This document shows, piece by piece, positions 1-64,000 of a stretch of 64,000 bases of DNA. How positions within the stretch are numbered: the stretch's first letter is position 1; the number at the start of each line of letters is the position of its first letter. A program made the translations under genes and the position numbers. The notes under the pieces were generated by a model, which ran no database searches, was not told the origin of the DNA, and saw nothing but the letters and a program-made list of their open reading frames with translations. The stretch covers positions 2,333,373-2,397,372 of the forward strand of contig CAJINV010000009.1 of assembly GCA_905178155.1 (NCBI GenBank). Direction: 5' to 3'. The DNA is from Amoebophrya sp. A120. Taxonomy: Eukaryota; Protista; Dinoflagellata.

Positions 1-2264
1 TTTTTTCGGTGCCGCGCGGTGCTTCCACGCCACGAGTTGAGAGGAGTATGTCCTTCAGCTCTCTGATGCTCAAGGACGCGAGCTTCTTTTCGGACTGTGG
101 CTCATGCTGCCGTCCGGGGGACGTCGAATCCCTGGGTGTGCGAAGCGGAGACGGTGTCCGCGTGCCGGCATTATCTCCGGTGGCGCCGCGCGCTCTACTA
201 GAGGAGGAGTCGCCTGTCATTACTGCGCCCGCGCGGCGCTCGCGTTCCACCGTCTGGTGCGTCACCGGAGGCATGCGGCTACGCGAGGTGCTTCTGCTGG
301 TCCCAGCAGATGACGACGAAGCGCTAGTTGAAGATGCACTAAACCCGCCTGGCGCGACGAACCCACTGTGGCCTGTCCGTCGCGAACGGCTGAGCGGATG
401 CGTATGCGCGCACGGTATCCCTACTTTTCCTCGTTTCTCGGCCTCTTCTCTTCCTAATAACATAAGCATTGTTATAGCGTTTGTGTATTCCACAAAACTG
501 CTCGATGTCGCTCACAACTACCTGTGATCCACGTCATGCAGACATAACGTAGCAACTTATCATCCAAACTACGCTGACACGAGATCATGCGTGCCTGATT
601 ACACAAAGCAGATAAATAGATACCCGTCGCGCCGGTTGCAGCTCCCGCTCCATTCGCTTGGAGCACACGCTGCAGATGTGCTTTTATGAATTGGTGTTGC
701 TTTCGCACACCCCGCCTCTTCACAGGAACGCTGCTCGCGCCTAGCCGATTTCCCGTGCGCTGGTCCTCTCGTGCTGCTGCACGAGGTGGGGTTCTTGTCA
801 TCTCTGTATCATCATCTTGCTGTGTATGCAGAAACCCGGGTGCTGCACCGTTCTCGTCACGATTCCAAGATGTTCGCCCCGGAAATGACCCGACCTTCGA
901 GAACATGCCCTCCTCGCAATGTCGAACCGGGCTAAGTTTCCGTTTCTTCAACCCCTCCCTGCCTTTGCTGCAGCTTCTCCCTGCTTCGTGATCCTTCCGC
1001 CCGTAGTTCTCGATCTCGTCCGCGTCCTCGTCAATGCCGAATGAGTCGTCAAGATCGTTCCTGGGTGTAAACATGACAGCATCCTCATCATGTACGTTGT
1101 CTCTGGCAGCTTGGTGATTTTGATTACCTTTGCGTGCGGGGCTTCGAGACTCCGACCACGCGCCTCCCTCATAATTGTCATTAGAGAAAAAGCTGTCGTC
1201 TTGCTGTGCGATAGCGCTGAACAGGTCCGCGTCGGTCATTCCTTCCGAAGTGCCACCGGTGTACATCGCCCCGCGCCAGGTGGAAGAAGACGATGAGGAC
1301 TTAGTATCTCCTGCGAATGGCAGAAACCGGCTTTCCGCGTCCTTCTGCCGCGTTGCTGTTGTTCAAAACATATTTATACACAGTACACCACTTTGCTAAT
1401 ACTAAACTCCTTAAGTACCCTGCAACACTAGCATTCGTACTGCAGCTGCAAGTGGTTGATTCGTAGCTCCATCATGAATACGGCCAGGCAACTGAAAACG
1501 TCGAAACAATGATGTGTACAATGTATACCAACGCCCGTGAAATTCGACTGTCCGTTTCCGTCTTTCAGCGGCGACAACCGTTCCGAGGACGCGGACGGTG
1601 TCTGCGCCGTTGAGCGTGCATCCTCCATTTCAATGTCCTCCGAGTCCGCTCCTTTCTCCTCCGAATTTTTCGGAAACGAAGTGAAGCAGGTACGAAAGCT
1701 GCACAAACTTCCACTTGCGTTGCTAAACAAACTCGCTGTGGAGCGACGGACGTTCCGCTTTTTCAACGGCGGCAACGTTTGCATTTGCTGCGCTCCTGCT
1801 CCTGCACAACTTTCATCCCTGCCGTTCATCTTTGCTGTCCCATCCTCGCCCGGACCTTGTTGGCTTCTTTGCGGCAAAGCCGATGACACGGATGTCGCTT
1901 CACGGCCTTGGGGATGTTGGACCAACGCCGGTGCTGCAGTTTTGGCTTTGGGCGAAACCAAAGCATTCCCCGTCGAAGAGCCGACATCTTTATTGCGCGC
2001 AGCATCGCCCTGCTCCAGGGGCGGCGGGAAGAGCGGCCCCGGTGCAGTGAAGGGATTAGATCCCACACTTCGAAACGCGTTGAAAATGTGCTGCGGTTGC
2101 TGCTGTTCGGAATCGACCTCAGCTCCTACACTTTGCTCTGGGGACGTCGTAGTTGTGTCCATGTGCGCGTCCTCCTCAACATCACCAAACGGATTCGACC
2201 CGACGCCAGATGCCGTAAAAGGATTCCATCCGGATCCTCCACGTCCTGCCACGTAGCTGCTCAT
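1..2264 (-). CDS. Low-complexity hypothetical protein, multi-exon, 3' end runs off the window
   Basis: Predicted exons 2264-1529, 1355-624 and 453-<1 join in frame through GT-AG introns (TTG|GTATAC..ACAG|CAACG; ACGG|GTATCT..TTAG|GAAG). Product is S/G/R-rich with NPF motifs near the N-terminus; no domain recognised. Confidence 0.55.
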
Positions 2265-2982
2265 GTTGATTTGCGACAGCGTAGGCAAACTGCCCTTTCT
2301 CTCCAGCACTGGAGGGCGCAGTAGAATGCTCAGCTTGCCCGGTGGTTTCACGAGAACCAAAAGTAGAGAAGGTTCTTGGAGTCAACATAGCACAGCACCA
2401 CGTGCCGTCGCGATGCAGGTTCCCAGTGATCCCTCAACCTCCGCGTGGTGGCTGTGTTTATTTCCTACCCGCCGTCTTCTTGACCTCCTCCTGATGGTGT
2501 CCAGTTCAATGTGCTATGTTCGGACATTGCCTCCACGACCTGCAATCGACTTTATTTTTACGGACTTATTATGCTGGTTACTTCAAATAGTATCTTCTCG
2601 TCTCTTAGCACTGTAGCTTTATTCCCTTTCTCGCCAACCCACCTCTCTGCATTGTAGCCACATCGAGCAGCCACACCCCACCACGAATCTTCATGCTACA
2701 GTACCGACCCATAACAACGACGTCGGCATCTAGCTCCCGTTTGAAATTTGAAAGTAGAAGTCATCTGGTGCAGTACCACGACGCACATCAGCGTCACCTT
2801 CACCGGGAGCCCCCTCAGATATTAACCGGTTTACTTTGAAAGTACTTTAGTGACCGACCGAGCAAAAGAACCTCCAGTCGCGGACGAGTAGCTCACACGT
2901 CCGCTGCACTGTATGTGCTTCCCAGCAGGTGCTTCCTGGTTGGGATTCTTCTGTCGTGCCAAATATAGCCGCCGGGGCGGGG

Positions 2983-3685
2983 GTAGTGAGGTCGTGGGCG
3001 TTTTTTTGCCGGCCGCAGCCTTGGCCGCGGCTTTGCATTTTATGGGCACGCCATACCGCCGTGAGTAACGTTATGCCGCACGGTATGGCGGCCACTTGGG
3101 AAACGTCGCAAATTTTGGCACATTTCCAAAATTCCTTTCCGAAAGCCAGCCCCGATGCTATGGGGCCGATCCGGGTGCCACGGGGGGCGCCCAAAAAGCG
3201 AAGAAAAACCGGGCCCATAGCATGCGGATTGGCTTTGCGCGTCTGGGGCGCTTTTTATTTTTCGCGTTTTTATTTTTCACGCCGGCGCTTTTTGCAAAGC
3301 TTCCCAGGCTCTAAAACCGGCGAAAAGGCGGCCGCTTTCGCGGCCGCCCAAAATGCTCCGAAATCGCGGCCGTGCCATGCTGTTTCGCTGTTCTGATTTT
3401 GGGCGCGTTTTTTGCGCGCCCCTTTTTGGGCGCCCCAAATCGCCAGAAACCAAGGCGGCGGGCGCCTCAGAAGGGCGCCCCTTTTGCCGGCTCCCCTGCG
3501 TCGTTTTATCAAGTGCGAATCGATAGTTTGCGACCGGGCTTGTTTGCCAGCAACGCTCTGCCCGCTTGATAATTAAAAAATTTTTATGTCAAAAAACGCT
3601 TTCGACCGCTTGAAAACTGACGGTCGTTTTTCACGGGACATGGCAAAAAAACTCCCCGGTTAGAACCGTTCGGTGACCTCACTAC
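2983..3685. repeat. GC-rich non-coding block bounded by an 11-bp inverted repeat; possible degenerate non-autonomous element
   Basis: GTAGTGAGGTC at 2983 and GACCTCACTAC ending at 3685, each with an internal TTTTTTTGCC/GGCAAAAAAA. The interior has many GGCGCC/GCGGCC motifs and A/T tracts. No TSD found. Confidence 0.35.
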
Positions 3686-4336
3686 ATACAATCTGCTGCT
3701 TCTGTTTCAACTTTGCATCCGAAGCTGACGCCCCTTCCCTATAGACGTTCGCTGCTCGACGACATCGACATCCACACAACAAGCACAATTGATTCATGTA
3801 GTGTCAAGAATCAAAATTAATGAAAGCTGAGACTGCAGATAAAGCAGGCAAAACTGTGTACACACAGGGACAGGATCCAAATGTAAAGTTGAAGTCATCC
3901 AAAGCTAACGACTGTAGTTCTGTGCATCGTCCTTCGCCAAAAATGACCATCAACATGATCGAGTTCCAAAAGTGATACCACTGAAAACACCCGAGAGACA
4001 GGACCAAGAGATCGATACCAATCTACTACTTCCGGGGGAGCAGGCAATGATCTACTAATTCGCATTCGGCACGACTGTAGTGCCCCAAACAGATTGATAA
4101 ATCCAATTTTATCGTGGTCCTATGGTGGTGCTAACAATAAGTCAGATAGATATCATGCGATAAACTATAATTGTGTATAAGAATTTCGTGATACGCGTAA
4201 CCGCCGGAGAAACAGGTGTATATCGATCAAGCGCCCCCGGCTCTGTAAGGGGCGTACAACTCCCACCACGCTGGCACATTTCAGTAATCACCGATGTCGA
4301 AACTCAGGGTGTGGCCGGAACTCGTCGTAACAGTAT

Positions 4337-7300
4337 CTAGCTCGTGTCGGCCTTCCCCTTCGTTCCTTCGTCCGGAGCGCGGATGTACTCGTCGTCGGCC
4401 TTGTGCTCGGCGGTTGTGTTGTTTGCCTGACCCGCGTTCGTCCCTTCTGTTGCTGATCGTGCTGGGGGAGCGTACGACGATGCTGTAGGCTGATTTGTTG
4501 CAGTTGAAGATGCTGCGCCCGCCGCATTCAACTGGATCTGCTCGTGCTTTTCTCCGTTGCGATTTCCAGCCGGACTCCTGGCGCCGGCACGATCTGGCGC
4601 TGTCGCGCTCCCTTCAATTGAGCTGGCGGTTGCAGCCGCTGCGGAACTCGCTGCCAAGCTTGAAGTATCCACTGCGGTGCTGCTAGACGTCGACGAATTT
4701 ATCGCACCGAGGGCCGCGCCAACAGCAGACGTCGCGTCATGATCCGCGTGTCTTGCCACAGGGCTCCTGCTGCTGCTGCCGCTGGTACTATTCAACAATG
4801 TCGGGTCACGGTTCGGCAGTGTTAGGACGGTGCCACTCCGACGCGCAAGTGAGGAACTACTCGGGCCCGCATCCGTGCTACCGTCTGCGCCAAAAAGACC
4901 CGCCTTCGGACTTCGTGACGAAGATGAAGATGCGCCGCCAAACTTTTCTCCCCAGGGTGCTGCGGGGTCAAAGCCAAGGTCTCGCTTTGCCTTCGCCATA
5001 TTTGCCATAAATTCGCCAGCATTGTTCGGTGGGGGAATGCTTTCAAGAGCAGCCATCTCACCCGCTTTGGAAGATATCGGGGCAAGAAAATCGTCCATTC
5101 TTGTCGTTGGCATGCCCATTCGCCCAGACATGCCGGAAGGCGACGAGGGGGTGTACGCGGGGTCGCCGAAGGACCCGGCTGGGAACCCGCCGCTGCCCCT
5201 TTCCCCACCGCCCGCCCCTGCTAGCGGCATCAGGAGGGGCGACGATGCGCTGCTGGTGTCCTGTTGCCGCAGCAACCACTGGCAGTAGCGGCGCAGGACG
5301 GGCGCGCAGTACCGCTGCGATTCCTCGTACACCAGATGTACCGTCGCCGACGTGACCACCGTGCAGAGGCGCTCCTCGCAACGCGACTTTATGTGGTCGA
5401 TGCAGAACTCGTCGGCGGCGCGCAGCAGCCGCAGCAGGTACAGCACGTTCTCCTGACTGGTGTCCGGCTCCTCCTCGTTGTCCTTCGGGGTCAAAAACTC
5501 GCCCCCGGTGTAGATAAAGTTCAGAATGCTGCGGAACACGTCGTAGCTGATGTCGTCCGGCAACCGGATCTCGTTCTCCGTGGCCTCGCGCCAACTGTGT
5601 GAGAACATGCTGCGGAAGTGCTCGCTGAAGACGCTGAGCAGCACGCGGTGCGCGTACAGCTTCTGGTTGCGCTCGTGCGGAAACACGAAACACACGTCCG
5701 AAAACTGCGGGTTGTCAAAGTAGAGGCCCAGCTGCGAGCGCACGACCGAGGAGACCAGCGGGGAAACGTCGAGGCTGACTTCCGGCGCGGCGTCGGTGTC
5801 GAGCAGAAAAACGTGGCTATGGAAGTGTCAGAATCGAAATTGGCAAAATCGAAAAATTTGTGATGCACAAAATCGATGCCAGTTGGAGCCTCAGTTTCCA
5901 AGTGGCGCATGACATAAACAGACTGTGCTACTGCGGGCGGGACATTGTGTATCAGGTGAATTGATCAACCCGAAGACGCCGCCCCCCCGGGCCCTATGGA
6001 CATGACAAATTTCGGGAGCACCCAAATCCAGTCTATCGTACTGTTATTTGGGCAAAGAAGGCTGCTCCTGTCATGCTACTCTGGCAGCACATTGCGCACC
6101 CCTAAACAGGCTTACGATCGGCCTCATATGCCTGCTCCCCAATACAGGCCTTCAGTGCTCTACATTTTACGCATCACAAATTTTTCGATTTTGTCGATTT
6201 CGAACCTGACGCTTCCATAGTGGCCCTTCTCAAAGTAGTGCGTGCCGCACGCACCGCCGAACACGAATAACCGCCGGCCTACGGCCACGCACGCGTGGCC
6301 GGCCCGCCTCTCGGGAACGCAGGATTGCCCGGGCGTCAGCCGCAAAGTTTGCTTTTTTTTTTTGCATTTTGTTGATTAGATAGAAAACATGATGATCACC
6401 AGTCGTTTTCGTCAGGTTCTTGGAAATAATTCAGAAGGCTGAAAGAATCCTGCTGGATTTTAGAACTGTGTACAAAATCAGAACAACCGCATGAAAATCA
6501 TAATGATCCCTTATACGTACTACCTGCACTTTTCTCTTTGTGTAACAGAGCTTGGAATCCGTGGGGAAGGCCTCCATCCACGTGTTTGTTTTCGGGTCGA
6601 AAACGTGGGCGTCGTTGAAGCAGCGGGTCGTGTGTCCGCTGCCGCCGAACAGGTACAAGAGGCCGTGCACGTTGCTCAAGCTCATCCCCGCGCGCGCGAG
6701 CGGCGGCTGCCCGTTGACACGCAGGTAGGACCAGACGCGCGTGTGCACGTCTAGGCAGTGCAGGTCGTTGAGTCGCTTGCTGCCGTCCCAGCCGCCAAAG
6801 ATGAACAGCAGGTTGTTGGTGTTACCGGCGACGCAGGAGGAGTGGTTGGCCCGCGGCGGCGGCAGCTCCCCCGTGGTGGGAAAGCTGTGCCATGAACGCG
6901 ACTTCAGATCCAGCGCGTGCAAGTCGTTCAGGTACGCCCTGCCGTCCCCGCCGCGGAAGACCAACACCACCTCTTCCCCGACGACGTCGGCCGTGTGCAT
7001 GTTGCACGGCCCCGGCGGGTCCCCGCGGAACTCGGGCTGGACCCACTTGAAGGAGCGCAAATCCAGAATGTTCACGTCCCCCGCAGCTAGGGGGCCATTG
7101 CCGAGCCAGCCGCCGAGAAACAGGATCTGCGAACCCCCGGTTTTCTCGCTGGGCGGCAGCAGCGTCGCCGTGTGCCCGTTGCGGCCCGACGGCGCGAGGC
7201 CGAACGGCTCCAGCTTCCGCCACTCCGTGTCCTCGATGTGGTAGCTGTACAGCTTGTTGTGGTTCCTGGACCCGTCGTAGCCGCCGAAACAGTAAATTTC

Positions 7301-7453
7301 CGATTCGTTCACCAACGTGCAGGTGTGGTTCTTCGTCGCGGGAATGTCCTGCTCGAGGAACATGATGCTCTGCCACGTCAAATGCTGGCGATCGAACCGC
7401 TTGGCGAGCACCGGACCGCCGTCCTGGCTGTTCGCCGCCTGATCCTCCTCCAT
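4337..7453 (-). CDS. Kelch-repeat plus BTB/POZ protein (LZTR1-like architecture) with a low-complexity tail
   Basis: Six Kelch-type repeats (FGGYDG, FLGGW, FRGGDG, FGGWDG, FGGSG, FGGAC), then a BTB domain (FSDVCFVF...YAHRVLLSVFSEHFRSMF). Exons about 7453-6524, 6351-6220 and 5812-4337; the last junction is the element at 5818-6219. Start codon tentative. Confidence 0.85.
5818..6219. mobile_element. Introner/MITE family A (TATGGA ends), 402 bp
   Basis: Imperfect TIRs of about 55 bp, TATGGAAGTGTCAG...CTGACGCTTCCATA. TSD GTGGC at 5813-5817 and 6220-6224. Removing the element plus one TSD gives ...YFEKGH-VFLLDTD... in frame. Confidence 0.93.
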
Positions 7454-8750
7454 CTGCTGCGGGTTTATCAGAGACGAAAACATAGTTGTAGGATTGATGC
7501 AATTGCACTCCTCCGTAGTCGTCAAAACAAAATGTACTTGTTGAACTCTTACTTCTACTAGGTGCCGACGTCTACAAAGCGCTCAGAGAGCGCCCAGCTC
7601 AGCCTCACTAGTTCTTGTTTCATCTACCAAGGTCACGCCGTCAACAGCAGGTCACCAACAAACTGAATCATCTCGATGTTTGTAGATGAAGCAAGGTTTA
7701 CAAGTAAGCCTAAAGAAGTGTAAAGGTACAATCAGGTAAACTCTTCCTAATCCGCGAGACGAAAAGGATGTGGCTGGACGACCTTGATGACACACGACGA
7801 GAAAAACATTGCACTTTGATGGTCACTCACGTGTGGTCCGCAATTTGATCGTACTCACGTATCACGACGCGTCGAGTTTTTGTGAAACACACCCTCTTGC
7901 TCTTACCTTTTGGACCGGGATCTGAGATATATATTAATATGATACACCACAAGAATCATCGTGGTACTTACACGCTGCATACACGACGCCGAAATTAGCA
8001 GCCGAAGCCACACCGTCAACATCCTCGCGTCCGTCAGAAACGTTCTGTTGAAGCCTCAGCCTCGAGCGCAGGGCGGCAATACTTTATCTATCATGACGAA
8101 TCACAATCTTTCTCAAGTTTCACAAAACGATCAAATTTTCAAGCTCTTTGCCGCCTGGGCCTGTCTCCCTAGTATGCCGGTTGCTGCTAGCGCTAGCGTT
8201 CGATTGATAACAACGGCAACCAAAATAGTATGTAAATAGAGAGTAGCGCGAGTTTTATCGCTGGTCAGAACGGCATTCGCATTCTTTCTTTCGTACAGGG
8301 TCCCACTTAATCATTCTCATTCTTGTTTCATCTCCTTCCCGTAGCAGAAAATTGTCTCCGGGCTCACCATCACCGATCCCGAATTGACTGTGCATGCCAC
8401 TTCTCGCTCCTCCCACTGATTTCGTCATTTCATTCGTTCGTAGTTTTACAAGAACACCCGTCCAGCCCAGCGGCAATCGGCCACCTCCTGTACGTGGCTT
8501 CTACTCCGTACTGCTTGTTACACTCTGCCTCGTCACATGAAGCCGGGCCACTAGCAGTCACCACTTGTACCGCCATCCTGCACCGTTCAGCTCGAGAGTC
8601 GGGTTTTACCAGGCAAGATTGATCCGCCGCCTCCTGCTTGTATGGTGTCTGTGCGCTGCAATTTCGGAATCACAAAGGTCCCAACGACCATGATCCCCCA
8701 CGTCTCCGCGTCCGCGCGCCGAGCCCCGCTGCGAACATTTATTCGCCCCG

Positions 8751-9349
8751 TCAGAAGACCACTTCAATCACGGGCAAGCTGGTAACTGCCATCACTGCAA
8801 TGCCGCCCATGAAGAGAAACGAAGCGGATTGAAACTGCTTGGAGGAAAATGCCGCTACCAAACCGTTGATCATTCCCGGCTCCGCACGTCGGGAGTCCTC
8901 GCTGTTGAAACTGGCAATGAAATATCAAATGCAAAAATGAAAATGTCTGGGTCTGGAAGAGTGCATCTTTGTCATGCTTGTCTCGCATGACTCTCAAATC
9001 TGTCATGCACGTTACCCAAGAGCCCCACTTTTCTGTCATGCAGAAACGCAGTCTATCATGCAGAGTAGGCAACACCTAGAAGCTCAGAAACTTGCCATGC
9101 TGAGCCAGCGCTTGTGGCCTCCTCATGATACGCCACCCAGCATCACAAGTTTCCAGACCCAGACATTTTTGCATTTGATATGAAACACAAGAAGCCAATG
9201 AATATCAACGCCATCCCGAGCAGAATCAAATAGGCCATCCGCCCCGACCGAAGAAAGTCCAAAATTTCCGTTCGCAACTTGGCCAAATACGCCAAAATGG
9301 CGAATATGGCATTGCGCGCGGCCGCGCCGAGACCACCGCCCCGAGCCAT
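8751..9349 (-). CDS. Small membrane protein with two hydrophobic segments, interrupted by an introner
   Basis: MARGGG...LILLGMALIFIGFLCF continues in frame as IASFNSEDSRRAEPG...FLFMGGIAVMAVTSLPVIEVVF* after removing 8923-9180 plus one TSD. Confidence 0.7.
8923..9180. mobile_element. Introner/MITE family B (TATCAAATG..ATGTCTGGGTCTGGAA ends), 258 bp
   Basis: TIRs tatcaaatgcaaaaatg..atgtctgggtctggaa and ttccagacccagacatttttgcatttgata. TSD TGAAA at 8918-8922 and 9181-9185. Confidence 0.93.
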
Positions 9350-10344
9350 ATTTCGTTACTGAAGAGAAATGCTAATGCTTCAAAGCCAACTACAAGAAGC
9401 TACCTCTCTACTCGAAATCGTGGTGGCTTTTGCGTTCTATGGAAATACGGTGATGAACCAAGACAATCAGAATGTTTATGTTGCTCGGCGACGCCGACGG
9501 AACGATACAGCCTCAATTTGAATTTGTTAGTATATCACGGATGGCTTGAGTGCAAATACAAGTTGTTTTCGCTTCCACTTGTCGGGACTCTCACTCTCTC
9601 GCAAAATTTCACTATTTCAATGAATTGGGACCACAGCACTCGACATGGATATGCGCCCCCGCCCCTCTTTCTTGTCGTTGCTCATGTCATCGAGCTTAAT
9701 CGCGGCAATCACGACAGAGAACAATAAGTATCCTCCTGACATACACGAAACTTAGTAACACAAGAAGGTATTTCTTTTTCCATAGCACGAATTTAAGAAT
9801 TCTCAAGAAGAGAATTAATTTTGCCAAGCAAAGCTACATCAAAGTTCAAAAGCTCTCTGTCTACTACGGAGTTGGCTGCCCAATGTCAGCCCTTCTCCGG
9901 TTCGTTGCGTCTTTTTCCCAGATTGGCATTCGGTATTGCTATTCTCATTGTCATTGTGTCGATTCTGAAAGTAAGTCAATGAAACAGAAACAAAGTGAGT
10001 CAAGGTTCTCTACTGCAGGTTAAGAAGGTTTTTCAAGGTTTGTTGCGAGAAACGATTCAAAGCTCTTTGATTTCATAGCAGGTGGCTACTGATGCTTTTG
10101 CCCAATCTTCCGTGTGCGTGGTTTTTGCCGGGCCTAAGTAACATTTACTTTTGCATTGTTGAATTCGGAGGTTGAGAGTTCCGTTGTTTTCTCTAATACT
10201 TTTACTTTCTCGGGCAAAATGCCTGACAAGATCATGGTCTTGCTTTCGTTTTTATAAATATGTTTTTTGTAATTGGGTGCTCAGAGGTCATCCATGGTGC
10301 ATTTGAAACCAGCATTAATTCTGTTGAGGTAAATGTTTAGCGGT

Positions 10345-11304
10345 TCATTTGATACTCCCCGGCGCGGTAGGGACATCCAGGTAGTTCTGTTTGGTAAAGA
10401 ATCGGTCCTGGAGCGACTTACCGCCCGAAAAGTCGAAGGAGTTAGGATACTTGCCCGAGGGTACCACGCTGCCAGCCGCGGGTTGCGCGCGCACCGTCTC
10501 CAGCGTGTCCGTGAAGTCGATCTCTTCTTTTTGCCTTCGCCGCCCCATCAACTGTCGTCTGTTCAGTGGTTTAGGTTTGCTTTGATGTACGAGACGATAT
10601 CATGGTGTTGTAATGGAGAAAATCAGTGAAAGAGGAACCTGAGAAGTAAGGGGCACGAAACCTACTTCAATCTTTGCCATTAGGCTTAGCATAGGGATAG
10701 CGATATGCATACATTGATCTTGATGAAGAAGAAAAATGCACTTTCACCGTGCTACCTTTGGTAGGCTTTTGACTTAACCCAGGATGGCCTCTGGTCAAGC
10801 GGGTACCACATTTCCACATTATCCTGCAGACTTTCGTCCCAGAACATGTCTGTTTCATTCCGGACGTTTACCTGATTTCGGTTCCGATATTCTTCATCTT
10901 CAAACTAAGTAATTCGACGTAAAAGCATCCAGAATCACACTTCCGTCTCTAGGCGGGACGACCAGTGGGTTCGGGTGTGTACAAACAAAAATGAGATCGC
11001 AGTAGGCAGACCACACTTCCAAAAGATCAGTACTTCTTACCCTAGGTTCGAATAATTCTGCATTGTGTTCGAAGCAGCCAGCCAGATCTCGATGACTGCG
11101 AAAGCAGAGCGGTATTCTTCGTTTGGTGAACTCCACCTCTTTCTTTTCGTGCACTCGCAGTTCACCCGTGAGGCCAAGCGGTACCGGATGTCGGAGGTTG
11201 TTTGCCGAGACCGAATGAGACAGATCGTTTTTCTGTCGCAGAAACTCACTACCCGAAACGGATGCCCCCGTCGGCTGGTGGCTGCGGGTCCTTGGACCGA
11301 ACAT
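10345..11304 (-). CDS. Probable exons of a hypothetical protein; structure unresolved
   Basis: GC-richer open segments 10345-10551 and about 10980-11304, separated by AT-richer intron-like sequence; no domain recognised. Confidence 0.3.
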
Positions 11305-12545
11305 TTTTTTGCCGAAGTCTGATTGGTCAATTCAATTCCTGGGTGCACAAGGAATTACCAATTACCTCTATCAACTAACTGTGCAGGGATATCGACAAAA
11401 ATTTGCCTTTTCCTTTCAAAAAGTAAAAGACAAAGGTGCTCCGCATGATCAATGGAATTCCTTCCGATTCGCTGACGAATGCCCGAAAAACTCTCGGTGC
11501 ACAGACACGGCTCTGCATGTTGCACGAAATCGCCGTCCCTCACCGATCTGGCCTCCTGCTTTTACGGAGGATGCATACGTCGAGGTCGACCACCTCGTTT
11601 CTCCTCACGATCGAAAATATTATTTCGAAAGTTCCTTACAGTGTGCAACCTGGAAGCAAGTTGAGCCGGCCCGCTCCCGCATCCAATGAATTATACGAAA
11701 ACCGGAAGTCATGCGCGTCGCATCGGTATTTCCTTGATATCATCTTAAACGAAAAGGAAAGCAAATTTGCTTCGCACTTTTGTTGAGCCTTACGCCCCTG
11801 ACTCTGTTCATTTTCGTTCCGTGATCAGGGTCACTTTCTGGGCTTGTATATCATCATATCGGAATAATAAGGTTGCACTAAAGGGAAATACCAAGAAATC
11901 CACTCAGTGCCACTGCTGGCGCTGGCTGTATTGTACATCTACATATATCAATTTGAAATCCGTAGCTTAGGCAACACAAAGGGTTGGTACAAATTGAGAT
12001 ATGTTGCACTTGCTAGATTGCAGTTACGTTCAGCTTTTAGTTTACTTAGTTTACTTCGTATTCTGTTCGTAGAAGTTGAAGTGTTATAGCAACTTTTCTT
12101 TTCACAATATCGCACTTTGTTCGAATAAAATCTTCCATTTTCCGTTTCTCGCCTCTTCTAGGCGATGTACTTCTGATCCTCGTCGGGGACGATATCAGCG
12201 CGGTCAGTGTCGATGCGACTCGACCTCAGTTCGTCCGAAGGTTCCGGTTGCTCCGCATTCACGCTCACTTTGCCCTTCTTCGCGGCTTGCTCTGACAGCG
12301 CCTCGGCCTTGATTTGAGCGAAGTAGGAATCGCTGTGAGGGCGGTACCTGATGCATATTCGTGAATGTCTGCATCACGTGGTTCCGCGACGCAACATCCA
12401 GCCACAGTAAACGTCTTCACGCTCAGTCAATGTAGAATCGAATGGGAATGCCAACGCGATCGCGAACCTCACTCACTACTGTAGAGTAGGTAGCGTGCCC
12501 GTTCTCAAGAAGTTGTACGAACATGAACTAATAAATAAATTTCCT

Positions 12546-13293
12546 TTACCCTGGAATGTCGCTGGTTCCGGAAATCAGAGACAGACGCTCTTCGTCAATT
12601 TCAATCTTGACCTTCTTGCACCGCACGAAGAGGTAGGTACCAACCACAATGACGAGTACCACCGAGAGGGCCGTGACGATAACGATCATCAGGATGTTGC
12701 TCCCCGATGGAGCGGTTTCTCCCTTCTGTTTTCCATAGATTTGCATGGATTTTGGCTTTTTTTCATTTTGATTTTTGTTTTTTAGCCAAGGCTTGCGTAG
12801 AAGTGGAAGTCATCCGCTCACTACTTCGTAAGAACGTGAAATATCCGTGCGGATCTATCATGCAAGTGCCGCTGCACTAGATGATCTAGAAGTGCAGGTC
12901 ATACTATATCGCGTAGAAAATGAAAACGGAGGCTACTGTAAGTATCGTTGTAATTTAAAGTAAGTACTTACATACCTTTTCCTCTTCGTCCGATCGTTGC
13001 TTCAGCTCTTTCATGATTTGCATGACCAGTTCCCGCTGCTCGGTCTTCTTCGATTCTCCCGTTTCCGTGAAGGACGCTGGCAGGTTGGCGGTCGGCACCG
13101 GCTTCACCACCGACGCACGCAGGTTTCCGGACGAGGCGCTGGTGTCCGCCGACGCTCGGACCTCAATTTCCACACTGCTGGCATGGCCTGCGTCTTCCCC
13201 TTCCACCATTTCGCGTCCCAGTACCTCTCGCTGTTCGAAGTGGGAAGCAAGGAGGAAAAACAGAAAGGAGTTGAAATGGCGACGCCCCAACAT
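12546..13293 (-). CDS. Putative secreted single-pass membrane protein, multi-exon, 3' end unresolved
   Basis: Signal-like N-terminus (MLGRRHFNSFLFFLLAS), a donor AAG|GTATG near 12975, and a downstream exon with a strong TM helix (ILMIVIVTALSVVLVIVVGTYLFV-RCKK). Confidence 0.45.
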
Positions 13294-13930
13294 CTTTATT
13301 CTTATTGCTCTTTCAAGTGTAAGTAGTTGTGATTTCGTTTCGAATTTCTTTCCCGTCAGCGACGCTTTTACATTGCGTGCCCTCCCTGTAAGTGTTAGCG
13401 GTCAATCTCCTTTCACATCAGTAGGTGTGCACTTACATACGATGACAGTCACAGGTTTTTTCAACGTAAATGTAAATGAGAGATACCAATCGTTGATGAC
13501 CACGAGAACGTAACGGGATCCCACTACAACGAGCAGGAGAATACGAAACGACCTACACCTATATGATATCCTTTTACGAAATCCCAGATCTTCCTCCACG
13601 ACATATCCTCCACAGAAAATTGTGGATTTCAAGTTTCAGACGATCGACTTTGCATGTAGGCCCACGAGTTCGACACGTTCGAATGAGGACAGAACGTCCA
13701 TTCATCTCGCCAAAGACTATGTGTATGTCGAGGAATGCAAGCATAAAACTACCCCGGAAGTTCTGCGGTGTCGATACGATGGTAGCACGACGATAGAAGT
13801 CTGTTCGGAACACAGAACACAATGGCAAGTCACTGTCACGGTTATAAATGCATTTGAATGGTACACGTACATTTAGATTTACGCACATCGACGCTCACGC
13901 TCTGCCCCGGTGCTACAATTCAAACAATGC

Positions 13931-25000: not shown

Positions 25001-27525
25001 CAGAGCGTCACACCGCGGACAGCTCGTCCCACAGCTGTTGCAGTCTGCGTCGAGGTCTCCCTGCATGAAGAACAAGTTTTCGTAGCTCATCTGGTCGCTC
25101 AGGTAGGTTTCCTTCTTGCCCTGGCCAAACTTGTCCACGACGCTGTCCCCCACCCGCACCAAGTAGCTCCCGATCAGCACCGGCGGCTGCGCCATCGTAA
25201 ACATGCTGCGCTCGTCGATCTCCGTTAACAGAACGCCGTGGCCGTTGCACCGCGGGTCCAGGTCGTAGATCGCGGGCGACCCGAACGCAATGCGGGCTTC
25301 CAGCGACGGGATGCGCACCTGGAACCGTGCGGGGACCTCCACGTACCCCGGGTCGTCTTTGGGCAGGCTGCTGATCTCCTGGTTGTGGTCGTACAGCCCG
25401 AGGTTTTGCAACACACGCCAGTAGGGGATCACGTAGTTCACGTTCTCCGCCCCGCCCGTCGCCTTGGCGAAGTTAATCCCAACGATATTGAGAGGAAAAA
25501 TCTCCCCTCCCCATATTGAAAAGGTATGTTTCCAAAAATTTGCGTTGCGCATTTGAGGTCACAAATCACATCTGTCTTGCAAGAAGACAAGGGCAGAAGC
25601 TTCCGCCCCATTATGAAGGCGATTTGTCATGCTGTTGGGCCCAAAGGGGGGACGTTTGCCATGCTGAAATACTAGACCCATACGCCCCTACCTAGCCCGG
25701 GGATCTGACCGCAATGCTTTCCTGCAATACAAATCTGATTTGTGTACTCAGATCCAGCATCAGAAGTTTCGTTTTGATATGGGGAGGGGGGATTTTTCCT
25801 TTTGATAAACGACCTTCTTCTCGCGCTCCAGCAACAAAGGACCGCCGCTGTTCCCCGGCGATATGGAAGCGTCAGGTTTGAAATCGTCAAAGTTGAAATA
25901 GTTTGTCATGCATAAAACGGATACCAGTTAGACCTACAGTTTGTAGTCGGTGCATGACAAGTTTTCCTGGCCTCTGAAGCAAGTCTGTCATGCGGTTTCG
26001 GGCAAGATGGCTGCTCCCTGTCATGCTAGTCAGCAGCCCAATGCTTGACCCTTACCAGCACTCGAATCTGCCTCCCTTGCGCCTTCAGCAATAGAGTCAG
26101 TCTCTGTGTCGCATTTTATGCATGACAAATCACTTCAACTTTGTCGATTTCAACTCTGACACATCCATAGGCGAGATCGGCGCCGTAGACTGGATACAGA
26201 TGTTTCCGTCCACCTCCTGGTTCCCCGCGATTTCGCCGCCCGAGAGCGTGGGCAGGTTCTGGCCCAAGGGGAATCCGACCGCCAGGACTTTCTCGCCCAT
26301 CGGCGGTGTCTTCGACACAAACTGCAGCGGGATCACCTCGATGCTGCCCTCGTCGAGCGCCTGTTTATTTATTGATTTCGTTGCGTGACCTGAGCCTGAC
26401 GCAAATCGTTGCGAGAAGAAACGCCGAGGCGTTCAGTTGTTGTATGTTCGTTGCTACGGTGGGACAAAATGAAAATTTTGCACACTCATACATAAATACT
26501 CGTCCACGTAAAAACAAAGGGACTGGCCATGGATAACTATCTCTCACATATGAGTATTGTTTGAACACAATGTTGACAAATACAAACTACTATACCGCCT
26601 TGAACTTCTCCGGCTTCTCGAACCGCAGCAACGCGATGTCAAACTGCGTGCAGATTTGCACGGTTTTTGCCGGGAAACTCTCCGACGAGAGCACCAAGAG
26701 CTGGAGTTCCACTTTCAGGGCGTTCGATACCACGTGCGCGTTCGTAATGATCAAGGGATCAAACGTATCGGACGCAAGGTTGGTCCGCACCAGAAAGCCG
26801 GAACCGAGGGACACCCCGCTCTCCGGCGGCTTCGAGGGCTGCAAGAAATCGTTCTGTGGAGACACCGACTTGATCCGGAAAACGGAATACTTCAATTCGT
26901 CGTTGTCAAAGCCAAACGTGTTGGCGTCCTGGGCGTGGCTGGTCCCCTGGTGCAGCAGTTTGACATCGGATTTTTGCTCCTGCTGCTGCTCGTCTGCGGA
27001 CGCAGATGAATCCTCATCAAACTGCAGCTCGGACTCGGGCGGCCCGGGACCAAGCAGGCTCCGCTTCCCCGCGACATGCTGTCGTGTCTCTCCCTGGATC
27101 AGTTTTCGCGCGATCGCGTCGCCGGTCGACCGGTGAATGGCGGCGTTCGTGTCGGCCCAGGAGTCATTCCGCGAATTGTCCAGAACCAGCTCGGAAATAT
27201 TTTTCGTGTCCTCTTGTTGTTGGCTGCTTGTTACGCTTTCTTCGGTGGAGGTCCGAATTTGAAGAAATAGCGTTGTTGTGGTGGGCAGCTGTTGGTCCAG
27301 TTTTTCCTCCGTGTCTTGGTCATCAGAGACAAAGGGAAGTTCCTCCTGTGGGAACAAGGATGTTGTCACGCCGTGACTCTCGGGCGCGGTTGTGCTTTGC
27401 AGCTCGAGGCGATTGGCATTCTGGGGAGGTCGGGGAGGGGGTCCGGAGAAGGCCAATATCGCCTCCGCAGACCATACTGCCGCCGAGAACGACCACGGCA
27501 CTCCTCCTCGAGCCGTCCTCACCAT
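22096..27525 (-). CDS. Secreted HtrA/Deg-like trypsin-fold serine protease with a long repetitive C-terminal extension, multi-exon
   Basis: Catalytic triad motifs GSGFLV..ITNAHVV, FDIALL and TAPISPGNSGGP (the last is rebuilt only after removing 25862-26169), plus AVGFPLG and VVGINFA. Joining the 3' exons (about 24660-24260, 24160-23830, 23699-22096) to the same gene is inference. Confidence 0.8.
25486..25807. mobile_element. Introner/MITE family C, 322 bp
   Basis: tattgagaggaaaaatctcccctccccatatt ... gatatggggaggggggatttttccttttgata. TSD AACGA at 25481-25485 and 25808-25812. Removal gives EKKVV-GINFAK. Confidence 0.93.
25862..26169. mobile_element. Introner/MITE family A, 308 bp
   Basis: tatggaagcgtcaggtttgaaatcg ... 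cgatttcaactctgacacatccata. TSD GGCGA at 25857-25861 and 26170-26174. Removal gives TAPISP-GNSGGP. Confidence 0.94.
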
Positions 27526-28957
27526 CGAAGGCTTTATTTTTCAACGCTATAGTCTTGTCATCTTTTCTCGGACTGTCCTAGATGAAGATTCGATTGAAGC
27601 AAAAGAGGTGCACTTGCAGCTCGTTAATGCTGTCACGCCACGTGCAGCAAATCGGATAATTATTCAATCGAGCCGATTTGGCATGAAATTTTCGAAATTA
27701 GAGCTACGTACTACGACGAGGCGATGCGATTAGTAGAAAAATGAAACTTTGTGGTTTGGGCAACGTGATCTCTTCTCGATATCGCGTTTCGGTGCTCGAC
27801 GACTGAATGTGCTTGTACTCATGCATATGCTTCTGCCAGAGCAGCAGCAGTAGTTCTACTTCTTGCGATAATTGCAACATTGCATCGGGGATCACTTTGA
27901 CAGTGTTGGCAGAACATCTTCATCCTCGATGTCAGGACACTAGCCGTCTCCGCTCAGGAGCCAGACACCAGGAGCACGGGCAATAAATTGCTGCTCTTTA
28001 TTCTATTTTCGTGTCGTCTTTTTCTTTGGCTCTTATTCTGATGCTGATTCTAATGGGACGTTAGTTCTCAACCATCTTACAAGCCCACCCACGGTCTTGG
28101 TATACGTCTATTTGCCCCTTACGAGATCCCAAGCCGCGGATCAATAATGGAGAACAAGAATAAACGAGGAAGATCGAAGCGGGCGAAGCGAAAAAAGTTC
28201 ACGATGAAAATGTGCTTTTTAAACCAATCATCAATCTATGTAACATGGACATGGTGCTTGTTTTACTACATTTCTCGGCTGGTGCTCGACATCGACACAT
28301 AGGCACCACACGCCGGACGGGAGGAAGAAATTCATTCATTAAAAACTCGAAAGAAAGAAAAACAGAAAAGTCAAAGCTTCGAATTTTTTGGAATTGAAAT
28401 ACGTACACGTCGTCTGTTGGGAGACACCCTCGCAGCACAGCAAATGATCGATGAAGTTGCATTTTTTCTATCGATAATCTGGATTGCTTTAATGACTGTC
28501 GGGACCATCTCCTGGGAATCAGTAGAAGTATAGGCTCACCATGTTGCATGCAAATCCAAATTCACAATTGTTTACATTATTCCACACACAGCGGACATTT
28601 TTGTGGCCTTCTCCTCTCGCTGCTGCCGCTTCAGCGCCTCATATCGCGTCTCGTGTTTGTTTGCCTTCGCGCCACTGCTCCCGCCAGAAAGGTTACTTTC
28701 GAAGGACACACTGCGACTAAACACTCGGCTGTGCGAATTGTCGGAGGGAATGTTGCTGTTCGAATCGACGGCCGAAGTAGACGTTGCGTGCCTGTGCGTT
28801 TGCGTGATTCAACTACTTACCACACTAGAAACCTTGTGCTTTTGTGACACGACAGAATAGATTCCTTGATACTTTTGGATAAACATGGTGCGCGCATTTT
28901 TCAAACGCAGCAGAAAAAAAATCGCCCTCCTGTTCACGCATTTTACTTATTTGAGAA

Positions 28958-29743
28958 TCAACATAAATTTGCGTACGTGCTGCCTTCCTCGGTTGGACTA
29001 TCCCGTCCTGAAGAGGACCCGGTTGATGTGGTTCGCTGCAGCTCTCCTCCTGTTGTAGTTCCGTCCGGGAGGTCCGCTGGCGGGTACACGTCGTCACGAC
29101 CGTGCGCCTCGGAAGCGGGAGCAATGGCAGTCCTACTGTTGCTTCTCTTCCTCCCTGGTCGCGCGCCCTTCGCTCGTTTCCAGCCGAAGATAAGTCTAGC
29201 CCGAAAGGAGGTCCAACTTGCCGCTTTGGAGGTAGCTGTATCGCTATGATTACCGGGCCGTTCTTCACCTCGGTTTAGCTTCTCCAGGCTGCGCGTCCGG
29301 CGCATGAGGAGCTTGTGTGCCGGAATCGGTGGGCCCGTTGGGGATTTCTGCAGGTAGACATTGGTTTCGGGCGACCCCGGCGCGAAACTGACGGACTTCA
29401 TGCGCCGCGGGGGTGCGGGGGTATGGCTTTCGTCAACATCATCTTGTCTTCCCCTGCAGCGCTTCTTGCTTTTGCTATCTCCCTGTCCGCTGTTTTTCAA
29501 AGCTTTTTTCACGATCGGCAGCAGCTCGTCCGGTTCGCTGGTCCGACTTCGGCGCATCATGGCAGACGGACGGGGAGGTGGGGCATTCGCATTGTCCCTA
29601 TCTTCCGCGTCTCGTGCCTTCTTGTTCGTTGATGCGCGACTTCCCTTGGTCGGGTTTCGAGCCTTGGCGGCGCCCATTTGGCTTTCCTGTGACAAACTGC
29701 GCCGCAATTCCCGTCGGACCTTTTTTCGATATCCATATCGCAC
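28958..29743 (-). CDS. Basic low-complexity hypothetical protein exon; probably continues in flanking exons such as 29815-30108
   Basis: 261-aa open frame rich in R/K/S, flanked by intron-like sequence; no domain recognised. Confidence 0.4.
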   Translation of the reverse strand: MRYGYRKKVRRELRRSLSQESQMGAAKARNPTKGSRASTNKKARDAEDRDNANAPPPRPSAMMRRSRTSEPDELLPIVKKALKNSGQGDSKSKKRCRGRQDDVDESHTPAPPRRMKSVSFAPGSPETNVYLQKSPTGPPIPAHKLLMRRTRSLEKLNRGEERPGNHSDTATSKAASWTSFRARLIFGWKRAKGARPGRKRSNSRTAIAPASEAHGRDDVYPPADLPDGTTTGGELQRTTSTGSSSGRDSPTEEGSTYANLC

Positions 29744-31359
29744 TTCTTAGGAACACAAGAAAAATTAATAACATTTATCGATGCTACTTCATAAATCAAT
29801 GTCAAAACTTAGTGCTAGCGCGGTGTGTATTGGTACCTACTGTAAGTACTTACCTCGGTCAGCAATTTGCTGTCTGCCCGGTTGAAACAATAACTCCCGT
29901 CGAATTTCTTTTTGTTGATCTTCATGTTGTCCAGCTGTATCTCACGCAGGCTAAAGCGCGCCGCCTGAACCATTTTGAGTGGCGGCGGAGGGTCCCTCGG
30001 GTTTGGCGTGGAACTACAAGGACGAGTGGTGATGCAAATTCTGCTTCGTGCGGATGGAAAAGTTTTGGTATTGGCCGGTCGACGCGTGAAGAAAACTTTG
30101 GCTATCAAATGTGTAGTCCTCGCAAAAAAGAGTGTAGATTTTCAGGTAGTAGATTCACACACGGTATGGTGTTGTCGTGATGTTAACTCTGTGGATGTCA
30201 GGTGGAGTGGCTTTCGGTGTAGAAAATTGTACTCTGATGGATGGATCCGCGTGTCGTCGAAGCTCCCAGAAAAAAACCGTCGCAGGACAAAAAACGCGGA
30301 ATTGTTATCGTGTGGGAAGGCAAGCCGGAATTTACATCTGTCGGCGCTGGCGAAGTATGTTTGACATGTAGATGAAGAGGTACTACAGCTGCGTTCTTGG
30401 ATTCATCGACGTCGGCGGTGACAGTGCTTCAACACGGAGGTGCACACGAGCGACAAATCATTTTGCGGTAACTACCACAAGCAAGAGAATGTCGTCTCGA
30501 TAATTGTGACTACGCGTGGAGGCTGAAAACGCGCCGCGCGGTGAAGATGAAAATCCAACACATAGTCTCGTTCTTTTGAACATCATCGTAATGAGCGATC
30601 ACTCAGAAGATGATAGAAACAACGGAGAAATCATTCGTGCCTTTCTATTTGGTGTGCAGCGCCAGCTCAACTCTTTCACTCTCGGCAGTCCCCTCCCAGC
30701 TCTCTCACTATGTATTACAGTAAGAGTTCGTACTTGTACTTCATACATAGTATCATCTGAGTACCGGCTTGCCCTTGTTTTTTGGGCGTTGCCATCATTT
30801 ATCTTTATGCTTGATCTCGTTGTGTCTGAAACCACAACCACAAAAGCACGCCAGCACACAAGCCTAGCTGCGTATTTTCTGATGTACCTGCTCCGCCGTC
30901 GAACCATCCCCGGCATCTCTTATCTTCTTTAGTTTTTTTTCTCTTGTGCGGAGCTGTCACTACTTCTCTGCGACCGTGTTAAAACAAGTTGTTGGTTGAT
31001 ATTATGCAACGTCGTGTGTCACTCGTTTTCGTTTTTAATTTTACCACAATGTCAACACCTGCATGTCTTTATCTCATCACATTCTTTTTGCGATCCTAAC
31101 TCCTCGCCTTCCTTATCCTGTGCAGTATGTGCGGCGGATGGAGGTAAAAAGACCAGCGAATTAGCACGTGAGCAAAAGAAAGACGGGATTATTATCCACA
31201 ACACCACCAGAGTCTGGAGTTCACAAATCTGGCATCATGCTACTTTTCATCTTAAACGGAGCCACCCTGTTGTAATATCCCATTGCATTTGACGAGGGGG
31301 GATAGACAGTCCGAAAACAAGCGTCGTTGTATGTAAGTAAAATTCTGCGCGCAGCACAG

Positions 31360-33132
31360 TCACACATTTTCGTTCTTCACGTCCGCCGGCGCAATGTCGA
31401 TCGCGGCGGCAGCGACGGTGCGTCGGAGTAACAGCTCTTGTCGCTTCAGCCTGATTTCCTTGGACCAGTCCAGGAAGCACGAAAAGTAAAACAGGTAGAA
31501 GGACAAATACAGCAGATACGCAATCGCTTGCGACCAGTACACGAGCGGGAACGCCGCATCCACGTGATCATCGTCGCTCGCTTGTCCGGTCAGCCGCAAG
31601 ACGCCGGCAAACATCTGCGCGTTTGACACAACGTACCACACAAACGGGACCTGCACCACCCAGCTGCTGGTCAGGGACACGCAGAAGAGCAAGCGGTTTT
31701 TCTGCAGCGTGACCAGGACCTCTTCGCAGAACAGCGCTAGACATTGGAGCGGCCCCTGTATCGCGAGTGCAAGCCGGATGAGTTCGAACTGCGCGAGAAA
31801 GGCGGGGTCCTCGGAGAAGAAGGCCGCGATGCACGGGCAGAAAGCGTAGACACAGATCCCCTTGAAGACGACGAAGAGAAACTCCAAGCCCATGGACTGG
31901 CGGAACACCTGGCGCGCGCCCGGCTCGCTCAGACTGCCGAGCGCCACGGCGAGAAAGCGCGACGCGCCGGTCGCGAGGGCGTAGGTGCAGCTGGTCAAGC
32001 CCAGGGTGACGGCCAGCGTGGACTTGAAGACCGAGAGACTTGTGGTCCCCGTATTTTTCGCGACCACCGCGGAGAGAAAGGAAAGCCGCAAAAAGTCGCT
32101 CGCTAACGCGGCCTGGCTCGGGAGAAATCGGCGGAAGTACTCGCCCAGGTACTTTTGGCTCCATATTTTGGAGAAAACCCCACAGGGGGAGAAGTTGAGG
32201 CATTTCCTGTGCCATTTCTTCCAGCCGCAGTAGTAGCCCAGCACGAAAAAGCAGGTGATCCAATTCACCGCAGACCACACGACGGGAACCGCGTAGAACC
32301 CAAACCCGCCAATCGGAATGGAATGGTCGATGGTTTTTGTTGGTACCACCACGCCCGCAACTCCGTCGGTGTTTACACTTGCAAGCGGGCCGCCAATCTT
32401 GGCCGTCATCGTGGTCGAGTAGTCGTACGTATCCCCGAGGGGAATGCCAAAGATGAACTGGCTGCCGAGCGAGACGAGACAGAAGACCGCGAGGCACAGC
32501 GCCGTGACGCCCGGCTCGGTTTCTCCCTGGGCCGCGAAGAAGTTGATGAATTCCAAAAAGTACGTCGTGGCCGGGAGTGCCCAGGACATGCGACTCTGGT
32601 AGTAGCCCCCGAGCTCGGCGAGGCTGGGCTCGACGTCGAACACGGATTCCAGCATGAAGGTAACGCTGTTGAACAGGATCAGCACCGGAATCAAAACGAT
32701 CGTCAACGCCACACAGCTGGTGTACAGCCAGAGTCCGACTTCTCTAAACTTTCCCGCCCCGTAGGCGAGCGCCATGAAGTTCCGGCTCACGCGCGACTGG
32801 AGACAGATCCCGGCCGTGTTGGTCACGATATCCCCGAGCGCGGACGCTCCGAGGTAGAGTACGCCGCAATGCCCAAGGTAGGCGGTCTGGAGCACAATCA
32901 GGATGTTCGTCGCCACCAGTCGGATCAGCACCGGAACGGAAAAGGAGACGATAACCTTCCGCAGCTCTCCCGGCTCCTCCGGGACCCTCTCTTCCGTCTC
33001 GGCATCGACCTGATCAAGCGGAGGGTGCAAGGTCGTCGCTGTAGCTGCGGAGCTTTTGTCGGGACTGGTACCGCCACTCTTGTTGTCCTCCAGCAGAGGA
33101 TCGGAGAGCAAAGTGCGCTGAGTCATAGTCAT
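31360..33132 (-). CDS. MATE-family multi-pass transporter
   Basis: Intronless ORF with about 12 hydrophobic segments. ELRKVIVSFSVP, YLGHCGVLYLGASALG, MALAYGAGKF, FFAAQG and GGFGFYA follow the eukaryotic MATE pattern. First ATG at 33132. Confidence 0.8.
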   Translation of the reverse strand: MTMTQRTLLSDPLLEDNKSGGTSPDKSSAATATTLHPPLDQVDAETEERVPEEPGELRKVIVSFSVPVLIRLVATNILIVLQTAYLGHCGVLYLGASALGDIVTNTAGICLQSRVSRNFMALAYGAGKFREVGLWLYTSCVALTIVLIPVLILFNSVTFMLESVFDVEPSLAELGGYYQSRMSWALPATTYFLEFINFFAAQGETEPGVTALCLAVFCLVSLGSQFIFGIPLGDTYDYSTTMTAKIGGPLASVNTDGVAGVVVPTKTIDHSIPIGGFGFYAVPVVWSAVNWITCFFVLGYYCGWKKWHRKCLNFSPCGVFSKIWSQKYLGEYFRRFLPSQAALASDFLRLSFLSAVVAKNTGTTSLSVFKSTLAVTLGLTSCTYALATGASRFLAVALGSLSEPGARQVFRQSMGLEFLFVVFKGICVYAFCPCIAAFFSEDPAFLAQFELIRLALAIQGPLQCLALFCEEVLVTLQKNRLLFCVSLTSSWVVQVPFVWYVVSNAQMFAGVLRLTGQASDDDHVDAAFPLVYWSQAIAYLLYLSFYLFYFSCFLDWSKEIRLKRQELLLRRTVAAAAIDIAPADVKNENV

Positions 33133-33690
33133 GATCCTGCCGGGGCTGGAGTCGTGGAATGCTGCTGCTCCCTTCAGGAGAAAGACGTCACATGGATGTA
33201 GCAGTGGGTAGAGGACCACGCTCTTTAAAGTTACATTTTATCTCGATCTCGACTTTGTATCTCAATTTCAATTTCTACCAAGAACTTCCAAATCGCAAAT
33301 ACCGACATTCATATATTTGCATACAAAATGTTGTGAACAAGGAGGAGGTGGAGGTGGCCGCAAATAAAGCTTCTCTTGACCCTCTCGTCAGGTCCCAGTG
33401 AAGAAAATTCCAAACAACTGCGCAAGCGCTACAGAAACGAAGCGGGGGGCCAAGCAAGCCCAAAAAATAGCCACCATGTGCTCCTGAAAAAACCATTGCA
33501 TTGTGTTGTACCGAAAGCGTTGACACACGTCGTGCATCAGCGGAACCAGAAGCAATGTCATCGGATGAACAATACATTGACAGCTGCACATGATAGTCTC
33601 CTCTATGCCATGTTGTCCCCCGCGACGTCCGATGCCAAACGTCATCTCTTGGCTTTTAGTTTTATGCTTGTGCGCGTCATCAATGTCAGG

Positions 33691-35678
33691 GGGTCTCGAA
33701 AGATAAAATATTAAGTTTTCTCTGTTGATATCAATTGATATCAAATGATATCAAAAGATATCACAGAGAAAGTTGAAAGCAAAACAGAGAAAAGTGTAAA
33801 CAAGAAACAGAAACATAAACAGAATGAGAAGAAACAAAAACAAACATAAGCAAAAACATAAAGGATACACATATAAAAACAAACAGAAATGGCTGCTTGC
33901 GCATCACAAACTGCCATTTCTGCACAGAAATACCTGTCGCGGCCTCTGAGTTTTCTCTGTGGCGAGAGGAGTTTTCTCTGTGATACAGAGAAAACTTCCC
34001 TCCCACAGAGAAAAGTCGACCTTTGCCGAGGGCCGGCATTTCTACTGGAAATCAGAGTAGAAACGCCAGGAGGTCTGGAATTCCTACCGAAAATCCAAGA
34101 AGAAGTGCCAGCCTGGCGGAAATCCAGGTAGAAAAAATGCCAGGAGGCCCCCCCCTGGCATTCCTACCGAAAGACCAGGTAGGTAGAAACGCCAGGAGGG
34201 CTGGCAATTCTACTGGAAATCAAGCTAGAAGCGCAAGCGCCATGGCATTCGTGCCAGAGATCGAAGATCCCTACAGGAAATTTAAGTAGAAATGCCAGCA
34301 GGCCTGGCATTCCTACAGGAAATCGAAGCAGAAATACCAGGAGGTCTGGCATTCCTACAGGGAATCCAGGCAGAAATACCACCTCAGCCGGCATTTCTAC
34401 TGGGAATCAAGGCAGAAATGCAAGGCCCAGCATTTCTACTGAGAGAGAATCAAGGTAGGCAGAAAGGCCCGAGCCGGCATCCTCGCCCGGAATCCAGGTA
34501 GAAATGCCTCGGCCGGCATTAGGGTACCCGCATCGCGCGCGCAGCGCGCGCGAAGAATTATTTCGCATGGCCTACGGCGACACAGGCAGCCGCTTTTGCT
34601 TCCTTTGAAGGGCGTGGGTGGGAGCGCGCATGGACATGGGACATGCGCGACAACGCAAATTGCTTCTAATCCTGGAAAGGATTAGACAGGCGCGCGGCGC
34701 GCGCCGGCAAAATTGCAAAACCCAACAGGAGCTCGAAGGAGAAACACTGTACCGGGCCCGGCATTCTTGAAAAGCTCCGCCCTAGCACAAACGGGCCTGC
34801 CCTACCCCTAAGCAACCAGAAACCATATTAACTCGCGCGCGCAGCGCGCGCGGAGTTTTTTCTCGGCTTCCGGCTCCGAATCCGGTTCCCAGACAGTTTT
34901 TGCCGTCCGCCACTTCCCGGGCGGGGCCGTAGCAACAAAAAGCGCGCGAACCTAAAAAAACTTTTGCAACCCAGACGAGAACGAGAAGCGCCCCAAATGG
35001 GAATCCGGGGGGCTTTTTCGTGTTTGATTTTTCTATCGGCAAGAAAAGCCAAGGCGGGGCGGGTAGGCCGGCCCGGCGGACGGAGGGCGGGCCCCAGCAG
35101 AAAAAGTTACCCGCCGAAACCGCGCGCGAAGCGCGCGGACTAATTTTTTCGGCCAATAGCGGCGATGTCCCGGCCCTGCACGCAGGACACACGCAGCCCG
35201 CCAGGAATTTGCGCACGCGCGGGCCTGCGCGCTCGCTGCCACACGCCAGCACGGCGCGCGCCCCCAATAGCCTGAAGGCGCCGCCGCGCGCTTTTGTGGT
35301 TGCACACCCCGGCGAAGCCTAGCGGCCCTGTGGATGCACGTGCGCCGCCTCGGCCAACCCTTCCACAGCACCACACGGACTAGCTTCATTCAAAGGCGTG
35401 AAGGAACTCCGCGCCTACGTATTGAAGCCGCAAAGCAGCCACGGATGCCGCTCGGCGCGGAGTTTTTCCAAAAACAATAAAACGCACGCCGGCCGACCGC
35501 GCGAGGGTAGGCGTGCAGAAGCTGCGCCAGTGTCTCGCGTGCAGGTTAGTTCTGCGACCATGTTCACCGCGGGAAGTTTTCTCTGCACGACGGAAGTTTT
35601 TTATGTGTTGCGAAGTTTTCTCTGTGCGGGTTGGACTTTTCTCTGTCGGTTGATTTTTTATTTTTTTTTTCTAGACCC
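33691..35678. mobile_element. Non-coding 1988-bp TIR element with a 6-bp TSD
   Basis: Ends GGGTCTCGAAAGATAAAATA and TATTTTTTTTTTCTAGACCC. TSD GTCAGG at 33685-33690 and 35679-35684. Subterminal TTTTCTCTG/CAGAGAAA motifs at both ends, an internal GGCATT(T/C)CTAC/GTAGAAATGCC array at about 34030-34520, and a GCGCGC-rich core. Confidence 0.75.
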
Positions 35679-36201
35679 GTCAGGTGGTCAATAAAAACAA
35701 GTCGTAGACTTTCATGGCCCGTGTTCTCTTGGTTTCGCTTGGTCAAGAATTCTTTTACAGGGTGTTATTACTCGTTCGCTCCTGATCTCAGCGGCGCGGC
35801 GTGTTCTTCTGCTTCACATTCCGCTCCAAAAATATGGCTACAGGGACAGGTAAAATGTCATATATGTATCGCGGCAGTACGATAGGAGAGCCTAAACACG
35901 CGAACTGCCCAAAGCGTAACGGAACCTTTAACTGAGTCAATGGTTTCTATCGTCTATGTGTACATCTTCATCAAGGCACACTTCGGCAAAAAAGTGCCCC
36001 TGCCTCGTGGATCGGATTGTAACATCTTCTAGACTTTGTGATATTCGCTGACGCATGTCTTCGAAGGCTGCTTTTAATAGGCATGAGCATACTGAAAAAA
36101 TCTGAAACTCAAGCTGCATGGGGGCAGGAACAGAATGAAAATGCAAATGGTGATGCAAAAAATTAAGTGCTAAGTGCGATGTAGAACGCACTCATATCCT
36201 G

Positions 36202-39200
36202 CTACATGAGCGAATCTCCGACCGATTGGACGGATTCGCGGCCCGACATCGCAGAGGCAAAGGACCCGTGTCTGGGAGGCAAGCTGTGCAGCTGTGAAGA
36301 GGTGAGCGGGAGCTGCTGATGCACTGGCAGCTGCGCTTGCGCTGCAACGTACTGCTGTTGCAAGTTGTACTGCACCTGCTGCTGTGATGTATGTGCTCCC
36401 ACAGTCTGCTGTGTAGTACTACCAGATAAAGCAACAGCAGGAGCTCCACCTGCAGTCACTATACCGCGTGGCGACAAGTACTTGACCCTCTGGTTTTGGT
36501 AGGGATTCATTGTCGCAGGAACTACATTATTTGTTGTCACACCTTGCTGCTCCGGCTGCTGGTGTTGGGTCGGAGGAGCTAGCGGTGCTGGTGCGTAGTT
36601 GTGCGTCGGTGTCACGAGCAATGATGGCGAGGTGATGGTCTGCGGCGTGTTCTGTTGGGAGGACCACTGGCTCCCCGGTCCGCCGTTCGCAGGCGGCACT
36701 TCGATCTGCAAATTTGCATGATTGGTGTAGTTGCCGCCAACTTTGTTTCCCGTCAGGCTTGTCGTTTTTTGTATTTGCTGCACCAAAGAACCTCTTTCTA
36801 CGGCACGCGCAGACGGCTCGCTGTCGCCGCGGTTCGTGGCTGCATTCGCAACATTCATCCCTCCACCTGCAACAGTTTGCTGCTGCTGTTGCTGTTGCAG
36901 GTGCTGTGCTACCGCAGCTGCATTCACCGCTGTGACCCGTGCTGGCATGCTGGGTGAGAAACTTGCTGTCGGTGGGAGATTCAGTTTCGGAACGACGCTT
37001 CGATACTGGGATACGGGAGAAAAATTTCGCGTCGCGAGTACCGGAGGCTGCAGGTGGTTTGCCGTCGGCGACGGAAGCTGCTGCAGCTGCGCCGAGTGCG
37101 CCCCGGGGGGCACCATCAGAACCGAGGTGCTCGCCGCCGAGTTTTGCGATCGCTGACTCGCACCGCCCGGGTAGGTGACGCGAGCCTGCTGCGTATTCGC
37201 TCCTGCATAACTGGGCACCGCTGTTGGCGGAAGCTGGGAACTTGAAGACGCCGCACCTCCGCTGCCCGTAGCTGCAGCACCCGCCGCCGGTTTGTTGTTA
37301 GCAAACATCCCTATCCTGGGGCTTTGGAACGTCGATGTGAGCGGGCTTCTGGTCGTCAGCGAACTCGGCTGCTGGCCGCGCGGACTCGCTTTCAGCGATG
37401 GTGCCTGGTTATTCCAGAGGACGCGCGGACCGCTGGCGGCGGTGCCTGCGCCCAATGCTCCGGTGTTGGAGCCGTTATGCACATATGAGGAAGAGGAGGG
37501 TTTCAGATTTTGCGCTTCACCTCCGATTTGGTTGTACGGCACGCTCGACGCCCCGTGCTGTGGAAACAAGTAAGACGTCGAGTTTGCAAAGTTCTGAAAA
37601 ATGAACTCCGAATGCGGGGACCGCGCCGCAGACATGCTGGTAGTACTGCCCAGACGCGTTTCCACCGGCGGTTCGTTCCGCTGTACGTCATGATCAGTGC
37701 GCATTTGCTGCCCCGCCGGTGTGCCAACTCCGGGGGTGGTTGTTCGGCCGGTCGCCGTCTTGGCTCCATGGTTTGCTGCAGGGAGCTGTCCCGGACGTGC
37801 AGTGGATTCCGGCGCTCCGGTTGGACTGCGCCCGGTCGGCGGAGCAGCGAGCAAAGCCGTCGCACTTCCTGCGGATCCCCGACGGGGCTGCGGTGGTGGA
37901 CCGGGGTCACCAACTTGATGACCGCTGTGCCCGGTGCTGGCGCTGGTCGTGCTTCCCTTGCTGTCTTTCATCGTGGTCCCATTTTGCTGCTGTAACTGGT
38001 GCAGCTGCTGTTGCTGCAACTGCTTCTGGGTGAACCGAGTCACCATTTCCTGTGTGGGCAGCTGGATCTTCGGACGCACAATAGACGCCGAGTTGTTCAG
38101 ACTATCCGGGTTGCTGCGGACATACGCACCCACGTTTGGTGGTGCCGGACCCCCACCGGCGGCGGCGGCCGCGATGTTGAAACCGTGAGCACCTGATGCT
38201 CCATAGGGATCTATTCCAGCTCCCCCTTGCTGCGCGGCCATCACTGCTCCCGCTGCGGCGGCAAGCATCTGGCTGTTTCGCGTGTGTTTGTTCGGGGAGC
38301 GGGTGCGCCAGAAATCCTCCTCAAGGGAAGTTTTCAACCGGGTGCACAAGGCGCGAACCCCGACGAAGTTGTTTTTTTCCTTTTCGGACAGAAACGACTC
38401 CAGACAGAGCATTAACTGTTGCCGCAACGCAATCTCGTGCTCGGAAAACTCCAGGTGCGCTGGTAACTGACTGGTCTGCTCGTTTTCCGTGGCTGAGAAG
38501 TTGATTTGATCTTCAGCCGGTTCGGATTCGTGATATGTTTTAGATTCTTCTCCTTGGGCCGCAAGATCTTCCCGCTCCACCGGTGTTGCTGGCTTTAGGG
38601 TGGACGGCGTGGCGCCACTGCGATCATTTTCTGCAGGAGCACCTGGTGTAATTTTTCGAAAATCAATCATGCGCGTATCTACAATAGGAAGAAAGACAAA
38701 GAGAAACATTGAAGCAAAATCAGAAGTTCACAACTTCTTGCTGCAAGAACCAAAGTGAATACAAAAAAATCAAATTCTGCCGCCGTCTTTGTGTAGAGTC
38801 GAAGAAAGCAAGGAAATAGAAATCAGCGGGCATCAGCAACTGAGTACCCGCATCCTCTCTCTGCGAGCGCTTTCTTCTTGGCACTTCTCCTCGGACGAAA
38901 TACCAGGGATCACCGCCGCAGGCGTCAAAGGCTTCCTCTATCGTGAAGCCAGCCTCAACGGACTTCGCGATAGCATGCATTTTCGTGACGCGCTTGATCA
39001 ACTGATCGAGCGTCAGAAATGCAATCGCCCCATATTTCATCTCGCTAGCCTGCAGGTCCGCCTCGCTCCGCCGCCGCTTCCTTCGGTAAACTCCGATGGA
39101 CACCTCGAACATGCGGCCAAATTTCTGCTTTGTCGCAACATCCACCAGGTTCGCTGGGTGGTGGTCATTTGGGTCCATCTTCCGACTCTGGTTGCCTCCT

Positions 39201-42200
39201 GCTGCGCTTGCCGTACCAGTGGCCATTGCAGATTCGTGCTGGGCCATGTCCCGGTCGAAGTTGAAGGTCACAGTCCCGGGTTTGCTACCCTGCTGCGTCA
39301 TCCCTGTATGTAAGGTATTGCATGTTGCCGCCGCTTGCTCGTGAGAGGCCGCCCGACTAGACGTCGCGGACGCCGAGCACGATGTAGACGAGGTGCCGCC
39401 CGAGTTGTACTGTTCTTGGTGCAACGACCCGGCCGCATTTTGGTTTTCCTGTTCGCACGCAAAGTAGTCAATGCATACGCGCGTCTCGAAACACAGATAC
39501 GTGTCGCGGCGTTGTCGGTCCGTATCGTTGTAGTGCGCATCGGTAATGCGATTTGCTTCCTGTACATACTGCTCGACGTGCCGTAAGTGGGTCCCGACGA
39601 CTTCTTTGAACCTCTCTGAAAAAAGCACTTCCGCGCCAGGCGGATGGTGAGGCACGTATGGCTGCGCTGCGGTTGCGGCTGTTGTACCTCCGACGCCGGT
39701 TGCCGTCGATGCACTGTTGCGCGAACTACTGGGGCTCCTCCGCGGGTGGAACGAAGCGGGGGCTCCTTTATTGGGATGCTGTTGAACTTGTTGACCCCCG
39801 ACGGCACCTGCGCTGCCCGTATTGTGCATGCCATGGTGTGGCTCATGTTGAGGTCCGCAGTGCTCGCTTGCGGTAGGGCTGCGAACGGTGGAGTTGTTGC
39901 TTCCGCGGCCGCCACCGCGGTGACGGGAGCTCGAGCGTTTCCGTGCGTGCAAACCGCCCGCGCCTCCGGAGAGCCGGGGGCTCCCGTGCGGAGACACGCG
40001 TGCGTTTCGGATTTTCTCTAAGGTGAACTTGTAGAAGCTCACGAGGTCTTCTTTCTTTTCCATATCCATTATCAGCTGCTCGCCTTTGGTCTCCGCCGCG
40101 TTCAATCGATGCGTCAGGTCGGAAACCTATGTATAGTGTTTGCAGATCCAAATCAAAAGAACTATACCTATAGCTGCACTCAGCTGCTGCCCCTCAAGGA
40201 ACATTCAGTGAAGAGGTAGAGCAGGCATGTTTGTTCCCTTGCCGATTCCAGCAACGGAATTTCTAGGTCGTGCTCTGGACCCCAAAACTGCAAGATAACT
40301 GGACAAATGCGGCTTTGTCGTAACCTTCTGAAAAAGTATACAGGGGCGAAATATGCGCAGTCGGAAAGGCTTCCGAAAACGCAAAAAACCGCCGACATAA
40401 GTGGTTTAAATACCTCCTCCTTCAGGTACTGCACGAGATCGAACTGGGTTTGGTTCGCATTGATTTGCGGCTTCGTCGTAACTTTCCGCACGTCGCTGCA
40501 AAACCGAAGAGTCGCCAAAGTGTCGTCCATCAGCGAATTTTCGTGAGAAATCGTCCCCATCAGTACCGTCTTTGAGTTCCCGGTTAGCGCATCTGTGCAA
40601 AGGGTTCACGTGGAAGCAAAAGGTCGTTTCAACTTCGTGATAAACAACGTAAGGAACTATCAGTGTCGATTCCAAAAAGAAATTTTGCTTTAATGTTAAC
40701 AAGAATGAGGATCTACCCATCAACATGATCTGAGTACTATATGTTCAAAAGTTAGTACCTGCTAGCAGCATGGTAAGTCGAGAGTTTCGAAACTCAACCA
40801 ACTGCGTTTTTTTCGGAACGCCTTCAATTTGCAAAACCTGGTCGCGCGGAGTGATGCTTGAATAGCTTCCGCGCTCGGAGCCTGGGTTGCTGTCTTTCGC
40901 CGAATCCAAAGCGGACTGCACGACTCTGGAGTTGCGCTTGCTCGCCTTCGTGTCCTCCTCCAGCAGCCGCGAAATGCAGAGACTCAGATGGAAAAGTGAT
41001 TTGTTGATGAATTGGGTCTCGCTCCTGCGCAGTTCGTTCTGGTGTTCCGCGATGATTTTCTTTTCTTGCTCCCTGCCAGCCAAATCGACCAGCGTCAAGC
41101 GGTTGCCGCTCGTCGTTCGCAAGATGCCCCGTTCGTTGGCCGTCGTCCCCTCGGGGGGCGGCACGTCCTTGGGCACTAAGCGCAGCTCAATGATAGCGTG
41201 CGACCGAGAGCTCTGTCGGTTCATGCGCGTGGCCGCCGAGCTGCGGCGTCGGTTCCCGACTTGAATGCACTTGAGCGCTTGCGCCACATTCTGAATGACG
41301 CACTCGGAAATGTTGACCACGTAAACCCCAAAACGGGGGTCGTACTTCAGTTTCGGCTCCGGTACGCCGGCATTCTTCGCCACAGGCCGCACCGGCGACG
41401 AGCTGAAGGGCGCCGGTTGCGGGTGCTGCTGCACGGGCGAGTGATGCTGCAGGTTTTGTACGAGGTTTGCCGGCACGTCGAGGTGGTTGGGGAAAGTATT
41501 TCCTGGTGGTTTCCCTCCATGCGGTCCAGTGGAGCCCGTGTCGTCAAACAAGTTCTCCGGATCAAACTCGTTCTGCTCTTCCGACTTGGGTGCCTTTCGT
41601 AGAAACACCTGCTGCCCCGCTGCAGTTAGCACGTTGTCGTAGACGGCGTGATTCGCAGCTTCCATCTGCGATGGGCTGCAGGACTGGTGCTGCTCCCCGT
41701 AGTGGAGATTGTTTCCCGGTACGCCGCACCCGAATACCAAATCTCGTATCTTCTCTAGATACACTTCGTAGTAGGCAAGCGTGAAATCAAACTTGTCGCT
41801 GTGCTGCTCCACCAACTTGCGAAGCATCCGGGGCACGATCCCCGCCGCTTCGCCCGTGATTTGCGGCGTGAGCAGCTGCGGGCTCTGGGCCGTCACCGGC
41901 GAGGGGAGCTGTCCTGTCCGCGGCGAGGGGAGGAACGAGGACGTGGTTGATTTCGAATTTCTGTTGCTGTTCGACGACACCGTTCGCCCGGCTTGCGGGC
42001 CACCTGCTGGGTAGCTCCGTGGTGGATCACCAGTCGTGACAGCACCATTCACATTCTCCCCCTCAGCGTGGAGACTTGTGGTTTTGTAGTCTCCCAGCAT
42101 GGTGTAGGTCTTGCCCGTGCCCGTGTGGCCGTAGGCGAACACGCACACATTGTAGCCCTCGACTGCGTTATCTACCAAGTCGCCGCAAAATTGCTGGTAC

Positions 42201-42718
42201 ACGACACTCTGCCCACAGCGCCCAGGTACGCGACTGTCGAAAACTTGGTCGACCGCAAAAGTCTTCTCGTCTCGCCGGCCTCGGCTGCTCGAAGACCCGC
42301 CTGCCGTGCCGGTCGTGCTACTCCTCGACGGGTGGGGATGAACCCCTATCGCGTAGTGGTCGCGGGGGGAAGCCGCGCTAGAAGCTGACTGGTGATGGTG
42401 CAAACTGTTCCCCGGTGGAACGTTGATCGCGATAGTCTTGCCGTCGGGCTTCACGACGACGCTGTCGGGGTTACCGGACTCCCCGTCGAGCAACGGGCGA
42501 ATTCGAACAGCTACCCGAATCCTGGACCCTTTGATGTTGTCCTTCTCGGACGACTGCGGTTGGTCGGTCTGCTGTTGATGTTGCGGCTGAGCAGTTCCTT
42601 GCTGCGCCACCATGGTTCCTCGGTTGGATGGCGGCAAGGAACTCCGAGCGCTGGTTGCGGCAGTACTCGACTGCGCCCCCGCACCGCTGCCGGTTGCGCC
42701 TCCTGATGCTCCCGCCAT
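36202..42718 (-). CDS. N-terminal-motor kinesin with a long Q/S/P-rich tail, multi-exon
   Basis: IRVAVRIRP, FAVDQVFD, P-loop GYNVCVFAYGHTGTGKTYTM, switch I NRQSSRSH, switch II LVDLAGRE and FRNSRLTMLLA-DALTGNSKTVLM..TLATLRF across GT-AG intron 40758-40593. Tail exons at about 40127-38870 and 38680-36202 are inferred. Confidence 0.88.
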
Positions 42719-43305
42719 TGTCTAAATCTGATACTTTTCAATTGTCTTTGCGATGGAACTTGGCGACGCATTCGTCGCTGCAACACTATTAGGGCGGACT
42801 GTTGTCCTCGTGGGTAATGTTCGTCCAAGCGCTCTCACCGAGCCACGCTTGGCGTCATGCATTTGCATACGCGCTTCCGCTTCACTCGATAAAGTAAAGT
42901 ACACCCTCTCAGTAATTAAATTTTCGCTCCAGCAACTTTCATCATCTTCACTTTTGATGAAATTTCGGATGAAAGTATAGGTAGCAACAGCGTCATGTTG
43001 GCATTTTTTCCTCCCTACTTGTACTTGCCCACTACTACGGTGTACACACTTTGTCGTGCCAGCTGGAAGGCCAACGTGCAAAACAACATCAAGTAGAATG
43101 CTACATGCACTTCAAGAATCTGGGGAGGTTGCACAGGCTTTAGAACTCCGCAACGCACACCGGTGTGCTCGTGCGTTCAGCTTCAGGCAGAAAGTGTCTC
43201 CTGATTTACAAACGCCAATGATTGCGAGTGTCCTGTCCTCGTATATAGTACATCTTCATCTTCGCCGTCATCTATGGGTCGATGTCTTCCACGACATGAT
43301 GCACT

Positions 43306-43628
43306 TATCAAAGTGAAAAATCCCCCCTCCCCACATCGAAAAGGTATGTTTCTGAAAATTTGTGTTGCTGATTTGAGGTCACAAATCACGTCTGTCTTGC
43401 AAGAAGACAGGCGCAGAGGCTTCCGCACCATTATGGACGCGATTTGGCATGCTGTTGCGCCTAGGGGGCACCCGTTTGCAATGCTAAGCAACTAGACCTA
43501 TACGCCCCTACCTAGGCCGAGGATCTGGCTGCGATGCCTTACTGCAAGACAAATCCGATTTGTGTACCCAAATCCTGCATCACAGATTTCCATTTCGATA
43601 TGGGGAAGGGGGATTTTTCCTTTTGATA
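43306..43628. mobile_element. Introner/MITE family C, 323 bp, in non-coding sequence (probable UTR)
   Basis: tatcaaagtgaaaaatcccccctccccacatcg ... cgatatggggaagggggatttttccttttgata. TSD GCACT at 43301-43305 and 43629-43633. Interior is clearly similar to 25486-25807. Confidence 0.92.
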
Positions 43629-43698
43629 GCACTTGCACTACACTTTCCGGCTCTCCAGGCAACGCCTTTACGTATTTTGTCAAACTGCCTCTCTAGCT

Positions 43699-44253
43699 CT
43701 AATACCGTTTGAGATACCAGACCCCGAGCACCGCGATTAATGAACCCTGCGTACACATAATGTTCCAACCTTGACAGGCGTCCGCAGATTCGTTGTAACG
43801 ACGCGGCATGGTGTTGAAACCCAGAAAGTGCATCGGCAAAAACGTCATGTTGGCTCCTACACCGAAAACGACGACCTGAGGTTAGTTTTAGTTTTTTTGG
43901 CTCGCGTTCGTGTCTCTTCTGCTTCCGTGATCCGCGCAAACACTCACTAGAACAAATTGTATCTCAAATTTCCATCATGTTTTTACCCAGTAGATGTAGA
44001 TTTTGGAGGAGAGCAGGTTGTACATCGGTTGCGAGAAGTATGCATGTTGCTGATAGCCACCCTGGTTCGCGCCGGGAGCTTCATAGTTGGTGAAGAGAAA
44101 CCGTCTAGGCCCGGAAGAGCGCAAGATTGCTCCTCGGGTTGCGGCGGAGGTAGCCGTTGCAGTGCTTTTGCCTCTAAAATTCTGGAAGAAGCTCGCCCCG
44201 AGCAGCCCCTTGGGAGCAGTTTTCTCCGCCAGCCGGCGGGCAAACTGCAGCAT
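43699..44253 (-). CDS. cox1: Nuclear-encoded C-terminal fragment of cytochrome c oxidase subunit 1 (last two TM helices) with a mitochondrial-targeting-like presequence, 147 aa
   Basis: Exons 44253-43987 and 43875-43699; intron GTAAAA...CTAACCTCAG. Exon 2 reads VVVFGVGANMTFLPMHFLGFNTMPRRYNESADACQGWNIMCTQGS, matching the COX1 consensus GVNxTFFPxHFLGxxGMPRRYxDYPDAYxxWN. The N-terminus is R/K/S/A-rich and almost free of acidic residues. Exon 2 is absent from the supplied ORF track. Confidence 0.9.
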
Positions 44254-44910
44254 TTGTAGTTCCTCTCTTTCGTTTCGAAAAGTCTACAGTTGTCTCATAC
44301 GAAGAAGTAGCGGGCCAACAAGGACCCGGATTTTGATTTAAGTCCCCAAACAACTGGAGGCGTGGGAGAATCATGAAGCATTGATGTTGTACGAAGAAGG
44401 TGGTTGTAGGAATGTGTACTAGTGTGCAACGGAGCACTACCACATCAAGGGCAGTCCGTGTCCACGGCTGTACAAACAGCTTGATGATAACGCGTCACTC
44501 AGTACAACCTAGGCACCGCACGGTAAGAGCAAGAGGGAAAACGGAAAATTATAAAATAATAATGAGCGGCAGCATCACTCTATCTCTCATCGTCAATTCT
44601 GCTCGCTATTCCTGCGGGTTTCAGGCTGATGCAAGTTTTCTAGCATCTCTCGACTTGTGCTTGTCCGAAGCCGAACTCGTGAGGCTGAGATCGGAAAATA
44701 CACACCGTGCTAGTTTCATGGTAATGTATGTGCAACACACGACTTCGAGGATACGCACACGCAGCACGACACTGCTAACGCTAACCTAACCATCTTGCAC
44801 TGATTTCGCTTCTGTCGTTGTTGTTGTACTTATCTATGCTTTTGATTACACTTTTTTTGTGTCGCTCGTGTTGGCAGCTCACACCCGCCATCCCCGATCA
44901 CCAGTATCCG

Positions 44911-45279
44911 TCATTTATTTTCTCCAGCGTCAGTCGCGCATTGGTCGATGAACTCTGCGAGGGCAAAGTCTTTTTCTGATATGCCACCGCAGTCGTGGGT
45001 TGAGAGTTCAATATGCACCTGATTGTAGACGTTAAACCACTCCGGGTGATGCTGCACCTTCTCCGCCCGCAGCGCTACCTTCGACATAAAGCTCCACGCG
45101 GTTTCGAAGTCGGTGAACTGCAGCTCTCTTCGTAGACGGTCGGGTCGTTTGGTCGTGGCCTCGTCGAGAAATCGCCAATCTTTGTGGAGCAGAGATGACC
45201 CACTTAGCGCTGTCGTCACATCCTCTTTGGATATTCGAGCGGGGGGTGCCATGCGCCGAAGGGACCGGCGGAAAAACAT
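44911..45279 (-). CDS. Pterin-4-alpha-carbinolamine dehydratase (PCD/PhhB family), possibly mitochondrial
   Basis: [54 protein letters not shown] is the family signature; short basic leader MFFRRSLRR. Confidence 0.93.
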
Positions 45280-45909
45280 CTTCACTGTAGTACTGGACTA
45301 CTTGTTTGATGGTTTTGATTTTTGCTATAGGCGTCGCTCTACTTTGATATGCCACCGTGCTTTTTTGGTCCACCTCCACGACAGGCTGGCTCTCAGAAAA
45401 CAAGCAGCGCAAAGATGTTTACTTTAGGTGGCGACTGGCGTTGCCTCTTACTCAATCCCTCGATAGACAGACGCGGGCTCACATCTTTTCGCGAACTGGC
45501 ACCGTTTGGAAAAGCGACGAAACTCGGGTACTTACTAGTAACCGCGGTTCGCGTTGGTAAACGTGCCATACCGGTGCAAGAACAAGCAAAGATGAAAGTC
45601 ATCTCACATAAGCACTAAGAGGCTCGCGAGACCACTTTTTGATCTTGATAGTTTTATTTCAGCGAATAAATGATCTGCAAAAATACGTCGAAACAGAATT
45701 CTGTCCTTCTTGCTGAGTTTCTATCGGGCCCGTGTGCTGAATAATGAAGGTTCATTTCAAACAAAAAGCTCAGAAAACGCATTTCCCTCTGTATCATCTT
45801 CTTTGACTGTCTTTATTACAAGGGGAAGAGTCGTGAGGTGTTAGTTTGTTCTTGGAAAATCCAAATTCTTCCGATCATTGTAAGTAGTTGCAGTTCTGCA
45901 AAAACGCTG

Positions 45910-46713
45910 TCAGAGAAACGGACTTTGTGTGTTAGTCTGTGTTTTGCGGTCGTTCCGTACTTCGTCCTTGCGCGGTTCAAAGCTTCCTGCGCCTCCCTGT
46001 GTGATGAACTTCGCTGCGCACGCGGTTGCTGCAATTGTGAACTCGTTCATCCCGGCTGCTTGCGGTCCACCGCTCGCGCCTGCCGTTGCAGCTCCGCTAC
46101 CGCCACCAAAAAAGCTGCCGAATATTCCACCTCCACCAGCTCCACCTGCTGGCGCTCCACCGCCCGCTGGAGCAGCACCCGTTTCTTTTCCTGCGTTGCC
46201 AACGTGCACCCCGCCACCGAAGTTTAGAAGTTTCAGCAACCAATTACCTGGTAGGTAATGCAGCGAATGCAAAAGAGAGCAAAGAATAACCAGTGGTATA
46301 TCAGATTCAAAGCAGAACGTGCCCGTTTCTCGAACTGATAGATACTTAAACCTAACCTTGTTTCGGTGTAGGTGTTCAAACAAAGAAATAAAACATAGAC
46401 TTTTGATACTATCCATCGTGTCTTTAATCATCTTTGCAGCTGCTTCTGCCCGGCGCGCGGCTTCACAGCAGGCCGGTGGCTGCACAGCGCAACCCCCTGC
46501 GCCACCTCCATCCAAAGCCGCCTGGGAACCGACGCCTGGACACGCAGCTTTGGGAAGGGTAGCACCACGTCGGTAGCTGCACTGGGCGAAGGAAGTAGTG
46601 GGGAAACACGGCGTCTTTTGCGCGTGGAGCTTGAAAATCGACGGGCTGGTGCTGCTGGAGGAAAGCTCGTTCGTGAGCACGAAGTCAGGGTGCAGATGGA
46701 TAGAAAATCCCAT
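45910..46713 (-). CDS. Hypothetical G/A-rich protein; exon structure unresolved
   Basis: Open frame with a Cys-containing part and a Gly/Ala-rich part, separated by an intron-like AT-rich stretch at about 46250-46395. Confidence 0.3.
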   Translation of the reverse strand: MGFSIHLHPDFVLTNELSSSSTSPSIFKLHAQKTPCFPTTSFAQCSYRRGATLPKAACPGVGSQAALDGGGAGGCAVQPPACCEAARRAEAAAKMIKDTMDSIKSLCFISLFEHLHRNKVRFKYLSVRETGTFCFESDIPLVILCSLLHSLHYLPGNWLLKLLNFGGGVHVGNAGKETGAAPAGGGAPAGGAGGGGIFGSFFGGGSGAATAGASGGPQAAGMNEFTIAATACAAKFITQGGAGSFEPRKDEVRNDRKTQTNTQSPFL

Positions 46714-48049
46714 CTTGAGACAAGTACAACAGCGAGTAACAAGAACAACTGGAATTCGCGGCGCACTATGATTTTTATCCTCGAGATGGTCGTGGTTCTG
46801 TGATTACACGAGAAGTCGGATGAAGCTTTAGCTTTGGGATCAAAATTACGCCGTAGGTTTGCCAAGCGACTGCTCACTCTACAGATACAGATACAGAAAT
46901 TTCTTTCGCAGGGTGTGGTGGTCGGCGGTGGCCTCTTATCATGTGGCTCGATAGAACGGGGCAGGGAACGACGCAACGCTTTGCACCACGGGCACACGAA
47001 TCTGGGCAATCTTTGTTTGTCCAATCTCTAGAAATTTCTTTGTTTGTCCTACCTGCAACGAATTCTCGAGCCTATCCCCTCGACCACACAACACAAGCAT
47101 CACGACCACGACGTCTAAGTATGCGCTCGGTCGATGACGCTGAATGCAGATGAAACAGAGGAAGAAAAAACTCATGTAAAACCGTTTTCACACGAGGAGT
47201 CGCTTTCTCTCCTTCTTTGTCCACGAAAACGAAATCAGGTAGTTAGCTCTCTATTCGCGGTTCTTTCGACAATATATGCCTCCGTGTCCTAATTGCCCAT
47301 GAATTCATTGAAGAGCTTGTAGTAACTAACTGTCAGCACTGTGTGCTTTTCTGTTTTATTTTTCTTTTTTCTTGCGCATTTGCCATCTATGTTCATGTCC
47401 ATGAAAAATACACGGTAGCTTTGTTCAGTCAATGTCACTTGGTGACCAATAAATTCGTGACAAATCCTTCAAAATTTGACTGCTGGCCTCCTATTCCCAG
47501 TGTACATTCAGTCGTAAAAAGTAGCGTAGGGCAGATTCATTTTTTCAAAAACAATGCAAGAAACGACTTTGGAGGCCGCGACGGTCATTGTTGTTGATTC
47601 TGTAAATTCTTTGAATTTTTATCTGAAACTACTTAGCGAACCTGTGCAAGAAGAGTGAAAAAACTGATTCCCGAAACTTGGAACTGCTATCGCCATTGAG
47701 TCTAGTATTTGGTTTGAGTAAAAAGCTGTTCTTTTTCTGACTATAATTGGTTCAGTAATTTCCGTTGTTTGTTGAAGTTGTAACGAGTAAATTGACTTGT
47801 TCTTGTTGCAAAGTGTAGTATAGAAAGTAAAGTAGTTGTAAATCATAATTGCACAAAGCGTTGTGACTTTTTCAGTTTTAAATATTGGTAGTGATTTGGA
47901 CCAACTTTTTATCGGCCAAGAAAATCGAAAAAAAATCCGGTGGCGCGGCGAAACTGTAGAGGCCAGAGCCAACCAACCTAAGGGGGGCGATTCCCGATTC
48001 CCGAATTTTGCATTGCTCAAAATCGATTGTGCATTCCCGCAGACGCGGA

Positions 48050-48690
48050 TTGCACAAAATCGATTTTGCATGATTGCACGAAACCGAATCCCGCAAAATC
48101 GATTTTGCATTGCACAAAATCGATTTTGCATTGCACAAAATCGATTTTGCGTTGCACAAAACCGAAGCCCGATTTTGCATTGCACAAAATCGATTTTGCA
48201 TTGCACAAAACCGAATGCCGCAAAATCGATCTTGCATTGCACAAAATCGATTTTGCATTGCACAAAACCGAATGCCGCAAAATCGATCTTGCATTGCACA
48301 AAATCGATTTTGCATTGGACAAGATCGATTTTGCATTGCACAAAACCTAGTCCCGATTTTGCATTGCACAAAATAGATTTTGCATTCCCTCAGACGCGGA
48401 TTGCACAAAATCGATTTTGCATATGCACAAAACCGAATCCCGCAAAATCGATTTAGCATTGCACAAAATCGATTTTGCATTGCACAAAATCGATTTTGCA
48501 TTGCACAAAACCACATCACGGCTTTGCATTGCACAAAACCGAATCCCGCAAAATCGACTTTGCATTCCACAAAATCGATTTTGCATCGCACAGAACGCAG
48601 ATTGCACAAAATCGAATCACGGAGGCGCGGATTGCACAAAACCCCTCCTCCAGACGCGCAATCCCGCAGATTGCACAAAATCGATTTTCC
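48050..48690. repeat. 21-bp minisatellite TTGCACAAAATCGATTTTGCA
   Basis: Tandem and variant copies containing the palindrome AAAATCGATTTT; the same palindrome is dispersed across the whole 47885-50960 element. Confidence 0.92.
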
Positions 48691-49267
48691 ATTCCCCCAG
48701 AACGCAGCGCCGACCAAAAGGTCGGCTTTGTGCTGGCCACAGGTTCGCCGTTGTGGGTCGCGCAATCGCTGTCGAAGGCCACACAATCGCCCGACCACAC
48801 AAAATCGATTTCGCAGCTTCCCAGGTCCGACCGAATCGAGCGGCTGCGTGGCTCAATATCGAGGCGGCGCGCCACGCAATCCGCCGGGCCGACGGACTAG
48901 GGGGGAGAGCTTCCATCCCGCTATGCGCCTTAGCGGATCTCCCACAAAATCGATTTTGTGCGTCCGCCCTTTCTTCGCGGATGCAGTCTCCCACGCCAAT
49001 GCCTTACCAACCCCCGTCCCAGCCCGCGCCCTATGAGGTACGGGCAACGAGCCCTACCGGCCACAAAATCGATTCTGCAGCCCCTCAACCCTATGGACAA
49101 CGTCGGCACCTTGCCGGACATTCGATTTTCCGAAGAGATCTGGACTTCCGGAAAGATCTCGGGAGATCGCTGCGGTCCGGATTTTCCGACTTCCGGAAAA
49201 TAAAGCTTCCTAGAAAATAGCAGAAAATCGATGTCGTGCCTCCATTACTATTCAATAGTAGCGAGAT

Positions 49268-49677
49268 CGGACCAAACCTGGTCCATACCATCGGCGGAGG
49301 CAGTTGCTTACTATCCAGTTGGTAATCTGCTGCCAAAAATCCAAAAAAAATCCGAAGGCAGTCGCACTCGAGGTGTCGCACACAAAAATACGATTTGTTT
49401 TGTGTTGCGTCCCGAGCAAAATAGTAATTACTATTGAATAGTAACCAACTGCCTCCGCCCATGGTATGGACCAGGTTTGGTCCGTCTTCGTTACTATTGA
49501 ATAGTAACTCCTGCGCACTTTTGGCGCACACTTGGGCGCACTTTTGGCACACAGAAAATCGACTTTGGTGCGCCTCCGAATCTCTTGAAAATGCAAGCGC
49601 TCGGATTTTTGGCAGCAGATTACCAACTGGATAGTAAGCAACTGCCTCCGCCGATGGTATGGACCAGGTTTGGTCCG
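49268..49677. repeat. Perfect 75-bp inverted repeat (49268-49342 and 49603-49677) with a third partial copy at about 49448-49484
   Basis: CGGACCAAACCTGGTCCATACCATCGGCGGAGGCAGTTGCTTACTATCCAGTTGGTAATCTGCTGCCAAAAATCC and its reverse complement. Confidence 0.9.
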
Positions 49678-51264
49678 TTCTCCGTAGCAATGAAGCAGAA
49701 AAGCGATTTTCCGCCTCGGTTTTCGATTTCGAGGACTTGCTGATGTCCCGATCTCGATTTTCGATTTCGGAAAATTCCGGATTTTTCGCAAACTCCGGAT
49801 TTTTTAGAATTTCCGGAATTTCCGGAACCCGGAAAATCGATTTTTCGGCAGTCCCGGAAAGTCCAACGCGCGGACTTCCGGAACACTTGAACCTCTGGAT
49901 TTTCAGGAAGTTGGAAAATCGATTTTGCCAAGCAGCCGGACTGCCACCTACCTTGCCCACATAGCAGGCCCACCACCTCTTGTGCCCGCGCCACCACTCA
50001 CGCAGACACCGCACAAGGAGCGGGCCAGCAAAATCGATTTTGCGCGCCTCGGGTGATTGAACCCACAGACAATTCTGCGAGCCTGAAGTGACTAAAGTCC
50101 CCGACTCTGCGCCCCAAGCGCCCAGCGGCTGTCGAGGACTGAGCCGCGGCACCCACCGAGGGCTGCCTTGTTCACAAAATCGATTTTGCGACCCCCGCGC
50201 CAGCCGAGAGCCTGTTCCTGGCGCCTCTACGGAGCTCAGAACACGCAGACGGGGCCCATGCCACTCCCGCGGCTTTTCAGAACTAGGGCCCGGATGTAAA
50301 TCCACAATCTCGGGAATTCTCATTGGTTTTTACGCTGGGCCAACACGGTGAATGCGCGGAACTTCATCGGGGCGCAAGTTCTGGAATTCGCGATCATCCC
50401 TGAGCCTGTAGCGTGCGACCGAAACATCGATCCAAGGCGGGCAGAGGCCCGTCCTCTGCGACTTCGCCCCACGCAATCAATTTTGCAGCTTTTGCCGGAT
50501 TTTCCGGCATTTGTGTTGGTAAAATCGATTTGCGACCACGCGCGGATTGTGTGGCCCCGCCCGAGGATAGGGCATCTTTGAGAAGCGTACCGGAAGGGTG
50601 CGCACAAAATCGAATCTGTCCGCGAGTACTCACAAAAGCGATTTTGTGAGCACCGCCCGCCGGGCGGAATATGACAACCCGGCGTCCCCAACCCGGCTGC
50701 GGGAATCTTTCTGACAGCCCGGATGCTCCAGGGTGGGGCCTAACGCCTGAGGACACCGGCAAAAACTGCCGCGAGACCGAGTTGGCGCATTCTCGAGCTT
50801 CGAGAACGCGGGCAACCGACTTCGTTTCGCGCTACTTTGCTTCGCTTGTGGACGTTAGCAGCCGCAGCACAAAGTCGATTTTTTGCGGCGTGCCTGGATT
50901 TTTTGCGGATTTTTTTCCGATTTTCTTAACATTTTTGAAGTCGGTCCAAATCAGTACTAATAAATAGCCAGGCTTACTGCGACATTTTTTGTGCGACATT
51001 TTTTGCACTTCTGCTTTCTTTCACGGCTAACTCGGGTCGCTCAGGCTCACCCATAATTTTTATAGGGCGTCATGGTCTTTATTCTCACTGAACTGTTCCT
51101 CTTAGTGTACTTTTTTTCGGCTGCTTGTGCATCGCCTTCCCCACATCATCGAAGTAAAATTTCACCGGCACCTCCTTCCCTTGTTTTTTTTCGCTTTTTC
51201 AAGAAGCCTGCTGCTGATCTTTGTTTACTCTCCCCATTTCCGCAATTCGTGCTCAACACCTGCT

Positions 51265-53666
51265 TTAGGACGAAGCAGCATGGCCGCCCCCGGTCTCGGT
51301 GGACGACGATTTCGCCGGCTTGGGCACGCCGGCCGGAGAGGCACTCGACGACGCGGCAGTCTGGATGGTGGACACCACCGCCTTTTCGCTCTCCCCCGTG
51401 GCAGCTGGTTCTGGCTTCTTCTCCCCCTCGTCTGCCTTCGCAGCCTCCGTTTCCTTGCCACTATCCACCACATGCGAGGCGGGGACCACCGGCAACTGCA
51501 CGTCCTCCTTCTTTACGGCAGTCTGCTCCGGGGTTTTCTTTTTCTTGTACATGCCGATTTCCGTGGTGGCCCACGGCTTCAAGTAGCCGCCCGCGTCTTC
51601 CGCCTTCTCGAGCAGGTCTTTTACCTCCTCCTCCGATTCCGTACCCACGGTGGCCGCCGCGTCCTCCTGCAGCGCCGCATAGGCCGCGTCACTTGGGTAA
51701 TCGTCCTCGGTCATTCCCTCCTCCAACAGGAGCGGCGTGCCGGTGGCGTTACCCGACGCGTTACCCGCGGGTGCCGCCGTGGTGGGAGCGGCCGTGGCAG
51801 CCGCCGTCGTGGCGGCGGCTGTTGCGGCGGCCGTCGTTGGGGCGGCGGTGGTCGCGATTGTGGTCGTGGTGACGGTCGTGGTGGTGGTCGTTGTAGTGGT
51901 AGTAGTCGTGGTAGTGGTGGTTGTGGTGGTGGTCGTAGTAGTTGTGGAGGTGGTGGTCGAAGTAGTTGTGGTGGTCGAAGAGCCGCTGGCAGCCGCCAAG
52001 ATCGGACTCTGGGTCACACAGTCGGGATCGTTGCACACCTGGCATGTTGTAGTTGTGGACGAGAGCTTCCAGGCAACAAAGCTGTCGGCAGGGGATCCGG
52101 CCGTTCCCGCTCATTGCACCAAAAATTTCATATTACATTCATCCCTAGAGAGCAATGGACTCCTTTGTACTTCTTTTTTAGATCGTGTTGTATGCACAAG
52201 AAGAGAAAGAGTTTTACATGATGGCTAAACATCATTTTTTCATCTTCTACAGAAACAATCAAGCTTACGCCGTCTGGTTGGTTGTTTGCCTGCATGTTCA
52301 TAGCCGAGGTGACGTTGTTGACGATTTGCTGTGTGATAGCGGCGGGGTCCACCGTGGTTGCCGGAGGTGGTGCGTCGGTAGTTGCGGGCGGTGCGGCGGT
52401 GTATCAAATGTAAAAATGTCTGGCTCTGGAAGAATTCATGTTTGTCATGCTTGTCTGGCATGACTCTTAAATCTGTCATGCCCGTTACCCAAGAGCTCCG
52501 TTTTTCTGTGATGCAGTAGTAGTAGTAGTAGTAACCATTTGACTCCTGGCGGGTTGGCGTTAGAACAGATTTAGCCTCTGCCAATACCTGGGCGTTAGAA
52601 CAGATTTAGCCTCTGCCAATACCCCTAGGTGGATACCCGATCCACTTCCTAACTATCACCCGACCGCAACCGCAGAACCGCTATCGATTTCTTACGCGCA
52701 TGTGCGGTCAGTGGGCGCTATGTGTGGCAGAACCCCCTTACCATCCAAGCCCGCGAGCAAGGTGGAAATTCGGTGTGGCCTTGACGGGTTAGTCTTACAA
52801 ACTTGCTCGCGAGCTTACTTCTGTGGCCGGTTGTGCGCTAGTACGTAAACAGCGGGTCTATCGATCACGCCCGATGATCCTAACACGATGACGGGCAACC
52901 CCGAAGCGTACCCCTTTCAAGCACTTCAGCCGACCTTAGTCCGCGCACCTTTTTCGTGCGTTTGTCATGCAGAATAGAAGAAGTGCAGTTTGTCATGCAG
53001 AAGCGCGTCACTTTTTCGATGCAGAAGTGCAGTTTGTCATGCAGAATAGGAAACACCTAGGAGCTCAGAAACTTGTCATGCTGAGCCAGCATTTGTAGCC
53101 TCATCATGAGACGCCACCCAGCATCACAAGTTTCCAGACCCAGACATTTTTACATTTGATACGGTGGTGGTGTTGGCCATTTTCGCAATGGTGAGAATCT
53201 CGGTAATGGTGGCGGAAACCTTTTCGGCGATGGCCTCCGGTGGCCCGCTGTAACTCGCAATGTCCTGCAGTTTGTCCACCACGGCCATGCGCGTCATATC
53301 GTCCATGTTTCCAAACGCACCGGCCTGCACGGCGGCGGCAGCCGCCCCCGCGATGGTCTTCATCGTGGATGCCATGGACTGGGCCACCGCGTTCTGGGTC
53401 GCATTCGGATTGCTCGAGGCGGCAATGCCCTTGGCAATCTCCGATCCCAACCAGTCCTGCACAATCTCGAGGTCTGACTTACCGGCGTACGGATCCGGAA
53501 ACCCTTGCGAACTCCCGGTCACGGCCAGAGGATCCTAGTAGTATTTATGCCATGCATGGGTTGTCCAGCAGAAAAACATCAAGAAAAGCACCATCGTCGA
53601 GGTGACAGAATCGTTTATGACTGCGAGCAGGACTAAGCAGTACAAACAAGAAAGCAAGAGCGACAT
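51265..53666 (-). CDS. Secreted mucin-like Thr-rich protein, multi-exon
   Basis: Signal-like start MSLLLSCLYCLVLLAV. Removing 52402-53161 plus one TSD gives ANTTT-AAPPATTDAPP in frame. The last exon has a short Cys motif and a poly-Thr tract at about 51860-51980. Confidence 0.7.
52402..53161. mobile_element. Introner/MITE family B enlarged to 760 bp by a nested insertion
   Basis: tatcaaatgtaaaaatgtctggctctggaa ... ttccagacccagacatttttacatttgata. TSD CGGTG at 52397-52401 and 53162-53166. Both arms align by eye with 8923-9180. Confidence 0.92.
52517..52960 (-). mobile_element. Nested insertion of about 440 bp with a (TAC)n tail; possible 3' fragment of a non-LTR retroelement or SINE
   Basis: Absent from the sister copy at 8923-9180. 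(TAG)5 tract at 52517-52533, a 33-bp direct repeat at 52556-52588/52591-52623 and a 15-bp stem at 52747-52761/52802-52816. Confidence 0.55.
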
Positions 53667-54015
53667 ATTTCGCTAGTTCTTGTGAAGCTCCTCCTGTCAT
53701 CTCTATACCTGTTTAGTCGCCTTGCGCTTGGTATTCATCAGACTACTGTGGGTCTTTTTGCCTTGCGAGACAGCCTTTTGTGCGAGCTGATGCAGAGTAA
53801 GCAAGTGGAAGTTGGCCTTTGTCGTTTCGTCTGCATCCTTCTGTAGAGTTTTTGTAGTTTTGCTACCTTCTTACGTATGTAATCTCGTTCCTGATTTCAC
53901 TTGGGAAAACAAAAACTGAAGACGATAAAATTGCGAAGAGCGAGCGGTGAGGAGCCGAATAAATTCTTGCGGGCCACGATGATTTCAAAAAGCATCAAGA
54001 CAAAGCAGAGGAGAA

Positions 54016-54804
54016 TCACATCAGACAATCTTCTACCGGTGGTGGCCCTGCTGCCTGCAGCTCGATCGTCGCCTGTGACTCGAGCAACGAGAGATCATGG
54101 TCGTTGAGGTCGAGGTATGCATTGCAAATATGTCTGTGTCTGGAAGGATGTGAACTTGTGATGCGCATTTCACAACACACACAAATCTCTCATGCATAGG
54201 CAGTAAAAGGTGCCCACTTCCTGTCACTAAAAAGAGGGATTTGTAATGCGAGTTGGGCATTGCGGATGGTTCTCGATATCTGTGATGCTAGGGCTTCCAC
54301 GACAGACCTTTTGCGTCATGCAAAAACAGCATGACAAAAATCTGCACTCTTCCAGACCCAGACATATTTGCATTTGATACGAGGGCATCAAGCTGTGAAG
54401 ACGCAGCGTTATCGGACGACTCCGCTGGTTGTTGAGCCCCTGGCGTCAGCAGGAATGCTGTCGTGTATTTATTGTGTGTTTTTTCGACATCTGTCACGTT
54501 TTCTAGCTACGACCTCTTTGAGTAGTTATTTATGCCCGTCTTTCATTAATTTTGTTCTCGCTTGCGCTTTCTATCAATCTTCGTAGGCAGTGGTCGTATC
54601 CTCGGTGGTTTCTTTATGCGTCATGGAAACCTCCAGATGAAAACCGTTTAATATCTCTATGTGAATCAAGAAAACTAGGATGGTAGTTGCTGTACATGTT
54701 TCTATTGACTCCTTTCCATTGTCGATTCGGAGAGCTTCGGCTGTGTGTGCGGAGGACAGCGAGCAACCGAGCAGCACCCGCCTGAGCATTACTGCTTGCG
54801 GCAT
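54016..54804 (-). CDS. Small putative secreted protein interrupted by an introner
   Basis: Signal-like start MPQAVMLRRVLLGCSL. Removing 54116-54379 plus one TSD gives SSQLDAL-DLNDHDLSLLESQATIELQ...CLM*. The 5' exon junctions are unresolved. Confidence 0.5.
54116..54379. mobile_element. Introner/MITE family B, 264 bp
   Basis: tatgcattgcaaatatgtctgtgtctggaag ... cttccagacccagacatatttgcatttgata. TSD CGAGG at 54111-54115 and 54380-54384. Confidence 0.92.
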
Positions 54805-55743
54805 AGCGGTTGATGTGTAGTCGTACTCGAGGAAAGTCTGTGTGCAGTTCCGTAATCGGTGCGCGGGCCCGGGCACCGAGGGAGTGTCGATCCGCCTCCC
54901 TATCTATAGGTGGTTATTCGTACTATCGCAGTTTTGTCTTGAAAAGCCAACGGATAGCCCCTCTCTCCCGATGCTTTCCCTACCTCTAGAATGTTTCGTT
55001 TGGAAAAAATGCTATCAAAAAGGATGGACAAAAAATTCAGCCTCTGCTCATCCGACGACGGGGGTTGCAGTTGCATTCGTTCTCGTTGTAAATGCTTGAT
55101 AAATGAACTGTATAGATTGATCAGATCACATATTTTCCATGTCGCATGTGAGTGTGACGAGAGCAGCATAGCATACGTGATAGAGATATCTTAAAAAGTG
55201 GGAAAGAGAAACACAACAAACAGCGACAACAACACAGACGAAGAATATTTGTAAGAAAACGAGACCAGTGAAGACTGAAAACTGGTGTTCTACTGATATT
55301 TTTGCATAGACAACAATGTAGTTGGCGTCGGGTGCCTTTCTAATCGTCTGATGCAAATGCTCCAGATCTAAGTCTCTCATCGTTCATCTCGTCTCACAAC
55401 TCGACACACACTGGTCATGGAAGATGAAGGTTTGTTGCTTTGTAAATTTCTGCACCTGTCGCTATCACTATGACGAGTAATTTGTTGACGCTTTTAGTGT
55501 AGATAATTTGCATTTTTCTGATGAGTCAATCTCACTACGGGTGAACAACATTCAAGCGAGCGAGCGCAACCTGATTTGAAGCTTCTACTGACTTTGCCTT
55601 TGGGTGCCTCTTGGATCCAACCCAAATTTCAACTTTATACTCTATGAATGCTTAAAATATAATTTGCCCCCCCATAAACCATGTAATATTTACTAGAAAA
55701 CGGTTTCTACTCGATCTCGTTTCACCTTGCATTTGATCTTGAC

Positions 55744-56049
55744 ACACCGAGCATTTGAGTATGTGATAGTGGTTTGAAGTTGCATGATCCGAGCTTTGCA
55801 ATTGACCACACCGAGCTTTGCAATTGACTACACCGAGCTTCAACCAAAATCAAAAAGACAACGATTTGCCTTCAAGTAGAAACCGATTTGCCTTCAAGTA
55901 GAAACCGAATTACCTTGCAGAAAAACCGAATTACCTTCCAGAAAGCCGAGACTCGCCTTCAAGAAAACCACAACTTATTCGCGCAGTCAGCTTCACCGGG
56001 CTAACTGCGCGAATAGTTGTGGTTTATTACAGAACCACAACTATTCGCG
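55744..56049. repeat. Two adjacent iteron-like arrays of about 21-22 bp followed by a hairpin with 25-bp arms
   Basis: (ACA)CCGAGCTTTGCAATTGAC about 3-4 times; CGATTTGCCTTCAAGTAGAAAC twice plus about 3 variants; inverted arms AACCACAAC(T)TATTCGCGCAGT at 55966-56024, with a third arm copy at 56033-56049. Confidence 0.8.
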
Positions 56050-57217
56050 AACATCCACTATTGGCCATGAACAACGACATACAATAACGGCGAATGCGAC
56101 CGCGGATCGATCTGCGGCACTACTGTTGGAGAACAACATTATTCCATTTGTTTCCTCCTCCCTTCTACGTGTTCAATGTCAGCTGCTTCAACTTTGGTTC
56201 GAAAAAGTTTTTCGTAGTGCATGCTGCCGACCACGAGAAAAACAAATGCTCAGTGATGATGCTAAGTTCGCCTAACTTTCACATCATGTTTTTATCATGC
56301 GTCAATCTGAAATGCAGAGAGACACATGATCAACCGAAGGTGCATAACGTCCAACCTTTCTATATGTTCCTCCGCGGAGATGGAGTTCATCGTAGATGTG
56401 CAATGGACATGGAGTTCATCGTGTCTAGGAAACAATAGAAAGGTAAACCGATGGAGATGGTTTGGGACGGAGAGAAAAGAATGTTCCATACAAACACTGG
56501 CAGCGCCCAGCATACCAGTGTGAAGAGATAATATCACGATGCCCCTAAGTGCGGGGCGGACAGGTGAGTTGGGAAGCCTCTTCCCTTACAAAGAAAAATT
56601 ATTTTTTTTCAAATACGAGCTCGAAGTAGCAGTAAAAAATCAAGTAGCTACGAGAGTACGGATGTACTTTCGTAACTACCTGATACAAACAGAGATGGAC
56701 GAATAGATACGTCACAAAGTAAGACCTTGCATTTTCATAATGTAAAAATAAAATTATTTGTGTGGGAGGTGGGGCACAGATGTTGTCAAGATCGCACACC
56801 TCCCGAAAAGCAGCTGTAGGCGATGGCGATGGTGTTACATCACTCATCTATCAATTTCTATAGAAATATTTTAATTTCTAAATTCAAATTTTTTGTGAAG
56901 TCGACAGTAAAAAGCCCAGTCTCCAACACCCTGGAGATCTGGGTAAAATTGAAAGTGTTGACAACGAAAGTGATCCGCGAAGGATCACTTCCGACGTCAA
57001 ATAAAACGATGTTTTTTTTCTAAAACAAAAAATTAAAACTCTAATTTTGTAGTGCGAAACGACATCTGTGATTCCAAATTCCACTGATTGCACGGGAGCG
57101 CTATCAGTCGGAAAAATACCTCACAGTACAACCATAGAGCCCATGCTAGTTGATCAAGATCAAATATATGCAAGGACTGCGACAGCTATCGAAGAAAGAT
57201 TTTTTTTCAAATCACAT

Positions 57218-57928
57218 CTACTCCTCGTTCTCCTCGACCATCCAGAACTCATCCAAGGTGTTGCACCGGCTGCGCTTCGCGGGTTCCTCCACGACCTCAA
57301 AATCCTCCGTGGCAGCGCGCGGACGCAACGCTCCCGTGCGGGAGACCAACGGGTTGTTCACGAAGTCGACCACCGGGGGGACGTACGACGACGAAGCGGA
57401 GCTGCTGCTGCTCGCAGCGCGGGTAGAACCCGCCTTACCCTTCTTCTTGTCATTCGCGTCTTCGGCCTCGGAGGAGGTGAGCAGGTTCTTCTCCGGGTAC
57501 ATGGAGGTGAACGGGTTCTGTCCGATGTACTCGTCCATCGCGTTGATACCTTCGGCCACGGCCTTGCCGGCTTTGGCGGTAACCTTCTTCTCCTTCTTGG
57601 TCGGGTCTTCCTTGATCTCGGTCGGAAACCAGGTGGTGAAGGTGACGCCGCGGATCGTGAACGACTCCTTCGAGAAGCGGATCTGCTGGGCCGACTTGTT
57701 CGGCTTGAAGTCCATGGCGATCTCACGGGCAAACGCCGTCGCGTACTTGTGGGCCATCGGGGAGGTTTTCGAACGAAGTTCGATCGTCACCGGAATCTTG
57801 ATCGGAATCACCAACATTTTTTTCAAAACAGTGGCTTCCGCGATCCACGGCTCCCCGGACTTGAGGCTGGCGGCCGGAATGGAGGTGTTGTAGTAGTCGC
57901 GGTTCAAGTCCAAGCAGTCCGCCGGCAT
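57218..57928 (-). CDS. Intronless hypothetical protein, 236 aa
   Basis: ATG-to-stop ORF with strong GC3 bias between AT-rich flanks; no family recognised. Confidence 0.7.
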   Translation of the reverse strand: MPADCLDLNRDYYNTSIPAASLKSGEPWIAEATVLKKMLVIPIKIPVTIELRSKTSPMAHKYATAFAREIAMDFKPNKSAQQIRFSKESFTIRGVTFTTWFPTEIKEDPTKKEKKVTAKAGKAVAEGINAMDEYIGQNPFTSMYPEKNLLTSSEAEDANDKKKGKAGSTRAASSSSSASSSYVPPVVDFVNNPLVSRTGALRPRAATEDFEVVEEPAKRSRCNTLDEFWMVEENEE

Positions 57929-58279
57929 CTGTGGTTTTTAGTTTGTATGTGTGTGAAAATGATCGAAAAGAAGCCCTTGAAATGATAGTAGATAGATGTA
58001 GTTTCTTGCTGTTGTTTGGGGTAGCGACTTAGACTCAGCACCACGACACAACAGGCGAAGGGCGAAATAGTGGTAGTGCGAAGCGGTCCCATATAAACTG
58101 TTTCACTGGCATTTAAAATAGAGTCTGAGCCAAGATTGTCTTTAGTCAGTGCGAGCACAGCTTCGCAGCCGTAACGCACTGACTCTGAAAAGCGGGCCGC
58201 ATCATGGTAACGCTATAAAGCAACACTCTTTTGTGCATGAACAAGCTGCACTTCGCCCTGAAAGTGCTGAGTAAGAAAA

Positions 58280-60089
58280 CTATTGAGCCTTGAATTCGTG
58301 GAAGAGAGGCGGAAGACCCCATCTTCGGATTTCGACTGGCATCCACCTTACGAACAACCATTCACGAAATTCTGGCGGAGCAAGATCAAGACTCCAAACA
58401 AATTCAGGATGTACGTCCAGCTGGGTGATCTTCTGGAACAGGACCAAGGCGAACCAGCGGCCACTCTCCGCACCCTTCAACGCGTCCTGCAGGACCTTGA
58501 GGTTGTCGCTGTAGCGGTCTTCGATCTTCATCATCGCCTTGACATGGTTCTCCTTCATCTCGACGATCTGGCGGCTGGCCTCCGCGGTCTCATTGATGCT
58601 GATCTGTAGTGCAATTTTGCGGACTGCAATTGATCTGGAACATGAGTTTGAACTTGAAAAAAAATGCTGGCATTGATGCATAATAATAATGCAGCGCTGC
58701 AATACGAACTCATGCGCATGGTACTAAAATATATGAGTGCATAAAAATTTGCTACTGCGTGGTACTAAAGTATCTGACTGCATGGCGCCAAAGTATATGA
58801 CTGCAGTGTCGATGTTGAAGTTGTAGTTGACCTTTAAACTGAAGGAGTAGATGGTGTTGATATGTAGCAATAATACCTTGGCTTTCTTGCGCTCCTTCGC
58901 GGCCGCCTCGATGGACTTCGACAGCGCGTGTCCTTCCTCCTTCTGCTGGCGATTCAGGGCGGCTTTTTCTTCCTTGTAGCGGGTGGTGAGTTCTTTCATC
59001 GAGTCCTTCAAAGCTTTGACTTCCGGGCTGCTGGTCTTCCCTTTGATCTGGGCGCACTGACCGTCGAGCTTTCCGATCTTCGGATCCTTCTTATCCACAT
59101 CAATCTTCACCTGGGTTCCCTCGCCGAACGCCGGCAAAGAGGTATCAAACACGTCGGCAAACCGCACCACAATAGTCCCCGGCATCTCCCCGCAGATGAA
59201 GACGATGGTGAACTTGAACTGGCTCTCCAACTCTTTCAACACCGCGTTCTCTTCCTTCAGCTCCTTGCTGCGGGCACCGAAGCTCCAGTCGACGTTGCAG
59301 ATCAAAAACGCTTCAGCGGGGGTCTTGGCGCACACGTAGTCACCGACCTTGGCGCCCTTGGTCTGTGATATACGTTTACGTTTAGATTGCAGCGCCAGTT
59401 GTCGTTGATACTAAAACGACAGCTACATCAACATCAACATCATCATCAACATCTTCAAGCGGAATGGCGGGCGACATTCGTTTCACTCTTGGACGCGCAC
59501 GCGCGATCATCTTTATCTTTGAGTTTGACTTTGACGTCGACATTGATAAAGATGATAGTGCGAAACCGAAAACGAATTACATGATCTATGGCCGTGTCGC
59601 CTTTCGCTTCCGCTTGAAGTTGAAGCATTGCCCCATTGTTATTGTAAAAAAGAAATGTAGATAATGATAAAGATAATGATAAAGATATACCTCCCAGGTG
59701 ACAGCACCGCGATCGATCATCATGTCTTCGCCATCATCGGAGGAGCTCGACTCCGGGTCGTCCTGGGCCGCGGGCGCCTTGATCGCCAGCTGGGTCTTTT
59801 TCTTCTTTTCATCCTTTTCCTTATCTTCCTTCTTCTTCTTCGCAGGCTTAGAGGCGTTGCGGATCACTTCGCTGATGAGGTAGGCCAAAAATCTGTTCTT
59901 GTCCGAATCCGCAGGCTCCGAGCGGATATAATTATCGCGGACTAACGATTTTACCTCACGCATTTGTTGCAAACTCATTCCCACTCCTCCTTTGCCGAGC
60001 AACGTATGAAAGATCGTTGCCAGGGTCAAGCAACGATGCGACGGCTTCGCGTACTTCAAACCCAAGTTGAACAGGCGGGTCCTGTTCAT
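58280..60089 (-). CDS. Lys-rich coiled-coil hypothetical protein, three exons, about 402 aa
   Basis: Exons 60089-59691, 59362-58877 and 58603-58280 are each a multiple of three and bounded by GT-AG (GAG|GTATAT..ACAG|ACC; AAG|GTATTA..ACAG|ATC). The first junction is the least certain. Confidence 0.6.
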
Positions 60090-60772
60090 ATTTTTGAATT
60101 GAAATAAGAATAAATGTTTGCAGAACCAGAACGAGAGCCAGAAGATGAAGAAGAAGTGCAAGTAGTAGTAGGTGAGTACAGCTGAGTTGTTGACGCAGTA
60201 TGTATTCATATGACAACGAGAGTGCCCATCTTCAGTGCTAGAGTTCTCAAGGTGGAGGCGCGCGCCCTGCGGACGCAGAGTGCAACGCACACCGAGGCAC
60301 ATCACAAGACTTTCCTACAGCTCCTGATCACTAGCGTTCGTTACAGCCTCCTTGCGAAAATATTCAACAGCGAGTAGTGTTGTGTACTACATCGCAGCGT
60401 GGCCGGAGCCACGGTCGCAGCGTGGTAATAACTCCAATTCGCAAAAACTTCACAGGCCGCTACAACTACATTTAGAAATAGAAAATCTTGCTCTTAGCAT
60501 GCAAAGCAGAAGGCGATAGCACCAGCATTGAGCACATAAGTGCACGCATGTTTTCCGTACAAGTTAGCTCGCATTTTTTACCTAAGTAGAACGCTCACTT
60601 TGCGATTTTGTCTCCAACTCTACACGCCGAGTAGTGCATGTAGATGTAGTTTTCGACGACGAGGTAGTTGCGTATGTAGTACGAGTAGCTCTAAACGTCG
60701 ACGTGGTGAACGAAGGTGAAAGCAAAGGTGACCTTAGTACAAGATATACAGTAAATAGAAAACAAGATATAC

Positions 60773-63322
60773 TTGAACAGCGACACGTAGCGGGGGTCGT
60801 CGCGCGTGGTCCCCTTTTCCTTGATCACGGTGATCCAGTAGTCCGGCACCAGGCCAATCTCGCGCAGAATTTGATGGCAGACGTTGATCTCCATGACGGA
60901 CACGATGTTTTCGCACATGCGCTGTATTGTGTTTTATTTTTTTATCGTCCAAGAATTCTATTGCAGTCGAAGTCGTACTCGTAGTATGCGCGACACATGA
61001 ACACGCTCTGCTTATTTTCATTGACGATTTAGCATGCAACACCAACAGCAACTGCAACGAAAAATACAAATATAAATTTATCTACCTGGTAGAAGTCCAG
61101 GATGTTGATCTTCTCATGCGGGTGCTTGCGTTTGTAGTCCTCCAATTCGGCAGCAATCTGAAGTAGTGGCTGATGATCCGTTGTTTTATGCAATTCAATA
61201 TCACACCTGCGGCAGAATCTGAACTTGCCCTCAGCATCACATCTGCGTTTGAAATTCTAAAATCAGGACGGGACCCGGACCCGACCCTGGCCCAGACCCC
61301 AACAGATCAACATGGTGAAGTCCGCCCAGAAGCCAACGAAGTCCAAGTACCAGCGCACGGGTGGCAAAGGGCACTTTCGGAAACATACCGCGAAGAAGCA
61401 GTCGAACCGAAAGGCCGTGGCCATCTGCAGCTCCCCAAAACAGGCAGCACGAAAAGCGCCTGCAAAACAAGCACCACCGAAAGCGGTGGCGAAAAACAGT
61501 GCGAAAGATCTGGACTTAGATGATGGCGAGGAGAAGAGCGGCTCGCTGGCGATGCCAGACTGCATCGCGTTTGGGGATGCGCTTGCAGAGAGCAGTGGTC
61601 GAAAGCGGGACGCTGGCAATTTCTACAAACTTGGTTGGTTATTGGCCACTATGACCGGACGGCGCGGAATGGACATTCGCCTTCTTCAGCGCGGCGATCT
61701 GTCGCTAACGAGCGTCCGAGTGGGGAACTCGAAGCTCGCTATCAACAAGGGCGGCCGCGGGAAACTAAAAAACGTCCCGATAGATCCACTGCCCAAGACG
61801 AAAAAATTCCTGCAGAGCATGATAGACTACATGGACTCGGCCGGATATAAAAAAACCGACGCAGTGTTTAGCTTCGGCTACGAAGCGTTTGAAAAGAAGG
61901 CGCGGGAGGTGCGCAAGGACTTCGTGCCGAAACACAAGAAGTCGTGCCCCGCCCACATCATCACGTCCCACACACCAAGGCGCAGCTTGTGCACCCACCT
62001 ACATGCGGCCGGCACAAGCCTGCGCACGATCATGGCCATGACGGGGCACTGCAGCGTCGATACGCTGCATCGCTATAATGAAGGAGATTTTACATACCAG
62101 CGTCTTGCGGCGACAAAGGTGAAATGCTAGCACCGAGGCCGACGCGACCCTTTTACTGCGAACCCGCCCTCGACAGCGACGACGACAATGTCGACGGTCG
62201 CTGCGGACATGCAAGGCATAACAGATGTGACGCTGCGTGGGCGATCAGTCCACCTTGCTCGTGCGAGGTGGACTAAACGTTCAGTTTCACTTTCACACTC
62301 ATGCTGATATATGTGGTAGTATGCAAAACTTTTCAACCGCAAGAACAAGTCCAAGTACAAGCTCGAGCACAACAACAACTACGACTAGATGCACACTTAC
62401 AAAGCCAAAATTTAAAAAAATACCTGCTCCATGATTCCTTGCAGTTTTTCACAGAAGGCTGTTTTTAATGTCGTGTTTGCTTCGTTATCTAAACGAATCC
62501 ACAACGATAATAACGAAGGAAGTTTCGTCATTAAATCGTTGTGGAAAATGAAGGCCCTGGAGAGATTTTTATTTTTTGTTTTTCATTTGTGAAGAGCTAC
62601 ATGCGGATTTGTATGAGAGTAAGTTTGTAAATGTAATTGTATCTCGAGAGAAGGTATTGGTATGATGTCACACGAGACGAATGCAAGCATGAGTGGGTGA
62701 AAGTTGAAAATAATAATGGAGAGCATCATGAAGATAAACATAGACATGAGCATGGTTATTGAAGCACAAATTTTAATCACACAATGGCACCTGAATCCGA
62801 GTTCCTTCCAGCGATTCTCACCGTGGGACTCGAAGTACATCAATCCGGCTTGCCAACTATGATTGAGGCCGACCACTTCGAAAGCGTCGCCATTGTCCAC
62901 GAGGAACATGAATCTCCTCATTACATAATTCCCGCGACACATTTCGCGATATAAAAACTCGCGGTGGCGGGTCGACCTCAGCCGGTTAAACGACGACTCT
63001 TTGATCTTGGGCATCATGCTCTTGCTCACCAGCGCACCGGGCTCGTACTTGTCCGAACGGAAGCGATCGACGAACGTCATCATCTCGTTCTTGGAGACCT
63101 GAAGTTGTAGATTTTTTCTGAAATTACATGAGAAAAATCTGATAAGCATGATGAGTTCTACACTGTTGCATCACGAAAAACACATCCATACAGAAGGGAA
63201 AAAGTACTAATGTATCGCACCTGTCCCTGCTGCCAACGGCCAACGATCATCTTGACTTCCTCCTCAGTCGGCATGTTCAAGGCCTCAGCAAGTTGGCCCT
63301 GAACGGCGGCTCCGAACTGCAT
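60773..63322 (-). CDS. Multi-exon hypothetical protein whose third intron contains the recombinase gene; 3' end unresolved
   Basis: Exons 63322-63221, 63098-62791, 62556-62424, 61157-61086 and 60921-about 60773 are all GT-AG bounded and phase-compatible (0,2,0,0): ...WQQGQ|VSKNEMM...ELGFR|AFIFHND...LQGIMEQ|IAAELEDYK...LDFYQ|RMCENIV... Confidence 0.55.
61312..62130 (+). CDS. Tyrosine recombinase (XerC/D / phage-integrase-like catalytic domain) with a basic N-terminal tail, 272 aa, intronless
   Basis: Full catalytic set: R (LLATMTGRRGMDIRLL), K (AINKGG), HxxR (SHTPRRSLCTHL), H (AMTGH) and Y (DTLHRY). The box II region parallels XerD PHxLRHxFATHL..G.DLRxVQxLLGH....TQIY. Confidence 0.92.
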   Translation: MVKSAQKPTKSKYQRTGGKGHFRKHTAKKQSNRKAVAICSSPKQAARKAPAKQAPPKAVAKNSAKDLDLDDGEEKSGSLAMPDCIAFGDALAESSGRKRDAGNFYKLGWLLATMTGRRGMDIRLLQRGDLSLTSVRVGNSKLAINKGGRGKLKNVPIDPLPKTKKFLQSMIDYMDSAGYKKTDAVFSFGYEAFEKKAREVRKDFVPKHKKSCPAHIITSHTPRRSLCTHLHAAGTSLRTIMAMTGHCSVDTLHRYNEGDFTYQRLAATKVKC

Positions 63323-63465
63323 TTTCACACAAACTTCTGAAGAAAACTACGAAGAAACACTGTCGCTCCTACGGAATTTTTGCTGAAATATTGATGATTT
63401 GTCGCTGCGTTTGACATGAAATTCATGGAAAATTGACAGAAATTCACAACCTCCAAAATCCCCGC

Positions 63466-63596
63466 TCTGGAATAATTCAAGGATCTGAGCTCAAAAACCA
63501 TGGCTTTTCATGAAAATTCCAGGAATTCATCATTAATTTTGCGAATATTTGCCAAAAGTGATGGCTTTTGAGCTCAGATCATGGAATTATTCCAGA
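63466..63596. repeat. 43-bp imperfect inverted repeat upstream of the 63322 gene
   Basis: TCTGGAATAATTCAAGGATCTGAGCTCAAAAACCATGGCTTTT versus the reverse complement TCTGGAATAATTCCATGATCTGAGCTCAAAAGCCATCACTTTT (5 mismatches); no TSD. Confidence 0.8.
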
Positions 63597-64000
63597 ACGA
63601 TGATTTTCGGGATCATGCATTTCAAGCAAAAAATGATGAAAAGCGAAGCAAAAAGTAATGAAGTCGCGCGTAGATTTTTGCTGATCACAGGTTGAAACTT
63701 CATGTATTTGCGTTGTATTTTGCTGGAGGATCTACTGCGAATTCTCTTGGAAATGATGTCTGTTGAGGGGAAAGTTGGCATATGGGGGAACGGTTACAGT
63801 CTCCAGTCGAAGAGTACATGGAAGGGAGCTGGTGTATGGAAATGGATATCGCACAACGAAAATATCAGTGACCGAGTTGCGGAATGGATCGAATACGACC
63901 GAGGACAAAGTGCTTGACTACCTGAAGACGCCTCTTGTATTGCGCGCATTTTCTCACTCATCGCACTTCTCCGCTGCTACGCTTTTTCACTTTCTCCTCA

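What the first reader, a model, noticed from the sequence alone, without database searches (positions are those of the whole stretch)
5813..54384. Nine TAT...ATA elements with exact 5-bp TSDs act as introns that cannot be GT-AG
Seen: three sequence families (A: 5818, 25862; B: 8923, 20295, 52402, 54116; C: 18607, 25486, 43306) share TAT/ATA termini and 5-bp TSDs of unrelated sequence. In all eight coding cases, deleting the element plus exactly one TSD restores the frame. Sliding the junction through the TSD never gives GT and AG together, and at 8923 (sense TSD TTTCA) it gives neither. The same genes also carry ordinary GT-AG introns. Known from memory: inverted-repeat introners and many non-canonical introns are described in Amoebophrya, with mechanism unresolved. 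Inference: one transposase system plus a precise, splice-site-independent RNA excision pathway coexisting with the spliceosome.
Basis: partly seen in the sequence, partly recalled or inferred. Interest (0 to 1): 0.8.

Follow-up and report, generated by a model that had tools for sequence, protein, structure and literature searches.

The report
Known Amoebophrya transposon introns, precisely removed
These are nine small transposon-like insertions in genes of the algal parasite Amoebophrya, a published class, and where RNA could be checked they are cut out exactly, together with one copy of their 5-base flanking repeat and without the usual GT-AG signals, likely by an altered spliceosome guided by their predicted hairpin.

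Summary
All nine TAT...ATA elements have exact 5-bp duplications. A window gene matches a protein named Amoebophrya sp. A120 at 100%. Spliced RNA contigs lose element+5 nt at 4 sites by listed joints, 1 by adjacent contig pieces and 1 by length count. DNA-like contigs run from flank into element at the two sites laid. Farhat 2021 describes A120 introners starting with TAT, with 5-bp direct repeats; Gozashti 2025 lists '5-bp TSD, TA/TA termini'. Added here, from 314 relatives in another assembly: either orientation occurs (33:31, 16:18). GT-AG is at chance level (9 of 177 sense, 10 antisense), and 50 of 177 offer neither GT nor AG. Insertion phase is skewed (104/56/49). The first T at the sense 5' end is invariant (0 of 212, against 6 of 212 at the mirror base; post hoc, p about 0.03). 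That hints at a donor-like N|UA read by a relaxed spliceosome, so 'splice-site-independent pathway' is not established. No transposase was found. Novelty: already known; mechanism open.

The parts
5818..6219 (.). Family A introner, 402 bp; TSD GTGGC at 5813-5817 and 6220-6224; in a kelch-BTB gene on the minus strand
   Evidence: Pfam; the deposited A120 protein P0001 joins across it and aligns without a gap to six homologs including A25; not covered by an RNA lay
8923..9180 (.). Family B introner, 258 bp; TSD TGAAA (sense TTTCA); no GT or AG in any sense register; in an orphan 111-aa ORF
18607..18927 (.). Family C introner, 321 bp; TSD AGAAC; coiled-coil gene on the minus strand
   Evidence: RNA joint 18601-18928 skips 326 = 321+5
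20295..20556 (.). Family B introner, 262 bp; TSD CTTTT; inverted relative to 8923 and 54116; same gene as 18607
   Evidence: RNA joint 20289-20557 skips 267 = 262+5
25486..25807 (.). Family C introner, 322 bp; TSD AACGA; trypsin-like protease gene on the minus strand
   Evidence: RNA joint skips 327 = 322+5
25862..26169 (.). Family A introner, 308 bp; TSD GGCGA; splits the protease motif APISPGNSGGP; neither GT nor AG in any sense register
   Evidence: RNA joint skips 313 = 308+5
43306..43628 (.). Family C introner, 323 bp; TSD GCACT; downstream of the stop of a cox1 C-terminal fragment, likely 3' UTR or intergenic
   Evidence: excision not tested
52402..53161 (.). Family B introner, 760 bp; TSD CGGTG; carries a nested insert
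   Evidence: RNA contigs of X1 and X2 run from 53162 to 52396 with no letters between, 765 = 760+5 (table 8)
52517..52984 (.). Nested mid-repetitive insert of about 470 bp with a (TAG)n end, probably retro-element derived; removed with its host intron; edges approximate
   Evidence: (tables 2, 5, 5c)
54116..54379 (.). Family B introner, 264 bp; TSD CGAGG; GT..AG possible only on the antisense (plus) strand; same gene as 52402
   Evidence: unlisted contig letters number 74 (X2) and 152 = 78+74 (X1), equal to the exon lengths after element+5 removal

Best explanation
These are the published Amoebophrya A120 introner elements: short TAT...ATA inverted-repeat elements with 5-bp target duplications, likely copied into genes by a DDE-type transposase encoded elsewhere, and removed from RNA as the element plus five bases, likely by a relaxed U2-type spliceosome guided by the predicted hairpin. 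Shown: the anatomy, exact removal at six sites, retention in DNA-like contigs at two sites, both orientations, and no GT or AG requirement. Inferred insertion: a 5-bp staggered cut by an integrase-like transposase (IS3EU/GingerRoot- or Ginger2-like ends), probably binding the repeated TGT(C/G)ATGC motif. Inferred excision: the inner stem (TIR positions 9-13) would bring the ends together. The 5' cut would fall one base into the upstream TSD, giving N|UA as a G-less version of this organism's GUA donor. The 3' cut would be set by distance, four bases past the terminal ATA, not by an AG. One TSD's worth of sequence is then lost whatever the target sequence, which restores the pre-insertion mRNA.
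For: Identity; published TAT-starting inverted repeats with 3-5 nt direct repeats, a 5-bp example and 'Ginger; 5-bp TSD, TA/TA Termini' for A120 family 38. Exact removal. In relatives, +5 removal gives coding-like frames on both sides in 182 of 314, against 26-35 for +3, +4, +6 and +7. Donor mimicry: 11 of 11 RNA-verified canonical introns start GTA and 5 of 11 GTAT. In 212 coding relatives found without requiring TAT, the first T at the sense 5' end deviates 0 times against 6 for the mirror base at the 3' end, while core T positions vary about 2% at both ends. Under this register the commonest class (104 of 209) becomes phase 0, and a symmetric target-sequence model does not absorb that skew. 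A25 non-canonical introns are listed as TT-NN with IR motif TTA-R-R..G. A120 keeps 83 of 89 spliceosomal proteins and U2, U4, U5 and U6; only U1 snRNA was undetected. A spliceosome adapted to TIR/TSD introns has a precedent in Fritillaria. The inner stem is predicted in all nine, whereas pairing of the terminal TAT is weak or absent in three exactly spliced copies.
Against: No lariat, branch point or cut register was observed; the TSD hides the register. The polarity signal is small and post hoc: p = 0.03 for position 1, 0.02-0.07 for positions 1 and 2 pooled. One ambiguous case (L001) may be a 5' deviation, and position 3 runs the other way (5 against 2). G at donor +1 and AG at the acceptor show no enrichment at all (55 and 20 of 177, equal to background), which is extreme for spliceosomal chemistry. 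A long stem covering the intron's 3' end would hide a branch point. Orientation independence fits a symmetric nuclease equally well. No transposase was found in the window ORFs tested or in 90 long ORFs of the relatives, and Farhat 2021 found none in A120. Strands in the relatives come from my codon classifier, not from RNA; its top call was wrong for 1 of 9 window elements.
Confidence: 0.5

Rival explanations
1. Same elements, but removed by a spliceosome-independent, structure-guided nuclease plus ligase that recognises the hairpin and cuts at a fixed distance from it, as suggested for euglenid nonconventional introns.
For: No dinucleotide selection in any register (9 of 177 GT-AG against 10.9 expected; 50 of 177 with neither against 51 expected). 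Both orientations are used. Hairpins are 5-16 SD more stable than shuffles. Euglenid introns with TIRs and TSD-like repeats are released as circles by unknown machinery. U1 snRNA was not detected in A120.
Against: The 5'-specific conservation of the first T and the match to the local GTA donor suggest spliceosome-like reading. Terminal pairing varies among exactly spliced copies. No such enzyme has been identified.
Confidence: 0.33
2. The apparent excision is a reverse-transcriptase template switch between the 5-nt direct repeats across the hairpin (a 'falsitron').
For: Direct repeats flanking a stable hairpin is the known recipe (paper listing; details recalled). All RNA evidence here is presumably cDNA-derived contigs; no direct RNA reads were available.
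Against: Every element has stops in all six frames and they interrupt conserved domains whose orthologs are continuous. In the relatives they occur at 312 per 539 kb in pattern-selected loci, mostly in intact coding frames, so real removal is needed for protein. The main contig of each transcript carries the joined form. About 16% of relatives tolerate a mismatch in the repeat (47 of 297).
Confidence: 0.05
3. The elements are skipped during transcription: RNA polymerase slips from one TSD to the other across a DNA hairpin.
For: This would explain the need for TIR plus TSD, the orientation independence and the lack of splice dinucleotides.
Against: TSD mismatches are tolerated at all five positions (8, 7, 5, 6 and 6 of 32). 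RNA-run contigs containing element sequence exist, though DNA carry-over is not excluded. No precedent is known to me.
Confidence: 0.05
4. The elements are excised precisely from DNA in expressing cells, like ciliate internal eliminated sequences.
For: Loss of the element plus one TSD is the ciliate footprint (recalled). A tyrosine recombinase gene lies in the window.
Against: DNA-like run X8 has contigs running from flank into the element ends at 52402 and 54116 at depth 22-35, and none of the 15 joints shown is an excision. 172 joints were not shown and contigs drop rare variants, so a minority allele is not excluded.
Confidence: 0.04

Closest known systems
Amoebophrya A120 introner elements (Farhat et al. 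2021, PMC7789003)
   Same: Same organism; IR starting TAT, seven variable bases, then A-run; 3-5 nt direct repeats, 5 bp in the Fig. S19 legend; about 240-nt non-canonical introns; coexistence with GT-AG introns; no internal transposase.
   Different: No difference in kind. In the sections I read, the paper treats repeat length and splice position as variable. Here the TSD is uniformly 5 bp, TIRs reach 30-57 bp, and families share an internal motif.
A120 introner family 38 and other 'TIR DNA' families (Gozashti et al. 2025, PMC12130899, supplement file 8)
   Same: Annotated '5-bp TSD, TA/TA Termini', Ginger-like; many families of 250-320 bp with TIRs and about half non-canonical ends.
   Different: Family 38 is about 810 bp with integrase-like homology. 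The nine elements here are 258-760 bp with no such ORF found. I saw 40 of the 58 A120 rows and did not map families A, B and C to them.
IS3EU/GingerRoot, IS481EU and Ginger2 DNA transposons (PMC10045372)
   Same: IS3EU/GingerRoot have TA..TA termini; IS481EU has TNT..AYA; Ginger2 makes 4-5 bp TSDs.
   Different: IS3EU/GingerRoot TSDs are usually 6 bp and IS481EU's about 4, 15 or 25 bp. No transposase is available here to place the elements.
Euglenid nonconventional introns (PMC11282704, PMC12501133)
   Same: No GT-AG, paired ends, short direct repeats, coexistence with conventional introns, unknown machinery.
   Different: Those carry CAG/CTG near the ends and are excised as circles. These have TAT/ATA, a fixed 5-bp TSD and recent high-copy families.
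Fritillaria borealis non-canonical introns (PMC11282704, PMC13326754)
   Same: MITE-derived TIR/TSD introns removed by a modified U2 spliceosome.
   Different: Fritillaria keeps preferred ends (AG-AC, AG-AT) and duplicated U2AF. Here no junction dinucleotide preference is detectable.

Membership tests
Amoebophrya A120 introner elements | Located in the A120 genome | tested here: met
   Two window ORFs match proteins named Amoebophrya sp. A120 at 100%
Amoebophrya A120 introner elements | IR starting TAT, seven variable bases, then three or more A | tested here: met
   Met for families B and C; family A has TCAG at positions 11-14 instead of the A-run. A is 86-94% at positions 11-14 in 297 relatives
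Amoebophrya A120 introner elements | 3-5 nt direct repeat at the boundaries | tested here: met
   9 of 9 have an exact 5-bp repeat
Amoebophrya A120 introner elements | Removed from RNA with non-GT-AG ends | tested here: met
Amoebophrya A120 introner elements | Repeated in the genome | tested here: met
   69-138 X8 contigs leave the element at the exact TAT or ATA boundary into other flanks
MITE / non-autonomous TIR DNA transposon | Short, TIRs, fixed-length TSD, no coding capacity | tested here: met
MITE / non-autonomous TIR DNA transposon | Autonomous partner with the same ends and a transposase | tested here: inconclusive
   None in the window or in 539 kb of relatives; whole genome not held
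IS3EU/GingerRoot | TA..TA termini | tested here: met
IS3EU/GingerRoot | TSD usually 6 bp | tested here: not met
   250 exact 5-bp and 0 exact 6-bp among 441 nearest pairs
IS3EU/GingerRoot | DDE transposase of that clade | not testable with these tools
   No transposase sequence was found to test
Canonical U2 intron | GT/GC...AG ends | tested here: not met
   0 of 9 on the sense strand; chance level in 177 relatives
Spliceosomal intron, relaxed ends | Lariat with branch adenosine; dependence on U2/U6 | not testable with these tools
   Only assembled contigs cover these genes; raw-read runs X11-X13 laid 2, 2 and 0 reads
Euglenid-type nonconventional intron | CAG/CTG near the ends | tested here: not met
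   Consensus is TAT(C/G)AA.TG.AAAA
Euglenid-type nonconventional intron | Excision as a full-length circle | not testable with these tools
   No raw reads from this organism were laid

The most novel reading that the evidence does not exclude
Amoebophrya A120 has a second, sequence-blind RNA excision machine that recognises one transposon system's hairpin and shared motif, counts five bases, and restores the pre-insertion mRNA at any target in either orientation. It would make an entire DNA-transposon system harmless inside exons and provide a portable, scarless intron that needs no splice sites.
Probability: 0.3. Interest if true: 0.85.

Novelty: already known. Interest (0 to 1): 0.3.

Why it matters
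The elements and their non-canonical removal are published, so this window is not a discovery. The open question is what removes tens of thousands of introns that have no GT or AG. This analysis narrows it: the TSD is a fixed 5 bp, removal is exactly element+5, orientation and junction sequence do not matter, and the 5' end may be read as a G-less donor. It also points to a direct test. About one copy in six has mismatched TSDs, and existing RNA-seq at those copies would reveal the cut position. That would test the donor-mimic register and help separate a relaxed spliceosome from a new nuclease-ligase pathway.

Tried and rejected
No whole genome is held for the window, so a genome-wide transposase search was not possible. 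The metagenome records behind the loci are not held for extension. Raw-read RNA runs X11-X13 laid 2, 2 and 0 reads, and X5 laid 1 contig, so they gave no test. Two pattern scans of viral contigs found nothing. Pfam showed no transposase or integrase in 90 long ORFs of the relatives or in the 30 window-derived proteins scanned. The two long TSD-flanked pairs in the relatives (1031 and 972 bp) looked like adjacent or nested elements by eye. A fixed element orientation, suggested by the first alignments, was rejected. A polarity of TATC against TATG ends was not significant (40 against 25, p = 0.08). TSD mismatches were synonymous in 19 of 32, above free mutation (0.295, p = 6e-4), but against one-copy-free models p ranged from 0.005 to 0.35, so a variable cut register is not supported. 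Mismatch positions were flat on the sense strand and gave no register. Target-site sequence preference explained only part of the phase skew. Rfam found nothing in the window. The Atlas gave no usable hit for ORF 57221-57937. Two look-ups of earlier findings returned nothing.
Full report
Observation. A scan for TAT...ATA inverted pairs listed 18 pairs. Lengths are 258-402 bp, plus one of 760 bp with a nested insert. Alignments support three families. Every element has stop codons in all six frames. Removing element+5 nt gives the continuous frame on the minus strand, though this test cannot tell +5 from +2 or +8. On the minus strand no register gives GT..AG, and 8923 and 25862 give neither GT nor AG.

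Organism. The BTB exon at 4340-5812 matches a protein labelled Amoebophrya sp. A120 at 100%, with an A25 homolog at 52%. Across the 5818 junction the A120 protein aligns without a gap to all six homologs, which fixes +5 there. The deposited model at 8923 also joins as element+5, but it is an orphan with no other hit. These models probably derive from the same assembly and its RNA, so they are not independent support.

RNA and DNA. Run X1 is labelled 'RNA?', but its contigs skip 11 ordinary GT-AG introns, so it holds spliced RNA. Of the five elements in the first stretch laid, four have listed joints skipping 326, 267, 327 and 313 nt, each element+5. The fifth (8923) is not among the 15 joints shown (3 hidden), but a contig piece stops at 8916 with 235 letters beyond, as that joint would require. 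In the second stretch, X1 and X2 contigs pass from 53162 to 52396 with nothing between (765 = 760+5). At 54116 the unlisted letters number 74 and 152, equal to the exons expected after element+5 removal. That transcript's introns at 53841-54036 and 54458-54695 read GT..AG on the minus strand. Elements 5818 and 43306 were not covered by a lay. The DNA-like run X8 has contigs that run from flank into the element ends at depth 22-35, and no excision joint among the 15 shown (172 hidden). It also has 69-138 contigs leaving the element at the exact TAT or ATA boundary into other flanks, so copies are many and share this boundary. X1 and X2 are one sample. The raw-read runs did not hold this organism in the stretch laid.

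Relatives. A family B end pattern returned 146 loci (538,968 bases) from one other assembly, prefix JACKZZ01; about 500 stretches hold it and 150 were returned. The window's elements match copies there at 84-96%. Of 441 nearest TAT..ATA pairs, many spurious, 250 have an exact 5-bp TSD, 48 match at 4 of 5, and none has exactly 6. The sample is biased toward family B. A codon classifier assigned a coding strand to 209 of 314 elements. On the window its top call was right for 8 of 9, and right for all 6 that passed the thresholds. Removing +5 gave coding-like frames on both sides in 182 of 314, against 26-35 for +3, +4, +6 and +7. Among 177 with an exact TSD, a GT-AG register exists in 9 on the sense strand and 10 on the antisense, with 10.9 expected. 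50 have neither GT nor AG, with 51 expected. Families insert in both orientations relative to the gene: 33:31, 16:18, 12:6, 5:10 and 8:6. None of this was checked against RNA from that assembly.

Mobilisation (inferred). All families share TAT ends, an A-run or similar block at positions 11-15, and a 5-bp TSD. The motif TGT(C/G)ATGC occurs 32 times in 3,220 bp of the nine elements and 4 times in the other 60,780 bp. It usually faces inward 34-55 nt from an end and in family B recurs at 31-33 nt spacing. In the relatives, 336 of 594 ends carry it within about 80 nt. This looks like a shared transposase-binding site and supports one mobilising system, but binding is untested. TA..TA ends resemble IS3EU/GingerRoot, whose TSD is usually 6 bp; 4-5 bp TSDs are typical of Ginger2 (passages of PMC10045372). 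I therefore do not file these under either group. No transposase was found.

Excision (inferred). All nine fold into hairpins 5-16 SD below shuffles. The inner stem is near-certain, while the terminal TAT pairs with probability 0-0.3 in 25486, 54116 and 20295, all exactly spliced. Local canonical donors are GTA in 11 of 11 and acceptors CAG in 10 of 11, so N|TAT is the donor without its G. To test whether the ends are read directionally, I collected 312 elements without requiring TAT; 20 have a changed end. In the 212 coding ones, positions 1-3 deviate 0, 1 and 5 times at the sense 5' end and 6, 1 and 2 times at the 3' end, while core positions vary about 2% at both ends. Manual review kept the six, left one case ambiguous and possibly 5' (L001), and gave 1 or 2 against 9 for positions 1 and 2 pooled (p = 0.02-0.07). 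This is a post hoc hint, not a result. Insertion phase is skewed, 104/56/49 (p = 3e-6), and remains so after a symmetric target-sequence model (p about 1e-4). With the cut one base into the upstream TSD the common class is phase 0, but a cut four bases in gives the same, and a longer-range target preference is not excluded. On balance I put a relaxed spliceosome at 0.5 and a separate nuclease-ligase at 0.33. The complete lack of G or AG selection is the strongest point against my choice.

What is in print. From PMC7789003 I read the abstract, sections 10, 11, 12 and 16, passages, and supplement part 3 of 5 plus passages. It reports A120 introners whose inverted repeats start with TAT, direct repeats of 3-5 nt, a 5-bp example, 29,850 members, no U1 snRNA detected, 83 of 89 spliceosomal proteins present, and no transposase in A120. 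From PMC12130899 I read passages and 40 of 58 A120 rows of supplement file 8; files 13 and 14 were not searched. It lists family 38 as Ginger-like with '5-bp TSD, TA/TA Termini'. PMC11282704 (section 6 and passages) reviews Amoebophrya, Fritillaria and euglenid cases. PMC12501133 (section 5 and passages), PMC13326754 (passages) and PMC12005148 (passages) give the comparisons. PMC8240250 was seen only as a search listing. Roy et al. 2023 appeared only in reference lists and was not read; figures were not visible. I did not see orientation independence, the shared motif, the phase skew or the 5' polarity in what I read or in searches. Unread supplements and papers outside the library may hold them.

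Verdict. The feature is real and RNA-supported, and it is a member of a described class: already known. Interest is 0.3, for sharpening an open mechanism and for showing that copies with mismatched TSDs can reveal the cut site.

Noticed in passing
window:47883-50962: A 3,080-bp region bounded by TAT...ATA and a 57-bp inverted repeat (79%), without an exact 5-bp TSD (TTAAA / AATAG). It holds a 21-bp tandem array built on AAAATCGATTTT whose unit contains TGCATTGCA, also seen in some family B ends, plus internal inverted repeats. No transposase hit in 7 ORFs tested; one faint sub-threshold zinc-finger hit. Possibly a larger non-autonomous relative.
   Followed up: partly
window:61261-62127 (+): Intact-looking tyrosine recombinase ORF (Pfam Phage_integrase, E 1.8e-9) with five homologs at 52-57%, three from a eukaryotic protein set, amid several short unannotated ORFs at 57-63 kb and a 92-bp inverted repeat at 63439-63623. 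It may be a Crypton-like or virus-like mobile element.
   Followed up: partly
window:43699-43881 (-): C-terminal fragment of cytochrome oxidase subunit 1 (Pfam COX1, E 1.2e-7, below the curated cut-off) in nuclear sequence; nuclear cox1 fragments are reported for A120.
   Followed up: partly
window:52517-52984: Nested mid-repetitive insert with a (TAG)n end inside the 52402 introner. The enlarged 760-bp element is still removed exactly, so loop length is not critical.
   Followed up: partly
window:33759-35620: Another repeat-rich region with terminal CAGAGAAAA motifs, 42-bp internal repeats and a possible GTTTT duplication at 33976-35595; not TAT-ended; no Pfam hit in 3 ORFs.
   Followed up: partly
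L060:5322-5601: A TAT...ATA element with a 29-of-30 inverted repeat flanked by an exact 8-bp duplication rather than 5 bp; removal of element+8 would keep the same frame as +5. Single case.
   Followed up: no
window:25813-25861 and X8 contigs: Exons between neighbouring introners can be very short: 49 nt here after splicing, and 32-39 letters between two family B ends in other genomic copies (table 5c).
   Followed up: no
window:53534-53707: An RNA-supported intron in the same gene that is not a TAT...ATA element; as cut at the contig pieces it reads TA...GG on the sense strand, and a one-base slide gives GT...AG, so it is probably canonical.
   Followed up: partly

What the first reader, a model, noticed from the sequence alone, without database searches (positions are those of the whole stretch)
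55650..64000. Candidate large tyrosine-recombinase-encoding mobile element or endogenous virus in a dinoflagellate-like genome
Seen: after about 55.7 kb the sequence changes character. There are iteron-like arrays and a hairpin, then three orphan genes with only canonical GT-AG introns and no introners, an intact bacterial-style tyrosine recombinase (the only convincing plus-strand gene in 64 kb) and a second long inverted repeat. Known: tyrosine recombinases mobilise Cryptons, DIRS elements, fungal Starships and some Polinton-like viruses. No reverse transcriptase, capsid or polymerase is visible here, and the motif spacing resembles XerC/D. Inference: this is the left part of a cargo-carrying, spliced-gene mobile element of a possibly undescribed class; its right end lies outside the window.
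Basis: partly seen in the sequence, partly recalled or inferred. Interest (0 to 1): 0.88.

Follow-up and report, generated by a model that had tools for sequence, protein, structure and literature searches.

The report
Recombinase transposon with long inverted ends
This stretch of a likely parasitic dinoflagellate's genome begins sharply at a 405-base repeated end, carries an intact DNA-recombining enzyme and three predicted spliced genes with no relatives found, and is likely a jumping element built like the Tec and Sardine transposons of ciliates but with a different insertion footprint.

Summary
In two DNA runs the assembly graph branches at 55643 and again after 56047. A second flank joined at 55643 ends in the exact reverse complement of the 8 bases before 55643 (about 1 in 36,000 by chance). 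The simplest reading is a 405-bp terminal inverted repeat (TIR) with an 8-bp target duplication. The TIR ends in a lox/FRT-like palindrome (17-bp arms, 8-bp asymmetric spacer). The tyrosine recombinase keeps all six inferred catalytic residues but has no predicted core-binding domain. Its only named homologues are three Amoebophrya AT5.2 genes. No transposase, capsid, polymerase or reverse transcriptase was found in 106 frames. Both runs break 1,774 bases past the window, which would make the element about 10.5 kb. The closest architecture is that of ciliate Tec/Sardine/Thon transposons (long palindromic TIRs, recombinase, DDE transposase), but those duplicate TA. An endogenous virus is unlikely. 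Not shown: the right end, an empty site, splicing, expression, or the enzyme that inserts it.

The parts
55635..55642 (+). Left copy of the inferred 8-bp target-site duplication (TTATACTC)
   Evidence: The second flank joined at 55643 in run X2 ends in the reverse complement of this 8-mer. A 10-bp duplication does not fit. Chance about 1 in 36,000; the 8-mer occurs once in the window.
55643..56047 (+). Left terminal repeat, 405 bp, inferred to be a terminal inverted repeat
   Evidence: Graph branch at 55643 (record depth 110.8 against flank 35.5). A record of depth 68 ends at 56047, where another contig diverges; interior contigs begin at 56018 in both DNA runs.
55789..55840 (.). Subterminal 22-bp tandem array (2.4 copies); likely protein-binding repeats
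   Evidence: function inferred
55862..55944 (.). Subterminal 21/22-bp tandem array (3.5 copies)
55965..56025 (.). Outer palindrome (16-bp core arms, 8-nt spacer) that begins with a third, imperfect copy of the site arm
   Evidence: (I18)
56008..56049 (.). Candidate recombinase site: 17-bp perfect inverted arms around an 8-bp asymmetric spacer, at the inner edge of the terminal repeat
   Evidence: (I9). Summed contig depth is 333 here against 35.5, and another contig matches 56009-56046 with a net-zero indel across the spacer. Its use by the recombinase is inferred.
57218..60089 (-). Predicted orphan gene C/D, four exons (60089-59691, 59362-58877, 58603-58415, 57928-57218), about 594 aa; the last exon may be a separate gene
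   Evidence: Phase-0 GT-AG joins and high GC3. No hit for the last exon among 1.84 billion representatives or in the Atlas, and none for exon 2 among longer proteins.
60773..61157 (-). Predicted orphan gene B, exons 61157-61086 and 60921-about 60773; both ends uncertain
   Evidence: GC3 0.79 and 0.88, GT-AG intron of 164 nt; no family hit
61312..62130 (+). Intronless tyrosine recombinase, 272 aa: Lys/Ala-rich unstructured N-terminus (aa 1-72) and catalytic domain; no core-binding domain predicted
   Evidence: PF00589. R117, K141, H220, R223, H246 and Y255 are present in 9 of 9 aligned rows. Model pLDDT is below 50 for aa 1-72. Fold matches are phage integrases, XerA and Cre at 10-20% identity.
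62790..63322 (-). Predicted orphan gene A, exons 63322-63221 and 63098-about 62790; 3' end uncertain
   Evidence: GC3 0.71 and 0.75, GT-AG intron of 122 nt; no family or viral hit
63439..63623 (.). Degenerate 185-bp palindrome upstream of gene A; role unknown
   Evidence: Depth equals the rest of the interior. Rfam matches are all far below gathering score.

Best explanation
This is likely the left 8.4 kb of a DNA transposon with 405-bp inverted ends, predicted to be about 10.5 kb long, that was likely inserted by a staggered-cut transposase leaving an 8-bp duplication, while its tyrosine recombinase would act on the palindromic site at the inner edge of each end. Shown: the sharp left boundary, the 405-bp repeated terminus, the reverse-complement 8-mer on the second flank, the palindrome and the intact recombinase. 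Inferred: that the second flank is this element's own right end. Inferred: that a DDE-type transposase binds the subterminal arrays and inserts the element; it would be encoded in the unseen 1.75 kb, hidden among the orphans, or supplied by another copy. Inferred: that the recombinase recombines the two inner sites. In one copy these face each other, so recombination would flip the interior. In a replicative cointegrate they are in direct orientation, so it would resolve the two copies, the role proposed for the Tec1/Tec2 recombinases. That the element is a mobile TIR element is about 0.9 likely; the division of labour is about 0.6 given that.
For: Boundary and second flank, 8-mer test. The repeat stops at the end of the inner arm of the 17-8-17 palindrome, as expected if the site defines the inner edge of the TIR. 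YR sites are described as inverted repeats of 11-13 bp around 6-8 bp (PMC3212892, passages). The host contig runs unbroken to 55672 in both DNA runs, so no other terminus there shares the left 8-mer with a different upstream flank, which argues against a fixed crossover core. Read contigs differ from the window at 32 of 7,893 (X1) and 40 of 7,982 (X2) interior positions but at 0 of 3,711 and 0 of 1,253 flank positions (Fisher p 9e-6 and 0.005), so a second variant of the whole interior exists. Three dispersed, catalytically intact paralogues (56-77% identical in the core) occur in Amoebophrya AT5.2. Precedent: Sardine has 425-bp palindromic TIRs, a YR, a DDE transposase and two hypothetical ORFs (PMC3464196, passages).
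Against: No DDE transposase is detectable in the visible 8.4 kb (0 of 106 frames), and the predicted unseen interior is only about 1.75 kb. The right end and an empty site were not seen. Copy number is unclear: interior depth is 69-76 against 40-48 in the flank in X1, but 32-40 against 35.5 in X2. Of the 12 coding differences between window and X2 contigs only 2 are synonymous (expected 0.29 under neutrality, P 0.28), so these variants give no sign of purifying selection and one copy may be decaying. The DNA contigs overlap the element side of the junction by 30 letters, one short of the tool's bridging rule; only the X3 contig bridges it widely, and it has 25 differences and 24 gaps over 54696-55908. 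Arms of 17 bp are longer than the typical 11-13. All ciliate precedents duplicate TA, not 8 bp.
Confidence: 0.55

Rival explanations
1. The recombinase is itself the integrase. The element would excise as a circle whose junction is right end, 8-bp core, left end, and would integrate by crossover in a matching 8-bp core, so the 8-bp repeat is a recombination overlap and no transposase exists.
For: The recombinase is the only recognisable enzyme. 8 bp is within the usual YR spacer range. The predicted circle junction has CATA-8 bp-TATG, the spacing seen in E. coli dif as printed in PMC2731167; this is a 4-base, post hoc match. A minority of YR-bearing cryptophyte PLVs have 7-23-bp flanking repeats (10 of 232 in cluster C1; PMC12220804, passages). 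Little room is left for a transposase if the element ends near 66.1 kb.
Against: The host half-sites around the 8-mer do not resemble the element ends (read). No second terminus shares the left 8-mer (unbroken contig to 55672). A better-formed candidate site lies at the inner edge of the TIR. YR insertion is generally reported to leave no TSD.
Confidence: 0.22
2. It is a non-autonomous TIR element of an 8-bp-TSD superfamily that captured the recombinase and orphan genes as passengers; the recombinase would have no role in movement.
For: The window holds other non-coding TIR-bounded repeats, such as 47884-50961. The island exons have host-like GC3 and host-like A/C-rich intron ends. There is no purifying signal between variants.
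Against: No host-like gene family among the passengers. A recombinase-type site sits exactly at the TIR edge and recurs at other loci. All eukaryotic YRs known to PMC3212892 are encoded by mobile elements.
Confidence: 0.12
3. It is an endogenous Polinton-like virus, or a reduced derivative of one, with TIRs and a YR.
For: PLVs have TIRs of several hundred bp and often a YR; Oxyrrhis PLVs have 230-860-nt TIRs and a YR (PMC12721341, passages). Viral orphan genes are common (general knowledge).
Against: No capsid, ATPase, pPolB or helicase hit in 106 frames (Pfam covers PLV capsids poorly). No relative in IMG/VR for three orphan exons, and the one locus found with the recombinase profile was a weak hit in a phage-like contig. 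PLVs are described as 14-40 kb, intronless, with 5-6-bp TSDs or none. GC is near the host's.
Confidence: 0.09
4. The island is a chimeric join, a contaminant, or an ordinary host gene cluster.
For: The window differs from the read contigs by 0.4-0.5% only inside the island, and the reason is not settled.
Against: Flank and terminus lie on one contig in X1, X2 and X3. Depth is of the host's order. Homologues are in an Amoebophrya genome. No relative in one genome per prokaryote species (0 of 5 candidate stretches). The duplicated 8-mer marks an insertion.
Confidence: 0.02

Closest known systems
Ciliate composite transposons Tec1/Tec2/Tec3 (Euplotes crassus) and Sardine/Thon (Paramecium tetraurelia); PMC3464196, PMC5405496, PMC3212892 (passages read; the Tec primary papers were not available)
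   Same: Alveolate host; long TIRs (Sardine 425 bp, Thon about 700 bp) with internal palindromes; a tyrosine recombinase; further ORFs of unknown function, some with predicted introns; similar size class (Sardine 6.7 kb). By eye, the Sardine end in Text S1 also carries long inverted arms around a short asymmetric centre and shares a 9-mer with this end (AT-rich, post hoc).
   Different: 8-bp duplication instead of TA; no IS630-Tc1 DDE transposase detected in the visible part; the TIR here is not palindromic as a whole. Homology between this recombinase and the ciliate ones was not tested.
Cryptons (PMC3212892, passages)
   Same: DNA element with a YR and no reverse transcriptase; short direct repeats at the ends.
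   Different: Cryptons have no TIRs and have 4-6-bp direct repeats; CryptonF has a GCR1_C domain. Here there is a 405-bp terminal repeat, an 8-bp duplication and a catalytic-domain-only YR.
Polinton-like viruses with YR, such as Oxyrrhis marina OmPLV and cryptophyte cluster C1 (PMC12721341, PMC12220804, PMC10120064; passages)
   Same: TIRs of several hundred bp, a YR, many orphans, dinoflagellate hosts.
   Different: No capsid, ATPase or pPolB seen; predicted spliceosomal introns; predicted size below 14 kb; host-like GC; a perfect 8-bp duplication.
Starships (PMC11162782, passages)
   Same: A YR plus several other genes in a low-copy eukaryotic element.
   Different: Captains are DUF3435 proteins at the 5' end. 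This YR hits PF00589 only, is 272 aa long and lies 5.7 kb inside. Starships lack long TIRs.
Yeast 2-micron plasmid Flp/FRT (named in PMC3212892; details recalled)
   Same: A recombinase site with an 8-bp asymmetric spacer and a third arm, placed within each of two long inverted repeats, so that recombination inverts the interior.
   Different: 2-micron is a free plasmid without target duplication; Flp has an N-terminal DNA-binding domain. The likeness is architectural only.

Membership tests
Tyrosine recombinase superfamily | Catalytic R-K-H-R-H/W-Y residues and the lambda-integrase catalytic fold | tested here: met
   assignment of K141 as the catalytic lysine is inferred
XerC/XerD | Score above the family cut-off; N-terminal core-binding domain | tested here: not met
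   29 and 20 bits against cut-offs of 335 and 330; aa 1-72 unstructured in the model
Tec/Sardine/Thon composite transposons | Long TIRs with internal palindromes | tested here: met
   405-bp repeated terminus with nested palindromes; inverted orientation inferred from the 8-mer
Tec/Sardine/Thon composite transposons | Tyrosine recombinase ORF | tested here: met
   relationship to the ciliate enzymes not tested
Tec/Sardine/Thon composite transposons | IS630-Tc1-mariner DDE transposase | tested here: inconclusive
   0 of 106 visible frames; the right part is not visible
Tec/Sardine/Thon composite transposons | TA target duplication | tested here: not met
   An 8-bp duplication fits. A TA reading needs a pre-existing 8-bp direct repeat around the TA.
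Crypton | No TIRs; 4-6-bp terminal direct repeats | tested here: not met
   405-bp terminal repeat and 8-bp duplication; definition
Starship | DUF3435 captain at the 5' end | tested here: not met
   No DUF3435 hit; YR is internal; definition
DIRS/Ngaro/VIPER | Reverse transcriptase and RNase H | tested here: not met
   None in 106 visible frames; the right part is unseen
Polinton-like virus | Major capsid protein and packaging ATPase | tested here: inconclusive
   No hit, but no PLV capsid profiles were available and the one orphan model failed (pLDDT 37)
Polinton-like virus | 14-40 kb, intronless genes | tested here: inconclusive
   Predicted 10.5 kb and five predicted GT-AG introns; neither confirmed
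Merlin (8-9-bp TSD, TIR 24-462 bp) | Terminal 5'-GG and DDE_Tnp_IS1595 domain | tested here: not met
   The end starts with TA; no such domain in the visible part; definition
Any active transposon | Empty site, several insertions with different TSDs, or excised forms | not testable with these tools
   No whole genome held; no empty allele in the contigs of X1 or X2, which drop rare variants

The most novel reading that the evidence does not exclude
A superfamily of eukaryotic DNA transposons not yet described, resident in Syndiniales: long TIRs carrying lox-like sites, an 8-bp target duplication and no DDE transposase of any known family. It would move either through its catalytic-domain-only tyrosine recombinase or through one of the spliced orphan proteins acting as a new kind of transposase, and it could be one of the missing autonomous mobile elements of a genome full of non-autonomous TIR elements.
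Probability: 0.3. Interest if true: 0.82.

Novelty: new variant of a known kind. Interest (0 to 1): 0.64.

Why it matters
Tyrosine recombinases are rare in eukaryotes. In the papers read, the combination of long palindromic TIRs, a recombinase and extra ORFs outside viruses was described for ciliates, with TA duplication. A similar design with an 8-bp footprint in a dinoflagellate-lineage parasite would mean either that the design is older and wider in alveolates or that it arose twice. The proposed resolvase role of the Tec recombinases becomes directly testable here, because a short enzyme and a crisp 42-bp candidate site lie in the same element. It also bears on Amoebophrya genome biology: PMC7789003 (passages) reports two putative transposases in one strain and none in the other despite abundant MITE-like introners, so an autonomous TIR element with an unrecognised mobilising enzyme is what such searches would miss. 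A link between this element and introner movement is not shown.

Tried and rejected
No own genome is held, so copies and the right end could not be read directly. RNA: no holder is on record as RNA, and raw runs X8-X10 laid 0 reads even on the host part, so they are no test. Low-depth pieces in X3 and X6 (depth about 3-5; one runs 27 bases into a predicted intron) cannot show expression or splicing. Related loci: metagenome scans gave none (0 of 376 stretches) or 2 loci of 71 stretches, weak matches; the one read (L002) holds a 413-aa integrase in a bacterial-type context. Viral scans gave one weak phage-like locus or none; prokaryote genomes gave none. Orphans: no hit in Pfam, PHROGs, NCBIfam or PDB sequences beyond chance level, representatives, Atlas or the longer-protein search (weak by its own note). 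The single-sequence fold of the last exon failed (pLDDT 37) and was not searched. Rfam miRNA matches on the 185-bp palindrome are far below gathering score and were rejected. A single gene running across the recombinase was considered: the obvious donors and acceptors do not agree in phase (by eye), so it is left open. A dif-like junction was kept only as a weak point for the first rival. The tree of 9 homologues has no outgroup and long branches, so no origin is claimed. The Tec3 paper is not held. The PLV survey PMC10120064 lists three Amoebophrya genomes among those screened and names them nowhere else in the stored supplement, but that file is cut, so this is not evidence of absence. Look-ups of earlier findings by place, by sequence and by the first word set were blank.
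Full report
Host. The window is eukaryotic, with kinesin, MatE, mitochondrial carrier, BTB and kelch genes all on the minus strand and very high-copy intronic repeats. The only named homologues of the recombinase are three genes of Amoebophrya sp. AT5.2. One-strand gene clusters and non-canonical introners are the described traits of Amoebophrya (PMC7789003, passages). I infer an Amoebophrya host; the strain was not determined and no whole genome is held.

Observation. The arrays, the hairpin, the recombinase and the second palindrome are all present and exceed chance. Three minus-strand gene models can be built with five GT-AG introns that keep phase. Their exons have GC3 0.71-0.91 (host genes 0.60-0.79), and their introns end in the same A/C-rich ...CAG as the canonical host intron at 53841-54695. 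No read confirms them. High-copy introners are absent from the island (0 of 18 bins above depth 204, against 4 of 12 host bins above 40,000). The claim 'only canonical introns' is partly circular, since the models were built on GT-AG.

The left end. Contigs of DNA run X2 give the main result. The host contig (depth 35.5, no differences) ends at 55672. A 42-letter record at 55643-55684 has depth 110.8, and another contig of at least 255 further letters joins at 55643. The last 8 letters of that other flank are the reverse complement of the 8 letters before 55643 in the window; under local composition this has probability 2.8e-5. If an element has inverted ends and a direct target duplication, its right end read backwards looks exactly like this. 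The repeated path continues at depth 68 to 56047 and then splits into the window's interior (depth 32) and another sequence. In both DNA runs the interior contig starts at 56018. So the terminal repeat is 55643-56047, 405 bp. The inverted orientation and the identity of the second flank are inferred, because the right end is outside the window. X1 and X2 are one sample by record and may be the source of the assembly, so they are not independent support. Of 10 loose ends and 21 pieces only 6 and 8 were shown; a third terminus suggested by the threefold depth may be among the rest.

The right end, predicted. The last interior contig runs 1,774 letters past the window in both runs (2,663 long with 889 on the window; 7,313 long with 5,539 on it), so both break at window-equivalent 65774. 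If this mirrors the break at 56018, the right repeat spans about 65745-66149, the element is about 10.5 kb, and about 1.75 kb of interior is unseen. A shared bubble or another repeat could also cause the break; I put the prediction at about even odds.

The inner site. At 56008-56049 two perfect 17-bp arms flank an 8-bp asymmetric spacer. A third, imperfect arm lies at 55965-55983, and a second palindrome with an 8-nt spacer overlaps it. The repeat ends within two bases of the end of the inner arm. Summed depth over the site is 333, and another contig matches 56009-56046 with four substitutions and a one-base insertion and deletion on either side of the spacer, so the arms and spacing recur at other loci. 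Tyrosine recombinase sites are described as 11-13-bp inverted repeats around 6-8 bp (PMC3212892). That the enzyme uses this site is inference.

The recombinase. It is intronless and 272 aa long. The search with the single protein found 5 relatives among 453 candidates, and the profile search 7 among 6,315; both covered only lengths of about 130-480 aa. In the core they are 38-58% identical to the window protein, and R117, K141, H220, R223, H246 and Y255 are kept in 9 of 9 rows. The model is confident over about aa 75-260 and unstructured over the Lys/Ala-rich aa 1-72, so there is no predicted core-binding domain. Structural neighbours are phage integrases, XerA, integron integrase and Cre at 10-20% identity, with no clear nearest family. 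It is far below the XerC/D cut-offs.

Two variants. Interior contigs differ from the window at 0.4-0.5% of positions in both runs, while flank contigs show none (p 9e-6 and 0.005). The changes are mostly transitions (31 of 42), so they are unlikely to be assembly errors. X1 contigs break at sites where X2 differs, and X1 interior depth is about 1.5-fold the flank; X2 interior depth equals the flank. A second near-identical copy is the simplest cause, but the depth conflict is unexplained. Of the 40 differences listed (42 in all), 12 fall in predicted coding sequence and 2 of these are synonymous, or 1 of 11 if the third exon of gene C ends at the earlier donor. This matches neutral change and gives no support for selection on the orphan frames. 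One difference falls in the codon after the catalytic tyrosine, where the window has Asn and the 8 other rows have Ile or Val, so the window copy may be the more decayed one.

Mechanism. A perfect 8-bp duplication beside host sequence with no likeness to the element ends is the usual footprint of a staggered-cut DDE transposase (general knowledge; PMC8101967). YR-bearing PLVs mostly lack TSDs. I therefore favour two enzymes, as in Tec1/Tec2, where the YR is thought to resolve transposition intermediates. The weak point is that no transposase is visible and little room may remain. The main rival is insertion by the recombinase through an 8-bp overlap. Flanks of further copies would decide between them.

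Comparison and novelty. Sardine has 425-bp palindromic TIRs, a DD35E transposase, a YR and two hypothetical ORFs; Thon and the Tec elements are similar (PMC3464196 and PMC5405496, passages; part 1 of 21 of Text S1). This element is built like them but fails their TA duplication and has no detected ITm transposase, so I do not file it as a member. It also fails the tests for Crypton, Starship, DIRS and Merlin, and lacks visible PLV hallmarks. Searches for a description: 'Amoebophrya' with 'tyrosine recombinase' gave 2 papers, 1 listed (PMC12130899), whose passages concern introners; 'Syndiniales' with 'tyrosine recombinase' gave 0; 'recombinase' occurs 0 times in the main text of the two genome papers searched. 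The library omits most subscription journals, and supplements of the genome papers were not read. Also seen as passages only: PMC10120064 (plus supplement searches), PMC12721341, PMC12220804, PMC3627910, PMC2731167, PMC11162782. Details of Flp/FRT are recalled. One unchecked AI note describes a YR with an inverted pair of lox-like sites in Cladocopium-like DNA; it is a lead, not support.

Verdict. A real, sharply bounded mobile element with a recombinase family for which I found no description; a new variant of the TIR-plus-recombinase design known from ciliates. Interest 0.64. If the unseen part holds no known transposase, it becomes a candidate new superfamily (probability 0.3, interest 0.82).

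Noticed in passing
window 47880-50965: A 3.08-kb non-coding element with imperfect inverted ends (47884 onward, ending at 50961), an apparent 4-bp AAAT duplication, a 21-bp array (48049-48592) and an internal 80-bp inverted repeat (49263-49342/49603-49682). It is multi-copy in X1 (depth 288-483 against about 45). An X6 contig joins 47879 to 50964, skipping it, as a very long non-canonical intron or an empty allele would.
   Followed up: partly
window 54696-55908: A spliced contig of run X3 (RNA by guess) runs from inside the terminal repeat into the adjacent host gene, with 25 differences and 24 gaps over this piece. The element end may supply the host gene's 5' region, or the contig may follow a related terminus through the graph.
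   Followed up: no
window 59506-59556: A small hairpin (12-bp perfect arms) inside a predicted intron. Its core 59512-59546 matches contigs from other loci in X2, and its bin reaches depth 353 in X3; possibly a small introner-like repeat.
   Followed up: no
window 33700-35700: A non-coding stretch with 42-bp tandem repeats (34270-34419), palindromes near 33948-34017 and similar short motifs at both ends; probably another non-autonomous element between host genes.
   Followed up: no
window 8923-9183, 20302-20557, 52401-53162, 54104-54391; and 18607-18921, 25495-25808, 43305-43628: At least two introner families recur across the host part. At 52401-53162 one appears to contain a further insertion.
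   Followed up: no
window 13934-16723 (-): A 930-aa open frame with seven mitochondrial-carrier repeats matched, more than the usual three; possibly fused or tandem carriers.
   Followed up: no
window 58716-58806: Three 23-41-bp-spaced imperfect direct repeats inside the second predicted intron of gene C.
   Followed up: no

Follow-up and report, generated by a model that had tools for sequence, protein, structure and literature searches.

A catalytic-domain-only tyrosine recombinase nested antisense in a predicted intron of Amoebophrya sp. A120, within a candidate multi-copy DNA unit

Eukaryotic DNA elements that bear a tyrosine recombinase (YR) are few, and Tec1, Tec2 and Tec3 of Euplotes are YR-bearing DNA elements in an alveolate. 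The available portion of PMC3212892, in which the Tec elements are named, reports all eukaryotic YRs as encoded by mobile elements and describes YR sites as arms of 11-13 bp around a short spacer. Cryptons insert via recombination at a short core (PMC9977147, available text), and a Crypton YR within a host intron, that of ATF7IP, is on record. The captains of Starships stand first in the element, according to the accessible part of PMC10104507. One strain of Amoebophrya carries thousands of repeated introns for which no transposase was found, as described in the available sections of PMC7789003, and the word "recombinase" is absent from the main text of that source as far as it was accessible. 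Here we analyse a stretch of 64,000 nt from Amoebophrya sp. A120 (hereafter the window), the right end of which contains a YR gene and a partner gene that we read, with a probability of about 50%, as a YR-mobilised DNA element of 10 kb or more with the enclosing gene, an orphan of 846 aa, as its cargo.

The window is eukaryotic, and a codon-model scan placed nearly all of its coding segments on the minus strand; this model had minus-strand genes as its training set, and the plus-strand segments mostly overlap such genes. Prokaryotic contamination was rejected, since the flanks of the recombinase have spliceosomal introns and its nearest named relatives are gene models of Amoebophrya AT5.2. No tRNA gene was found, and Rfam gave only below-threshold hairpin matches. 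Seven inverted-repeat pairs with TAT-N7-AAA ends, which match the introner ends given in section 11 of PMC7789003 (available text), mark introner-like inserts at 8923-9180, 18607-18927, 20295-20556, 25486-25807, 43306-43628, 52402-53161 and 54116-54379. The last of these had an enormous contig depth in the DNA run X1, and the only reads of the RNA runs X5-X7 that fell on the locus were 76 on a 30-nt introner end. Elsewhere in the window, a 21-bp satellite of about 20 copies with a near-palindromic unit spans 48049-48592, in a gene-poor stretch at 47.6-50.3 kb, and a gene-free stretch (33700-35600), which contains CG-rich palindromes as well as a 42-bp tandem array, is possibly another repeat element. 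An ORF at 13931-16723 with duplicated carrier repeats, extending upstream to about 17400, is presumably mitochondrial-carrier-like.

The original prediction of an 819-bp recombinase ORF proved to be real: the Pfam Phage_integrase match, at 38.3 bits, exceeds the curated cut-off of 27.1 bits, and the protein also matches PHROG integrases; against the NCBIfam Xer models it scores far under their cut-offs. The catalytic set is complete (6/6: R118, K141, H220, R223, H246 and Y255), and the top folds found with the predicted structure of the catalytic part (pLDDT 76) are the HP1 integrase catalytic domain, IntI4, XerA and Cre, so that the protein has both the R-K-H-R-H/W-Y set and the integrase catalytic fold of the tyrosine recombinase superfamily. 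N256 deviates from the relatives, which carry a hydrophobic residue at this position. A core-binding domain is absent, and only a basic, low-complexity N-terminal stretch (K or R at 19 of the first 66 residues) precedes the catalytic domain. Judged by sequence and predicted fold, the ORF is an intact gene for a Cre-like DNA recombinase.

In a profile search against 1.84 billion representatives, 11 proteins reached E 1e-10 or lower and 7 reached 1e-30 or lower. The family includes nine AT5.2 gene models, namely g1758, g2071, g1514, g19144, g19149, g9703, g8986, g17899 and g15954, with 25-50% identity to the window YR over the full length, and one family cluster contains an MMETSP transcript of unstated taxon. 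Pfam detected Phage_integrase in 15 of 17 family members, a weak FLYWCH in one, and nothing further; GCR1_C, DUF3504, NDC10-type and DUF3435 (the domains of Cryptons and Starships) and the Pfam domains of DIRS elements were found in none of the 17 members scanned. For the tree, the first 80 and the last 3 of the 160 protein identifiers were considered, and the 76 proteins with 140 aa or more around the catalytic end were retained; 24 of its 76 rows form one starred clade (99/97) separate from prokaryotic-type integrases. This clade unites the YR family with six more distant short YRs, the midpoint root leaving its origin unpolarised. The family is catalytic-domain-only and expanded in Amoebophrya. 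Two metagenome scans for the neighbourhoods of relatives confirmed 0 of 376 and 0 of 240 stretches. Viral scans gave weak matches only, none of them a family member (L001, a phage integrase adjoining a terminase-like gene; L002, 38% over 40 aa), and the single match of a genome scan, bacterial and at 28% (L003), was not a family member either.

The gene predicted around the YR is larger than the original prediction saw, with nine minus-strand exons from 63322 to 57218 that form one stop-free chain (Table 1) and eight GT-AG introns of 122, 234, 1266, 164, 691, 328, 273 and 486 nt. The modelled frame had the best codon score of the three in all nine exons and a positive score in eight, exon 3 being negative (-8.9) yet best among its frames, and an unguided coding scan placed segments over six of the nine, several with nearly identical borders. 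Orientation is that of the host genes, and codon use is host-like. The protein is soluble by hydropathy and has lysine-rich patches; a nuclear, DNA-related role is a guess. A PIP-box-like pattern near its C-terminus, in exon 9, is a lead only. Searches for relatives were blank for exon 2 among proteins of 107-342 aa and for exon 7 among proteins of 285-2000 aa, and Pfam, PHROGs and Atlas gave nothing convincing for the partner protein, the PHROG matches of exon 9 being weak (E 0.02-0.1); the single-sequence fold of this exon reached pLDDT 40.

Table 1. Positions of the predicted and inferred features (numbering of the window)
Feature	Positions	Strand	Basis
Inferred multi-copy unit, runs past window end	55655..64000		depth and divergence, run X1
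Likely left end of unit: depth step, tandem arrays, nested palindromes	55655..56049		depth, repeats
Predicted exon 9, with stop	57218..57928	-	sequence, codon score
Predicted exon 8	58415..58603	-	sequence, codon score
Predicted exon 7	58877..59362	-	sequence, codon score
Predicted exon 6	59691..60081	-	sequence, codon score
Predicted exon 5	60773..60921	-	sequence, codon score
Predicted exon 4	61086..61157	-	codon score, splice sites
Predicted GT-AG intron 3 around YR, 1,266 nt	61158..62423	-	sequence
Inverted-repeat left arm, degenerate 27 bp (20/27 matches; inner 14 nt 13/14)	61219..61245		repeat comparison
Tyrosine recombinase, single exon, 272 aa, 819 nt including stop	61312..62130	+	ORF, Pfam, fold, catalytic residues
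Inverted-repeat right arm	62222..62248		repeat comparison
Predicted exon 3, weak codon score, contains hairpin 62498-62545	62424..62556	-	codon score, splice sites
Predicted exon 2	62791..63098	-	sequence, codon score
Predicted exon 1, ATG at 63322	63221..63322	-	sequence, codon score

Several other sequence features accompany this gene. The hairpin inside exon 3, the exon of atypical codon use, is strong (z -5.4) and has a 7-nt motif in common with the left-end palindromes, and an imperfect palindrome with 92-nt arms (63439-63623), for which Rfam gave below-threshold miRNA-hairpin matches only, lies directly upstream of exon 1. Introns 2 and 5-8 (within 57929-63220) are open in the frame of the upstream exon for 27-69 codons, longer than AT-rich introns predict. 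A CCACAAC motif common to the left-end palindromes and exon 3 (16 occurrences window-wide vs 8.6 expected) was dismissed as a signal, as it derives from the palindromes themselves.

As originally predicted, the minus-strand exons flanking the YR join in frame at canonical GT-AG sites (62424/62423 and 61158/61157), in phase 0 at both ends, with a CAG/GT donor whose first intron base is 62423 and a CAG acceptor whose last base is 61158. The intron had been called several times longer than its neighbours, which holds for the three nearest (122, 234 and 164 nt) but not for the gene as a whole, in which the longest of the others (691, 328, 273 and 486 nt) is about half its length; the share of the intron filled by the ORF, put at "most", is corrected to 65%. 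With splice matrices derived from the other seven introns of the gene, a small and partly circular training set, the donor ranked first of 103 GT sites in 61190-62556 and the acceptor third of 66 AG sites. The codon score of exon 4 beats all 4,452 intron windows of 24 codons, and the amphipathic helix faces on the two sides of the join differ by 12 degrees, a fit equalled at two of eight spacer lengths. A 12-nt micro-exon suggested at 61218-61207 is disfavoured by its weak acceptor (1.4), an intron of 49 nt and helix faces 52 degrees apart. On this sequence evidence, the YR very probably lies nested antisense in a predicted intron of the orphan gene.

Inside the intron, the 27-bp inverted arms bound a GC-rich cassette of 1,030 bp that holds the YR ORF. 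The inverted repeat was found post hoc, and its match was reached by 0.6-0.9% of 2,000 shuffles (1.2-2.6% if either orientation is allowed) and by four of 212 real control pairs. GC content is 0.55 and 0.63 inside the arms and 0.43 and 0.41 in the outer intron pieces, and the intron minus the cassette would measure 236 bp, which is ordinary for the genus (medians of 208-247 bp in the available part of the published Amoebophrya data). The YR has no flanking direct repeat (P about 0.5), and no target duplication was seen around the cassette by eye. The pattern fits an old insertion into an ordinary intron. The arms, the GC step and the leftover intron give some support to the insertion half of the earlier suggestion that a small autonomous recombinase unit had entered an intron. 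Its autonomy is not borne out in X1, where YR bins of 76-80 compare with a contig depth of 76.4, where exon 3, the YR and exon 4 lie on one contig, and where no extra near-identical copies of the cassette were found.

A second, outer layer emerged from the same run. X1 contigs left of 55,672 had depths of 46.6 and 48.1 with 0 of 1,460 bases differing from the window, vs depths of 69-76 and 32 of 7,893 differing bases (0.4%; Fisher P 0.006) in contigs from 56,018 to beyond 64,000. The depth of this unit is about 1.5 times that of the host in this one run, in which contig depth does not equal copy number and which may be the window's own source. The contigs break at 58929, about 62600 and about 63080 within the unit, and the last, of 2,663 nt, has only 889 nt within the window. 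The likely left end has two 22-bp tandem arrays (55789-55840 and 55862-55944) and a perfect 17-bp inverted repeat around an 8-nt spacer (56008-56049); among the window's 37 perfect short-loop repeats it is the longest, and it is no more than a candidate YR site. Hairpin density showed no clear excess in the unit (0.72 vs 0.56 per kb elsewhere), and the window's TAT-N7-AAA pairs all lie before 54.4 kb, with none in the unit vs 1.05 expected (not significant).

The differences between X1 and the window are transitions in 23 of the 31 listed, and those in coding sequence are non-synonymous in eight of nine cases, which fits neutrality (P 0.21-0.39) and not an omega of 0.2 (P at most 0.006). No large gap interrupts the X1 contig that runs through exon 3, the YR and exon 4, and this contig encodes the family-typical residue at position 256. 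At 61526-61529 it also shows a perfect tandem duplication of 4 bp, which resembles an excision footprint; this shifts the YR frame and puts an upstream ATG in frame with the catalytic domain, where the models of some relatives start. Read most simply, these observations suggest that a unit of 10 kb or more exists in two or more near-identical copies, all of which have kept the YR in place and are drifting; as contig depth is not copy number, this is no more than suggestive. What multiplied recently thus seems to be this larger unit, which the original prediction overlooked.

Under the YR-element reading, an ordinary intron of 236 bp would have taken up a YR cassette of 1 kb bounded by short inverted ends, and the larger unit, cassette included, would then have multiplied as one piece. 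In a mechanism modelled on Cryptons and Starships, the YR may bind palindromic sites at the unit ends, cut and rejoin at a short core, and insert the unit elsewhere, a transposase not being needed. Splicing would remove the cassette from the partner RNA, making the nesting tolerated, and the copies seen would be ageing insertions that collect neutral mutations. The identity of the YR, the expansion of its family, the depth and divergence in X1, the end-like repeats at the depth step and the signs of a cassette all argue for this reading. Mobility is inferred, as no right end, empty site or second locus was seen. Against this reading, the same depth and divergence would be expected from a plain segmental duplication, the YR, unlike first-placed Starship captains, is located about 5.6 kb inward of the likely left end, and its protein has the reduced N-terminus and the N256 described above. 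The host-strand orientation and host-like codons of the partner gene also count against the reading, as a host gene would show both. They agree with the main alternative, which we hold possible at well under even odds: a host gene that evolves fast encodes the 846-aa protein, a solitary YR cassette of about 1 kb entered its third intron some time ago, and the extra copy is an unrelated segmental duplication. The inverted repeat, the GC step and the 236-bp remainder are as expected there, about 60% of Amoebophrya proteins are without functional assignment in the published account (available part), and the Crypton YR of ATF7IP provides a precedent. However, X1 contained no additional near-identical cassettes, and purifying selection on the long gene is not evident in the differences between copies. 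All eight introns are canonical, albeit in a model built on GT-AG, vs about two thirds non-canonical introns published for two sequenced strains (available text); the deficit of introner pairs in the unit points the same way without reaching significance.

The nesting itself would disappear if the YR separated two minus-strand genes, of which the upstream one ended three codons beyond 62423 and the other began at exon 4 or later, for instance by trans-splicing with translation from the Met of exon 5. Read-through beyond the donor does meet a stop after three codons, the shortest such run among the eight introns, exon 3 scores negative, the acceptor at 61158 is middling, and spliced-leader trans-splicing is known in the genus from the published text as far as available. 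We nevertheless consider this arrangement improbable, since the best of 103 donors lies in phase directly before that stop, an event of roughly 1-2% by chance in our estimate, and since exon 4 is strongly coding in a frame with no ATG within 33 open codons upstream. ATG-led first exons that do not enclose the YR number three among 47 candidates, all three with negative scores, and the helix register is preserved over the join. An origin of the unit as the remnant of an endogenous polinton-like virus, or of another YR-integrating DNA virus, is very unlikely: protist polinton-like viruses of 15-30 kb, including that of the dinoflagellate Oxyrrhis, have YRs (accessible part of the published record) and the right part of the unit is outside the window, but the 8.3 kb inside it gave no capsid, ATPase or polymerase match, the partner gene has eight spliceosomal introns, and viral contigs contained no relatives of exon 9, exon 2 or the YR family.

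Should the large unit prove mobile, it would add to alveolates a cargo-carrying YR element of unusual layout, with its engine antisense in an intron of the cargo, in a genome in which one-way blocks contain 98% of genes. A more speculative extension, to which we give little credence, is that the 1-kb cassette acts as a switch that can be inverted: the YR would flip its own gene via the inverted arms, from quiet antisense to alignment with the one-way gene block and back. This would set in motion large recombinase elements with cargo, a new group in parasitic dinoflagellates, and leave the spliced partner gene unharmed, the same family being a candidate mobiliser of some Amoebophrya intronic repeats. 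A mobile unit would also offer a concrete candidate enzyme for mobilising the repeated introns of the published strain, and a compact catalytic YR of 180 aa with candidate sites would be easy to assay. We found no published account of this family in Amoebophrya, a prior record being possible as most subscription papers and Repbase were outside the search. Among the rows listed in 12 of the 14 supplements of PMC12130899, the sole Crypton introner family is from Tetraparma. The YR family and the layout of the large unit appear to be undescribed, whereas a YR inside an intron already has precedent.

Compared with known systems, the cassette resembles the Amoebophrya introners of PMC7789003, from the same genus, and the Crypton-type introners of PMC12130899 (both in their available parts) in being an inverted-repeat-bounded insert in a gene. 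Introners have the inverted repeat at the intron ends and a boundary direct repeat of 3-5 nt, whereas the cassette arms lie 61 and 175 nt from the ends of a canonical intron, show no TAT-N7-AAA end and no flanking direct repeat, and enclose a coding gene. DIRS, Ngaro and VIPER retrotransposons also encode a YR, but no gag, reverse transcriptase or RNase H match was found in the 8.3 kb of the unit within the window, and the hallmarks of polinton-like viruses, a major capsid protein and a packaging ATPase, gave no match in 55.7-64 kb, the right part of the unit being outside the window. The Tec elements are likewise YR elements of alveolates; here, no DDE transposase match was found among the predicted exons. 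As in Cryptons, the YR is the sole recognisable mobility enzyme, with no reverse transcriptase in the part of the unit inside the window, and there is a partner gene comparable to the second gene that some Cryptons carry. Unlike CryptonF and animal Cryptons, which have GCR1_C and DUF3504 domains, respectively, none of the 17 family members scanned gave a Pfam match to them, and the YR is short, intronless and catalytic-only, resembling Xer and phage integrases, in a unit of at least 10 kb; Cryptons have terminal direct repeats of 4-6 bp and no long terminal inverted repeats, features of ends of which the right one here falls outside the window. The Starships of fungi are large cargo-carrying units predicted to move by a YR, as proposed here, but have a DUF3435 captain as their first gene, whereas this YR is without DUF3435, internal and nested in an intron of a non-fungal host. 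By the features tested, the proposed element belongs to neither Cryptons nor Starships.

Follow-up and report, generated by a model that had tools for sequence, protein, structure and literature searches.

An uninterrupted forward-strand ORF of 272 residues, at positions 61312..62130 of the window (the 64,000-nucleotide stretch of Amoebophrya sp. A120 DNA that was analyzed here), encodes P0001, a predicted tyrosine recombinase consisting of the catalytic domain only (PF00589). The protein begins with a basic, low-complexity tail (residues 1-65; 61312..61506, forward strand) that is predicted to be disordered and is not alignable across the family, and continues with an acidic linker (residues 66-75; 61507..61536, forward strand) and the catalytic domain with its C-terminal helix (61537..62127, forward strand). 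Pfam places a phage integrase match above the cut-off at residues 129-258 (E 1.6e-9). In an alignment of 11 sequences (A3), conservation at R118, K141, H220, R223, H246 and Y255 is complete or at least 90%, and P0001 has the whole RKHRH pentad and the nucleophilic tyrosine that characterise the tyrosine recombinase superfamily, with conservation marking K141 as the putative catalytic lysine. AlphaFold2, supplied with an alignment of 14 rows, predicts that residues 81-270 are folded and that residues 1-70 are disordered; pLDDT is 94-98 per 10-residue block over residues 81-240, with one block at 90, and averages 40-52 per block over residues 1-70. Structural alignment of model residues 75-272 with XerA residues 101-281 gives a Z-score of 15.5 (rmsd 3.6, 169 aligned), and the same part of the model also maps onto Cre 132-340 and lambda Int 176-356, which are catalytic domains only. 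XerA, XerH, IntI4 and Cre give the highest-scoring structural matches (Z 14-15.5), with topoisomerase IB lower (Z 10-11), and the isolated catalytic domain of HP1 integrase is the top Foldseek match. On the basis of active-site residues and modeled catalytic fold, P0001 is a predicted member of the tyrosine recombinase superfamily. NCBIfam scores are 18-30 bits, far under the cut-offs of 220-335, and the predicted homodimer scores 0.31 against a mark of 0.32.

A preliminary description of this DNA claimed that the catalytic domain follows the tail almost directly, with no core-binding (CB) domain in between, and this claim is borne out by AlphaFold2, structural alignment, Pfam and a CB profile. 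The structure prediction that it proposed as a check yields a folded part, residues 75-272, that aligns to catalytic domains alone. A CB-domain profile built from nine Xer-like matches, which recovered two Xer/Int controls at E-values of 1e-19 and 6e-7, finds no match in the six frames of the window or in the family proteins given to it (best E 0.8), and the same search detects no separate CB-like partner, such as MpsB, in the window. Pfam likewise finds no CB-type domain in any of the 13 relatives scanned; PF00589 is the only domain found (P0012 gave nothing), the lone extra signal being one sub-threshold FLYWCH match. An in-frame AG lies 6 nt 5' of the ATG and makes an upstream exon formally possible, yet the window has no CB-like frame. 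Absence of the CB domain is thus confirmed throughout the P0001 family, which includes eight paralogues in Amoebophrya AT5.2, and P0001, having no CB domain, lies outside the 'simple' (CB plus catalytic) tyrosine recombinases. In its available text, PMC8138268 treats CB and catalytic domains as common to all tyrosine recombinases. P0001 has the catalytic fold and RKHRH+Y active site of XerA/XerC/XerD/XerH and Cre as described there, but where the Xer proteins and Cre combine a CB with a catalytic domain, P0001 has a variable basic tail and an acidic linker (PMC8138268, available text). The short CB-less build is probably not unique, because the nearest Atlas look-alikes of P0001 are clusters of short tyrosine recombinases (177-217 aa) from viruses and archaea. 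Short repeats of the GGACCC type occupy positions 61266-61300, directly 5' of the ATG; transcript ORF P0034 is likewise Pro/Thr/Gly-rich in its upstream part, and the two might have a leader in common.

Our searches identified 27 representatives in all, with E-values of up to 1e-10 for the top eight. The proteome of Amoebophrya sp. AT5.2 contributes eight paralogues to the relatives and the others are environmental, with one environmental cluster including an MMETSP transcript ORF. The five closest relatives, at 52-57% identity, form one clade with P0001 in a quick tree (SH-aLRT 97), in which P0009 and P0012 make up one subfamily (SH-aLRT 99) and P0020, P0021 and P0023 also fall inside the family, beyond the 17 rows first labelled. 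Although the paralogues are diverged (33-57% identity), the active site is kept. Family proteins are 160-380 aa long and have N-terminal extensions of 1-137 aa, which are 12 aa or shorter in 7 of the 19 proteins measured, P0001 counted; gene-called starts may be wrong in this count, and the tail-less relatives may be gene-calling artefacts. The acidic linker is kept in most of the family, several tail-less members included. In P0010 the catalytic domain is interrupted after its first helix by about 100 basic residues, which the sister protein P0013 is without. As judged from these sequences, it is the acidic linker and the catalytic domain that are conserved in the family, while the tail keeps its charge but not its sequence, length or position. 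Neither a profile search nor a search with P0012 returned a further member. Scans of IMG/VR (43 loci) and of metagenomes (2) gave only full-length bacterial- or phage-type integrases of 274-454 aa; no close relative of P0001 is present in IMG/VR, and annotated phages gave no match. No description of the family was found in the available main texts on Amoebophrya recombinases and integrases, and the word 'recombinase' occurs 0 times in the main text of PMC7789003. The CB-less recombinase family appears to be undescribed and probably belongs to mobile elements. The AT5.2 gene identifiers of P0007 (g19144) and P0011 (g19149) are five gene numbers apart, which suggests clustered copies.

The recombinase gene is surrounded by a variant-rich block of short orphan ORFs (56048..64000) that is open at the window end and is a candidate mobile element. 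At the left edge of this block, 5.3 kb from the gene, lies a perfect inverted repeat with 17-bp arms and an asymmetric spacer of 8 bp (56008..56049); of the 11 perfect hairpins that the window contains at arm lengths of at least 10 bp and loops of up to 15, it is the longest. This 17-8-17 palindrome resembles a Cre/Flp-type site, the layout of loxP being 13-8-13. Its position makes it a candidate recombination site and a possible target of P0001, and position likewise points to the block from about 56050 onward as the mobile element. Tyrosine recombinases act at inverted repeats, often near their own gene (bioRxiv 10.1101/2023.10.16.562556, available text). A second pair of arms, longer and imperfect and with an 8-nt loop, occupies 55965..56025 (z -7.7, with 0 of 200 shuffles as good), the middle arm being common to both pairs. 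In addition, a repeat of about 405 bp (55643..56047), which is also found elsewhere in the genome, ends inside the palindrome and may be a terminal repeat; contigs fork or come to loose ends at 55643 and 56047. One arm of the palindrome has two viral matches; neither has the second arm nearby, and both are regarded as chance.

The other block ORFs scanned have no Pfam match at E 0.01, and their best PHROGs match is at E 0.024. Rfam gives no matches in 55-64 kb, the ORF at 57221-57928 has no usable Atlas match, and a single-sequence fold of the neighbouring ORF at 58727-59335 has a pLDDT of 36. No capsid, A32 ATPase, pPolB, helicase or Rep gene is recognised in the 8 kb of the block, which runs off the window; within the same bounds, neither a second end of the element nor an empty site nor an element core gene turns up. 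DIRS/Ngaro elements carry RT/RNase H beside the YR, and Crypton is a YR-only element. Pfam finds no RT match in 56-64 kb, the right end of the block lying beyond the window, and recognises no conjugation genes near the recombinase. Polinton-like virus YRs, including that of the dinoflagellate OmPLV (PMC12721341, PMC10120064, bioRxiv 10.1101/2023.10.16.562556; available texts), are likewise found in protist genomes among small, closely packed genes, where an inverted repeat marks the edge. The block differs in that no capsid, A32 ATPase, pPolB or helicase gene is recognised in its 8 kb and no close relative is present in IMG/VR; a Polinton-like virus would have capsid, A32 ATPase and replication genes bounded by terminal inverted repeats. 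A long imperfect palindrome with 92-nt arms that are 74% complementary and a 1-nt loop is present in the block at 63439-63623.

Sequencing runs, the small-share runs X3 and X4 being left out of the evidence, indicate how the block varies. Six pieces of DNA run X2 in 44001-55672 match the window with 0 differences, whereas two pieces in 56018-64000 show 10 and 30. Run X1 belongs to the same sample; over 56-64 kb it carries 32 substitutions, of which 24 are transitions, together with a 4-nt duplication in the acidic linker that shifts the frame and severs the tail from the domain; X2 is without a gap there. X1 and X2 are possibly the window's own source, in which case they record variation within one culture rather than giving independent support. 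The block and its flanks have similar contig depth, which is not a measure of copy number. Private changes in both alleles, that of the window and that of X1, hint at relaxed selection on the recombinase gene. Residue 256, which adjoins the catalytic tyrosine (window position 62078), is Asn in the window and Ile in X1 and the closest relatives. Spliced contigs of X9 and X10, which come from one sample and are RNA by our guess, match host genes in 44-56 kb; among the pieces of these runs that were listed, none falls on the recombinase bar an 18-nt chance match, a hole that proves nothing. RNA runs X6 and X7 have 0 reads on 56-64 kb, the organism's presence in those runs not being established. 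Outside the block, a 3-kb intron (47880-50963) that is spliced out in X9 and X10 contigs has inverted repeats at its ends (47883-47939 and 50906-50962) and an internal palindromic satellite, and is introner-like; together with the AT5.2 and environmental relatives, this intron suggests an Amoebophrya-like host. At 52400-54380, short inverted-repeat ends that reach very high copy number in X2 flank host exons and are likely introner termini.

We consider, with a probability of roughly 0.6, that P0001 is a catalytic-domain-only recombinase, which likely serves a mobile element as integrase or resolvase, and that its tail likely provides a non-specific grip on DNA and nuclear import rather than mimicking histone H3. 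Eight paralogues in one proteome, the variant-rich block, the frameshifted allele and the palindrome at the block edge make the mobile-element context likely. By established tyrosine-recombinase chemistry, the arms of an inverted repeat would be bound by the catalytic domains, with R118, K141, H220, R223 and H246 activating the phosphate and Y255 forming the 3'-phosphotyrosine, and strand exchange would proceed across the spacer. The basic tail would make up the affinity lost with the CB clamp and may act as an NLS, and the acidic linker may tune the basic tail. P0001 would integrate, excise or resolve the block. A eukaryotic family whose catalytic cores of about 200 residues keep their active site intact, together with a candidate 17-8-17 site, makes clamp-free recombination testable. 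If recombination does work without the clamp, P0001 would offer genome engineering a very compact enzyme, and its gene would be a candidate for mobility in a lineage for which only two putative transposases, both in one strain, are reported in the available text of PMC7789003. The rival readings that we have weighed are not all mutually exclusive.

Some of these concern the tail. Residues 1-75 are 27% K+R and 16% A and have a net charge of +14, which agrees with the preliminary description of the first 70 or so residues as K/R/A/P-rich, and both of the peptides that it quoted are present, at residues 15-29 and 43-51. Pfam gives no match to the tail at E up to 1, and a sequence search of the PDB gives none at E up to 10. 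An in-frame 27-nt tandem duplication (61436..61489, forward strand; 74% identical, codon-shuffle p 0.008) supplies the KQAARKAPA unit and its neighbour. The fallback proposal of a non-specific DNA-binding or NLS tail is supported by the family tails, which keep charge and not sequence. It is nevertheless conceivable, if unlikely, that TGGKG plus an aromatic residue is an old family motif with a job of its own, as a minor-groove arm or docking peptide, which certain branches retain and others have lost and which resembles H3 by coincidence. The identical 5-mer is found in P0001 (residues 16-20; 61357..61371, forward strand) and in the distant relatives P0009 and P0012, with Phe within 3 residues after each, and a second 5-mer, HTAKK, is common to P0001 and P0009 (p 0.001). 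TGGKG, however, lies about 55 residues before the domain in P0001 and much nearer to it, at about 20, in P0009 and P0012, and TGGKG and HTAKK come in opposite order in P0001 and P0009. Moreover, the motif is missing in the nearest relatives, is disordered in the model and amounts to a single independent recurrence.

We are similarly doubtful that P0001 is a nicking or hairpin-processing enzyme, relaxase-like or a resolvase of replicated ends, which acts at the double palindrome to start or finish replication of the element. The CB-less cases in the literature consulted are bacterial relaxases (PMC9299015, PMC6414798; available texts): MpsA, TcpM and MobK are tyrosine-recombinase-like proteins that work as relaxases and, like P0001, are without a core DNA-binding domain. 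The three arms at 55965-56049 would also permit alternative hairpins. On the other hand, P0001 keeps the full RKHRH+Y set and the C-terminal helix, its model fits the Xer, IntI4 and Cre structures better than topoisomerase IB, and a helicase or Rep gene is among those not recognised in the block. P0001 also differs from MpsA, TcpM and MobK in its eukaryotic host and in having no conjugation context or MpsB-like partner in the window.

Alternatively, P0001 could belong to a domesticated host family like Pf-Int of Plasmodium, with the block being ordinary fast-evolving host DNA. This idea, which we regard as quite improbable, draws on the active site retained by paralogues at 33-57% identity, on the GC3 of the recombinase gene (0.68, inside the host range of 0.67-0.79), on the block depth near that of the flanks, and on the precedent of Pf-Int as a host-encoded tyrosine recombinase in an alveolate nuclear genome (PMC3466309, available text). 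It is at odds with the frameshifted allele in one run, the many paralogues and orphan neighbours, and the sharp change of variant density at the palindrome. In addition, Pf-Int is a protein of about 57 kDa with an alpha-helical N-terminal bundle and is conserved across Plasmodium (PMC3466309, available text), whereas the P0001 family is CB-less and multi-copy, has lengths of 160-380 aa and is without that bundle.

The preliminary description also proposed that the tail contains H3-like words in H3 order, in the K14 and K27 contexts, and offered histone mimicry for chromatin targeting or regulation as one inference, with chance resemblance considered possible. H3 sequences were obtained from 19 viral loci, and residues 1-40 of three of them served as targets. 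The P0001 tail beats its own shuffles against H3, with p 0.002-0.008 under strict gap settings, 0.008-0.028 with block shuffles and 0.025-0.065 under lenient gap settings, a modest likeness. The best alignment departs from the proposed order and places tail residues 43-65 on H3 K4-R26 (9-10 of 23 identical), and the lysines of the proposed K14-then-K27 register are 29 apart in the tail versus 13 in H3. Most of that best match is covered by the 27-nt duplication. The tail motifs are TGGKG and ARKA where H3 has TGGKA and ARKS, and ungapped comparisons of two hand-set blocks give 5/14 and 5/9 identities. None of 55 natural lysine-rich segments scores as high against H3; these controls (120 loci giving 101 segments, 86 non-redundant and 55 after a composition filter) are imperfect, all being seeded by one lysine-proline motif and taken from viral contigs. 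Likewise, none of 61 decoy basic peptide targets fits the P0001 tail as well as H3 does. A z of 3.5 is not rare when many targets are tried, however, because seven of eight other tails reach z 3.2-4.9 against some decoy, and the p of about 0.005 is weak, being a post-hoc value for a case that was singled out by eye in a scan of the whole genome.

The five closest relatives of P0001 have basic tails without H3 likeness (strict p 0.06-0.86), and across the family without P0001, 17 of the 61 decoys score as high as H3, compared with 4 of 61 when P0001 is included. The proposed check, that the motifs be kept in homologues beyond composition, gave a divided answer: TGGK, which the preliminary description had named beforehand, occurs in 2 of 8 other tails versus 0.05 expected, both in one subfamily (P0009 and P0012), a recurrence that still speaks for mimicry, but ARK occurs in 1 of 8 with 0.77 expected, and the two in order in 0 of 8. 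P0012 is colinear, without gaps, with H3 5-34 (strict p 0.004-0.006 against two of the H3 targets and 0.14 against the third), and H3-like pieces fall in different H3 registers in different proteins. A real capture of the H3 tail, L055, scores 106, compared with 45-50 for the P0001 tail. The H3-like appearance likely comes from lysine/alanine-rich composition and a local 27-nt duplication, noticed after the fact.

These results go against the proposed mimicry, the likeness being missing in the closest relatives and H3 doing no better than decoys across the family without P0001. We think it very unlikely that host enzymes modify the tail, or readers bind it, as a functioning H3 mimic or the decayed remnant of a captured H3 tail, and so steer or regulate the recombinase on chromatin. 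Histone mimics such as G9a (ARKT), influenza NS1 (ARSK) and H3TMs (PMC6028506, PMC8166343; available texts) are likewise short H3-like words in disordered regions, but P0001 has ARKA (residues 46-49) and not ARK(S/T), begins with M-V-K-S-A and not with the H3TM start iM-Z-R-X-K, and has closest relatives without the likeness. According to the available text of PMC4751559, K9 is missing from all three assembled Amoebophrya H3 variants, dinoflagellate transcriptomes yielded no clear HP1 homologue, and dinoflagellate K27 is usually without S28, which matches ARKA. The tail itself fits the K4-K9 context best. The probability of mimicry is lowered rather than dismissed because lineage-limited mimics exist: according to the available text of PMC6028506, they can be 4-residue, single-lineage motifs, as in NS1 of H3N2. 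Mimicry would be the more consequential reading, but most of the evidence speaks against it. Less probable still is the combined proposal that the block represents a eukaryotic mobile element of an undescribed class, with a clamp-less recombinase at a lox-like 17-8-17 site and a drifting captured H3 tail that is marked or read like a nucleosome and so finds the scarce nucleosomal DNA of the dinoflagellate nucleus.

The viral loci that supplied H3 sequences have features of their own. On L046-L064, 17 of 19 viral contigs encode a full-length, near-canonical H3 that is variable at 27-33, and one more is cut by the contig end; these may be giant-virus genes or host contamination. On L055, a contig of a giant-virus MAG in IMG/VR, a plus-strand ORF at about 601 encodes 145 aa, in which a near-exact H3 tail of about 21 residues is followed by non-histone sequence.
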